A stretch of 64,000 nt of DNA from Chiloscyllium plagiosum (lineage: Eukaryota), in assembly GCF_004010195.1 (NCBI RefSeq), contig NC_057756.1, positions 1,402,672-1,466,671 on the forward strand, in the 5' to 3' direction. Positions 1 to 64,000 of the stretch are shown here, one piece after another (positions within the stretch are counted from its first letter, which is position 1; every line of letters begins with the position of its first letter). Both the position numbers and the translations under genes were made by a program. Below the pieces are notes generated by a model. That model was not told the origin of the DNA and did not search any database. It saw only the letters and a list, made by a program, of their open reading frames with translations.

Positions 1-1480
1 TTCTTTCAGCGAGCCATTTACTGATCCAAACCGCTCAGTCACCCTTGATTCCAAGACTCTGTATTTTGTGCAGTAAACTACTGTGGAGAACATTATCAAA
101 TGCCTCATGAAAATTCATATGCAACACATCAAGCACTTTACCCTCATCTGCATATATTGTCACCTTGTCAAAGAACTCAATAAGGTTTGTGAAGAACAAT
201 GTACCCTTTACAAAAACGTGTTGATTATTCCTAATCAATTTATCCCTTCACAGATGATTATAAATCCTATCTCTTATAATCCTTTCCAACAATTTATGCA
301 CAATAGAAGTAAGTCTAACCGATCTATAATTAACAGAGTTATCTCTACTCTCCTTCTTGAACAAGAGAAAAAAAAATGCTATCCTCCATTTTTCTGGCAC
401 TAATCCTGTAGAAAATGACGACATAAAGATCAAAGTCAGAGGCTCGGCAATCTCCTCCCCGATTTTCCAGAAAATCCGAGGATAAATACCATCCAACCTC
501 GTGGATTTATCTACTTTTATACTTTCCAGGATTGCTAAAAACTCCCCCTTGTGACCGTCAATCCCGTCTAGTTTAGCAGCCTGTATCTCGGTATTCTCCT
601 CGACAACATTGTCTTTTTCTCAAGTGAAAACTTCTCCTATCTCCTCTGACTCCAACCACAACTTACCACTACTATGCTTTAATTGGCCCTAAACCTCTTC
701 TAGTCATTCTTTTACTCTGGTATACTATCGAAAGCCTTAAGGTTTTCTTTGATCCTATCAGCCAACGAATTCTCATGTACCCTCCTGGCTCTTCTTAGTT
801 TGTTGCTTCGGTCTTTTCTGGGGTGGTTGTAACTCTCAAGCCCCCGAACTGAGTCATCACATCTCATCCTAACATAAGCCTTCTTCTTCCTCTTGATGAG
901 AGAGTCAACGTCCTTAATAAACCACGGCTACAGCTCGATAACTTCCTTCTTGTCTAATCGGTATATAATTATTAAGGACACGCAGTAGCTCTTCCTTGAA
1001 TAAGCTCCACATTTCAATTGTACACATCCCCTGCAGTTTCCTTCCCCGTTCTTCGCATCCTAAAGTTTGCCTAATGACTTCGTAATTATCTTTTTCCCCA
1101 GCTATAACCCTTGCCCTGCGGTAGAATTAATTGCTTTCCGTTACTAAGCATCATCGAATTGTGGTAACCATCACCAATGTGCTCTCCTAACTCCAAATCT
1201 AACAGCTGGCCTGGTTCATTAACTAATACAAAGTATAGTGTGACCACGCGCCTTGTTGGCCTCTCTACATACTGTGTCAGGTACTCTGCTGCGCATGTTG
1301 GACTGAAGCTGACCCATGTAATGTATTAGAACTATAGCGTTCCCGGTCAATATTTGGAAAATTAATGTGCTCCATAACAACTACCCTCTCACTCTCGCAT
1401 CTATTGAGGATCATCTGTGGTATCCTATCATCCACATCTCCGGAGCTATTCGGAGGCCAATGGAAGACTCTCAACTCCCC
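1..1480 (-). mobile_element. Decayed CR1/HER1-like LINE ORF2 (endonuclease end to RT start)
   Basis: ORF fragments DGIYPR...NYRSVRLTSIV...RDRIYNHL, LTNLIEFFDKVT...FHEAFDNVLH and VFHWPPN...VVVMEHINFP match CR1 ORF2 motifs; many stops and frameshifts. Confidence 0.9.
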
Positions 1481-1793
1481 TGTGATTGATTTTACCGTTT
1501 TTGCCAAGTGGTGTTCTCGGGGACTGTTGCAAACATTTGGTACAGCATCATGAAGTTTGGATAGTCTTTTGGATTTTCGGATAGTTTATCTTATTCTGTA
1601 TCCTGCTTTTTTTTCGTCGTGTTTTATTCGGTAATCTTGCAAATAAATTCTGTTTTGTTTAAAACTAAGTGGTTGTACCAGCTTCACCACTCCTGGAATA
1701 TGCACTGTACACCTTTTCAGAACAACCAGCAAAGTTAAGGTCTGGGCTACTGTCTTGAAAAGTTTTGATCGGAGTCTGGCCAGATCTTTAACA
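1481..1793 (+). mobile_element. 3' part of a solo LTR of the Gmr1-like Gypsy family
   Basis: aataaa...cactcctggaata...aaagttaaggtctgggctac...tctggc...taaca matches the LTR ends at 33375-33530 (-) and 46070-46219 (+); ends in CA. Confidence 0.7.
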
Positions 1794-2465
1794 TAAATAC
1801 GTTGTGTAGCTCCTCCAGCTTACGTATTTTCAATCTCAGGTGAAGAATGGGCTTTTATATTCATGCATATGGACTTTTACACCACTCCACTCTTTTTATA
1901 TGTTTACTTGAATGGTTATGAACACAGATTTGCAGTGGAAGGAGAAATGTGTAACGTCGTTTTAAGACGCTGTATGATCTGTTTCTGATATGTCATTCCT
2001 GAAGAAGGATACAAAGTCATATGTATGTGTGAGTGTGTGTGTGTGCGTGTGTATACACGCATGGTTGTGTAAACATTATATCATATTCTACTGGGAGCAC
2101 GTTACTGAAGGAAATGGAGGTTAGGGATTGTAGATTAGCTGGCCATAACTTTGTAATGATACTAAATAAAGGTTTAAAGCCAGATTAAGAAAGTGGGTAA
2201 AAACGTGTCAGATTTATTGCTAGGTGTAAGATATGAGTTTTTACATCATAGCAAGACGAATACCTGAGTTCAATAAGATTTTAGTGGAGCAAGATGACTG
2301 AAATATGCAGAAAACAGGGATTTTCGAGTTCTTGTATGAAGATCACAAAAATGGCACGTAGATTCTGTGGGTGACAAAAAAGGAAAACAAAATATTGGCC
2401 CTTTATAATAAAGACAATGGAGTATATAGATAAAGAGTTTTGATAAAACTATAAAAGGCAACAAT

Positions 2466-3116
2466 CAAGCAGTTTGGATCATCAAGAACATCTCTGAAAT
2501 GACAGCCAGACTACTGCGACCACTAGGACTTATAATAGCACACAAACCAACAGCCACTCTCAGACAACAACTCACCAAAACGAAGGACCCGATACCCAGC
2601 ATGAGCAAAACTAATGTAGTGTACAAAATCCCATGCAATGACTGCACAAAACACTATATAGGACAAACAGGAAGACAGCTAACGATCCGCATCCACGAAC
2701 ATCAACTAGCCACGAAACGACACGACCAGCTATCCCTAGTTGCCACACACGCAGACGACAAGCAACATGAATTTCACTGGGACAACACTGCCATTATAGG
2801 GCAAGCGAAACAAAGAACAGCCAGGGAATTCCTAGAAGCATGGCACTCATCCACAAACTCCATCAACAAACACATCGACCTGGACCCAATATACCGGCCA
2901 CTACAGCGGACAGCTAAAACTGACAACCGGAAGCGGCAGGGACAGGCCACTATAAATGCCGGAGGAAACACCACAGACGCGCTTCACAGGAGGCTCCCAA
3001 GCACTGAGGATGCCACCTAGACAGGGGACGAAACGTTTGCAAAAAAAACTTCCAGCTCGGCGAACAGAACCACAGCAACGAGCACCCGAGCTACAAATCT
3101 TCTCACAAACTTTGAA
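2466..3116 (+). mobile_element. Penelope-like retroelement 3' portion: GIY-YIG endonuclease (ORF 2499-3020) and terminal repeat
   Basis: VVYKIPCNDCTKHYIGQTGRQLTIRIHEH...REFLEAWHS...IN is a GIY-YIG signature; the frame is open; a hammerhead-like core follows. Confidence 0.9.
3001..3040 (+). ncRNA. Minimal hammerhead ribozyme-like motif in the Penelope terminal repeat
   Basis: gca-CTGAGGA-t-gccacct-agac-aggggac-GAAA-cgtt-tgc: core boxes, imperfect stem II, palindromic aacgtt stem III, 3-bp stem I gca/tgc. Confidence 0.6.
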
Positions 3117-3129
3117 TATTTGCAATATT

Positions 3130-4115
3130 CATAGGACTGCTAATGAAGAAGCGGCCAGATGTATGAAGGTGGACAAATGTCCCGATTCTAACTAAATATA
3201 TCCAAGAACACTGAAAAAGGCTAAATAAGAAATTATGTTGGCCCTGGCTGATATTTTTGCATTACCATTAGCTGCAGGTGAGGTGCCAGAAGGCTAGAAT
3301 GTAGTAAATATTGTGCCGTTTTTCAAGAAATGCAAATGAAAACCTGGGAAATATAGTCCAGTAAACCTGATATCTGTGGTATGTACGTTAGTTGAGAAGA
3401 TTCTGAGAACTAAGATATACATGCTTTTGAAAAGAGAGGCTTTCGGTTAGGAATAGTCAGCATGGCTTTGTGGGTGGAAAATCATGCCTCACAAATCTGT
3501 TAGAGTTCTTTGAGGAAGTGACCAGGAAGGTTGACGAGGGCAGGGTAGTAGACACAGTGTATATGGATTTCAGTAGCGCCTTTGGTTCTATATCGTAGGC
3601 TGCTCTGGAAGATTGGTTCACATGGAAATCATTGGGATATGGCAAATTGTTACCAGGGCGCAAGGATCTGAGCTATGGGGAGAGGTTGGACAAGCAGCGT
3701 TTTTTTTTTCTTAAGAGTGTAGGAGACTAAGCAGGATCTTATAGAAGTGTATATCATCATGAGAGCCATTGTTAGTGTGAATAGACTGTCTTTCTTCGAG
3801 GGTTGGGGAAATCAAGGACTCGAGGGCATCACTTTACAATTAGAGTAGAAAGCATAAAAAGGAACTTGACGTCAATATTTTTCTCTGAAGGGTGGTACAC
3901 ATGCGGAATGAACTGCCAGCGGAAGTGGTTGACACAGTTATACTAACAACATCTAAAAAAACACATTTGGGCAAAATATGGATGTAAACGGTTTAGAAGG
4001 ACATGATCTAAGTGCAGGGAAATGTGGTTAGCGTTTATGGAAATTTTGGTCTTCGTGGACCAGTTTGGCCTAAAAGGCCTATTGTATTTTAGGACTCGAT
4101 GAATCTATGGATTCT
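3130..4115 (+). mobile_element. Decayed CR1 LINE (RT start, internal deletion near 3650, 3' end)
   Basis: cagcatggctttgtg...tcatgcctcacaaatctgttagagttctttgag (QHGFV..SCLTNLLEFFE) joined directly to C-terminal and 3' UTR sequence. Confidence 0.85.
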
Positions 4116-4149
4116 TGCGTGACAAATAATATTGAATCAGAAAAGTGTG

Positions 4150-6300
4150 ACTGTTGCAATTAAAGTATTGACTGAAGCAAATGACAATGCTAGGGTTGCA
4201 AAAAGGACGGTTGGGGATTCATCTACTGAGGTATTATGGGCTGAGGTTAGAAGCAGGAAAGGAGAGCTAACCCAGTTGTGAGTGTTCTGTCGGCCTCCGA
4301 AGTGTTCCGAAGATGCAGAGATCAGGATAACAAAGATGATCCTCGAAAGCAGCGAGAGTGACAGGGTAGTAGTTATGGGGGACTTTAAATTTCAAATATT
4401 GACTGGGAATTCGATAATTCCAATGCTACAGATGGGTCATTTGTTGTCCAAAGTGTACAGGAAGCTTTCCTGATACACAGTGTAGACATGTCAACAAGGA
4501 GGGAGATCATATCAGATTTGTTATTGGACAATGAACCTAGTCAGGTGTTAGATTTGGAAGTAGTGGGTGAGTACTTTGGTGATAGTGACCACAATTCAGT
4601 GTGTTCACTTTATGATGGAAAGAGGCAGGTGTTTACGGCAGGGCCAGAGCTATAACTGGTGGAAAAACGATTATGATGCGATTAGGCAAGATTTAGGATG
4701 CATAGGATGGGGAACGAAACTGGAGGGGATGGGCACAATTGAAATTCCAGCTTATTCAAAGAGCAGCTACTGTGGATCCTTGATAAGCATGTCAGGCAGG
4801 AAGGAAGTCATCGATCACGGGAGCTGTGGTTTACTTAGAAAGTTAAATCTGTCAAGAGGAAGAATAAGGCTTATGTTAGGATGAGATGTGTTGGCTCAGT
4901 TAGGACGCTTGAGAGTTACAAGTTAGCCACGAAAGTCCTAAAGAGAGAGTTAAAAGAGCCAGGAGGAGACATGAGAACTCGTTGACGAATAGGATCTTGG
5001 AAAGTCTTAAAGCTTTCTACAGGTACATCAGGAATAAAATAAATGACGAGTAAGATTACGGTCAATGAGGGATAGTCATGTGAAGTTATGTGTGGAGTCA
5101 GAGGAGATAGGATCAGCGGTAAATGCATACCTTTCATCAGTATTGACACTAGAAATACACAATGTTGGCGGGGAGAATACTGAGATAAAAGCTACCAGAT
5201 GGGATTGAGGTTCATAAGGAGGATGTGTTAGCAATTCTGGAAAATGTGAAAATAAATAAATTCATTGGGACGGATAGGATTTATCGTAGGATTCTTTGGG
5301 ATGCCAGTGAAGAGATTGCCGAGCGTTTGGCTTTGATTTTTAACTCGTCATTGTCTACAGGAATAGTGTGAGAAGACTGGAGGAAAGCAAATGTTGTCTC
5401 CTTGTTCAAGGAGGGGAGTAGAGATATCCCTGGTAATTATAGACCTGTGAGCCTTACTTCAGTTATGGGTAAACAAAGGGCTAATGCCCGAAACGTCGAT
5501 TCTCCTGTTCCCTAGATGCTGCCTGACCTGCTGCGCTTTTCCAGCAACACATTTCAATCATGGATAGACATAGATAAGCTGCAGAGCTAAGAAAAGAGTT
5601 GTCAAATGGCGTTTATTGCGGAAAAGTGTGAGGTGATACACTTTGGAAGGCATAGCATGAATAACGAGTACTGGGCTGAAGGTAAGATTCCGAGTAGTGT
5701 AGATGAGCACAAAGATCTCGATGTCCAAGTACACAGATCCTTGAACGTTGCCACCCAGGTTTTTAGGATGGTTAAGAAGGCATAAGCTTTTATTGGTGGA
5801 GGAATTGAGTTTCGGAACCATGAAGTCATGCTGCAGCTGTACAAAACTCTAGTGCATCTACACTTGAATAGTGTGTACAATTCTGGTCACTGCATTATAG
5901 GAAGGATGTGGAAGCATTGGAAAAGGTTCAGAGGAGATTTACTAGGATGTTTTTGGTATGAAGGCAGGTCTTACGAGGAAAAGCTGAGTGACTAAAGGCT
6001 GTTTTCATACAGAGAAGAACATTGTGAATTGAAGAGGGTTAGATGGGTGGGCAGTGAGAGCCTTTTTACTCAGGTGGCGATGGCTAGCTCGAGGGGACAT
6101 GGCTTTAAATTGAGGGTGACAGATGCAGGGCAGACGTCAGAATTCGGACGTCAGACATTTAAATGGTCATTGGATAGGCATATAGAATACGAGCATGGAA
6201 TAGTGTAGTTTAAATGGGCTTCAGATTAGTTTCACAGGATGGTGCAACATCGAGTGTTTAAGGGCCTATACTGAGTAGTAATTTTCTATGTTTGATGTTC
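4150..6300 (+). mobile_element. Decayed CR1 LINE ORF2 with 3' (ttctatg)-like tail; RT core missing at 5470-5560
   Basis: RPP...VVVMGDF endonuclease motifs, NYRPVSLTS, C-terminal domain, tail ttctatgtttgatgttct. Confidence 0.9.
5475..5553 (+). mobile_element. Truncated half of a Penelope-derived fold-back repeat
   Basis: gggctaatgcccgaaacgtcgattctcctg...gatgctgcctgacctgctg...ttttccagca matches the right arm at 44128-44200. Confidence 0.8.
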
Positions 6301-6576
6301 TTAACCAATCCTCTAATGTTGTACCGCAACTGTCAGGAATTACCAGAAAAAAACTTTGAATGCTTCCAGCTTGTGCCGGCCAACTAGGATATGTTTTATG
6401 ACAATACCAACTCAGCACATGTGAGGACTTATCACATCGAAGTTAAACAAAAGAAACAAAATGATGTAGTGTGAAATAGGCTATGCCTTACATTCACTTT
6501 GTAACAAAATTCAAATAACAATTTATGCATTAAGCAGTTCACAAAGTCTTCCCATCCTCGTTAATGTTTATGCTAC

Positions 6577-6603
6577 CTGCATCTTTTTCACGTAACTCCT
6601 CAT
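6577..6603 (-). CDS. Micro-exon 13 (27 nt, phase 1-1) of coiled-coil gene: DEELREKDA
   Basis: Minus strand tttattctgtcttgtgttacAG|atgaggagttacgtgaaaaagatgcag|GTagca; resembles the DEALMLANT and NEKLRVKSK exons. Confidence 0.75.
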
Positions 6604-6933
6604 CTGTAACACAAGACAGAATAAATGGCAATGGTTATGTTTAATTAGTAACATAAGTAACTTATAACTAGATACTACTTAAAATTTGTCAGTTGCCATG
6701 AAGTGCGCAGAAGAGAAGCTTGTCATTCAGTGTACAGAATTGTTTCTTGATTTGTGCTGAGTGTGATCGAGACCGTAATAGAGTCATAGAATGGAAACAT
6801 ACTCTTCGGTGCAACTCGTTATTCCAACCAGATATCCCAAATTAATCCAGCCACATTTGCTAGCATTAGGCCTATATACTTCTAAATGGATATTGCTATA
6901 CATCTCCCCATCCAAATGCCTTTTTAAATTGTT

Positions 6934-7258
6934 TAGATTAGATTACATTACATTACATTACAGTGTGGAAACAGGCCCTTCGGCCCAACAAGTCCACACC
7001 GACCCGCCGAAGCGAAGCCCACCCATACCCCTACATTTACCCCTTACCTAACACCACGGGCAATTTAGCATGGCCAATTCACATGACCCTGCACATCTTT
7101 TGTGACTGTGGGAGGAAACCGGAGAACCCGGCGGAAACCCACGCAGACACGGGGAGAACGTGCAAACTCCACACAGTCAGTCGCCTGAGGCGGGAATTGA
7201 ACCCGGGTCTCAGGCGCTGTGAGGCAACAGTGCTAACCACTGTGCCACCGTGCCACCC
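6934..7258 (-). mobile_element. HE1-type (V-SINE) tRNA-derived SINE, near full length
   Basis: Minus strand ggcacggtggcacagtggttagcact (A box), ggttcaattcc (B box), core gtggagtttgcacgttctccccgtgtctgcgtgggtttcc, CR1-like 3' end, (taatg/taatc)n tail. Confidence 0.92.
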
Positions 7259-7262
7259 ACAA

Positions 7263-7475
7263 ATTAGTTTCACAGGATGGTGCAACATCGAGTGTTTAAG
7301 GGCCTATACTGAGTAGTAATTTTCTATGTTTGATGTTCTTAGCCAATCCTCTAATGTTGTACCGCAACTGTCAGGAATTACCAGAAGAAAAACTTTGAAT
7401 GCTTCCAGCTTGTGCCGGCCAACTAGGATATGTTTTATGACAATACCAACTCAGCACATGTGAGGACTTATCACA
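7263..7475 (+). repeat. About 212-bp near-identical copy of 6225-6436
   Basis: Direct comparison: attagtttcacaggatgg...gaggacttatcaca, about 2 differences. Confidence 0.95.
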
Positions 7476-7551
7476 CCAATTTTGTATCCAAATGACTAGT
7501 TCTCCCCGTATTCCACGTAACCTAACCTTGTTGATCTGTTGACCATGTGGA
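7475..7551 (+). repeat. 77-bp copy of 7985-8061
   Basis: accaattttgtatccaaatgactag...gaccatgtgga, 1 mismatch. Confidence 0.95.
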
Positions 7552-8569
7552 GATTGTTACTTGTAACAATCTCCAACACTTCCTATGGAAGTTAATTCCA
7601 TCAAAGCACTTTCCATTGCATGAAAAATGTTTTCCCTTGGGTTCCATTTAAATCTTTCTCCTCTCACTTTAAACCTGTGCCGTCTTCGTTTGGACTCCCC
7701 TATCCTGAGGAAATGACCTTGACTATTCAACCCATCCGTGCCCCTTATGATTTTATAAATCTCAATAAGGTCACCCCTTGCCACTCCTCTGCCCATAGAC
7801 CCATCTGATCAAGGTCCCAATGTGCTTTAAGGCAACTTTCTTCGCTGTCCACTATATCATAAACTTTGATGTCCTCTACTAACAATACTTCCGAAATTCA
7901 CATTCAGATCATTTATACAAAGTTACCGAGGTCTCCAGTCCATAAAGAAACCCTTCACCACCAATGTCTGTTTCCTACCTTCTAACCAATTTTGTATCCA
8001 AATGACTAGTTCTCCCCGTATTCCACGTAACCTCACCTTGTTGATCTGTTGACCATGTGGAAACTTGTTGAACGCCTTATTGAAGTCCACATGGAGAATG
8101 TCCACCAGTATGCCTTCATCACTACCCTCCTTACTTCATCAAAGCATCTCAATGAAATTATTGAGATACGACTTTCCACACTCAAAGCTATTTTAACTGA
8201 ATCAATCAGTCTTTGCCTTTCCAAATTTGTGTAAATCCTATCCCTTAAAATTCCCTCCAACAACATGCTGACTACTGATGTCAGACTGACTGGTCTATAC
8301 TTCCCTGTTTTTTTGTTACCACCTTTCTTACATAATGGCACCTCGTTAGTCAACCTCCAATCATTCGGCACCTCGCCCATTGTTATCGATAATGCCAATT
8401 TGAAATTGAATTAAACAGGTGTTTTGTAAATTTATGCACTATAAAGGAAATAAGCAAGAACGCGAAAAGCAAGGGAGAAATCTTGACTAAAAAAAACGCT
8501 TAAATGGATAAAGGTGCCATTGGTTAGGCTAGCATTTATTCCCCGTCTTAATGGCCTAAATAAAATTTG

Positions 8570-8897
8570 TTACTAGGCTGCTGGTGGCCGTTCTTGTGGG
8601 TATGTTCGCTGAATTGGGAATTTGTTTTACAGATTTTTTATCCCCTTTTGCTGTGACAGCCTCAGTGTTGTGGAGCATCCTGCGAAACGCTGCTCTACTG
8701 CGTCTGTTGGAATTTAATTGGTTTCGTTCTAGCTGCATCCAATTGCTTGTACCGGTTGTTCATTGCAATGTTCGGTATATTGAGTCTTGGACAATATGTT
8801 TGTTAATATTGCTCGCATCTAACTACTCAGATAAAAAGGACAACAAGTTTGACTGGTATAACACAACAATAATAGAACAAGCCAAACAAAGGACAGC
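8570..8897. mobile_element. Old Penelope-like fragments in inverted arrangement (same family as 2466-3116)
   Basis: 8570-8790 resembles the reverse complement of about 2870-3110; 8805-8897 encodes DKKDNKFDWYNTTIIEQAKQRTA, similar to DDKQHEFHWDNTAIIGQAKQRTA. Confidence 0.75.
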
Positions 8898-8899
8898 CT

Positions 8900-9125
8900 G
8901 GGGCGGTGACTCAGTGGTCAGCACTGTTTCCTCACAGCATGAGGCTCAAGTTTGATTCCAGCGTTAAGTGACGGTCTGTGGAGTTTTTACTTTCTCCACG
9001 TGTCTACCCGGGTTTCCTACAGTTGCTCTGGTTTCCTCTGACAATCCAAAGATGTGTAGTTTAGGTGAATTGCGCATATTGGCCAGGGATGTGTAGGTTA
9101 TGTGCATTAATCATGGGGAATAGAG
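8900..9125 (+). mobile_element. Degenerate HE1-type SINE
   Basis: ggcggtgactcagtggtcagcact...ggtttcctctgacaatccaaagatgtg. Confidence 0.8.
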
Positions 9126-9221
9126 CGTTGTAGGGAACAATTTGAGGGTGCAGACATGCAAACCAATCCTTTCTCATTAATACGTGTTATTTTTGCGTTG
9201 CAATTACATTTTCTTACTCAC

Positions 9222-9248
9222 CATCGATGCTGCATTTTAATTTTAAAT
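9222..9248 (-). CDS. Micro-exon 12 (27 nt, phase 1-1): DLKLKCSID
   Basis: ttatcatatgttttAG|atttaaaattaaaatgcagcatcgatg|GTgagt. Confidence 0.75.
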
Positions 9249-9453
9249 CTAAAACATATGATAATTTTTCTCTATTATTACAATTTACAGAGTTAACTGT
9301 AGTTTACATGAAAAGCGAAATATGTCACAAAATTAACAAAGAGGAGACTTTTCTACTCTTGAATACGCGTGGCCATTGCAACTGACAGCCATGATCCCAC
9401 TGAACAGCAGAGCAAGTGAACAGTTTGACCTGACAACCCATAATCCTTTATTT

Positions 9454-9772
9454 TTAGATTAGATTACTTACAGTGCGGAAACAGGCCCTTCGGCCAAACA
9501 AGTCCACACCGATCCGCCGAAGCGTAACCCACCCAGACCCATTCTCTTGCATTTACCCCTTCACCTAACACTGCGGGCAATTTAGCATGGCCAATTCACC
9601 TAACCTGTACATTTTTGGATTGTGGGAGGAAACCGGAGCACCCGGAGGAAACCCACGCAGACACGGGGAGAACCTGCAATCTCCACACAATCAGTCGCCT
9701 GAGGCGGGAATTGAACCGGGTCTCTGGCGCTGTGAGGCAGCAGTGCTAACCACTGTGCCACCGTTCCACCCA
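9454..9772 (-). mobile_element. HE1-type SINE
   Basis: Highly similar to 6934-7258; (taatc)n tail. Confidence 0.92.
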
Positions 9773-11946
9773 CTAATTGACTTTTGAAATAAATTAGTGC
9801 CACCCACTAATTGCACCCTTAGTTGACTTTTGAAATAAATAATTAATTTCCGAGTTTAAAACCCACCATGGTCTCAGGCTCAACTGACTTTCGGAGAAGA
9901 ATGCCTCCAACTTCCATATGGAAAAGAATTAAAACAATGAAAGAAAATATGTTGTACAAAAGTATGTCTTTTTAATATATTGTAGTCGTTCTAATCGCCC
10001 ATACTACTCGAATTATTTTCCTATAAGAAAGAATGTCCTTCTGTAATATTTCATCAATCTCCACAGGCATCAGATCACATGTTAATGAAAGGTTCTTTTG
10101 TAGTAGTCATTATTGAATCCCCTACTGCAAGAAATGTCACTGAGTATAGTATGATCGAGAATTTACAAAATATTAGCTTCCATTATTTAGATAGTAAAAC
10201 AAATCGAGCAGAACTTTTGTGCAGTAAATGTAATTGCTGCCACGAAGCCTGTATCAATGAGTGGTACTCATACTCCTGGAATTAATGACCACGCCAGTCC
10301 GTTTTGCCAGTCCGTTTTGCAAATCAGTTCCAACTTGTTAAGTAAGATCATGGAGCTTTGTCGCAGATCAGCATATTGCACGACGATTACTCATGCATTA
10401 CGATAGAACAACGAAGAAGCTCAGGATTGGTGGCTTATTATTGGAGAATGTCAACTGGATGGAAGATGAAAGAGAGTAAACACGTTTTGACTGGAATATT
10501 CAAGATAACAATGGCCCTAATAAGCCAGAATGCTAGCTTTCTAGGTCATTGCAGTCAAGGAATGAACGACCAAAAATTGCAGTATATAATGTAGAAAATA
10601 AACAACGACAAATTTTTGCACCAACGATATCGGTTGTCAGTCTTCATTCTTGCACAACTGCTCTGCACATGCTATAACCCGAGTCTGTCATCACTGAAGG
10701 ACTGTCCAAGTTGTCCAGATGTTACAGCCAAGTCTTAGTTCCTATGAAACATGACCTACGCATCGTAGAAATGACTCATTCAAACATCTTCTCTTCTAGC
10801 GCCGTATTTAAAGAAACACACTCAAACGCACACAAACACATATATAAAATAAATATTAACGTGTAAGTATCAAGCATATGACAAAGATATATAAAAAGTT
10901 GAATAATACAATTAATTTCCAATCACTTTGCCATATTATTCAACCAATGAACAGATTCTTAAATTAAGTTGATCAATTGGTCACTTCTGGAATTGCACGA
11001 GAATTTAACAGTTATTCAGCATGGATTGATGACATGAACTAGCTAACTCAACAGTTAAATATTTGAAACTACTGTTGAGCTGCAAATCGAAGGAAGATCA
11101 AAGACATCAGAACATATTCAATTTCCAAAGCTATCAAATCAAAAGTGAATGTGATGGTAGACAAGAAGAACTTCTTTTAATACTATATCCAAATTTTCGA
11201 TTTTGCATGCTGGAAGAAGGCATTGATTATTTTTTAAACCCTAATTTGACTCAACTTCATTTCATGCAACGGTTGTATGTTTCCTGATCGAGGATGCTTG
11301 CCCGTCCATCTGAAATCATCATGATTATCTCGAATGCCTCACAACTATTTGCCCTTGCCGTGGTTCAATCTTCTATGGATTCCTGTTACCATTAATTATT
11401 CTATTGTGGCATGTTTTAAACAATAGATATTGATCATTGTTTCATTCTGTGCCACTTTGCTTATTGACGTCATACATTTTTAAGTCGTGGAAAACATTTT
11501 CCAACCCTCCTCATCAACATCTCAATTTTTTTTATGTGGATGTGCCCTCATTTAGGACTCCCTTTAAAACCCAACTCTCTCAACCTAACTGTTAATTTTC
11601 CTTTTAACAAAATTACCCTTTGTGCCTTAGTTTCAAGTTTTGTTTGAAACTTTTACATGTTGTATCTGAAATATTTTTACACTACATTAATTAATTACAT
11701 AGGCGCAATGTTTCAATACATATGTGACTGTATATTCATTAACTAAACAATATATGCGCGAACACATATTAAGCTATTCTATCTTCTGCTGAATTCGATA
11801 TTTCAAGTAAAAGTTACAATGGCGCTGGAATCACTACACAGAGGCATAAATAATCTGCTGCCTAATATTATTAAAGACTGAGACAAAAAACGATAACTTT
11901 CCTATTAGTTAAATTGTTATAAAGGAAGGAAAATGGGCAATTGTAC

Positions 11947-11973
11947 CTTTCTCTTCATCATGAATTGCAGTTT
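11947..11973 (-). CDS. Micro-exon 11 (27 nt, phase 1-1): ETAIHDEEK
   Basis: tttattgatgttttcgaacAG|aaactgcaattcatgatgaagagaaag|GTacaa. Confidence 0.7.
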
Positions 11974-13094
11974 CTGTTCGAAAACATCAATAAATTCAAG
12001 GATTAGAAAGATGGATATGAATAATGTATAATTTCCTACAATGAACAGGACGCCACTCCGCTTTCCTATGAAGTTTGAAATCAGTTTTCATTGCAGAGCC
12101 TGCAAAAAAAGGCAATACAAATTCACGGGAAATGGAAATAAACGTTATATAATTTGGCAGTTTGTACTGATTTTGTCCATAAATGTAAGCTGCCTCATTT
12201 TAAATGTAAGCTTTCCATGTTCCAGTCACTGCACGTTCTGCGAAGGAACAGAGCAAAATTTAAACGTTTCCCACTGATATACTGGGATCACATGTCATGC
12301 CAAATGCATTTCCGCCTGCTACACTGTTGAGTGAATCTGAAAGTTGCTCGACATATTTTCTATGCTCCATGATACTATTCATTATGCAAATGTAATTAAA
12401 TTTGGATGACAACTTTTGTTTGCCTAAGCTATGATAATAAATCACTTACAGTCTATAGTTACAGGATTTAGGTAGAAACTTTGATGAAAAATTGTGAAGA
12501 GAAAAGAAAAGACACAAAGGAGACTACAATATGGAGAAAATAAAAATAGTAGTTATTATATCTTTTCTAGGTATGAAATTCCAAGATACGTCAACGGTAA
12601 GGGAATACATTTTCTGTGCAGGTACCTTTTGCAATAGTTAACCTCATTGTTCTTCAGATAACAAGCTTTGTGAAGCAGAAGAGGATATCTGAAACTTGAT
12701 CTTACTTTTCCTGCCGTTTTCAAGGAGAAATGCCAAGAGGTGCAAAGGTTTTCATTTGTAGTCATAGGATACGAAATGACAGCTTCAGAACAAGTCATAA
12801 TGAATTCGTCATTAAGATAAAATGGACATGGCAATGAGCAAGTGAAATAACGTGGAAAACAAAGTGGAAAACAGGCCTCATACGAAAACAGCTACAACGA
12901 GATGACAACGTGGCACTAAACTGTCTATGAGAATTGTCCTGATGGGCCGTCATAAAGAGCAATTTGAACATATTTTCCTGAACAATCGAATGTTTAGAAC
13001 AGTACTTAACAAACACAAATTGATGATACATCAAGAAATCTTAGATTCAGATAACATGAATATCAGAGACTTTGCTCAATTCTGTGAACTTTAC

Positions 13095-13118
13095 CTCTGG
13101 CTGTGATCGTGAGCATTG
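13095..13118 (-). CDS. Possible extra or alternative micro-exon (24 nt, phase 1-1): AMLTITAR
   Basis: cttgtggttcttAG|caatgctcacgatcacagccagag|GTaaag; open in frame but does not fit the 36/27 pattern. Confidence 0.3.
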
Positions 13119-13509
13119 CTAAGAACCACAAGTTCTCCAGATCATCCAGCGAGAAAAAGGGTCCCCAATGGGTTAAGCAGCATAAGGCTCATTGTCAATA
13201 CGCATTAGGTGTTTTTTGTACTTACTACTACTACAAATACACACACACACACAAGCACACACACACAGCTCTACCTATATCTCTCAAAATATCTATTTAC
13301 CATTCGATATGTTCATCGCTGCTTAATACTTATACATACCGCCAACAAATGTGTGGATTTGAATCACTTAACTCGATGAGTTTTTGCTTTCCCTCACTGA
13401 CTCCACTACCACACCATAACATCACCACCCATGTCGTTGACTTGTGGAGACGCAGGATGGTTTCATTCCATCTCAAATGACGAAAGGAGCATCAGTTGAT
13501 GGTTCAATC

Positions 13510-16415
13510 TTAAAGATGGTTTTCACTGAACCAGAGGGGTACCAATATCCTGACCGGGGGTAGGGGTGGGGGTGGGAGGCGATATTTGCTAATGCTCTTC
13601 GGGTGGGTTTAAACTAATTCAGCAGGTGGATGGGAAATGAAATTGTAGTTCGAATATACGGGAGGATGAGAGTAGTGACGTCAGAACTAAGATTTCAAGA
13701 TTGCAAGAAGGCACCAGCGGACAAGGCGTTGGTTTGAGGTGCATCAACTGCAATACCAGGAGCATCCGAAATAAGGTGGGTGAACATGCAGCATGGAGGT
13801 ACTTGGGATTTCGATGTTGTGGCCATTTCAGGGACATGGGAGTGGAATGGCAATTGCAGCTTCCAGGATTTAGTTGTCCCAGTAAGAACAGAGAAAATGG
13901 TAAAAATGTTGGTGTGGCACTGTTACTTCAAGGGCAGTATTAGGATTGCAGAAAGGACGTTTGAGGACTCGTCTACTGAGGCAGTATGACTTGAGATTAG
14001 AAACAGGAAAGGAGAGGGTACACTGTTGGGAGTTTTCTATAGGCCTCCAAATAGTTCCAGAGATGTAGAAGATAGAATAGCAAAGATAATCCTCGATAAG
14101 AGCGAGCGTGACAGGGTAGCTGTTTTGGGGGACTTTAACTTGATTGGGAATAATGTAGTTCAAGTATTTTAGATGAGTCAGTTGTTGTCCAATGTGTGTG
14201 GAACGATTCCTGATACAGCATGTAGACAGTCCAACAAGGGGCGAGACCACATTAAATTTGATACTGGGTAATGAACCCAGCCAGTGATAGACTTGGAGGT
14301 AGGTGAGCACTTTGGTGATAGTGACCACAATTCGGTTATGTTTACTTTAATAATGGAAATGGACAGTTATATAACGCAGGATAAGAGTTATATCTGGGGA
14401 AAGGATATTATGATGCGATTAGGCAAGATTTAGGATGCATAGGAATTGCAAGGGGATGGGCATATTTGAAATGTGGAACTTATTAAAGGACCAGCTACTG
14501 CGGATTCTTGATAGGTATGTACCTGTCAATCAGGGAAGGCGATGCCAAGCGCAGGAGCCATGGTTTACCAAGGAAGTTGAACGTCGTATCAAGAGGAAGA
14601 AGTAGGTTTATGTTAGGATGAGATGTCATGGCTCATTTAGGGTGCTTGAGAGTTACAATTTAACCAGGAAAGATCGAAATAGAAAAGTAAGAGGAGACAG
14701 GAGGGGACATGAGAAGTCGTTGGTAGATCAGAACAAGGAAAACCCTAAGTCTTTCTGTACGTATACCAGGAATAAAAGAATGACGAGGGTAAGATTAGGG
14801 CCAAATAAGCATAGCAGTGGGAAGTTGTGCGTTGATGCAGAGGAGATGGAGAAGCGCTAAATGAATATTTTACGTCAGTATTCACACTGGAAAAAGACAA
14901 TGTCGTCGAGGAGAATACTGGGATACAGACTACTAGCCTAGATGGAATTGAGGTGCACAAGAAGGAGGTGTTCACAATTCTGCAAAATGTTAAAATAGAT
15001 AAATCCTCGGGGCCAGAGAGGAGATTGCCGAGCCTTAGGTTTTGAACTTGATGACGTCATTTTCTACAGAAATTGTGTCAAAAGACTGGAAGATAGCAAA
15101 TGTTGTTCCCTTGTTCAAGAAGGGGAGGAGAGAGAGCCATGGAAGTTATAGAACTGTGAACCTTAATTCAATTGTGGGTAAAGTGCTGCAAAGACTTATC
15201 AGAGATATAATTTGCAATCATTCAAGGCTTTTGTGAAGTGTAGGTCACGCCTCACAAACCTTACTGAGTTTTCTGAGAAGGTGACCAAACAGGTGGATGA
15301 GGGAAAAGTCATTGATGGTTGGAAATGGATTTCAGCAAGGCGTTTGACAAGGTTCGCCAGGGTAGACTATTGCACAATAAATGGAGGCATAGGATTGAGT
15401 GCAATTTAGTGGTTTGGACGAGAGGATAGTAGTTAAGGGGAAATATTCATCCGAGAGTTCAGGTAATAGTAGGGTACCACAATATCTGTTTTGGGTCCAC
15501 TGTTGTATGTCAGTTTCAAAAAATGTGCTGGATGAAGGCATAGAAGGATGGGTTAGTAAATTTGAAGATGACACGAAGGTCGGTAGATTTTTGGATATTT
15601 TTGGAGGACGTTGTAGGTTACAGAGATGCAAAGATAAGCTGCAAAGCTGGGCTGACCGGTGGCAAATGGAGTTGAATGTGAAAACGTGAGGTGATTCGCT
15701 TTGGAAGAAGTAACAGGAATGCAGATTATGGGCTAATGGTAAGATTCTTGATAGTGTAGATGAACAGAGGGATCTTGGTGTCCAGGTACATTAAGCCTTG
15801 AAACCAGGTAGATCAACTTGTTAAGAAGACATTGGTGTTAGAAGGCTTTAAAAGGGAGAGGGATTGAGTTTTAGAACCATCAGATCATGCTGCAGCTGCT
15901 TAAAACTATGGTGTAGCCACAATTGGAGTATTGTGTACAGTTTTGGATTATAGGAAAGATGTGGAAGACTTGGAAAGGGTTCAGAGGAGATTCACTAGGA
16001 TGTTGCCTGGTATGGAGGGAAGGTCTAACGAGGGAATTCTGTGGGACTTGAGACTGTATTTGTCAGAGAGAAGAAGGTTGAGAGACTACTTATTTAAGAC
16101 ATATCAGAGGGTTAGATAGGTTTGACAGGGAGCCTTTTACCTCGGATGGTGATGGCCAGCAGGAGGGTACATAGCTTTAAATTAAGGGGTGATGGTTAAT
16201 GGACAGATGTCAGGCGTAGTTTCTTGCCTCAGAAACTAGTAGCGGAATGGAATGCACTGCCTGCAACTGTAGTAGACTGGCGAAGTTCAATGGCATTTAA
16301 ATGGTCATTAGATAGCCATATAGACGAAAATTGAATAGTTGAAGTTAGATAGGTTTCAGATTGGTTCCACAGGTCTGCGAAAAATCGAGGGCCGCTGTAA
16401 TTTTCTATATTTTAT
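13510..16415 (+). mobile_element. Decayed CR1 LINE from ORF1 end through ORF2 to 3' tail
   Basis: LRCINCNTRSIRNKV (endonuclease start), YRPP, KFEDDTKVG (RT ADD motif region), LERVQRRFTRMLPG, 3' tail near 16400. Confidence 0.92.
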
Positions 16416-17720
16416 CGCACCGAAACTGTGGCAGATTTCTTCAAGATTTCATTGAGCTATCATACCAGTCTCCCCAGCAACCACACCACCCTCGCAACTA
16501 AAGCTGTGTTGCACTTGTGAATCTTTTGATGCGAAAGAAGATGATCTATGACCATTTTGAATACTGGTGAAGGTTCGAAGAGCTGCTTCTACTTGTGCAT
16601 TTTCTGTTTTGATGCAGTATTGTTAAGATTTGGTCGAATATTTCTGCGAACCCATTACTTTAATGCAATTATGCATGGAAAGTGTGATATGAAATGAATA
16701 AAACATTGTGCTTAAAACCATGAAAGTCAATCATTATTGCCTATTTTGCAGGTACAACAACAAAGTCTGATTTCACACTTCTCAGCGTCAAAGATGAGCA
16801 CCTGTAAAATGCCTATTAAAGGCGAGATATATCACATGAATTGACAACAATTGGGGAAATTATTCTAACTTTTACAGTTGGTCAAACATTATCTGTTTAT
16901 TATCAAAATTGCAATCTCACTATAATTTATTTTAATCGAAAAAAATCGACATGATTAATTGTCCCTTTATTACTTTCAGATAGCAGCATGCTTATGTTCA
17001 TAAATTGGATGTGATTCGAAATTCAACACAACTGTTGTGGTCTTCCACATTAAGTGATTAATGTTTACTTACATCTGAATAACTGAGACAGATATGAGGT
17101 GTGCAGCTGAAACAATTTCTGATATTCCAATTTAAGACTGCTTTTGCGCTTCTGCCTTGGTGCTTTGCTCAAAGTAGAATGTATGGTATCAAAGTTATTC
17201 TGTCAAATTAATTGCCTGAATTCACAGAAGAATCTCATTGATGGAGCAGGCAGCCAACAGTAAGTTATAAGGGAAACTACGTACAATAACATAATCAAAA
17301 CTTCGTGAAATGGAAATGCATTTTCTTCCGTCAAAGCCTCAGGGTTTGCCCTTCTGGCCCGTCCTTTGAATAATGCTTTGCATTCTAAACATTTCAGAAC
17401 ATTTTAGGAAACACCGTTCATGATTTAAGAACTGGAGCGCATACACATCACCGAAAGCAGTTCTGCAATTCCAATATCACACGAAGTTATTACAGATTGA
17501 TGGCTTTCATTTATGTAACATTTTCCTAATGAGTTTATTTTCTCAACCCATTCTCCCTTTCAAGCTTACTTGCTTCTAACTTTGTGACTCGTTATAATTC
17601 AAAATTTCAATTATATCGCAATCATCATCAGTAAATTGATATTTACACTATTTACATTTCACTATATTGTGCTCAGTGGCAAATTCTCAATGCAAACAAA
17701 AAGATCTGAGTCTTTCTCAC

Positions 17721-17756
17721 CCAACTGTTTCAGTTTTTCTGACAACGCTTTTATTT
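17721..17756 (-). CDS. Micro-exon 10 (36 nt, phase 1-1): EIKALSEKLKQL
   Basis: gattttcgacatttttcAG|aaataaaagcgttgtcagaaaaactgaaacagttgg|GTgaga. Confidence 0.8.
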
Positions 17757-18834
17757 CTGAAAAATGTCGAAAATCATCACAAAAGATGCGATTTGAAATG
17801 ATCTGAATTCTTCAAATTAATATGATTATACATTATTTCATATTTGAACTGTAGCCTTAGCAAACTGCGTTCAACAATTTCCAAGGTGCTAAGAAGTACT
17901 AATTATCACAGTTTCTACTTTCTGTTAATATGCAGTGGCTAAATTTTAACAAGAAATGCAAGTGTTCCTTTGTTCTCGTTTTACTGTTCCATGGAATTCT
18001 TATTATTGAATTACTCACTCGTGAGATGTGGATGTCACGGGCTAGGGCAATATGTATTGGCTCGTCTTGGATTACATAATGCTGCATTTATGAAAATCTT
18101 CAGTTCGTGTACTGCCGGTGCTTAAGATTCACTGATCCACTTCTAGACAATTTAATGGATATCTAAACTATCTACACGTTCGCTCAATGCATATCTAACA
18201 ACAAAGAAAGAAGAACTGCAAGAATACAATTGAGACAAACGTGAACGGTTTCAAAATTCATAAATATTCAAAGGATGAGTGGCATGATTCTTATCTTTAT
18301 TGAACGAGTTTTTCTGAAAATGATTTGCTTTGATGGCAAAGCTAATTTGTGAACGGTAACATTATTTCATGGCTAGAAAAGGAACATAAATTCAATGCTT
18401 AAAATACTCTCCAATAGCTATAAATCATAGACGCTCGTACTCCAAATTACATGCATATGAAAAGAGGTAATGTTTAGTTCAGTACAACATTAGCAATGTC
18501 AATTGACAGCTGTTGCTGCGAATTGGTAAGAAATTCATCCAGATATTTGAGAACATGGGACACGGATCTCATGAATCCATGCCAATGTCAAAAATGATAT
18601 AAATGTTGAAATTCAGAAGAAAATCGACACGCAAGTGTTTTGCCACAATGCAAACGTCACCAACAACACGTTTTTATTCATGCTGAATGCCTTCCTGCGT
18701 CAACTCTCACCTGCACAACTTTCTCAGGTATCAGTGGTCTGACTTATAAAATTTGAGTGATTAAGTAAAGTCCTAGAAACAGTGTGATACTCAATTCTAA
18801 AAGGTTTACATCCGATACAGTAAAAACTATGGAT

Positions 18835-19162
18835 TTTCATAGAACAGAATACCTAAGCGGGGAAGCAGGCCCTTTGGCAAAGCAAGTCCACACAGACGCT
18901 CGACAGAGTAACCCACCCAGACACATTCCCGTACCATCCTCTACATTTACCCCTGACTAATGCATCTAACCTATGCATCCCTGAAGACTGGGCAATTCAG
19001 CAAACCGGCACATCTTTGGATTGTAGGAGGAAACCGAGAAAAACCCATGCAGAAAGGGGGAGAATGTGCGAACTCCACACAGACAGTCGCCAAGGCTAGA
19101 ATTGAGGTCAGGTCCCTGCCGCTGTGAGGTAGCAGTGCTAACCAGTGAGCCACCGTGCCACC
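18835..19162 (-). mobile_element. HE1-type SINE
   Basis: Same head, core and tail as other copies; more diverged. Confidence 0.88.
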
Positions 19163-19548
19163 AAGCTTTGCTTATCGAGAATGACACAGTCCCTGGGTTT
19201 CCCTGATCTCTAGTGATCCAGTTGCACTGAGTTTCTGCTATCTCCAGCCACTGTCTTTGACTGAAACAAGAAGTATTTCGTAGAGTTTTAAGAGACATTT
19301 AGTTTCCTCTCAGAAGGTCAGCTCTACTCTCAGGTAAATTAACAAAGTATAAAAGCGGTGGTACATATTCCCTTTATTGCAAATACTGATCGGCAGATGC
19401 CTAAAAAGGACATGGATCGAAAAAGAAAAAGGACAGATCAGAAAGAACGCTAACAACAGAATTAAAGCAGATGCTCGAACAGGAATTATGATCAAAAATT
19501 ATATTGGGAGCTAAAGATAAATATCAAGGCAAAACAAGAGACCTTTAC

Positions 19549-19575
19549 CTGTGTTTGCAAGCATCAGTGCTTCAT
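19549..19575 (-). CDS. Micro-exon 9 (27 nt, phase 1-1): DEALMLANT
   Basis: tattcctcactcacAG|atgaagcactgatgcttgcaaacacag|GTaaag. Confidence 0.78.
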
Positions 19576-19830
19576 CTGTGAGTGAGGAATATTTCCGTAT
19601 AGAAATGTTAGGTTTTACGTAAGCAGCATAGTGTCTCCATTGATGTTTCAAGTTACACCTAGGAAGGAGGTAACTATTGACATTCACTTGGACCTCAACA
19701 GACACACTTATAAGCAAGACATGAAGTTAATTAGATTGAATAAAAAATGGCGCCAGGTATCCCAATACAAGTCTTGAACTTCATTTGAACTTCATGCAAG
19801 TCGTCTTCCTTTTTAAGTTGTCTCCTGATA

Positions 19831-19942
19831 TAATCACGTGATTCAACTCTTTCCTCACTGTCAATAGCGGCAGTTTCTCCCAAAAATAATCACGTGATTT
19901 AATTGTTTCCTCACTGTCAATAGCGGCAATTTATCCCAAAAA
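19831..19942. repeat. Two-copy 56-bp tandem repeat, each copy with palindrome aatcacgtgatt
   Basis: taatcacgtgatt...tttcctcactgtcaatagcggca..t.tcccaaaaa occurs twice. Confidence 0.9.
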
Positions 19943-20774
19943 TAGACTGGTTTAATAGTCGGGCAAGTCAATTGATTTTGCATACATTAAAATCTGGCCA
20001 GTATAAAAAAAGATATCATACATTTCCTGTAAAATAGAAGATATATCGACATGGACAGACGGACAAACGTTTATCTGTCATCATTTACAATGTTTGTGCA
20101 GTACTTTCCATTCCAATTTCATACATGGAGTGCAATTCGTGGCAAATATCACGTGAACCATAGTTCACAATCATAGGATATGTAAACTTCTATGTGTTAT
20201 AAAATATTAAGGAATGCAAAACATGACTTCCAATGTACTTTTCAATAAAATTATGAAATGGTGTGACTTGATACCGGATGCAGCTTCGTATTACTGGCTC
20301 TAATGCATCATGCATAGATCACGCAATGTTCTGTCGACATAAAGATGGAATGTATACAGATATTTTCGAAAACTGATTTCTTAAAATGTTAATGAAAGGT
20401 TTCCTGAATTCGTAGATGAAAGGAAACAATAATCTCTGTTTGCTTCTTAACCAGAGTAATTGTTTGGTGGAACATTGATTGAAATCTTTATGAAAACATT
20501 CACTCCATAATTGTGCGAAGGAATGTTCTCGCTATAAATGTAAATTGGAGAGAAATGTATTGTTTCGATCAAATATTTTACAGTTATCATTCAGCAATAA
20601 ATTTTCTTACACGATCACTATTTTGGAAATGAAAAATGCACGAGCTGATTATCTTCGCAACATAACAATTTAGGAATTTGTGTTTAAGACAATTAATACC
20701 AAGTATTCTTCATTTCAAATAGTTTGACCTTTTTTTAAAGTCTGACAAAAGCAATTTTTTTCAGAGGCACTTAC

Positions 20775-20801
20775 CTTTGCTTTCAAGCTTTCGTTCCAAT
20801 T
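20775..20801 (-). CDS. Micro-exon 8 (27 nt, phase 1-1): ELERKLESK
   Basis: ttctttctatcattacAG|aattggaacgaaagcttgaaagcaaag|GTaagt (consensus donor and acceptor). Confidence 0.85.
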
Positions 20802-21534
20802 CTGTAATGATAGAAAGAATTTTATAAAAAGTTTTGAATTAATTGTTAAACATAACATGAAGATACAATCAAGTGACAATGTCCATTATTTTGCCCCAAC
20901 ACTCAATTGCAGGAATAATAATAAGTATTGCTGAAAATAAATACATTTTGTGGAAACATTTTCTTTGGATACTCTCAGGCCAAATCATAAACAATGCCAG
21001 TATCGCATCCAAACAATTGTACATCCTGATCTCGTGAAATAAAGTCTTGTCATACCTTTTCCATAATAATGATGTTAACTTGTCTCCTCCGTCATGGATA
21101 TCGATGCAAAATATCGATTCAACTCACTTGCCATCACCTTGGTTCAGATTAATTTCCTGGACTCAATTTAGTTAGAATCAATGCTCATGTTAAATATTTT
21201 TTTCTCTATCAAAATATTTGCAGAGGGTTTTAATGTCTGGCCTTATTTTTCTATCTAGCTTTCTGTTAAACTCTTTTAAAAATAATAATCATAATTGTTG
21301 TTGTTATTATTATGATGATGATTTTGATGTCTGATCTTGTGGCTTGTTATCTGTCATTGCACTATTGCATGGTTATCACTGAAACTTCAGTTTGATCTTT
21401 GGCTATTGACGTCTCAATGATGAAAGACCATTAATTTCAGTCATAAACTTTGGAATGTATCTGTGCAGCTCATCATGACTTTGCCCCTCATATTTCCCTG
21501 TATCCTTAAGAGTAATGCTTAATATAGGAGTAAG

Positions 21535-21750
21535 TTACTGCAGATGTTGGAACCTGCATTGATAACAGCAAAGGCTCGAGATCATATCGGGTCAGACAGC
21601 ATCAATGGAGAAAGAGCAAGCTAACATTTCGAGTCCAGATGACTTCATCAGAGCACTGATGTGAAGGCATCTAGATGCAAAATTGTAACTTGCTGTCTCT
21701 TCATGGAAGCTGTCTGACACTTTGTGACCTCCAACATTTGTTGTTTTCTA
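21535..21750. mobile_element. Fold-back (palindromic) Penelope-derived repeat with decayed hammerhead-like cores
   Basis: Arms tcagacagc...agcaag / cttgct...gctgtctga around ttcatcagagcactgatg; minus strand ctgatgaagtcatctggactcgaaatgtta. Confidence 0.65.
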
Positions 21751-22249
21751 TTCTGTTATGTGTCATTTGCAGTCAACTCTTCTTTCACGCCTTCATAGTT
21801 AGACTTTAACGAATGTAGTCTTTTCCTTGAATGGGATGGAAAGGTCAGTCATATTACAGTCTCTATAACGAGATATGGCTTTATTAAGCGTTCATCAATT
21901 CATCCTATCTCGTTGTGCATTACTCCATTCAGCCCACCATAATGTGTTCCGTTTACAGATAAATATATTGTCGTTCGAAACAAGTTCACTGGACATGAAA
22001 CCTTAATTATTCCTTCTCCTCACAGGTGCGGTCAGCCTTTCTGCATTCCTCCAGCAATTTCTGCTTTCATCCACCAACTTATGGCTTCCCATTTTATTGT
22101 GCTTTCATTAGTGCTAAATACTAAAGCTACACAGCTAACATGTTTTAACCTTGTGCACTTCCTGAACGTTCCTTGCCATTCAACATTCAGATCAAAATCT
22201 ATGATAATCAAAAGTCACGTCGATGCTGTGGTAACCATATTGTACCTCG

Positions 22250-22740
22250 AGTCATAGAGTAATAGAGGTGTATAGTACAGAAACAGAACTCCGGTCCAAA
22301 CCCACAGCAGAACCCCTCCAACCGTCTCAATATTCGTGTATATTTTTTCTCTTCACTTTCAAGTTTCACAACATTCTTCCTGTCGCAGGGAGAGCCGCAT
22401 TGCATGTTGGTCCAAAGGTGACCATGCAATGTGCTGTACAGCTGCAAAATGACCTGTCAACTACTATAACCTTGCACTGACCAATAAAGGCAAGAATATT
22501 AAACGCCTTCTTGTCCACTTTGTTCCCTACGACTCATAGATTCATGTATCTATGAACCTGCAATCTGAGGGCCCTATGTTGAGCATGACGTTCCAGTACC
22601 GTATGATTAAGTGTATATGTCTTGCCCTGATTTACCATTCCAAAAAGCAGCATCTCACATTTATAGAAATTAAAATCCATCTGTCAGTCCTCAGCCCATT
22701 GACCCACTTTATCAAGGTCCCGTTGAACCCTTGACATTTG
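22250..22740 (-). mobile_element. CR1 LINE C-terminal fragment
   Basis: MQLYSTL...NVVKLES...YTRILRRLEG. Confidence 0.8.
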
Positions 22741-23059
22741 TCATTACTCCGTGTTCCTGATTAATATGTTTCCTTTTCAATGCTACATTCACTCAGATGC
22801 ATAGCCTGCAGTTTTATATTCTACTCTTTTTTTGTATAATCTCTAATGTTATATTTTGTTGACTGTTTAATTTGAAGTCTCTTACTCTTCCTGAATGGTC
22901 TGTATGTAATTTTCAATAATGCTGTCTTTATAGGTGACTTTTGGTCTATGATGTAGTGTAGTTACATCGTCCCACATTTGTTTCCTTGTCCTCCACATTT
23001 AGTTTCAAAGCGTCTTTGCTTCCCATAACATGTTAAAAATAAAGTGCCCATACATCGAG

Positions 23060-23625
23060 TCTTTGAGTCATAAGGATGTATAGCACAGAAGCAGACCCTT
23101 TGGTCCAAAACGTCCATGCCAATTAGACATCCTAAATTAATCAAGTCCCATTTGCCAGCATTCGTCCAATATCACACCACACTGTTCCTATCCATATTCA
23201 CATCAATATGACGTTTAAATGTTGCCATTATACCAGCTTCTACCAGTTTCGACAGGACAAACCATATCCCTACTGGCATCTGCACGAAAAAGCTGTCCCT
23301 TAGGATCCTTTTAAATATTTCCTGCCTCAACTGATACTTAGGCCATCCAGTTTTGTACACCCTTACCCTGGGGAAAAGGGCTTGACTATTCACACTCTCC
23401 ATGCTCCCTCATGACTGTATAAATCTCGAGAGGTTCAACCCCCAGCCTTGAATTCCACGGGGGAACTAGCCAAGTCAATGCATTCTCTCCCTACTGCTCC
23501 AACCGTCCAACTCTGGCACAATCCTTGTAAATTCTTTTTCTGAACCTCGTCAAATTTAACAACATGTATCCTATAGAAGGAAGATCAGAACTGAATGCAG
23601 AATTCCAAACGTTGCCTAAGCGACA
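23060..23625 (-). mobile_element. CR1 LINE 3' fragment
   Basis: SQALFPRV...FFVQMPVGIW...VEAG...FKRHID plus CR1 3' UTR. Confidence 0.8.
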
Positions 23626-23908
23626 TTCGTTGTATTCTGAGATAATCTTCTTCGTTCTTTACTACATCACCGGTCTTCGAATGTACTAACCATATCTCCT
23701 ACATTCACACCCAATTCATTTATATAAATGACTTAAAAGTGTAAAATATGGCGGTGGACATAGCAATAAATTAAAAAGTTCACAGTTTGTTGTATGACAA
23801 ATACAGGAAAAGATCATCTTTTTCTTTACTGAAACATGAATCTTGGGTGAACAGATCCTGTTGAACTTCCAACAAATCACGTAAATGTCTGTTTTTGACA
23901 AACCTTAC

Positions 23909-23935
23909 CTTTTACCTTCTGTCCGATGCGGCCAT
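23909..23935 (-). CDS. Micro-exon 7 (27 nt, phase 1-1): NGRIGQKVK
   Basis: ttgttcccattactgtcaacAG|atggccgcatcggacagaaggtaaaag|GTaagg. Confidence 0.75.
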
Positions 23936-26397
23936 CTGTTGACAGTAATGGGAACAATTTTGTGTGACAGATTCAAATGAAAAAATGTATCTAATTTTAC
24001 ATCAGACTTGAATGTTTTTCATCAGATTAACTTATAGTTGTTCTAAGTACCCCGTCACCTCATTAACATTACAGTGTACTTCGTGTTCGAAAATCAGTAA
24101 GTTTTATGTACATGTGCATGAGTAGTCACAACCGTACTCAATACTGGGTTATTTAAAGGAAAATAAAATTTACATTTTTTACGCTATTGTTATCCATTTA
24201 GATGGGCTTTTCTAATAAAAAAACACTTTACATAACAGGTCTTTTCAGTACGGCAAACTAAAGGACTCAATTTGTTTTGTATTTCAACTTGATTTGATTA
24301 ACCAAGTATTCCTTATTAAAAAAACAGGCAATTTCTCAAATTGCCACGATATTTGCTGTCTGTATGGCTCTAATCATTTGACAAAGCATATTGCCTTCAG
24401 TGATCCACGTGCTTGTGCTGGACCTTTGGAATCTTCTATCTCTTGCGTGGAGGGATAGCTATCTTGTGTGAACATGAATCTCATAGACAAGTGTGGTTAG
24501 CCTCCTAGACGTCTGCCATATTTCACTGTCTTCTGCCATGTATCTTAATGCCAGTTTCTGTGGAAAGTTGTGCGGTATTATCCCCCTCACCCCGGATTTT
24601 CCAGAATGATCTGTGGCCTGTGTCCAATCTGGTCATGAGTGGGGTTCAATGCATCTAATGACGTCACACAAACACCATTCACTGTTGCCATGCTGGAGAA
24701 ATGTAAAGTACACTCCCTCATGGTCTCGCTGCATATCAGAGAACTTTGTTAATGCTTCCAAAAACGAAACATTCTAGCTGACATAACTTGTTCTGTGTAA
24801 ACTTCTTGACCTTGGTTGCCACTGTCCTCTGTAGCTGATAATTGCTATCTGCTGAGTAATTCAGTTTGGTCAATTTTCTCTGAGGCCTGATTTCTCCATC
24901 TGTTTGTCAGTTGAAAATGTTCAATTCTGGCCCGTAGTGACTACACATTGACTCGATTTCAGCTGAAGCCATCAGAAATTCTTACCCGCAGTACTGACCC
25001 GTCTGGAAGTTAATGCTAAATTTATGTTCTTTGACATGGTAAACATTGATAATTCCATTCAAAGCAGTAATCGAGTTTTATATGAATTTTGAAGATTGAA
25101 GTGAGCAGTTTGCTGCCAAATTCTTTCCTGTGTTAAATGTTATTTTCATAAATAAGGGACCAACACTGCTCACAATACTCTTGATGCAGACTCACCAGCA
25201 ACTTATACAGTTCTATTTGGACCTCCCTTCTGATACTCTCCACCCCACTCCTAAAATAAAGGCCAACATTCCATTCGCCTTTCTAATTACAACCGTACCT
25301 GTGTGCTAATTTTCTGTTATTTCTTGCTCGCATACCCACAAAGTTGTATCTTTATTTTTGTCAAATATTCCCTTTTGTTTAGGAGTTGAACCTTTTCATC
25401 GTCACATAATTCTATTACTCTATTGCAGAACATATCTCCGTTCTTTGACTGTGAAATTTGTCCTCATTTTTTCTCATTTTATAGTGTTCAAACGACATTT
25501 CGGTTCATGGAAGGATAGTTTTTTTGTTTTTCTTCGCAGTCTGCCAACGCAGCTACAATCGTTTGGTGGAAAATACAAACGTTATTTTTTTTTTAGTCCA
25601 GTTCAAGTCCTTGGACAACTAAAACTCTGAACCTATTCAGTTTTTTAAAAATTGATTAGATTTATTCTTGTCACGTACTGAGATGCAGTGAAGGGTATTG
25701 TTTTTGGGTCCAAACCATACCTAGCACAAAAACGTTAAGGTAACAGAAGACAATGTAGAAAACAGTGTCAGAGCTCCAGAAAAGAGGAAGATTAATTCTA
25801 TTCTATACGTGGTCAGGTCATACAACCGATAGCAGCGGGGTGAAAATTATTGTTTTTTTTTCAAACTGTTGCATGGAAGAAGGTGGAAAAGATTATAACC
25901 GCTATGGGAGGGGTTTTGAATAAGTTTTGATTAAATGGGATACCATAAGGAAAAAAAATGACTTTTCAGCAGATGAATGAATAAAGTACAAACCATTTCT
26001 GCAATAATTAATGATAATTTAATATCTCAATGCTGGAAATAGAGTTAAAAATGCAAATAGTTTTATTGAAGGGGATTGGCAACTCGTGAATTACTGAATA
26101 GTTACTACTGATATCCAATACTGGCACAGTATGACTTAAATCTGAGAAAACATTGCAGAAAGAAGGGGATTCGATTACATGGGAGGATTTCCGAACAGTC
26201 ATTAATAAATATAAATAATCACAAATGCATCGAAATGCATCACCATAAATAAGCACATTTCCCATCCCAGTATGAGTAGATGAAATAGGAACTTCAAAAA
26301 TGTACCGACACAGTTAGGAACATTTATATCTCAAATAATTCCGAGAATGTGCCATATTCATTCTTTCTTGGGCTTTGCTCTTATTTCTGAAACTCAC

Positions 26398-26433
26398 TTT
26401 GTTCTTCCAAATTTGCCTTCAATTTACTTATTT
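26398..26433 (-). CDS. Micro-exon 6 (36 nt, phase 1-1): EISKLKANLEEQ
   Basis: Poly-T tract then tacAG|aaataagtaaattgaaggcaaatttggaagaacaaa|GTgagt. Confidence 0.85.
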
Positions 26434-26774
26434 CTGTAAAAAAAATCAATTACATACGCTGTTTAGGTCATTGGAAAGTATGTTGTGAGACTGTTATGAA
26501 TGCATAAAATGAAATTTTAAAGTAATCAGCAGGTCGGGAAAAATCTGTTTCGATGTATAAGAGTTGTTATTTGTCGGTCAGGTGGTACAAATACGACCCC
26601 TTGAGGGAAATACAACGTCAGCCATCAGACTTGAACAATCTTTCCCGACTCTAACCTTGCAGTAAATAAGAATGGAACATTAATATGTTTGTTCCACAAG
26701 TTAAATTGCACACCATTTACAGTATTTGATCGACGAAATGTTGAAAGACAAGAAGATTTACAGTTATAAATACG

Positions 26775-27110
26775 GTTAAAAATCAAACGACACCAGGATA
26801 GAGTCCAGCAGGTTTATCTAAAATCGCAAATTTTCAGATCTCCACTACTTCCTCAGGCGTGCTATGATAGAGAGGTATAAGACAGAGTATTAATAAGCAG
26901 AAAGTTAACAGCTTTAATACTAGCTACCCTTGTTGAATTCGTTGACATGTTAGGAGGTAAATGCTGAATAAAATGCAAAATCAAAATAGCTTTTAAGTCT
27001 TTGTCTTTATATAATTAATTTTAAAAATCAATTTTCAAGGTTTTGATACATCAGGTTAGATAAAGCACTTTAGCTCTGAAGTCTTGATTCGAATCACTGT
27101 TTTAGAATGA
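26775..27110 (-). mobile_element. Probable terminal repeat of a Penelope-like element
   Basis: ttaaaaatcaaacgacaccaggatagagtccagcaggttta resembles the arm of the fold-back at 51670-51720 and the reverse complement of 37430-37465. Confidence 0.5.
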
Positions 27111-28430
27111 GCTCCGGTTATGTTTTTTGACAGAAAAGGAAGTTGAAAGAAATAATTATCCCAAATATGTCTGAAATAGTCATCGATTCTGATCGTAACC
27201 AATTAAATGTTTTGCAGAAATATAACGATAAAAAGTCCAAATTGTTGACATGGAACTTTTTATTACAGTCATTCATTTTGAAAAGTTTATATGTGTCAGG
27301 ACGAGAAAACATGATTGCGGATGTATTGTCGAGACTTGGATGAGAAACAGAGGTGTTGGGAGGCAGGACACAGCAACTAAGCGGGTGTTCTGCTGGTTCA
27401 GTAGTTAGCACTGCTGCCTTAAAATCACCAAAGATCTAGGTTCAATTCCAATCTCAGGCGACTGCTTGTGTGGAGGTTTTTCATTCTTCCAATGTTTGTG
27501 TGAGAGACATTCTTCCAATGTTTCCTCCAACAGCCCAAGGATGTGCAAGTCAGGTGAATCAGCCAAAATATTTTTTTCTGAGATGTGTAGGTTAGGTGCA
27601 TTAGACAAGGGAACTGTAGTGCAATAGTGGAGGCGAATGGGTCTGGGTGGGATACTCTACGTGTTGGTGTGGACTTGTTGAGCCAAATGACCTGTTTCCA
27701 TAATGCAGAGATTATTTCTAAACAGGATGATGTAGAAAGCAATAGTGCATGGTTATACTTAATGTGGTGTGTATGTATTTCTGTGTACTAACGGGTAAGA
27801 ATAACAGCTTCAAAACAAAGTCATCTTTGTATATTGGCAGTTTGTTGTTGAAGGGGGGACTGTGACGATGCCCTTGGTCATGCTGTCCTTGATCTTTTCA
27901 ACAGGGGTCATAAAGGCAGAGATGCCGATTTGTCTGGACTTTGAACAATGGTTACTTTGAACAATGGCAGGGTAGTGGCCAGTTCTCTCATTTCACTTTT
28001 TAAAAGTTTCATTTAGTTGTTATTTGAGCTAGAAGGGGCTTAGAGAAGGAGCTAAGATTAAGATACTTTCCATGCTTCACCATAGGACTTGCCTGAACTT
28101 TCTGTCTGAAATCCGACCTGCTTGTGAGAACTTGTGTTTGCATTTAACTTTTGCCAGAGTGTGTGTTAGTTAGTAGGGATTGGAACAGCTACTTTAAGTT
28201 GTGATCCTGTGTCTGTTGGGGAATCAATAAAAGTTGTTACTCCATATTCTGTTTTCTTTCGTTCATTTTTCATCTGGTATGTTTAAATAAATTCTGAGAT
28301 GTTCAAATTTGAGTGGGTTGACCGACTGCAACACTCTTGAAAATTTCACTCTACATCTAACTAAAAGGGAATAAAACCTTTGGATCTTCACTCCCGTCTT
28401 GAAACATTTTGGCGGGGTCCACAGCAATGC
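27110..28430 (+). mobile_element. 3' end of a Gmr1-like LTR element: RNase H end, PPT (about 27848-27860), 3' LTR from 27861
   Basis: DSDRNQL...KLLTWNFLLQSF...GRENMIADVLSR then a stop with no integrase after it; gaagggggga then tgtgacgatgc, the same LTR start as at 54818 (-). Confidence 0.8.
27383..27720 (+). mobile_element. HE1-type SINE inserted in the 3' UTR of the LTR element
   Basis: ggttcagtagttagcactgctgcc...ggtgtggacttgttgagccaaatgacctgtttcc. Confidence 0.8.
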
Positions 28431-28469
28431 ACAATCTCTCAAATGCTCAGATACACTCGCATGTTCACA

Positions 28470-28735
28470 AACACATTGACCACTGGGGAGAATGCACATC
28501 ATTCCTATACTGTGTAGACAGGCCATTCTATGGACCGTGGTAGGATACCAGAGTACCCGAAGGAATCCCACATATTCATGGGAAAAATGTGCAAATTCGA
28601 CATAGACATTTGCCTGAGGCTGGAATCGAATGCGGGCCCCTGATACTGTGAGCAGCATTGTTAACCAGTGTCTACACACACACACACACACACACACAGA
28701 GACACACACACACAACACACACACACACACGCAAA
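28470..28735 (-). mobile_element. Degenerate HE1-type SINE adjoining a (CA)n microsatellite (28674-28735)
   Basis: Core VEFAHFS..VGFLRVLW translation as in other copies; CA run visible. Confidence 0.75.
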
Positions 28736-28759
28736 CACAGATAAACGCTGAAATGTTGG

Positions 28760-31700
28760 AACATGAGCACTAAGCTGAGAGTCTCCTTCTCAATTTGGAA
28801 TGTTTCTGCTGATGAATGTTCAATTTGCAGGAGAAAAGTCTCACAGGTCGTTCCATCTTCTTTTTGCTTTTCTGTAAGAGTAGAACATCGACGTGCACAT
28901 AACTTGCGTCGAGAGACACCACAAATGTCTTTGTGTAATCAGGTGTGGCCAACTTAGGAGCAATGGTTAGCACAACTTTCAGGCTGCTAATTGCATTTTG
29001 ACAGTCAGCCGGCCACTAAAAGTTCACACTTTTCGTCAATAATTCAGTGTGTGCCCAATTAATTCCAGGAATCATGGTCTTTCTCGTTTCGTCGATGGTA
29101 TGGGAAAGCCCCTCAATAACCTCTGGTTTTGAAATCCGTGGGACAATTTGTCCATGTCCTATAACATGGCGCAGGATGGTGACTTGGCTTTCGCGGATTC
29201 ACTCTTAGCCAGGTTTATTACCAAGCCTTCCTTCCGAAGTCAATCAAATAATTCTGATAAACGCTGCAAATATTCCTTCTTTGTGTGACTAAAAATCGCC
29301 AGATGTAAACAACACAACTGGGGAATCCGCAAATGACTTTATTAGATCGTTTTTGAAATTGTGGCTGGTGTGTTTTTCACAACAAATTGCGTGACTTTAA
29401 TTTGGTGTAGTCCATTTGGTGTTGTGGTGCCCAAAATTGACTTTGGTTTTCCGGATGAAGGTACCTGCCATTATTTTCTGACTATGTACAATGTAGAAAT
29501 ATACATTGCTTCTCCAACCTTTTCAATATAGTCCTCCAATCACGGGAATGAATATGAATCAGACTTTGTCATTGCATTGACATTGTGACTTTCAAAAAAT
29601 AACTGTCGTGTACCATTTAGTTTTGACGTCATGCCTATGGGTGAGCTCCAGTCACTGTAACTCACTTCGATTATGTTGTCCTGCAGCATGCGGTAAATCT
29701 CTTTCTGAACCTGTCCCAACGTTAGAAGCTGAAATCTCTTTTGGTATTGCTTATCAGAAAAGCATTTCCTGTATCTACATAATGCATAAGTAAATTAACT
29801 GCTCAGCTGATTCCCACAAATCACTCCGTGCATAGCAACAAGTCTTTCAGTTCATTTCTGTATTCCGCTGGAAGTTAAGTCAATTATTTATCCCAGTTTT
29901 TGATAACTTCCTCATTGTTCAATTTAATTTGACGAATGTCCAATTCAGAATATTCTGAACATGGTTCTTCGCTCTGTTTTGTAACTATTAACTCTTTCTC
30001 CTTTGCTTCTCTTCCATCTCAAAATATCCTTTGAGTATATGCAAATGGCACGCACTGTGAGATTTATTTCTGCCTGGAATTATTATCAAATAGTTCACTT
30101 CACTCAAAGTCCATTCGACTTGATAAAGCCCACAAAACCTTGCTTTTAAACGGTCACCTATCATTGGGAGTAACACTAAAACTTTATTTTCATTAGTAAA
30201 ATTACAAGTTTGTGCTTTCTTATCTGCTTCATGTTTCATTGCATGATGTTATATTTTTAAATGCTGTCTATACAACTTGCCCATTTTATTTAGTCATTCC
30301 CTAAAATTAGACATTTGGTCCAAATATATGATCTCTGATTTCTGCTGCACCATTTTTTTCTTACTCAATTTTAGTGGTCCTCTCACTTTATGCTCCAAAA
30401 CTATATCAGTTTGGATGCATTTAGTCGATGCATGTGTTCTGTCTCTAATTGCAAAAAGAAAAAAAAATAGAAATGGAATTCCCTTAGCATCTGGATAGTC
30501 ATGACTATTTGATCTTGTCATGGTCTTCAAGGTTTGATGCCACCTTTGTAGTGCTCTCTCTGATTCTGGATGGTACGCAGATGTTTTGAGTTGTTTTATT
30601 TCTAAGCTGTCTATAACGTCCTTGAATAACTTTAATATAACGTTTGACTTTTGATCTGGCTCTAGGTCTGTTAATTCTGTCTATAGAGTAGTGTGTGTCG
30701 GGTGAAACATTCTGCATTGTTCTAAATGAACACGCAACTCCTCTAATGCAATTTGTCGTTGCTAAGGATTTAGTTGGGACACAGGTAGGTGTGCTGCTTA
30801 TTGTGGTTGAAAAACCAGTGAAAAGACATTCGACAATACCTGATTTTGAATAATGGAATGGCTTCTGCAAATCCAGTGGCTACATCCATTTTTGTTAATA
30901 AATACTGATTCCCACCCTATGTTTTAGTTAGGGGTCCGACACAACCAATTAAGACTCTGGTAAAAGGCCCCTCAAATACAGAAATGGAAAGTAAAGGTAT
31001 GGACTTTATTACTGCATGCGGTTTTCCAATTATTTGACTGGCACGACATGTCTGGCAAAATTTAAACACATCCCAATGCAGTCCAGGCCAGTAAAGATGT
31101 TTTTGCATTTTAGATAGCGTTTTCATTACCCCTTAATAACCTCCTACTAATACTTTGTGCGCTATCCACCGCACCTCCTTTATATAACTCATTGGTTAAG
31201 CGACTTGATAAAATTTCGCTTATTTCTCATTTGCCTGAATATGTAGTGTTTTCCATTTCCTCAGTAAAACATAATTTTTAAGATAGCAGCACTCAGAGAT
31301 GCAGTCGGATTCTGCTTTTGTGTACGCTTTTGAAACAATTGCTTTAGCTTTTTTCGACTTTTGTTGTTACACAATATATTTCACTGAGCTAAAAATGTCC
31401 ACATTGTCCTCCACCTATTCGTGTTTTGTGTCAGCCATTTGATCAAACATATCAAACATCGATCATTCTATTTCAAGTTTCTTATTTGCATTCTGTGATC
31501 TCTCCTGTTTCAATTGGTGACTTTGCGAACTCATTATGACAGTCATGAAAAGTCTCAGGATATGCTTCTTGTTATAACAACGTTGTCTAATTTTGCACAG
31601 GCTTTTCAACCATAGTGGACAGCACTCCTACCTGGAGTGTTTTTCTAGTAATCCCACCACCACTTCTCCACTTTTCATTCTAGACTGTAAAATCACTCTA

Positions 31701-33860
31701 AATAGTTGAGTGTTTTATTATTATTATTATTATTATTATTAATAATAATAATTTCATGTACTCGCATTTTTATAGCGATAATCATTCTACGTTGCTTAGC
31801 ACTTCATCTCTCAACATCAAAGATTAACATAATCCTGCATCTCTTCTTGCTGTAAGCTCTTTACCTGCTCCTCTTGGCCCAGTCACGTAAACATTACCTT
31901 AACAAGTAAATGGTGAGTGAAGATCTGATACAGCCTGCTTAAACAGCGTGTGCCAATCTGCTACAGCTTTTTCGACTCCATTTTGTTTACCACCCCAACA
32001 AAATTCACTGGCTTATCCTGTATTCCTACATCCGTCTTCCCAGTGCTTTTCCCAATCCACCAACATTGCGATCTCATGTGCCCTACTTTACTGTAGTGTT
32101 AACACTGGAGGTTTTAAACTTCTCTTTCTGCTTCATGTGTTTCCATCTTACGTTATAGTAAGTTAACTTCATTATCTCCAGTGAGATCTACTGTTCACTT
32201 ACCATGTGAGGATTTCCTGTTTCCCCAATTTCTATTCCTCACAGATTGAAATTGATGTTGGAATCAAAATTTGATTTATAATCTTACTCATAATCATCAG
32301 CCTTTTCAATGCTAATATTGCCATTTTAGCTCTGTACTCTTCCACATGAGTTCTCAGTACGTCAGGAAGTGAATCTTTTAACTCCTCCAAAATAATTGTC
32401 TAAGAGCGTCATAGATCTGCTCCATGTTAAATGCCCTTATCTACCTATCAGAATTATTTTGTGTGATCCTTTCAAATTCAATGCATGTTTGATTAGGATC
32501 CTTCCTTAGATTCCTGAAACAATGTCGATAGGCCTTTGGAGCAAGGGCATGTGAAGATTGCTTTCTTCCCCTCCTCATATTCCCCTGACACCATGTATGA
32601 TAGTGATGCAAGTACCTCACAAGTTCTACCTTTCAGCTTTATTCGGATCAATAAAACCCACAAAGTCACCAGACAGTTCATGTGTTTAGCCACCTTCTCA
32701 AATGAAATGAAAAATCCTTCGACATCCTTCACATTAAAATTTTGGCAATGGTTGAATATATTTCAACAGATTCCCACCTTTCATTGCGATTGTTTTGTTC
32801 ATCCTCACCGTCTTGTTCAAAAAGCTTACCTTCTACCTTCACCTTTTAAGCAGATGTCGTTGTCCAAATTTATGAAGTTCAAGCTTTCTCTCTTTCTTCT
32901 TTTCGTGTCTTTCTTTTTCTGTTTCTTATCTTTTATTTTCCTTTTATTCTGCAAAATTAATTCTCTCCGTGTCTTTTCGTTCGTGATTTGTTTTTCTCCT
33001 TTGCATATAATAGTATTTCAAACAGTTTCATTCCTTTTTCTTTTTCTTTTCCATCCAATTCAAGCAACTTCATTTTGAATTGAGTTTTAGTCATTTTCCA
33101 ACATCCTAATCGCATTTCCAGCAAATATAAAAGCTGAATTATTACTGTAATTATCTCTCTTTTGTTTTTCACGCACCAAGGTAAGTTCAACTCTTTGCTT
33201 TGTTCACCTTTGAAAAGTAACCAAAGTCCCTACTTCCAAACCCAAAAATCTCTTAGCGATGGAAAGAGCCATTGGTACACCAAGCACTGCATAAAACAAA
33301 CAAAAGACACTAACACCTATCTTTGAGTGTTCCAAATTGGAATTACAGAATACATCGCAGGCGAGCTCCCAGTCTGTTATGCACCAGGCAGGGCCGCCTC
33401 AAATTTCTTGAAGAAGGTAGCCAAGACTCTAACTTTTCATTTTCTTTCAGGTAGATGTTGTGTGGATATTCCAGGAGTGATGCAGCTGATCAACACCCGC
33501 AGCTTTAACTGAAACAGAAGTTATTAAAACATTACGGACGAATATGAACAAAATAAAACAGAATTTAGAATATCTCAACTTGCTAATCCAACAGTCATGA
33601 TACGGTGACATTCCAAAGCTGTTCCCACCCCTACAACATCCTGCAGACACGCCCTTTGGCGAAAGCTGCAGTCAAACACAGGTTCTCACAGGTAAGTGAG
33701 ATTTCACACAGAAGGCCCACGCAAGACCAGTGCTGAAGTATGGAACCTCTTTTAACTGTACCTGCCTCTCTAGGTCTCCAGCAGTTTTTTGGCTGCTTGC
33801 TAAAGATTAAACCAAACCAGAAAGAAAAATAAAACATCTGAACTTGTTGACTCCACTGTC
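28760..33860 (-). mobile_element. Decayed Gmr1-like Ty3/Gypsy LTR retrotransposon: 5' LTR (33375-33860), PBS, gag, PR, INT, RT, RH; 3' truncated
   Basis: gag DVEGFFISFEKVA...WVLL (about 32700); PR RDAG (about 31835); INT HLYWPGL...CQTC...PFTRVLIGCVGPL (31126-30917) and GPY/F-like RFCGLYQV (about 30130); RT TPNGL (about 29415); RH APKLATPDYTKTF..DAS (28973-28770). Confidence 0.9.
33354..33371 (-). promoter_or_regulatory. Degenerate tRNA-Pro primer binding site
   Basis: After LTR end ...ataaca: tgggagctcgcctgcgat versus canonical TGGGGGCTCGTCCGGGAT. Confidence 0.65.
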
Positions 33861-34055
33861 AATGTTCAAAGTAAGCATTTACAGACAAATGGGAACACCC
33901 TTGAAAAAAAAAACAAGGACAACATAACCTCATGAAAGGTGTATCATCATCACAGAATATGTGAGTGTGCGTATGCATGTGTGGGTGTTTGTGCATAAGA
34001 AAGTGTCTGCGTATGTCTACGAGTATGCGTGAGAGTCTGTGTGCGGAAGGATGTA

Positions 34056-35325
34056 AAGCATAAGACCATAAGACACACAAGCAGAAATTAGGCCATTCAG
34101 TCCATCGAGTCTGTGATGCCTTTCAATTATGGCTTTTGAATTTTCCAACCCAATTCTCCCTTTTTCTCCCCATAACCCTTGACGCCCTTATCAATCAAGA
34201 ACTTATTTAACTCCATCTTAATTATGCTCAATGAACTGGACTCCAAAGCCTTCTGTGGCAATGAATTCCATAGATTCCCTACTCTCTGGTTGAAGATGTT
34301 TCTCCTTATCTCGTTTCTAAAACGTCTTTCGTCTAAGACTGTGGCCCTGGGTCCTCGTCTCTCATATCAACGAAAACAGCTACCCATCGTCTTCTCTGTC
34401 CAGACCATTGAATATTCTGTAAGTTTCGATTAGATCACTCCTCATTTTTCTAAACGTATAGAACCAGAATCCTCAAACGTTCCTCGGATGTTAAGCTGTT
34501 CATTCCTAGGTCCATTCTCGTGAATCTCATTTGAAGACGCTCCAGAGCCAGTACATCCTTCCTGAAATATGGGCCCAAAACTGCGCACAATACACCAAAT
34601 CTGACCTGACCGGAGCCTTATAAAGCATCAGAACTCAATCCCTGCTCTTCTATTCAAGGCCGCTGGAAATAAGTCCCACAATAGCATTTACTAACTATTA
34701 GCTCAACCTTCAAGTTTACCTTGACAGAATCCTGGATGAGAACTTCCAAGTCTCTTTCCACTTCAGACTTTTGAATTTTCTCCCCATTATTCTTCTATTC
34801 AAATCCATGCCTCTATTCTTCTTACAAAATTGCATTACCTCATATTTTCCCACTTTGTACTCCATCTGCCACTTCTCCTAAAATGTCCTAATGCTTTTGC
34901 AGCCTCCCGCGTCCTCAATGTTAGCTGTCCCTCTAACTATGTATCATCAGTGAATGTAGTCATAATGTCCTCATCTCCTTCATCTAGATCATTAATATAA
35001 AAATTGAAATGTTTTAATCCCAAAATTGAGGCTTACAGAACACCAGGTTTCACCAGCTACTCCCCTAAGAAGGACGGTTTTATGCCTTCACTCTGCTTTC
35101 TGCCAGACAGCCAAGTCTGTATGGAGGCTAGCTCCTTGCCTGCAACACTATCTTACTCAGTAGACTCCTGTGTGCCACGTTGCAAAATTCTTTCTTGAAG
35201 TCCAGATAGATAACATCCATTGATTCTCCTTGGTCTAATAAACTCATTACTTCCTCAGACAATTCGAGTAGATTTGTCAGGCATGACTAACTCTTGATTA
35301 AACCATGATGAATCTGTCCTTTATT
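34056..35325 (-). mobile_element. Decayed CR1 LINE 3' half
   Basis: (cataaga)-like tail, aggccattcagtccatcgag, RT and C-terminal remnants. Confidence 0.85.
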
Positions 35326-35329
35326 ACCC

Positions 35330-37510
35330 TTTTCCCTGTTATAATATGGTCGGGTTACCTGTCGTGCGAAATGAACCCAAAATCACGCGTGAAACTCTCT
35401 TAACGGGTACAGAGCTTCGCTACCAGCGTCTAATCATGAATTTTGCGTTGTTGGATATCTGGACATCCGCCATGGAGGACGCTCACCTGAAGCTCTGAGT
35501 TTTAATGTTCTGGACTATTGATGTGTTCCCCCACTTGGCGGGGAGCCTACTGCGTATTGATCGTTGTGTTATATTCTTTCATTGTTTCTCAGCTTGTCTA
35601 CATGATCTCGCTAATGTAAAATGCCTCGGGACATTTTTCTTGCTTTGAATAAGATAGATCACATTGGCAGAATCATATGAGTACCAGCCATGGACATGGT
35701 GCATGGTGTTCCCATTTGTGTCAGGAGCTTCCATGTTGATTATCTGACATGTTCTGTAGTGTTTGCCATGTCAGTGTTGTGTGATGTTGTGGTCGATGTT
35801 GTCTGAAAGGCTGGGTACTTTGTTGTAAAGTGTTTCAGTTTCAGTGGTTGTTTGAAGCAAGCAATTGGAGGCAAATGGAAAGTTGAGGCGACGTTTTTAT
35901 CGATGTCGATGTTGTAAGAATAGTTTCTCCTCTCCAGGGGAGTACTGGACGATGAAGATTACACTATCAGCTGCAAATAAATGATCTGCTTGGATTGGGG
36001 GGAATGGGGCGCCTGAAGGTATTGAATGCACTGATAAGATCTGGATACAATTCTTCGCTCATCAATATCCAATTCTATCGTGCCAGAACAAAAGAAACTG
36101 CAATGATCTCCTTTGAACACCGACATGTGATACTGCCGGTACTTCATTTACAAGTTCTTTCCAGGAGCGGAGAAGCTACGCAATGTTCTTTGCAGCCTTC
36201 GAGGTATCACCGACAATGATGAATAAGTCACCACAAACTTTCCCACGCCTCCACTTCAGGCCATCAAGCAAGCAACGAACTTTAAAAATAAACCAATGCT
36301 TGCACCAAACTATCCAGCCTACAGGACAACTTCATTTACAGCGCCACACAATCCTTCTATGGAAAACTCTGTAGGACATGTCAGATCATCGACATGGATA
36401 CTGCCATCACACGTGGGACACACCGCAACACATGTATGGCTGTTACTCACATGACTCAGACAATGTCATCCAAGTTGTATGATGCAATCGAGGATGCCCT
36501 GAAGTATGATCCATTGTCGAAATTTGTAAACACTACGGTCAACGATGAATGTATGTCATACAACAATAAACATACACGGGTCCCCTCCCAGTGGAAAAAC
36601 ACTTTGGCGGACCAGGATATTCAACCTCTGATTTTCGGGTGAGTGTCCTCTAAGGCGGATTTTAAGATACGCAACAATGCAAAATCGCTGAACAGATTAG
36701 CTAAGTCTGATAACTAAGTTCTGTATCCAAGAAGACGGTCTTAACAGGAATCTTGGGTTTATGTTACACTAAAGGTACCCCCAACGCACTATATACTCCT
36801 ACACACAGACTCATACACGCATTTGCATACCTATACAGGCCCTCTTCCACGCACACACTCGCACTTTCAGTCTCACACTCATATGCACACGGAGTCATAG
36901 GGTCTCAAATGCATGAACACTCTCCCTCTCTCCGACGCACACACTCTCTCTCACAAACACACAAATACACACACACACACATAAACGTTCAAACACACAT
37001 GCACACACCCACCCTGACTTTCTTTCTGACACACACATAAGGGGTGGGGGAGTTATTTCATTCAACATTCTTTTTGGTTTTACACACACGCACACACGCA
37101 CAATCACACACACAGTCACACTCACACACACGGAGGAACAATTTCATTCACGATTCATTTCTGTCAAAAAAGTAAAACCAAACCTCAGGTCGAAACAAAT
37201 TTGAAATTGGGCATCTCGCCGAAAGTGCATTGCCCAACCTGAGATATCACCACTGTAAATATTTGAAATAAACCTGGCTTTTGCATTTTGATCAGCTGTG
37301 TACATCCTAAATGATGAAAAGATTCAGGAAGGGCAGCTACCTTTCAAGTTCGTAACTTGTTGCTTATATATATTGTATCTCACACTTCCCATCACACCAC
37401 ACTTGAAGAAGATGGCAATATCAAAGGAACCTGTTGACGGCAGCTGAGTATCGTTTGATTTCTGACCTTGCCCACCCCATTCCAACTCTGGAATCTCCAC
37501 ATCGTGGTCA
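35330..37510. mobile_element. Old Penelope-like elements in divergent inverted arrangement (minus 35330-35880; plus 35920-37510 with CA-rich region)
   Basis: The same ORF C-terminus on both strands (36710-36770 ctgataactaagttctgtatcc...cttgggtttatg versus the reverse complement of 35365-35430); CA-rich 36790-37130; terminal-repeat-like 37400-37510. Confidence 0.65.
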
Positions 37511-37699
37511 ATAAACACTCATTAAGTGGCAACATAAATATTTGATATAAGTTGTATGTCATAGGGCTAACTTGAAGAAATAAAGCTTGAGAAATATGTA
37601 TTTTTGGACCTAATCACAGAATGCAACGACCAGTTACGTCAAGTCACTGCATATAGTGGTGTTACATTTGAAAGTGACTTGTATTTGGTGGTCATACCC

Positions 37700-38835
37700 A
37701 CTATTTGCAAATGGTTTTTGAAGAGGTAACTGAAATGAGTGATGAGGGTAACGTTTTGAGGTGGTATATGTGGAGTTCCAGAAGGCATTTGATGCGTTAC
37801 CCCAGCCACAGATTTGTGAGGAACATTGCTGATCATCGTGATGGAAATTTAGACATATACATTTATGGAAATTTATACATAAAATTCATTATGTCGTAGA
37901 AAGGCAAAGAGTATAATTAATGCATATATTTTGGACAAATTTGTAGTAAATTTTGTGTGGTAGTGAATTTAGCTTTCTGATCCCCGTAATCACCTGGAAC
38001 TCAATGTTTAAAGAACGGTTTCCAAGTTTGAAGAGTACAGTGTAGAATTGTAAGAACATTGAAAAGGGCACATAATGTAAAGGAGATGCAGGAATAGAGG
38101 AACTTGTGTGCACATGATCATTGGCGATGGCAGGACAAACGAAAAGAGTGGCAAATGAACCACTGATTCCCCTTGGTTTCACTCATAGTTTGTATAGAAC
38201 ATGGACAAGCTGGTGATGTGGAATTTGAATAAAACACTTGCTAAGATTCAACTGAAATAATGCATGCAGATATGTTTGACGCATTACAAAAACAATGCAA
38301 AGACATTAGAGAATGTCAGCAAGTTATTTACTATGTTCCACGGCATGGAATGAAGGAGGTTGAGTGGATACCTAATTGAGGTTTTCAAAACAATGAGCGA
38401 AGTGGGTAGATTAGATAGTATGAAGCTTTTTCTGCTGTTAAAGAAAGAGCAAGAAAAATGTGAAGGAACACATTTTAGATAAAGTGGATATGAGAAAAGG
38501 GTGGTGTGAGAAAATTAACTTTTTTCACTAAGTGATTTCGTTTTTAGGACCGAGTTTACCGTAGAGGAATCTCTTTCTCAACCTGTTCCCTTGTTCATGG
38601 TGTGGCGGTCCTCTGAATGAAGCACCAGCAGTCGTCTCTCTCTCATGAGTGAATATATATGTGATCGGGTAGAACTCTGGTGTCTTCAGCTGTTCGCTAT
38701 CTAATGAGTTGGCAGTGTGGTGGCTGCAGGATAATGAGGTATTTAAAAAAGCATTTGATTTCATTGTATTATGGCGTTCAAGGATATTGAAAAATTTCAG
38801 GATATTGGAATGAGATAATAGACGTATTGTAGGCA
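37700..38835 (+). mobile_element. Highly decayed CR1 LINE RT to 3' end
   Basis: FEEVTEMSDEG, tatgtggagttccagaaggcatttgat (Y.DFQKAFD). Confidence 0.75.
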
Positions 38836-39311
38836 TGATAGGCCATGCAGCTATCATATTGCGCTCTCAAAATGTTTAATTGCTTGATTATGTGAATACT
38901 TCTAAGCAAAATTTATGGTTCGTAACTTTTGAGTAAAACTTTAGGAGAGCTTGTTGACCTATTGCAAAGAGTTCAGGAGCAATACTTCACATGCTGAGGT
39001 GACGGTCCAGAATATTCAACTTGACTTTTGAGGTAACAACTCCAATTGTAAAGCATTTCCATGTTTTTCAGTGTGAGCTAATTTCATGGTTAATCTCGTC
39101 CAAGCCTGAACTTCCGTTTTGTTTGAGCGGGTGATGTCTTCTGTGTTTACTCTGAAATTTAGAAAGAATTACACGTTTCAAAGGATCAGCACTTTTAAGT
39201 CTTGTAGGTAAAATTTTATGTCCTGTCTGACAGAAGTCACCAAAGAGAACGAGAACTGTTCTCCAAGGATACATGATTGACTTCTCCAGAATAATAACAA
39301 AACAATCTTAC

Positions 39312-39338
39312 CTTTCTGTTTCTGGCGTAATGTTGCCT
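39312..39338 (-). CDS. Micro-exon 5 (27 nt, phase 1-1): EATLRQKQK
   Basis: tttgcattcatgttctccAG|aggcaacattacgccagaaacagaaag|GTaaga. Confidence 0.85.
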
Positions 39339-40892
39339 CTGGAGAACATGAATGCAAATAGACATGATGGCATGTAACAATTAATTTATGTCAGATTTCC
39401 ACATATTGTTTTCAGCATAGTTTGATTAAAATAAATCAGAAGAGATGCCAGAAGTATACACGTTTAAGATTGCTAGCTGAATCTATGTGATGTGACTTGC
39501 ACACAGTAGCTGGATTCGTGATAAGCAAACTGTGTAGCCATGTCATGAATGGGCACAAAAGTGTCAGAAGTGGACTTATCAAATAATGGGCCAGATTCGA
39601 CGCTTCAAGTAAGCTACCCCTGCTCCAAATTCATTTATTCACATATTTTATCATCTGTTGGCCAGACCCTCGTCCGCACTCCAGTTTTACACTGTCATGA
39701 AAAAAAAAAATCAACATCCCCTAAAACAGATTAATTAAAACATATAAGTTTGATTTAATCAATGTGTATGTCAATAATTTCCATTGCAGTCTATTGTACT
39801 TTCATTCAAAGTGACGCACTCTTCTGAGAGACTTTAATTACAATGCTGCAATCAACTTCAATTCCTCATCAACCCCATGTTCATTGTTCCTCCCTTTGAC
39901 GTACCTGTCCACATGTGTGTTCATACAACAATTAAGTGACGACAAAATTCGCAATCAAAAGGAGACCTATACAACACTGTTTATGTCAGAACATTAGAAC
40001 CAAGTTTAGCTTCAAATGTATTCTTGCAGACTTGTCCCACTCTTGCTTTTTGTTTGCACTTTTTCTTTTCCAGAAATATATAACTTTCAGCATTACAATA
40101 GAGGAACTGTCTGTTAAGTGCCTGGTTTAACAGACTGCAGTAAGTCGCCTCCAAGTCAAAGAACTATATTATCCTTATACCACAGTCACTTGGTCAAAAT
40201 CCTTACATTCTTCTTAACCACATTATGGATATGACGACATGCCAAAGTCTCTAAAGTTTAAAGAAATTAGATAACCACCACCTTCCCATCGCAATTGAGG
40301 ATAGGAAATAACTATCACGTATGAAACAACACTCACATTCATTGCATTAATTGAAAACAAAATACACCTCAATTGTCTACTTATATACTTCTTAAGACAA
40401 AGGTTGATTTGTTCATTACAAAAATGCACAAGTGTCTCGCTTCCTGCAACATTCTACACGAGGCTTAAAATAATCTACTCATTTCTGATGCGGGGTATTT
40501 TGATAATCCAAAAGGCTCAGCTTTTGTTCTGTGCTCCACAAATTCCCAAACTACTGCTTTGGAAGGGTTTGGTTGCATTTTTGTGTGTATTTTTTTCAAT
40601 AATTTTTTTCTAAATTTCGTGTTTATACCATGAACATTTCTTGAATAGCTTTATTCCAAATTCCGTATTTATCCGACGGACATACATTCTCCTAACATTG
40701 AAAAAGTGGTGTCAGTTTTACTGAGTACTATACACACTCTTACTCAAAGTAAAACGAAAGACGGTTGGTTACTTTTAAATCCGTGTCGTCTTAATTAAGA
40801 AACACAACTGCTGCTTGTAAGACTCGCCAAACATTAATATCAAGCTAATATCTATATGAAGTTGTATGCAGTATTTCATATATTTCAAATAC

Positions 40893-40928
40893 CCATGTCT
40901 TCCACGGTTGCATTCAGTTTGTCGATTT
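40893..40928 (-). CDS. Micro-exon 4 (36 nt, phase 1-1): EIDKLNATVEDM
   Basis: gatcttgttttaacAG|aaatcgacaaactgaatgcaaccgtggaagacatgg|GTattt; EIDKLN is shared with exon 2. Confidence 0.82.
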
Positions 40929-41964
40929 CTGTTAAAACAAGATCAGGAAAACAATCTTTAATAAAAGCTGATGACAAAACATGTTTCAATTCAAATTAGG
41001 CTATCATTTCAAGAATGACACCACTGTTAATTGGTGGCTATGATGAATATCAAGTAAGGTTGTGGCAGCAATTGGAAATTGAAGATAAATGACCTCAAGT
41101 GGAATGGTCATGATGAACAAGTTCAGAGGGGAAGATGCAAGAGCGTAAATAGGCCATCGTCAGCTCTGTCATTCACGAAATCATGGCTCATCCGATGATC
41201 CCCAAAACGTTTTTTCTGCCTTTTCCCCATACTTGCAGTTATGTTGCATATTGATGATCTCAACGCTTTGTAAATGAAACTTCGTTATTTACCTCCTGTT
41301 GCAGTTTAAGAAATGCCATAACGGGTTGGCAGACCTAAACTTATACAAAATCAATACTGTACTAAGTACAAGGCAATCTTCATTACATGTCTTGTAAATC
41401 AAGATTCAATACAATTCATATCTGCACTTCGACCTGCCATGCTTTTCTTTAAAGCGTTCCATGAGTTTTCTATGCACACATGAAGGAATTGATGCCCAAT
41501 GCGAACAGTTGACATGCAAACGTGCAGTATCTCAGTGCAACGCTGCAGTCATGCTTTTGATTACTGCGTTCCAGTTGCAACTAGAGTTGCAACTAAATCC
41601 ATATGAAAGGTTTTGAATTGACGTTCCTGCCACGGTTGAGGGAAATACAGAAAAAATAGAGAATGACAATACAGTAACACAAATTGATAGAATAGTACGA
41701 CATTTCCTTCATGAAGATATGTAATATATATTTGAAAAAGGAGATCATTCCGATCTTGTTCACAATATGAGGTCAATTAAGCTTTAGTTTCTGTGGCGAT
41801 TTATAAAAACAAGCAAGTCAGTTCCTAAATATTGATAATGGCAAATGTAAAGCTGGCGTTCAAACATTAAAAGGCAATTTCATAAATATTTGAAGTGCAC
41901 GATAGATCTATGAAGCAGCATGGGGAGTAGGATCTGTCTTCAATCTAGCTTTACTGAATATGGT

Positions 41965-42160
41965 ATCGACAGGCAGGAGCTGGAAGAACACAGAAATGCA
42001 GACAGCATCACGAGGTGGAGAAGTCAAACGTTTTCAATACTCTAATTACCCCAAACCATCGACTTCGTCACCTCATGATGCTACCTGGCTTGCTGCGTTC
42101 TTCCAAATTCCTGCCTGTCTACTTTGGATTCCAGCATCTGCAGGTTTTTTTTGTCTTGAA
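41965..42160. mobile_element. Fold-back Penelope-derived repeat
   Basis: gacaggcagga..tggaagaac...agcatca.gaggtg..gaagtc / gacttc..cacctc.tgatgct...gttcttcca..tcctgcctgtc inverted arms. Confidence 0.7.
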
Positions 42161-42471
42161 CGAAATGTTTTTTTTCCCCCTCTGATGTATATTTGTATAT
42201 GGTATAATTTTGTTCAAGCAATCTTCGTGTAATTGCATAGATTCTTGGTCATTCAATAGTTTTCACTGCCTGTCCCCGTGTCACTCAGCAAAGTCGCATT
42301 TCGCCTCGGGATAGCTGGCCTCTTGAAGTAAAGGAATATTGTTGACAAATATTTGAAGACGTCTACTCATACAAAAGCACATATATTGAAACCTAAATGT
42401 TATATATTACCGTTGTTAATGACGTTTCTTGAATCAATGCATGTGTTATTTAAAGAAAAAGACGTAGTTAC

Positions 42472-42498
42472 CTTTGCTCTTTACTCTCAGTTTTTCAT
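42472..42498 (-). CDS. Micro-exon 3 (27 nt, phase 1-1): NEKLRVKSK
   Basis: gcctttatctttccAG|atgaaaaactgagagtaaagagcaaag|GTaact. Confidence 0.85.
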
Positions 42499-43089
42499 CT
42501 GGAAAGATAAAGGCATGACAATTATAATAAGTGTGGTTATAATTGTCACCAGGCTAACTAAAATCTCTTGCCACTTATCTGGATCTTGGGCATGCTAACA
42601 GTTAATTTTACTTATCAATTTTACTTGCTGCTGTGTGTATCTAGTCACATCTAAAACAACAAAATAATATTTCCACCTGGCATTCGATGTTGGAATTGTT
42701 CTCAAACAACCATAGCTTTCAGTGGCAAATGGTTTAGGTATCAAGGGAATTTATGCTCGATAGGATTTTATGGTTCCACTCAAAGTAATCTTCCACATCA
42801 AGATTGAAACTGGTGATTTAAAAAAAAAATACAACTTTCTATAATGATACTTTCTAAGATTCATGACGCAGCACTTTAAAGCAAAATGTATTTCAATGAA
42901 TTGTCTGAAGAGACAATATCCGATTATGCACGTTTCACTTCCTTCATAACTTTACAAAGAGGTTGCAAAGTGTACTGCCAAAGAGGTAAAATATTATTCT
43001 CTCCAGTATATTTTGATGAATTACTCTAAACATAAGAGGCATTCCTGTAATTTTGATCTGAAACTGACTCATTGGATTTGACAGCCCAT

Positions 43090-44270
43090 TACAGGAAAGA
43101 AATGGCTGCGCCTTTGGTTGGTTCAGTAAGGTTGTTATGACATGAAGTTTGGAGTTCTGGAGAGTGTGGAGGACTATTGTAGGAGACACTGATAGGATGC
43201 AGAACTGAGATGATAAGTAGCAGATGGATTTCAATCTGGAAAAGTGTGAAGTCATTCACTTTGGAAGTCAGATTTGCATTACGAATACAGGTATCAGACA
43301 GGATTCTTGTCGGTGTTAAGCAACAAACGGGTCTTGGGGTCCATGTCCATAGATTCCTCATAGTTGCTATCCAGATTGATCGCGTTGTCAAGAAGGCATA
43401 TGGTGTTTTGGTTTTCATTAGCAGGGAGAATGAGTTTAAGAGCCGCGAGGTAATGCTGCAGGTATACCTGCTTAGACGACACTTGGAATGTTGTGTTCAG
43501 CTAAGGTTGCCTCATTTATAGAAAGAAGTGGATGCTTTAGAGGGGGTGCAGAGGCGTTTTAGCATAATGCTTCCTGCACTGGATTGCATGTCTTCTAAGA
43601 AAGGTTGTCGAGCTAGCAAAGTTATTATTGGCGAGAAGAAGGATGAGAGGTGACTTGCTCGACATGTACAAGAGGTGAGAGGAATAGATAGAGTGGATAG
43701 CTGGTGGCCTTTTCCCATTGCCGAAATGTCTCTCACGAGTGGCATAATTTTAGGAATTTGGAGTAAGGTTTAGAGGAGATGTCAGAGGTAGGTTCTTTAT
43801 TCAGAGAATGGCAAATGCGTAGAATGAACAACCAGCAATGGTCGTAGAGTCATATACATTCGGGACATTTAAACAACTCCGTGAGAGGCACATGGAGGGT
43901 TATCCAATGAAGGGTGTGTAGTTTAGTCTGATCTTAGAGTAGGATAAAAGGCCAGCACAACATTGAGGGCCAAGTAGGTAAAAACAAGGACTGATGATGC
44001 TGGAAACCAGATTCTAGGTTAGTGTGGCGCTGGAAGAGCATAGCAGTTCAGGCAGCATCCGAGGAGCAGAAAAATCCACGTTTCGGGCAGAAGCCCTTCA
44101 TCAGGAATAGAGCTCTATTCCTGATGAAAGGCTTTTGCCCGAAACGTCGATTTTCCTGCTCCTCGGATGCTGCCTGAACTGCTGTGCTTTTCCAGCACCA
44201 CACTAACTTAGAGTTGAGGGCCAAATGGCCTGTACTATGTATTCATGTTTTATGTTCTATGTTCTATGGA
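43090..44270 (+). mobile_element. CR1 LINE 3' third with (ttctatg)n tail, interrupted by a fold-back element
   Basis: GLGVHVHRFL...VVKKAYGVL...HLECCVQL; tail 44250-44268. Confidence 0.88.
43974..44213. mobile_element. Palindromic fold-back element with hammerhead-like cores on both strands; 11-bp TSD
   Basis: About 105-bp arms centred on gaatagagctctattc; TSD ttgagggccaa at 43963-43973 and 44214-44224. Confidence 0.88.
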
Positions 44271-44319
44271 CAATTGTCTCAGCCACATAAATGACAATAT
44301 AATTGTTGATATGTTGTGA

Positions 44320-44940
44320 CGCCAACACAAATCTCAAGGTGTCCTTCCCAACCCTATATTAATTCTGTTGATTATTATTCAGTTTTCAGTCTTTCTATAT
44401 TATCGTCATCTTCTTGCAAGAGTGCTTTAACACCTCCCACATTACTTTCATCGATAGGCACGTTGAACGGTTTTGTGTAATTAAATGGAGCTAACATTGG
44501 AACACTGGCTAACACTGCTAACAATGCCTTTTGACAGTCTGATATCTACTGAAATATCCGCACTTCTTCAATAAGTCAATCAGTGGAGCAGCCACGCACC
44601 TAAAATTCTGTTAGAGCTTCTGATTAAAAAAAAACCTCCTGGAATGATAGTACTGTCTCTTCATTGAATCGATGGGAAACTCCCCAAAACATTTTTTTGC
44701 ACATCTATGGGGCCATCTGTCCAGATCCAATGCCTTGGCTCAGGAATGTTCCTTGTTCTTTTACCCTTAGCCAGGGTTATCCACGAAACAAATCTTGTGA
44801 AGTCAATAGAAGAATTCTGATTGATGCTGAAAATGGTCCTTTCTTAAAAACCACCAGGTTGTCCATCTTGAGTACACAATTGGGGAATCCAGAAATTGCA
44901 TTTCCAGTTAGGGGAAAGATACTCTGAAACCTGAAAGGTT
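44320..44940 (-). mobile_element. Gmr1-like RT/RH fragment
   Basis: FQ...NAISGFPNCVLKMDNLVVF; reverse complement resembles 51060-51300 and 51870-52200. Confidence 0.7.
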
Positions 44941-44959
44941 TCTTAAAATATTTACAAGG

Positions 44960-45960
44960 ATAAAACTCTGTTGCGGCTGCACTTGGAGTATTGTGTACAA
45001 TTCTGGTTGCCACATTATCAGAAAGATGCAGAAAATTGCAATGGGTGCAGAGGCGATTTACCAGGATGTTGCCTGGTATGGAAGGAATGTCTTGTCAGGA
45101 AATGTTGAGGGACTTGAGGCTGTTTTCGTTAGAGAGAAGAAGATTGAGAGATTAGTTAATTGATGTGTACAATATGATCAGTCGAATAGATAGGGTGGAC
45201 AGTGAGAGCCTTTTTGCTCAGATGGTGGTGGTTACTATGAGGGGAGATTGCTTTAAATTGAGGGGTGATTATATATGGTAGATGTCAGAGGGAGTTTCTT
45301 TACTCAGAGAGTAGTCAGGGAGTGGAATGGCCTGTCTGCAACATTAGTGGACCCACCTACTTTAGTCCATGATCGTCGGATAAACAACTAGATGATAATG
45401 GAATAGTGCTGGTACGATGGGCTTCAGATTGGTTTCACAGGTTGGTGAAACATCGAAGGCCGAAAGGCCTGCACTGCACTGTAGTTTACTCTATTATGTG
45501 TTATGATGTTGCCAGGATTGCAGGGTTTGAGCTGTAGGGACATGCTGATTATGCTGTGGCTATTTTCTCTACAGCATCGGAGGCTGAGTAGCGACCTTTT
45601 AGAAGTTTAAAAAAATCATGTGCTGCATGCATTGGAAGAACAGCCAAGGTCTTTTCCCCAGCGTAGGTGAGTCTAAAACCACAGAGCATAGTTTTAAAGT
45701 GAGGGGAGAAGATTTCAATGCGTACCAAGGGATTACATTTTCATGCAATGGCCGGTGCGTGTACTGAAGGTGATGCGGAATGGTGGAGGCTGGTACAATT
45801 GCAATATTAAGAAGGCAAATGAATGCTTATATGAATAGGAAATGTTCAGAAGGATTTGAGAAAAATGGGACGAGATAAATTTCGGATAGCTATTCGTCAT
45901 AAGAGAGTTCGACCGAAGAGTCTGTTTCCATGCTCTACATTTCAAAATGCTATGAATCGA
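44960..45960 (+). mobile_element. Two tandem CR1 3' fragments (44960-45500, 45505-45960)
   Basis: cacttggagtattgtgtacaattctgg (HLEYCVQFW), two successive C-terminal and 3' UTR segments. Confidence 0.85.
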
Positions 45961-48184
45961 TGAGAGTTTCGTCTTTGAAATATGGCTGGGGCATTTTTCA
46001 AAACAACTTTAAGTTAAGATATTCTAAATCCCTTTATCTTTTGTCCGTGTTGCATTCAGTAATACCTAAATGAATTCTGTTTTCATTCAAACCGAACTTT
46101 TAGGTCAAATGCATAACACCTGGAAAATACACTGTATACCTACTTAAAACAACTAGGAAAGTTAGGTTTAGGGCTACGCTCTTAAATTGTATTGATGGCG
46201 TCTGGTCTGGCTTTTAACAGATTGGGGTCTTTTGCGGGATTTCTGCTACAGTTGCGATTTATCGTTAGGTTTGCTGGACTCAAAGTCTGGTGCTTGGTGT
46301 AGTAATGGAGTTTTCAGGCCCAAAGAGCTTCACGGGGATGGAAAAAGTGACTTTGATGGCTTAACAAAATATGAACAAGGAAAAACTGCTGAAATTCGCA
46401 GTCAAACTGGATTTGGAGCCGATTATTTCTGTGAGGAAAAGAGAGGTAATAACAGCAACAGCTCATCAGTCAAATATGCTGGAAACGCAATTAGAATCTT
46501 TGGAGATGGCGAAAATTAAATTTAGAATGAAAAAGCAATAGAATAAAGAAAGAGAAAACATGAAACTGTCCGAATTACGAATAAAAACAGTGGAAAGAGA
46601 AAGAAGAATGAAAGGCCCGATCAGAACAAAAAGAACAGGATGGATTCACTTTAGTAAAACAAAAAGAAGAGAGAGAAGAAAAAAGGAAAGGAAATGAGGA
46701 GAGAGCAAGGGAGCGAGAGGAGGGGAAGAAAGAGAGAGAGATTCAACTCCAGAAAATGGCAGTGAGACAGGACAGTCATCTTTTAAGGATGGAGATGAAG
46801 GCTGTAGGTAACTTAGCGAGGAAGAGAGTGAGGATGTGCAAACCCATGGCAGCCCAGGCCTGGTAAGAATCTGTTTAAATACATTCGCACATTGTCAAAA
46901 TTTGATAAGAAGAATGTGGAACACTTTTATCAGCTGATTTAAAAAGGGAACTAAACAAATGCAGTGACAAGTTACCATGTGGGCTTTGTTGATCCAAATA
47001 AAACTTGTAGTTGGAGATAATGAAGTATTTGCATCACTCTCAGAGGCGGTATCTGGGGTGTCGAAGGAAGTGATGAACGTCGTCATAAATGCATCATATG
47101 AAGTTGTGCCTGACGCCTACAGACAACATTTTAGAAATCTAAGAAGTGACCCGTGTCAAACATACAGTGAGTTGGAAAGTAGCATTGATCAGTGGAAGAG
47201 GGCATTAAAAGTAAAGCAAACATGAGATACTCTTAGAGAGACGGGTACTTCGGAGGGGTTGAACAATTCACTTCCTGAGGTAATGAGAACTCACGTAGAA
47301 GAGCAGACAGTTAAAACGGCAAGATTAACAGCCGAGATGGTTGATGATTATGAGATGGTTCAGAAGTCATAGTTTGGCTTCCTACATCAATGTCAATCCA
47401 TGAGGGGCAGAAATTAAGGAAAAGCGAAATCCTTACATGATAAGGGAAAGGTAGATCTCAGTGAACATCGTAAAGTTAACTCTACGCAGGGTTAAAAGGA
47501 AACCCTTGAAAAGGAAAAAAAGAAGTTAAAATACTCCAATATATTCATTGGAAGAAAATAGACAACGAAGTTACAATATTGGTGGTTTAGGAAAAGCACT
47601 GGGAAACACGATGAAGGAAAATAGTGTAAGCCAGTGAACGTTGTTGGAATGGTAACAGAAAGCACATTGGAGGCTAATATGCTGCACCAGAATGCACGAC
47701 CTGGTTGGAGATTAGTTCAGGAGGAAGTGCCAGATCTTTTTAAACCATAGGCTTGCAAAAGTAAAGTTTACAAGCACAGGCCAGGAGCAGTAGGTGAAGA
47801 GGTTAGAATATTAAGAGATACAGGATCCACTCAATATTTGAGGTTGAACGATTAGGAGATATGTGCCTCTCAAAGACTATTGCCAGAAAAGGTACTAGCA
47901 ATTGGAATTTATGGTGAAACAAGAAGCGCTTAATTCTGTTGCATGACTTTAGAGTTTCCAGTGAAGAATAGAGAATTTTTGGTCAGAGTTCTGAACAAAA
48001 TCTAAGGTCCAGGAGTGCAATTTTTTCTCTGCAAACGACATATCTGCTTCACAGGTAGGAGTGCTGCCTTCTGCAGTTGAAATGCTACTGGAAATTCAAG
48101 CATATCCAGTGATATTTTAAATCCTGATTGTGCAGTAATGACGTCACAACGTCACAAGTTGAAACAGGAGAAACGAAAGATTAC

Positions 48185-50627
48185 AGTGATCTCAACTCCC
48201 TGACCTTTGCTATAGTCATGGAGAGGGATAGGAGCAGACGGTATGGGAAAGTAATTGTGGAAGCAGAAATTACAACGATATTAGCCAGGAACTGGGCCAC
48301 CTAAATTGTGAACTGATGTTCTCATGGAAACTCATGACGGAAATGTGGAGGTAGTTTCGATAGCACTTGCTGGTAGTGCTGGACAAGTTTGTACCACTGA
48401 GGCAAGGAAGTGATGATAGGTTGAAAGTACCGTGGGTGACAGGGAATGTGGAACATCTAGTCAAGAGGAAGAAGGAAGCTGACTTAAGGTTAAGGAGTCA
48501 AGAATCACACAGGGCTCTAGAGTGTTACAAGGTAGCCAATCAGAAATGAAAAATGGACTTAGGAGAGCTCGAACGGGCTCGGAAAAGCTTTAGCACATCA
48601 GATTCAGGAAAACCCTAAGGTATTCTACACTTACGTGAGGAACTGAAGGGACCTTGTGCCTGGAGTTGGAGAAGGTAGGGGCAGTCACTAATGAATACTT
48701 TGCTTCAGTGTTCGTGAGGGACATTAACGTTTGTGTGTACAGCGAGAAAATGACTGATATTCTCGAATAGGTTGATGGAAAGAAGGAGTATGTGCTGAAA
48801 ATTTTGAAGAACCTAAGAATAGATGACGCTTGCTGGGCCAGATAGGATACAATCAAAGGTTTCTTTTACTGCAAGTGAGGGAGGAGATTGTGACACCTTT
48901 AACGATGCTCTTAGCGTCCTCCCTGTCAACTGGAGTAGTGCCATGATTGGAGGGTGGAAAATGTTCTTCACCTATTCAAGAAAGGGAATAAGGATGACGA
49001 TGGGAACTACAGACTAATCAGTCTTACGTCTGTGGTGAGAAAATTCTTGGAGACGATTTTGAGAGACAGGATAAATGATTACTTGAAAAATCATAACGTA
49101 ATTAAAGATAGTCGGCATGGCTTTGTGAGGGGCGTATCATACATTACAAACATTAATTCATTATTTGAGGATGTGACAAAACACATTGATGAAGGTATTG
49201 CAGTGGTATGGTATACATGGATATTAGCAAGGCGTTTGATAACTTTCCCCATAGAAGTCTTTTTACAGAAAGTAAGGAGGCATGTCATGTAGAGAAACTA
49301 GCTGCCTGGATAAAGAATTGGCTGTCCCATAGAAGACAGAGTGCGGTGGTCAATGGAAAATATTCAGCCTGGAGCTTGGTGACCAGTGGTGCTCCGCAGG
49401 GAGCTGATAGTGATAGTTATAGGACAGATCTCACAAGTAGTTTCTTCACTCAGAGAGTGGTAGGGGTATAGGACGCATTGCCTGCAACAGTAGTAGACTC
49501 GCCAATTTTAAGGGAATTTAAATTGTCATTGGATAAGTATATGGACGACAATGGAATAGTATAGGTTAGATGGGCTTCAGATTGGTTTCACAGGTCGGCA
49601 TAACATCGAGTGCCGAAGGGCCTGTATTGTGCTGTAATGTTCTATGTTCTGTGTTCTTTGACCTTAGCTCTTTGTGATTTTTATAAATGACTTGAATTAG
49701 GAAGTAGAAGAGTGGGTTGTAAGTTTGCTAATGACCCGAAAGTTGTGGATTGGTGGATAGTGTGGAGGGTTGTAGTAGATTGCAGCAGAATATTGAAACA
49801 TTGCAGAACAGGGCTCATAAGTGCAGATGGAATTGAACCTGGAAAAGTGTGAAGTGATGCATTTTGTACTAATGATTTTGAATGTAGAATGCAAGGTTAA
49901 AGACAGGATTCTTGTCAGTTTGGAGGAACAGAGGGATTTTGTGGTCCATGTCCATAGATCCCCCGAAGTTGCCATTCAAGTTGATAAGTTCACTAAGAAG
50001 TTGTATGTGTGTTGGCTTTCATTAATGGGGAATGAGCTTATTTATGAGCTGCAAGGTTATGCTGCAGCTCTATCGAGTCCTGGTGAGATCACACTTGTAA
50101 TACTGGTCCAGTTCTGGTCGTCACATTATAGGAAATATGTGGAGCTTTAGAGATGGTGCAGAGGGGACTTAACTATTTTCTGCCTGGACTGGAGGGTATA
50201 TCGTATGAAGTAAGGTTGAGGGAGCTATGCCTTTTCTCATTGGAATGAAGAAGGAGAACAGGTGAATTGTTGGAGGTGTAAAAAGTGATGAGAGGCTTTT
50301 GGACAGTGGACAGCCAGAAAACATTTCCTCGGACAGAAATGGCTATCACGAGGGGAATGAATTTCAGATGATTGGGGGTAGATTTTGGGGAGATGTCAGG
50401 GCTAGGTTGTTTACACAGAGAGTGCTGGGTACATGGAATGCATTACCGGCGGTGTAGCAGAGTCAGATGCACAGGCGACACTTAAATGACTGTTGTAAAG
50501 ACACACGGAAAACAGTACAATGAAGGCTATATATGTTAGCTTGAACTTACAGTAGGATGAAAGTTCATCGAGAGGCGAAGAGTCTGTCCTCTGCCATACT
50601 CTTCTATGTTCCATGTTCTCTGTTCTA
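48185..50627 (+). mobile_element. 5'-truncated CR1 LINE occupying the integrase position of the LTR element
   Basis: GNYRLISLTSVV...HGFVRG, MDISKAFD, GAPQG; tail ttctatgttccatgttctctgttctatg. Confidence 0.9.
49402..49657 (+). mobile_element. Short CR1 3' fragment nested in the PQGSVLGP motif of the host CR1
   Basis: Host reads ggtgctccgcaggga / gaccttagctctttgtgatttttataaatgac; insert matches CR1 3' ends such as 45260-45500. Confidence 0.85.
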
Positions 50628-51312
50628 TGTGGAAGTAAGTTGCGAAGTACTAACCTACTGAGGCATGATGCAAATATAGCAAATGCTGCTCCCATTGAGC
50701 AATGTCCTCAAAAGCCTAACCCTCTAAAATTAACATCTGTTCAAAAGGAGATTTAAACATGCTCCAAGTGGACGTATTCAAAGTGCGTTGCATTGACTGA
50801 AGCTCAAGATTAGTAATGGTGCCAAAGGTTATGTGTGGACTATCGCCAAGTCACTGCAGTTGCAACGACTGATGCACATCTCATTTGGAAGACGGTATTG
50901 AATAGGTGGGACAAAAAAACCCTATATGTCTGAGCTGAACTTGCTCAAATGATACTGGCAGGTATCTTTATCTGAAAGACACACGTTAGTTTTGGTTTCA
51001 AAACGTCGAGTAAACTGCATTAACTAAAGTCAAGCCATTTGGTTTGAATAAACTGCGCCAATCACATTTCAAAGACTAACCAATAAGGTCATTTACGAAT
51101 TTCTCAGTTTTGTGAAATCCATTCATGACCTCCAGATTCTTAGTCACACATGAAGGTGCATTTGTTCGAACGACTTTGGGAGGCAGGCTTGGTAATAAAC
51201 CAGGCTCAAAGTGAATTTGCTAAAGCCCATGTCACCTTTTTGGGCCATGATAATTGAGATGGACAAACATGGAATGCAAAAAAAAGGTAGTTGGTGAGTT
51301 TCCCAAAAGATC

Positions 51313-51624
51313 GGCGGTACGGTGGCACAGTGGTTAGCACTGCTGCCTCACAACACCAGAGACCCGGGTTCCATTCCCGCCTCAGGTGACTGACTGTGTG
51401 GAGTTTGCACGTCCTCCCCGTGTCTGCGTGGGTTTCCTCCGGTAGCTCCGGTTTCCTCCCACTGGCCAAAGATGTGCAGGTCAGGTGAATTGGCCATGCT
51501 AAATTGCCCGTAGTGTTAGGTAAGGGTTACATATAGGGGTATGGGTGAGTTGCGCTTCGGCGAGGCGGTGAGGACTTGTTGGGCCGAAGGGCCTGTTTCC
51601 ACATTGTAAGTAATCTAATCTAAT
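51313..51624 (+). mobile_element. HE1-type SINE, young, full length
   Basis: ggtggcacagtggttagcact...gggttccattcc...core...(taatc)n tail. Confidence 0.93.
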
Positions 51625-51663
51625 CGACAAAAAAGAGCAGTTCTGTGATTCCAGGGATTGAGT

Positions 51664-51853
51664 GTACAAAGATAAAAATCACACAACACCGGTTATAGTC
51701 CAATGGATTTAATTGGAAGGACTAGCTTTTGGAGGGCCGCTCGTTCATCAGCTGTGAAAGCTAATACTTCCAATTAAACCTGTTGGAGTGTAACCTGGTG
51801 TTGTGTCATTTTTAACTTTGTGCATTCCAGTCCAACACCGGCATCTGCAATAT
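51664..51853. mobile_element. Fold-back Penelope-derived repeat with 10-bp TSD
   Basis: Arms aaaaatcacacaacacc..ttaattggaag / cttccaattaa..ggtgttgtgtcattttt; TSD gggattgagt at 51654-51663 and 51854-51863; minus strand ctgatgaacgagcggccctccaaaagcta. Confidence 0.8.
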
Positions 51854-52534
51854 GGGATTGAGTAGATTTTGTGCTAAATTCGTACCAAGTTTTTGCAGTG
51901 TGGCTGCTCCATTCATTGATTTACTAAGGAAAGGCAAGCAGTTTCAATGGACAGCGGAGACTCAGAAAACATTTGACATCCTGGAAGCCGTGTTAACCAC
52001 TGCCCCTTTTTAGCGACATCCAAGTATGCAAAGCCATTCAATTTGACTGTTGTTAGTTATGTTGTTGGTGCTATGTTCATACAGGAAAGCAATGAGAAGA
52101 AAGAAAGACCTGTCGGGTATTTGTCAGGAACTTGAACATCTGTGAGCAGAAATATTCGAGAGTTATAAAGGAGACTTTCAGCTTGCAACATTTCAAAATT
52201 TATGCACCCAGGAATGTATCTGCGACAATCATATGCACTGATTATATTCCATTGAAGTTTGCATCGAAATTTACCGTCAAGAATTCCAGAGTATTTCGTT
52301 GGAGCTTGTTGTCATAACCATTGAATTTGAAAATTGCATATTTCGCAGGACGAGAAAACATAATTACTGATACATTGTCAATGGGATGAGAAACAGAGGC
52401 CTGTGATAGCAGGAATCAATGGACTAAAGCAGAATGTAGTAGTACAAGTTCGCATGTAATATGTATGTGTTATAGTATATTAAGAGTGTAATATTAAGAG
52501 GTTTTTAAATGAAGCAACGTTTGGATATTGATGT

Positions 52535-54818
52535 ATCTTTTTCTCTTTTCTGCTCCTTTCAACATGTTTGCGCAAAACTTACCGTCGGAAATAATTTATG
52601 GCATTTTCTTCTGAACGAACCCCTAACCATGTTGTATAGACTGCGGCAGCATTTTATCTTGGGCAGTCCTTTCCTTTACCACTTTAACAGAACTCACATC
52701 CGTCTTCCCAATGTTTTCTCTAAACCACAAACACTGTGACTTCTTTGACCTTTTAATTATGGTGAAAATATCTCAGCTGATGTACTTGCCTTTGCTCCTC
52801 ATAGGTTTCCTTTTAACTCCATGGTGAACTATCTCTACTACCTTTAGTGCGAACTCATTCTCATTTAAACTTGAGGATTTCTCTTTTTCCCCATTTCTAT
52901 CCCTCCAGGATTGATTTAGAAGTCAAACTTTGATTTATGAATGTGTTCATAATCGCCTGCCATTTCGACTTCTATACATGCAATCTTGCATTTCTGTTCT
53001 TCCAAATGAGTTCCCAATACTACAGGAAGTGATTTTTTTGGATTGCTCCAAAACTTTCATCTCTCTGACAACGTCATGTGTTTGATCGATTTTCAGTGTT
53101 CTTATCTCATAATCAAAATTAATGTGGGTGATCCTTTCAAGTGTATATTTGACCAGGTTCCCTCCTTTGATTCCTGAATGGTTGTGTGTAGGATTTTGGT
53201 ACTAGCTGATATGCATTTTAGGGTTTAGGGTGAGATGAGAAAGATTTGGAAGGGAACTAAGGGGCAAGTGTTTCATGCAAAGGGCGTTGCTTGTTTGCAA
53301 TGAGCTGCCGGGAAAGTGGTGAATTACAACAATGAAATGCATCTGGATGGATGCACGAATAGGAAGAATTGAGAGCGCTATCGGCTAAGTGCTTGCAAAA
53401 GGGATTGGATTAATTTCGAATATGTGTTCATTATGGACGAGTTAGACTGAATGGCCTAATTTCATCCTATATGTTTCTATGAAAATATGACTTAAGATGG
53501 TTTTCTTTACTTTCCAATTCTCCACAGATACCTTCTCTGATATTGATGCAAATACCTCACTACTTCTAACTCCCAGCTTTGGTTCGACCAATAATATCCA
53601 CCGGATGACCATCCATTTCATTTGTTCAGACAAATCCTCACAAATGAAATAGATATCTACATGCTACTCTTTGAACACAACCAGATTTTTGGCAATCGTA
53701 AGTTTGCTCATCATCAACATCCTCTTCATGAAGCGTACCTTCTACAGTCGCCTCCGCCCATTTACATATGCCTTCCACTATTTTCAAGAACTTTTAACGT
53801 TCAGGTTATCTTTCTTTCTGCTTTTCTTCCCTCTGTTTCTCCTTTTCTTCTCTTTCTTTAAGCGCTTCATCTGCTTTCAATCGTAATTCAAGCTATTTAA
53901 TTTCTCTTTCTCTTTCTTTTGCCTCTAATTCAAACTTCTTTATTTTCAATTGACTTCTAACCATTTCCAAAAATTCCGATGGCATTCCTGGAAATTGTAC
54001 ATGCTGCACAATTGTCATAAGTATCTCCCTTGTCTCCCATATTCTGGCAAATCCAACTCCAGCTTGTCTGTCATTTTCCAAAAGTCTTGCCTTTCTCCAA
54101 TCCTGCAAAACTCCCGAAGTGTTTTCTTCCACTCCGCTGAAACTCTTAGTAACCGAACCAGCCATTATTACTCAAGGCAACCGCTTTCTAAACGAACCAA
54201 ATTCTATATACAAAACAAAAGATACAAACATTTACCACTCGCTGTCTTTGAGTCCAACAACCTGAGCCCAATCTGGAATGAGAGCTTGTTATCGTGACAA
54301 GAGTTTGTAATTCATTTTAGACCTGACCAGACACCCCGAAACATAATACCAACGTAGCTTAGGCCCTAACGTTTCTATGTGCCACAGATAAAATTCGATT
54401 GGTCAAACTACTCAACATTAAGCAACACAAAATCATTCAACACTAAATAGTTAAAATGCAACAAAAGAAAGAGAAACGTGTAATATCATAACTCTATCGG
54501 ATATATTCGTAGAAAACAAATACATATTTTAAAGCTAAATATGAGCTGTTGCAGTACAGCAACATTCCATAAAAACACCCTTGGCGAAAAGACAAATTCA
54601 GAAAAAAAAAAACAGCTTTGCTCACGTCCAATCCTACAAGGCAGAAAGACCACCAAAAGAGTTGGCCACACCCAGTTAGGCTCCTTGTTCGGACTTCCAA
54701 AAAAATCTTATCCTCTCAAGCTGTTTCTCTCCTCATAGGCAGCTCAGCACTTGAACCCCAATCTCTTCCTAAATGAAAATAGAAAGAAAACCTTTTTTAC
54801 TGCCACTGCATCGTCACA
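52535..54818 (-). mobile_element. Third Gmr1-like copy: 5' LTR (about 54315-54818) and gag, interrupted by a CR1 3' fragment (53220-53480, +)
   Basis: LTR start tgtgacgatgc; QMKWMVIRWILLVEPKLGVRSSEVFASISE matches gag of the other copies. Confidence 0.82.
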
Positions 54819-54849
54819 CAGGGTAGGTCATATAAAGTACTTCAACTGA

Positions 54850-55840
54850 CCTATGTCTTCACAGAAGTGCACAGCATGGAAACAGATCATTCATTTCATG
54901 CAGTCCAGATATCCTAAACAATCTAGTCCCATTGCAGCTATTTGCACCATATCCTTTCCCAATCATATACTCGTCCAGATGTCTTTCAAGTGTTATGATT
55001 GAACCAGTCTCCACGACTTTCTCTGGAAACTTGCTACATACACGCATCAACCTTTGCATGAAAACGTTGACCCTTCGGTCCTTTTAAAACCTTTCCCGTT
55101 CTGAACCTAAATTCATGCCCTCTAGTTTTAGACTCTTCTGGGTAAAAGGCTTTGACTGTTCACCTTATTCACGTGTTCATGATTTTATACACGTTTATAA
55201 GTACATACATAATTAACGATAAGGTCCTGGAAAGAAATGCCTTCTTTATCATTCTGTTTACCTGTAACTCCAGTCTCAAGGAAATATGAACTTGTGCTAG
55301 CCGTTTTCTTTGTTCAGCAACACTCCCTAGGATTTTGCCATTAAGGGAATATGCCCTTTCCTGAATAAACATTCTAAAAGTAGAGGGAAAAAGCTAAGAA
55401 TTGCTTCAGGCAATTCAGGAGAGATTTACAAGTTACTCTTAAATGCAAAGCACAATGGAATTTTGAGGTTCTCCTCCGCAAATAGCGGTCACTGCTTTTT
55501 AGTTTATTACATTTAAATCTGAATTAGATATGTTGTTCATTAAACAAGAGTATCAAGTGATACAGGCAGGCAGGCATATCGAGTTAGGCCACAGCTTAGT
55601 CATGATCTTGTTGAATGCAGAGGTGACTTGAGGGGCTGAATTGCCTACTCCTATTCTAAAGTTCCCATGTTCTTATGCTCCTTAGTGTCGGAAAAGAAGA
55701 ACAATATTTCTGGCATGTATGCAATTTTCACGCATACCTTCGGTTCAACTTGTCCATGCCAACCAAATTTAACAGAGTAAACTAGCCCAATTTGCCTGTG
55801 TTATGCATATATCCACCCCAACATTTGCTATTCATGTTGT
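54850..55840. mobile_element. Cluster of CR1 3' fragments (minus 54850-55375; plus 55380-55680; minus 55690-55840)
   Basis: YSLNGKILGSVAEQ, EKVVETGSI..LERHLD, CR1 3' UTR and tail motifs. Confidence 0.75.
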
Positions 55841-56284
55841 TAGTGGTTCACTTTCTGAGATTAGCACAGAGTGAGATGGAGTCAGCAGTTCTTGGAGGCA
55901 TGGGTTTCAGAGACAAAACATATTCAGTCATTATTCTTCACAGCATTGAACTTTGAACGTTGCCATTCTGCAAGGCAAACAGAGCAAAAATAAACAAACA
56001 TCCTGACTGAGAACATTCTGTTCCTGACTGAGAACATTATTATACAGCCAACAAAGTATACTTTGACATAGACACCATAATGTTGTTTGAACAATTCGAG
56101 TAAATTTCGCCCCAGGTTCATAATAAACAATTTATAATGACCAGATAATTTGTTTAATCGACAATGATGAGGGGATATATTTCAGCTGGAATGGAAAGTT
56201 AAAATGATAACCTTTTTTCTTTTGGAATGATGGCAAGAGATATTTTGCCTACATGGGACTGTTTAACCTCATCCGATTATGTTG

Positions 56285-56635
56285 AGTTGGCACAGTGGCT
56301 CAGTGATTATCACTACTGTCCTTGCAGCATCAGAGAAGTAGCTTTAATTCCAGCCTCGGCGAATGCCCATGTGCAATTTCCATTGTCCGTCAGTATCGGT
56401 CTGTACCGAGTGCCCCAGTTCCATCCCGCAGTCCAAATGTGAGTAGATTACGTGCATCAGCATTCTAGTTTGCCAATAATGCCTGGAGATGGGCAAGTTA
56501 CGTACAATGGCCTTGGGGGATGCAGTGGTCTGGGGATAAGGTAAATGTAGCAGATCTGAGAGGGATTCTCTTCGGGCCATGGGGTGGACTCGATGGGCTG
56601 AATATCCGTCGTCTACACTATAGGGACTCTTTGAC
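56285..56635 (+). mobile_element. Degenerate HE1-type SINE
   Basis: ggcacagtggctcagtg...ggtgtggactc-like 3' end. Confidence 0.7.
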
Positions 56636-56858
56636 TTTATGCACTGGTGGCATCTTCGAAAATATTACACCGTTTGTTGAAACCATCCGTCAGGCTTTTG
56701 TGCTTAGCTCTCTAAACCAAATTCTGAAAACAATTGGATTGTTCTAAAGACTCCGTGCAGTTGATGCCATAATGGTCGTCAAAAATGGAAACTCCCTAAC
56801 AATATCGTTATCTCCACATATAAAAAGCTGAAATTAAGAATGACATTGTTCTTCTTAC

Positions 56859-56894
56859 TGAAATCCTTGCAGTCTCTGTTGAGTTTGTCTATTT
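56859..56894 (-). CDS. Micro-exon 2 (36 nt, phase 1-1): EIDKLNRDCKDF
   Basis: atgttttcgtttccAG|aaatagacaaactcaacagagactgcaaggatttca|GTaaga. Confidence 0.85.
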
Positions 56895-57941
56895 CTGGAA
56901 ACGAAAACATTTCTGTATCAACAAGTCGATGTACAAGCACGCTTTTGTATTAAGTATTTTTTTCAAATTTTCCCATTTATTAAAAGAGTATAATGTTTAT
57001 GTTCAACTGAGTTTAATCATACCATTCCTCCGTCAACTGTCACGAAAGATCTCAGTATTTCATCATGTATTTATTCTATTTCTCATCACGATCATTCACC
57101 TTGGACATTGTACGGGAAATGGAGACTGCCGTCTCGTTTTAATCGTGTTAGTCATTATTTAACCGGGTAAGACATTTTCCATCGAATCTGGAACCTTCTA
57201 CATCTTGCTTCAATCTCGTGCTACATTGTCACATTTCTGGCAAGTTTACTAGAGACTTTCAAGTTTTTAAATTCGATTATTTAATTCAAATGGATGCATG
57301 ATTATTGTAACAGCTAGCAACAGTATTACTGAACCCAACAATTTTGAAGTCTATGTCTTCCCAATGATACTCAAACCAACTTCAAAGGATTGAGTTTTTC
57401 CTAAACGCTTCTGCACTAAACGCTTCAGTGCAGAAGCGTTCGATACTTACTTTTTATTTATAGTAGTTACTTATTTCTTGTTGCCCATTTATAATCTCTT
57501 TTCCAATTTTAAATGCGGGGCATAAATCTATTATGTTTATTATGAAATAATAGTATTATTTTCTCTTGAATGCGATTTAAAATTAATTACTTTCTTCATA
57601 TAATTGGAATAATAGATCGAATAAGAATCAACCAGTGGTACCCAACACAAGAAACATAAAAAAACAGGATTAGATCAGTTTATCAATATGGTGCAGAATT
57701 CTAAGTTAATTTCATTTTTTTGAAGACATCCTTCACTCATCATTAAGGATTCATACCTATCAAGGAGCATTTTCTACTGTAACATATTCACATGGTGTAC
57801 AATACCAAAATTCAATTTGCATTTAGTCAAGATGATAGATCACACTATATTAAAACATTAATTCTATTCCATAGGGTAAGTACTTAATGACATCATGTTG
57901 TTGCTGGTGTGAATCGTCTACGGGCACATACTCTTGTTGGT

Positions 57942-58245
57942 GGGTGGCATCATTGCTCAGTAGTAAGCACTGTTGCTTTGCAGTGTCAGGCACCCAGTTT
58001 AATTCCTGCCTTGAGCGACTGTCTGTGTAGTGTCTGCATATTCTCCCCATATTTATGCGGGCTCCCTCCAGGTGCTTCGGTTTCCTCCCACACGCTAAAG
58101 GTGTGTAGGTCAAGTTAAAATGTCCATAGTGTTAGGTGCGTTAGTCATGGGTAAATATAGGGTTCGGGAATTTGTCCTTATGGGTTACCCTTCAGAGGCA
58201 AACATTTGGCGAATTGGCCTGTTCCATACTGTAGGGAATCTGATC
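57942..58245 (+). mobile_element. Degenerate HE1-type SINE
   Basis: gcgactgtctgtgtagtgtctgcatattctcccc...ggtttcctcccaca core. Confidence 0.8.
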
Positions 58246-58972
58246 ATTTCAGCGTCATTGAACTCACTGTTTGTTCTCAATCAATGAAGTTACGTGCCAA
58301 TGGAAGAAAAGACCAAACAAGGCAATGATTATTTCATGACAGATGAATGCAATACATTTAGGAAACTGTATTTTGATGTAAATGCTAGTGTTTCATCCAA
58401 AAACATTTCAAACGCCCATAACCAAGGAACTATTTTGACGAAGTGCCGTGTTTTCCTTTTTTCTAACAGTGTTTCACTTTTGTTACTTCTTTGCCTGTCA
58501 CACATCGACTTTATTCTGTGCCAAGCCATTATGATAGGCATTGCTCACCGGCTTCTTCAGCTCTCTAAACTTTCCATTTTATTTCTCTCTGTTTTTCTCC
58601 TTCTATAGCAATTTTGTGTGAAACTGGATTTTCAATTTTGACTTTTCACTGACTCCCTCGCTCATCCAGAATCATCAGAGTTATTTTCAGTCTGTGCCTA
58701 CATGTCTATCAAGTACACATACAAACTAGACTTTACGTTATAAAACAGATTGCGCATGAAGTTATTATCAAAGTGAGCTGCACAATCTGAAGAAACTAAG
58801 AGAAAATATATGCGAAGTATTAGAGAGACTGAAATCCATCTATCTTTTGAGTTGGAGTGAAAAATAGGGTTACGTCGGAAAATAACTCGATTTGAAACAG
58901 TACAAAAAAGAAAGAAAAATATTTAACAGATGAAAAAGGTTCCATAAAAAATGAATGGCATTTTCGTTTTAC

Positions 58973-58990
58973 CTTTATTCAGTTTTTTTT
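58973..58990 (-). CDS. Micro-exon 1 (18 nt, phase 1-1): xKKLNK
   Basis: gtattttctttcattttcAG|aaaaaaaactgaataaag|GTaaaa; keeps frame with exon 2; length depends on an A8 homopolymer. Confidence 0.6.
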
Positions 58991-60439
58991 CTGAAAATGA
59001 AAGAAAATACTCAATTGTTACATTCAACGTTTTCTCATTATGCTGGCAAGCATTGTATAATAAGGCGTGAGACTGTTATACAATGAGCTAAGTATTCGTC
59101 TTCCAAAAAGACAACTTCACGCTCGTCTGATAATTCATATAACAATTGAGACTTTAATCCTTGATGTCACTTGCCTCAAAAAATGTGGAAACGTCTGAAC
59201 TTATCACTTTTATCAACTGTTAATTTGCTCAAAGTTTAGATGACTGAGACAAAATCAAGAAGAACGATATTAAAACAAAGATATGAGCTTGCAATATTCA
59301 AAAGGGCCGAGTGTACTAAAGCGTACTATGGTAACTTGTTTTGTTACAATATTGTTTCTTCCTCTGAAAACATCACAAATCAAGTGATAATTCATATTTA
59401 TGTAATTTTTTTTTTACACAAGAATGTCACTTACTGAAAACAGTATTCATTCATGAGATCATGCAGAGGCAGATGCAGAGGCAAACATTTGCTGCTTTCT
59501 AATATTGAAATTATTTATCCCGTTCGGAATCTATCAAAGATGACAGCATTGAACTCCAGACAATGAAGGTGAAGTTTGTATATAAAATGTTGCTGAAATG
59601 ATCATTGAATGTTAAATAGTAATCCACCGTTGACCTGCTCATAACATAATTTGGCAGCAATTTAAATGCAATTATTCTTTCATTTCCGTGATTGCTTTCA
59701 AGTTATCGTTATATAACGTTTGCTACTGAGTTATCAATCAATGCTTTTCACTCATGACATCATGCTTACTGTCATGACTTTGTGTTCATACCGCCAGGGA
59801 TAAAACAGTTTATAAAGTCTGGTTTAAAAAACTAGAAAATAAAAGCGAGAACTAAATACATGGCTGAAGCATATTACACAAAACTCCAGAATAATCGCCA
59901 AATACAGGTATCTCTTTCCTAACTTGACAATCAGTTGCCCATTCTTAATTTTCTGATCAATACCAAATCTGCCTATGTTCAACAATACAGATAAGGAAAT
60001 CGTTAATAACTTTTGTGGTGTAAATTTATATGACAGAAAGCAACCAAGCGTCGTTTATAACTGCCAACTATGATGACAGTTACAAATAGCGACCATTAAA
60101 TGTAAGTATCAGGGCAGACTATCACGTATTTGAATGGGAAATTAAATATAAAGTCTTGGCTTACATACCAAAAGCGAGAAGATGAGGCAGAAGAGCAAGG
60201 CAACTTGGAGATGTCAAACGTGCCCACTGGTAATTTTGGATCACTCAGCATTCATTCAATTAACATTTGGGATTGGCAAGAGACCAAGGAGCAGTTTTGA
60301 AAATTATTGTGTGGCCGCATTAATGGAGGGAGTTGTGAAGTATTGGGCAGTGGGGGTGGTTGAAATGATTGAAGCTCATAATATTCATGAAGAATTAGAA
60401 TGACTTTGAAACAAGAGCCAGATAAGTTAAATGCAATTC

Positions 60440-63400
60440 ATAGAAGTATAGAATCCCTATCGTACAGAAGCAACCCCTTTGACACATCAATTCCTTAATG
60501 ACTGTCAGAAGACCATCCTACGGAGACTTTCCTCCCCATCCTATCCCTGCAATCCTGAACTCCTCAAGGCTAATCCATCAAACATGTAGATTTCTGGGCA
60601 CTATAGAGAATAGACAATAGGTGCAGGAGTAGGCCATTCTGCCCTTTGAGCCTGCACCACCATTCAATATGATCATGGCTGATCATCCTCAATCAGTATC
60701 CCGTTCCTGCCTTATCTCCATAAACCTTGATTCCACTATTCTTGAGGGCTCTATCCAACTCTTTCTCAAATGAATCCAGATACTGGGCCTCCACTGCCCT
60801 CTGGGGCAGACCATTCCACACAGCCACCACTCTCTGGGTGAAGAAGTTTCTTCTCATATCTGTCCTAAATGGTCTACCCGTATTTTTAAGCTGTGTCCTT
60901 TGGTTTGGCACTCACCCATCAGCGGAAATATGTTTCCTGCCTCCAGAGTGTCCAATCCTTTAATAATCTTACATGTCTCATTCAGATCCCCTCTCAGCCT
61001 TCTGAACTCAAGGGTATACAAGCCCAGTCCCTCCAGTCTTTCAGCGTAAGGTAGTCCCGCCATTCCAGGAATTGACCTCGTGAACCTATGCTGCAGTCCC
61101 TCAATAGCCAATATGTCTTTCCTCAAATTTGGAGACCAGAGCTGCACACAGTACTCCAGGTGTGGTCGCACCAGGGCCCTGCACAGCTGCGAAAGAATCT
61201 CTTTGCTTCTATATTCAATCCCTTTTGTTATGAAGGCTAGCATAATATTTGCCTTCTTCACTACCTGCAGTACCTGCATGCTTACCTTCATTGACTCGTG
61301 TACAAGAACACCCAGATCTCTTTGTACTGCCCCTTTACCTAAATTGATTCCTTTTCGGTAGTAATCTGCCTTCATGTTCTTGCCACCAAAGTGGATAACC
61401 ATACATTTATCCACATTAAACTGCATCTGCCATGCATCTGACCACTCACCTAACCTGTCCAGGTCACCCTATAATCTCCTAACATCCTCCTCACATTTCA
61501 CCCTGCCACCCAGCTTAGTATAATCAGCAAATGTGCTAATGTTATTGCTAATACCATCTTCTATATCATGAACATATATTGTAAAAAGCTGCAGTCCTAG
61601 CACAGATCCCTGCGGTACCCCATTGGTCACTGCCTGCCATTCCGAAAGGGAGCCGTTTATCACTACTTTTGTTTCCTATCAGCCAACCAACTTTCAATCC
61701 AAGTTAGTACTTTGACCACAATACCATGCGCCCTAATTTTGCTCACTCACCTCCTATGTGGGACTTTATCAAAAGCTTTCTGAAAGTCCAGGTGCACTAC
61801 CTCTACTGGATCTCCCTTGTCTATCTTCAGAGTTACATCCTCAAAAAATTCCAGAAGATTAGTCAAGCATGATTTCCCCTTCATAAATCCATGCTGACTC
61901 TGACCTATCCTGTTACGACTATACAGATGAGTCATAATTTCATCCTTTATAATAGACTGCAGCATCCTTCCCACCACTGAGGTCAGACTAACATGTCTAT
62001 AATTTCCTGCTTTCTCTCTCCCACCTATCTTAAAACATGGTACAACATTAGGTACCCTCCAATCCGCAAGAACTGATCCCGAATCTATCGAACTCGGGAT
62101 AATAATCACCAATGCATCTACGATTTCTCAAGCAAACTCCTTCAGTAACCTGGGATGTAGATCATCAGACCCCGGGGACTTATCAACCTTCAGACCTAAC
62201 AGTCTCTCCAACACCAATTCCTGGCAAATATAAATTTCCTTAAGTGCAGATCCTTCAACCATTGTTACCTCAGGGATGTTGCTTGTGTCTTCCCCAGTAA
62301 ACACAGATCTGAAGTAACAATTCAATTGTTCTGCAATTTCTTTGTTCCCCGTATGTCAACAGAAATATTGTCACTTCCGATTGTACTCTCTCCCTCTCAA
62401 ATTGCAGATTGAAGCTTATTGTATTATGGTCACTACTTCCCAATGGCTCCTTAACTTCGAATCCCTAATCAATTCTGGTTCGTTGAAGAATACCCGATCC
62501 AGAATTGCCTTCTCCCTAGTAGGCTCCAGCACCAGCTGTTCTAAGAATCCATCTCGGATGCCCTCCACAAAGTCTCTTTCTTGAGGTCCAATACCATCCG
62601 GATTCTCACAGTCTACTTGCAAGTTGAAATCCCCCATAACAACTGCAGTAACATCTTTGCGACAGGCCAATTTCATCTCCTGATTCAACTTACATCCAAC
62701 ATCCAGATTACTGTTTGGGGGCCTGTAGATAACTCCCAAGAGGGTCTTTTTTACCTTAGAATTTCTCAGCTCTATCCACACTGACTCTACATCCCCTGAT
62801 TCTAGGTCCCCTGGCACAAGGGACTGAATATCATCCTTTACCAACATGGCCACCCCACCCCCTCTGCCCGTCAGTCTGTCCTTACGAAAGCACGTGTAGC
62901 CCTGAATATTCATTTTCCAGGCCCTGTCCACTTGAAGCCACGTCTCAGTTATCCCCACAATATCGTATCTGCCAATTTCCAAAAGAACCTCAAGCTCATC
63001 CACCTTATTTCTAATGCTTCGTGCATTCATGTATACTGTTTTTAATTTGTTACTGCCCTCACCCTTCCCATCAACTCCTATTTCACGCAAACTTACAGCA
63101 TGATCCCTTTTTGCGTTTTCTGCCTTTCTTGACTTCCCTTGTTCTAACTTTCCCTTCAATTTCCTTCTTAAATATCCAGTTTGTCCCCTCCCCCCTCCCG
63201 CTACTTAGTTTAAACGTAGCTGTGTTGCAGTAGCAAACCTGCCTGCCAGAATGCTGGTCCCTAACCTAATAAGGTGCAACCGTCTCTCTTGTATAATTTA
63301 TGCTTACCATAAAACATACCCCAGTGATCCAAGAATTTAAATACTTGCTTCCAAGAATTTAAAGCCTAGGGCAATTTAAAATTACCAATCCACTTAATCT

Positions 63401-63556
63401 ACACATGCTTGGCCTGTGGGAGGAAACCGCCCACTCAGAGGAAACCCGTGCAAAGAAGGGGAGAACGTACAAATTCCACGCAGTGGCTGGAGTGGAATTG
63501 AAACTGAGGCTTTGGCACTCAGGCGCCAGTGCTGACCACGGAGCCATCATGCCACC
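60440..63556 (-). mobile_element. Old HE1-type SINE split in two (3' part 60440-60605, 5' part 63364-63556) by a CR1 insertion
   Basis: ...ctgggcactat / ggcaatttaaaattaccaatccac...tgtgggaggaaaccg are contiguous in intact copies (e.g. 9569-9635). Confidence 0.7.
60606..63357 (-). mobile_element. Best-preserved CR1 LINE in the window: APE endonuclease (62416-63159), RT and C-terminus with few disruptions
   Basis: YMNARSIRNK...GITETWL...YRPP...MGDFN; QHGFMKGKSCLTNLLEFFE...DFQKAFDKVPH; GVPQGSVLG...FADYTKLG; RPHLEYCVQLW; 3' UTR with (ctatt) tail. Confidence 0.95.
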
Positions 63557-64000
63557 GAAATTGTTGCTAAATGTTGTGACAAAGCCTGTCGAAAATCCTT
63601 TTTTTACATAATAAGTTGCTGTTTCACACCACCCTCTGGGACATTTATTTATCAAATAGCCACCAAGTTGCAAAATGCAATTGATAAAATGAGATAAAAA
63701 TATAATGTCTGCCCAATGAAGGGATTAATAATTTGACTAATTATTAACTCTAGAGGAAACAAATACGCAATGGTCAAAAGTCCGACACAGATGAAAAGTG
63801 AAATGGAAAAGTTTGTTTGAAATGCAACAGAGCCGTGGCTTTGTTCAGCAGCAGCAAATAAGATGAAATGGGAAAACAGTCAAAGCTGTTGTCGGTGTCT
63901 AAATACTGATCTTGATAAAGGTGCACTATCGTTTGCATATACATTTACATTGGCTTCCGTATTGTCTGGTATTACCATTATATGCAAACTTCACAAATCA

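Follow-up and report, generated by a model that had tools for sequence, protein, structure and literature searches.

A minus-strand array of micro-exons in a shark genome probably encodes a coiled-coil stalk ahead of a terminal B30.2 exon

Thirteen micro-exons were confirmed on the minus strand of the window (the whole stretch of 64,000 nucleotides analysed), one of 18 nt, eight of 27 nt and four of 36 nt, and all positions and lengths agreed with the original prediction (Table 1). Each acceptor consisted of a pyrimidine-rich tract followed by AG (CAG in twelve exons and TAG in one), and GT followed each exon. The AG-free zone 5' of these acceptors had a median of 55 nt compared with 11 nt for all 3898 AGs on the same strand, and reached at least 20 nt at 11 of the 13 acceptors as against 28% of all same-strand AGs. 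Purine content was 70% in the micro-exons and 42% in the 50 nt upstream. The exons made up 0.72% of the 52,414-nt span that holds them, in line with the earlier estimate of less than 1% coding, and the introns of the locus were 1.2-14.4 kb long. The placing of all exons in islands free of repeats was checked in part, with no exon overlapping the LINE-type frames or a 160-nt high-copy repeat (19004-19165). There were no Rfam matches in the window.

Table 1. Micro-exons and one further candidate segment in the window; the residue in brackets is encoded by the junction codon
Feature	Position	Strand	Basis or remark
18-nt phase-1 micro-exon (E)KKLNK	58973..58990	-	ttttcag/../gtaaaa; top-scoring acceptor in trained scan
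36-nt micro-exon (E)IDKLNRDCKDF	56859..56894	-	AG..GT and trained scan
27-nt micro-exon (N)EKLRVKSK	42472..42498	-	AG..GT and trained scan
36-nt micro-exon (E)IDKLNATVEDM	40893..40928	-	weakest donor gtattt; leave-one-out donor score -0.5
27-nt micro-exon (E)ATLRQKQK	39312..39338	-	AG..GT and trained scan
36-nt micro-exon (E)ISKLKANLEEQ	26398..26433	-	AG..GT and trained scan
27-nt micro-exon (N)GRIGQKVK	23909..23935	-	good splice sites, low composition score
27-nt micro-exon (E)LERKLESK	20775..20801	-	AG..GT and trained scan
27-nt micro-exon (D)EALMLANT	19549..19575	-	AG..GT and trained scan
36-nt micro-exon (E)IKALSEKLKQL	17721..17756	-	aligns to skate XP_055510696.1 residues 37-48
27-nt micro-exon (E)TAIHDEEK	11947..11973	-	aligns to skate XP_055510696.1
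27-nt micro-exon (D)LKLKCSID	9222..9248	-	aligns to skate XP_055510696.1
27-nt micro-exon (D)EELREKDA	6577..6603	-	aligns to skate XP_055510696.1 (DDEELREKNA)
extra 27-nt AG..GT segment	28845..28871	-	good scores; inside 12.9-kb intron; left out of gene

Joined in order, the thirteen micro-exons gave 378 nt without a stop codon in the phase-1 frame, junction codons included, whereas the two other frames contained 13 and 10 stops, and re-splicing reproduced the previously proposed peptide letter for letter. The twelve junction codons were GAA, GAG, GAT or AAT, encoding E, D or N. The peptide had been described as E/K-rich with hydrophobic residues three to four apart, and this heptad periodicity was borne out, with a power of 2.46 at period 3.5, which none of 5000 shuffles reached (mean 0.19, maximum 2.01). 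The core hydrophobics held a single heptad register (i mod 7 = 2 and 6) from residue 0 to 62, over six exon junctions, and then shifted by one. The extra segment in the 12.9-kb intron ends in T and the following exon (26398-26433) begins with AA, so that joining the two would make TAA; the segment is taken as a false positive or else as a poison cassette.

A scan model consisting of a position weight matrix of the 13 sites and an amino-acid composition, trained on the 13 window exons only, was run over both strands of 314 kb. Set against the plus strand, a control that the original prediction had proposed, the minus strand gave 12 segments to 0 at scores of at least 22, 30 to 3 at 18 and 51 to 9 at 14, and after one round of retraining a scan of 18-, 27- and 36-nt segments gave 35 to 0 at 16 and 43 to 1 at 14. 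When the scan admitted every length divisible by 3 between 9 and 63 nt, 27 segments of 27 nt and 15 of 36 nt were found while each other length occurred at most three times. Twenty-five non-redundant micro-exons lay outside the window, none of them in the training set of the first model. It could be argued that these are chance AG..GT pieces of AT-rich, A/G-rich sequence and that there is no gene, as a lone 27-nt frame is quite often open by chance and untrained filters did not discriminate, one of them giving 22 segments on the minus strand and 8 on the plus strand with 15-29 in mononucleotide shuffles and another recovering only 7 of the 13 exons. The strand excess, the generalisation of the model to exons on which it was not trained, the confinement of lengths to 27 and 36 nt, the heptad periodicity and a gap-free homology to a skate protein described below make the chance reading scarcely credible, and the thirteen segments are, judged from sequence, very probably exons from the middle of a real gene.

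Beyond the 52-kb span, further minus-strand phase-1 exons of 27 and 36 nt follow one another over about 79 kb on the upstream side and about 108 kb on the downstream side, which gives an array of about 244 kb (roughly 1,296,623-1,541,083 of the contig, C47) with at least 38 exons, nearly all of 27 or 36 nt, and room for at least 558 aa. Downstream, a minus-strand frame of 196 aa was found to encode a SPRY domain (PF00622, E 4.3e-15 in one search and 3.1e-15 in another); it lies about 4 kb beyond the last candidate micro-exon and 9 kb beyond the last high-scoring one. The acceptor of this exon (..ttgtctctgcag/TG) requires exactly one base from the preceding exon, the phase of every micro-exon, and the B30.2 domain occupies a single exon from acceptor to stop codon. 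The best PDB matches of the B30.2 were BTN3A1 and BTN2A2 (95.6 bits), followed by TRIM7, TRIM58 and TRIM21 (approximately 76 bits), while the PRY part scored 14.6 bits, under the Pfam cut-off of 27.5. The proposal that the window holds an inner part of a real gene that reaches past it at both ends was supported, in that the array extends on both sides and leads to a SPRY exon. Three SPRY exons of this subtype are present on the contig, the studied exon included, and the 10 kb upstream of the paralogous exon at C47:994518 held only four weak candidates, of other lengths.

A tblastn search with 162 relatives, V-set and C2-set_3 proteins included, returned a single SPRY exon from the 314 kb and no RING, B-box or Ig match. 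Within the shark's own genome, none of 41 matches to the BTN-type IgC domain (PF22705) and none of 150 scored B-box matches (312 candidates in all) fell on the contig. Neither a 5' end nor a start codon was found for the gene. Upstream, 129 minus-strand frames of at least 45 aa (window +134,001..+164,000) had no Pfam match. As to a transmembrane segment, a scan for Met-initiated hydrophobic first exons produced 110 unspecific candidates. Pfam searches of 57 minus-strand frames in the window flanks matched only LINE reverse transcriptase and endonuclease. Two other gene types were rejected, a collagen-like gene with phase-1 exons in multiples of 9 because no frame contained Gly-X-Y, and a C-type-lectin stalk like that of CD23 because no lectin exon was found in Pfam searches of the flanking frames.

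Window residues 86-125, encoded by four exons, aligned without gaps to residues 36-75 of the skate protein XP_055510696.1 with 22 of 40 identical (E 2e-7). The Smith-Waterman score was 112 compared with 48+-7.6 for shuffles (maximum 78), and none of 2000 shuffles reached it; when exon order was permuted the observed skate score was reached in 29 of 2000 trials. The skate sequence that follows (residues 75-100) matched, at 16 of 25 positions, downstream shark exons that lie beyond the window. After the last window exon the alignment resumes only at exons about 83 kb further downstream, and the shark candidates in between may be lineage-specific, alternative or false. The skate SPRY exon was 43% identical to the studied one and 45-47% identical to the two others on the same contig, and on these identities the skate gene may be a paralogue rather than an orthologue of the shark locus. 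As a query, the skate stalk (residues 1-125) returned nothing at E<=1 among 90 candidates. The skate protein has 295 aa, uses about ten units and, unlike the other relatives, begins with a hydrophobic stretch.

Four chondrichthyan RefSeq models (XP_055510696.1 of Leucoraja, XP_069775385.1 of Narcine, XP_038672308.1 of Scyliorhinus and XP_042191567.1 of Callorhinchus) share the SPRY subtype at 41-50% identity and, like the shark locus, have an N-terminal E/K-rich coiled coil and no Pfam domain besides SPRY. Compared as proteins, they are 220-460 aa long as against room for at least 558 aa at the shark locus. Isoforms of the paralogues differ by clean internal cassettes of 9, 9, 9 and 6 residues. 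The relatives are named TRIM39-like, TRIM58, TRIM69-like and A33-like by NCBI. Common SPRY subtype, an E/K-rich coiled coil alone before it and collinear stalk similarity were all found, as expected of an unnamed chondrichthyan coiled-coil-SPRY subfamily, and since exons for RING, B-box, Ig or transmembrane parts were not detected, the shark gene is probably a RING-less, Ig-less member of this small cartilaginous-fish group.

The nearest named protein in the searched collection, 98% identical, is the unspliced SPRY frame alone, annotated as hypothetical, and the micro-exons are absent from it, which bears out the suggestion that the gene is unannotated or mis-annotated. Judged by the mapped acceptor, this stand-alone model begins with translated intron. 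No protein of 304-2000 aa with this SPRY was found in that collection, and the locus thus lacks a gene model in which stalk and head are connected.

These features would be most simply accounted for by one very large micro-exon coiled-coil-B30.2 gene, which on the sequence evidence is the likely reading. The micro-exons could be real and yet make up a coiled-coil gene of their own, or several genes in tandem, with the SPRY exon part of a neighbour; such a division would fit the lack of a joining gene model, the 4 to 9 kb that separate the SPRY exon from the last micro-exon candidates and the public annotation of the SPRY frame as a protein of its own. It is improbable, however, given that array and SPRY exon share strand and phase, that the 314 kb contain one SPRY exon only and no other domain exon, that in the skate protein a single chain contains, in the same order, homologues of these window exons and a SPRY, that all close relatives combine coiled coil and SPRY, and that the stand-alone model opens in an intron.

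A somewhat less remote but still unlikely reading is that the array is real in origin and largely debris, most of the duplicated exons being skipped or decaying and only a short isoform, similar to the skate protein of 295 aa, being made. The small number of units in the skate protein, the shark candidates skipped in its alignment, the lengths of the paralogues and the stop that segment 28845-28871 would create are in its favour. Against this, all 13 window exons have canonical sites and open frames, one heptad register runs over at least six junctions, and the nine exons without a skate counterpart look as intact as the other four.

Under the single-gene reading, the thirteen segments would lie in the middle part of one minus-strand gene of about 244 kb with less than 1% coding sequence, where they would serve as constitutive or as cassette exons. 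The product of the gene would have a long coiled-coil stalk of alpha-helix and, at its C-terminus, a B30.2 domain (PRY-like and SPRY). The stalk would be built from at least 38 symmetric phase-1 micro-exons that in the window mostly alternate between 36 and 27 nt, a pair encoding 21 residues or three heptads, so that the helix register would remain unbroken across junctions. This alternation suggests that the array grew by tandem duplication of a two-exon unit. Since all exons are phase 1-1, the frame is kept whichever of them are joined, and stalk length could therefore be changed by exon skipping or duplication, to which the 18- and 27-nt isoform differences among the paralogues also point. 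Recognition of such tiny exons is plausibly aided by the strong sites (CAG/..G/GTRAG), the long AG-free zones and the high purine content. By analogy with TRIM proteins and the tails of butyrophilins, the product most likely forms a dimer or oligomer through its coiled coil and presents B30.2 ligand-binding heads.

A gene of at least 558 codons would thus have been hidden at a coding density below 1%, and because the sole named model found is the terminal exon misread as a stand-alone hypothetical protein, such micro-exon arrays are probably under-annotated in large vertebrate genomes. The 36+27-nt unit would be a clean natural case of exon size fitted to a structural repeat, a parallel to the 54-nt unit in collagen genes. 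The layout of heptad micro-exons and B30.2, known from butyrophilins (and, without B30.2, from chicken BG), is here tied to a shark gene in which no Ig or RING exon was found, and this bears on the origin of cytoplasmic tails in the BTN, BG and TRIM-B30.2 immune gene families.

TRIM proteins resemble the shark locus in having a coiled coil followed by a C-terminal PRY/SPRY and differ in their N-terminal RING and B-box, neither of which was found in the 314 kb. TRIM coiled coils are encoded by a few ordinary exons. A full-text literature search on micro-exon coiled-coil arrays returned no description of 27- or 36-nt heptad exons. In chicken BG genes, which belong to the butyrophilin family, a long cytoplasmic coiled coil is encoded, according to passages of PMC4046983, by many tiny exons with codons split at both ends; each exon holds an integral number of helix-repeat residues, exon number varies and exons can be skipped in frame. 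The shark array resembles BG in this design. BG exons are of 21 nt (7 or sometimes 8 residues), whereas the shark exons are of 27 and 36 nt (9 and 12 residues, 21 per pair); the same passages describe no gene size of about 240 kb, in contrast to the shark locus with introns of 1.2-14.4 kb. BG also has a single IgV and transmembrane exons and no B30.2, while the shark locus has a B30.2 exon and no detected Ig or transmembrane exon. In the mammalian butyrophilins BTN1A1, BTN2A and BTN3A, according to passages of PMC6790196 and PMC4046983, very short heptad exons precede a terminal single-exon B30.2, and both elements were found here, with the PRY under its cut-off. Butyrophilins have only a few heptad exons together with IgV, IgC and transmembrane exons, as against at least 38 micro-exons at the shark locus and no IgV or IgC exon in the tblastn and PF22705 searches. 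We tentatively consider, as a possibility with the balance against it, that cartilaginous fish have an Ig-less, RING-less coiled-coil-B30.2 family whose stalk is a splice-programmable ruler of dozens of symmetric 27- and 36-nt exons with three heptads per pair, the inclusion or skipping of which sets the distance between the B30.2 heads; it could be the ancestral form of the BTN/BG heptad-exon tail or an independent reinvention, and in such a family the shark locus would stand at the extreme and escape standard gene prediction. In its layout, the locus is very probably a stretched version of the butyrophilin/BG design of heptad exons and B30.2.

The 13 minus-strand segments named in the original prediction were found at the lengths claimed (one of 18 nt, eight of 27 nt and four of 36 nt), with a pyrimidine-rich tract plus CAG (12) or TAG (1) at the acceptors and GT at the donors, which were mostly G/GTAAG- or G/GTGAG-like. 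Spliced in order they gave 378 nt with no stop in one frame and 13 and 10 stops in the two others, and the open frame reproduced exactly the 125-residue peptide that had been predicted. All introns between the exons split a codon after base 1, as the predicted phase 1 implies, and the 12 junction codons encode E, D or N. The introns were 1,199 to 14,360 nt long, and coding sequence, put at below 1% of the span, was measured at 0.72%.

Three exon marks that had not been used in the prediction were also present. Hydrophobic periodicity at 3.5 residues was above all of 5,000 shuffles, the AG-free zone before the 13 acceptors had a median of 55 nt versus 11 nt for all 3,898 AGs of the same strand, and the purine content of the exons was 70% versus 42% in the 50 nt upstream. 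Core residues hold one heptad register (i mod 7 = 2 and 6) over residues 0-62, through six junctions, and are afterwards offset by one. Pairwise identity among the four 36-nt exons was 39-61%, with random 36-mers at 26% and flanking intron at 31-37%. No hidden exons are needed in the two long introns of the window because the alternation of 12 and 9 residues continues across both. One further segment (28845-28871) ends in T, so that a TAA would arise with the next exon; it could be a duplicate in decay or a poison cassette. The LINE-type frames all lie within introns or flanks of the gene, and the short element at 19004-19165 had at least 40 scored genome copies at 78-87% identity (6,912 first-look candidates).

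Features of the window, its flanks and its contig (C47, NC_057756.1); positions are those of the window unless marked C47, minus-sign positions lying downstream of the gene's window part
Feature	Position	Strand	Remark
LINE-type open frames, reverse transcriptase and apurinic-type endonuclease	60854-63204	minus	near upstream end
Further long LINE-type frame	2430-3020	plus	
Short element, about 160 nt	19004-19165		380 nt from exon 19549-19575
(GT/CA)n-type microsatellite	about 28680-28770	minus	read as CVCVCV frame
Extra 27-nt AG..GT segment, (E)KQKEDGTT	28845-28871	minus	well-scoring; within 12.9-kb intron; only extra candidate in the window
GDSL-lipase-like frame, 156 aa	about -98,350..-97,880 (L013:1653-2120)	minus	sub-threshold, E 1.8e-5, 25.8 bits vs cut-off 32.9
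Frame with SPRY domain, 196 aa	about -106,045 to -105,458	minus	Pfam, E 4.3e-15
Other SPRY exon, same subtype	C47:994518-995036	plus	phase-1 acceptor
Other SPRY exon, same subtype	C47:4577498-4578016	plus	
Runs of N in the flanks	-127160..-124000, 64674-67020, 82530-83029, 91060-92804, 156903-157270		micro-exons there would escape detection

The plus-strand and shuffle controls named in the original prediction gave a divided result. Untrained filters based on pyrimidine fraction, donor consensus and charged residues did not separate signal from noise. The first gave 20 minus-strand and 6 plus-strand segments and recovered only 7 of the 13 window exons; the second gave 22 on the minus and 8 on the plus strand, where mono-shuffles yielded 15-29. 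In contrast, a model trained on the 13 sites, combining acceptor and donor weight matrices (intronic bases only) with amino-acid composition, was strand-separated, with minus/plus hits over 314 kb of 12/0 at a score of at least 22, 30/3 at a score of at least 18 and 51/9 at a score of at least 14. After one round of retraining the counts for segments of 18, 27 or 36 nt were 35/0 at a score of at least 16 and 43/1 at a score of at least 14. When the retrained scan was opened to every length between 9 and 63 nt that is divisible by three, 27 nt occurred 27 times, 36 nt 15 times and every other length at most three times.

The flanks of the window (C47:1,402,672-1,466,671 in a genome of 3.56 Gb) were analysed over 150 kb downstream and 100 kb upstream. 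Using the model trained on the window exons only, similar same-strand exons were found from +138,412 to about -101,573. Outside the window, 25 non-redundant exons scored at least 16, eleven of 36 nt and fourteen of 27 nt, including (E)VENLKKLISEL, (E)IAALQKKLQDL, (E)LETLKQDLQEK and (E)EQLRKKTI, which together with the 13 in the window makes at least 38 micro-exons and 1,152 nt. A Pfam scan of upstream minus-strand open frames gave no match, and a scan of those in the window flanks gave LINE pieces only.

The downstream SPRY frame contains an excellent acceptor (ctttgttttgtctctgcag followed by TG) after which two bases precede the next codon, so that one base is required from the preceding exon, which is the phase of all the micro-exons. 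Read from acceptor to stop, the exon codes for 174 residues that start (V)DVLLDEYTADPRFSLSKDRSSIRW. The claim that the window holds the middle of a gene whose ends lie outside is thereby supported, as the same-strand array extends both ways and on its 3' side reaches this phase-matched exon. In tblastn of 162 relatives it was the sole SPRY exon in 314 kb, and no RING, B-box or Ig exons were found there. The PRY match was weak (14.6 bits vs a cut-off of 27.5), and among solved structures the best matches were butyrophilin B30.2 domains (BTN3, BTN3A1 and BTN2A2; 95.6-84 bits), with TRIM7, TRIM58 and TRIM21 lower at about 76 bits. The GDSL-lipase-like frame falls in the stretch that separates the SPRY exon from the last micro-exons. 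Of the two other SPRY exons on the contig, that at C47:994518-995036 had only weak 21-nt candidates in the 10 kb upstream. Elsewhere, on contig C37, SPRY, B-box and butyrophilin-type IgC exons form a very large cluster at about 9-34 Mb (dozens to more than 100 matches), which looks like a TRIM/BTN expansion region.

In a word-indexed protein search no match to this SPRY came from proteins of 304-2000 aa, and two came from those of 95-303 aa: 'hypothetical protein chiPu_0007872' (197 aa, 98% identical) of Chiloscyllium punctatum and a 72% identical partial protein of Scyliorhinus torazame. The N-terminus of chiPu_0007872 is a translation of the intron before the SPRY acceptor, indicating an unspliced single-exon call from which the micro-exons are absent, which supports the suspicion of an unannotated or mis-annotated gene. 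An exhaustive representative search returned 2,671 matches at E<=0.001; Pfam content was checked for 20 of the 150 listed, and 13 sequences were compared, seven from among these 20 and another six that were isoforms or other relatives. The closest single-domain matches among those listed were cartilaginous-fish RefSeq models (Narcine, Scyliorhinus canicula, Callorhinchus and Leucoraja), named by NCBI A33-like, TRIM39-like, TRIM58 and TRIM69-like, each consisting of an E/K-rich coiled coil and SPRY without RING, B-box or Ig. The isoforms of these relatives are set apart by clean internal cassettes of 9, 9, 9 and 6 residues, corresponding to the 27- and 18-nt exon sizes found at the shark locus. 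RefSeq isoforms of this kind are usually based on RNA-seq.

Homology of the spliced peptide was found by local blastp against the compared relatives, which ranked the skate protein XP_055510696.1 first. Window residues 86-125, from exons 17721, 11947, 9222 and 6577, aligned gap-free across three exon junctions with skate residues 36-75 (22/40 identical, E 2e-7). The Smith-Waterman score was 112, versus 48 +- 7.6 and a maximum of 78 in 2,000 residue shuffles, and permutations of exon order attained it in 29 of 2,000. Skate residues 75-100 matched the downstream exons at -76,885, -77,197 and -96,311 (16/25 identical), after which the chain continues into its own SPRY domain. A single annotated protein of another elasmobranch therefore has homologues of the window exons, the distal exons and the SPRY exon, arranged as in the shark. 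Nine window exons, like the candidates found from the window down to -76,885, have no counterpart in the skate chain, and orthology is unsure because the skate SPRY is 43% identical to that of this locus and nearer, at 45-47%, to the two other SPRY exons on the contig.

At this locus, symmetric phase-1 micro-exons form a strand-specific array; they encode an E/K-rich helix with heptad periodicity, and a B30.2 exon of matching phase comes after them. Judging from the sequence, all the micro-exons and the B30.2 exon would form one transcript, with the helix building a coiled-coil dimer or oligomer that bears the B30.2 heads. The array may have grown by duplication of a 36+27-nt pair, equal to 21 residues or three heptads. 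Since every subset of exons keeps the frame, skipping could tune the length of the stalk.

Neither butyrophilin-type IgC (0 of 41 genome matches) nor B-box (0 among 150 scored matches; 312 candidates, 162 unscored) was found on the contig, and on its N-terminal domains the predicted gene would fall outside BTN, the chicken butyrophilin-family BG genes and TRIM proper. Butyrophilins have been reported in cartilaginous fishes, and heptad numbers are described as variable elsewhere (PMC12841164). No description of 27/36-nt heptad exon arrays was found in full-text literature searches, including one on sharks and butyrophilins. The locus is best read as a giant shark coiled-coil-B30.2 gene that is all but absent from annotation, and the gene as a variation on the heptad-micro-exon design of butyrophilins and BG, not as a system of a new kind.
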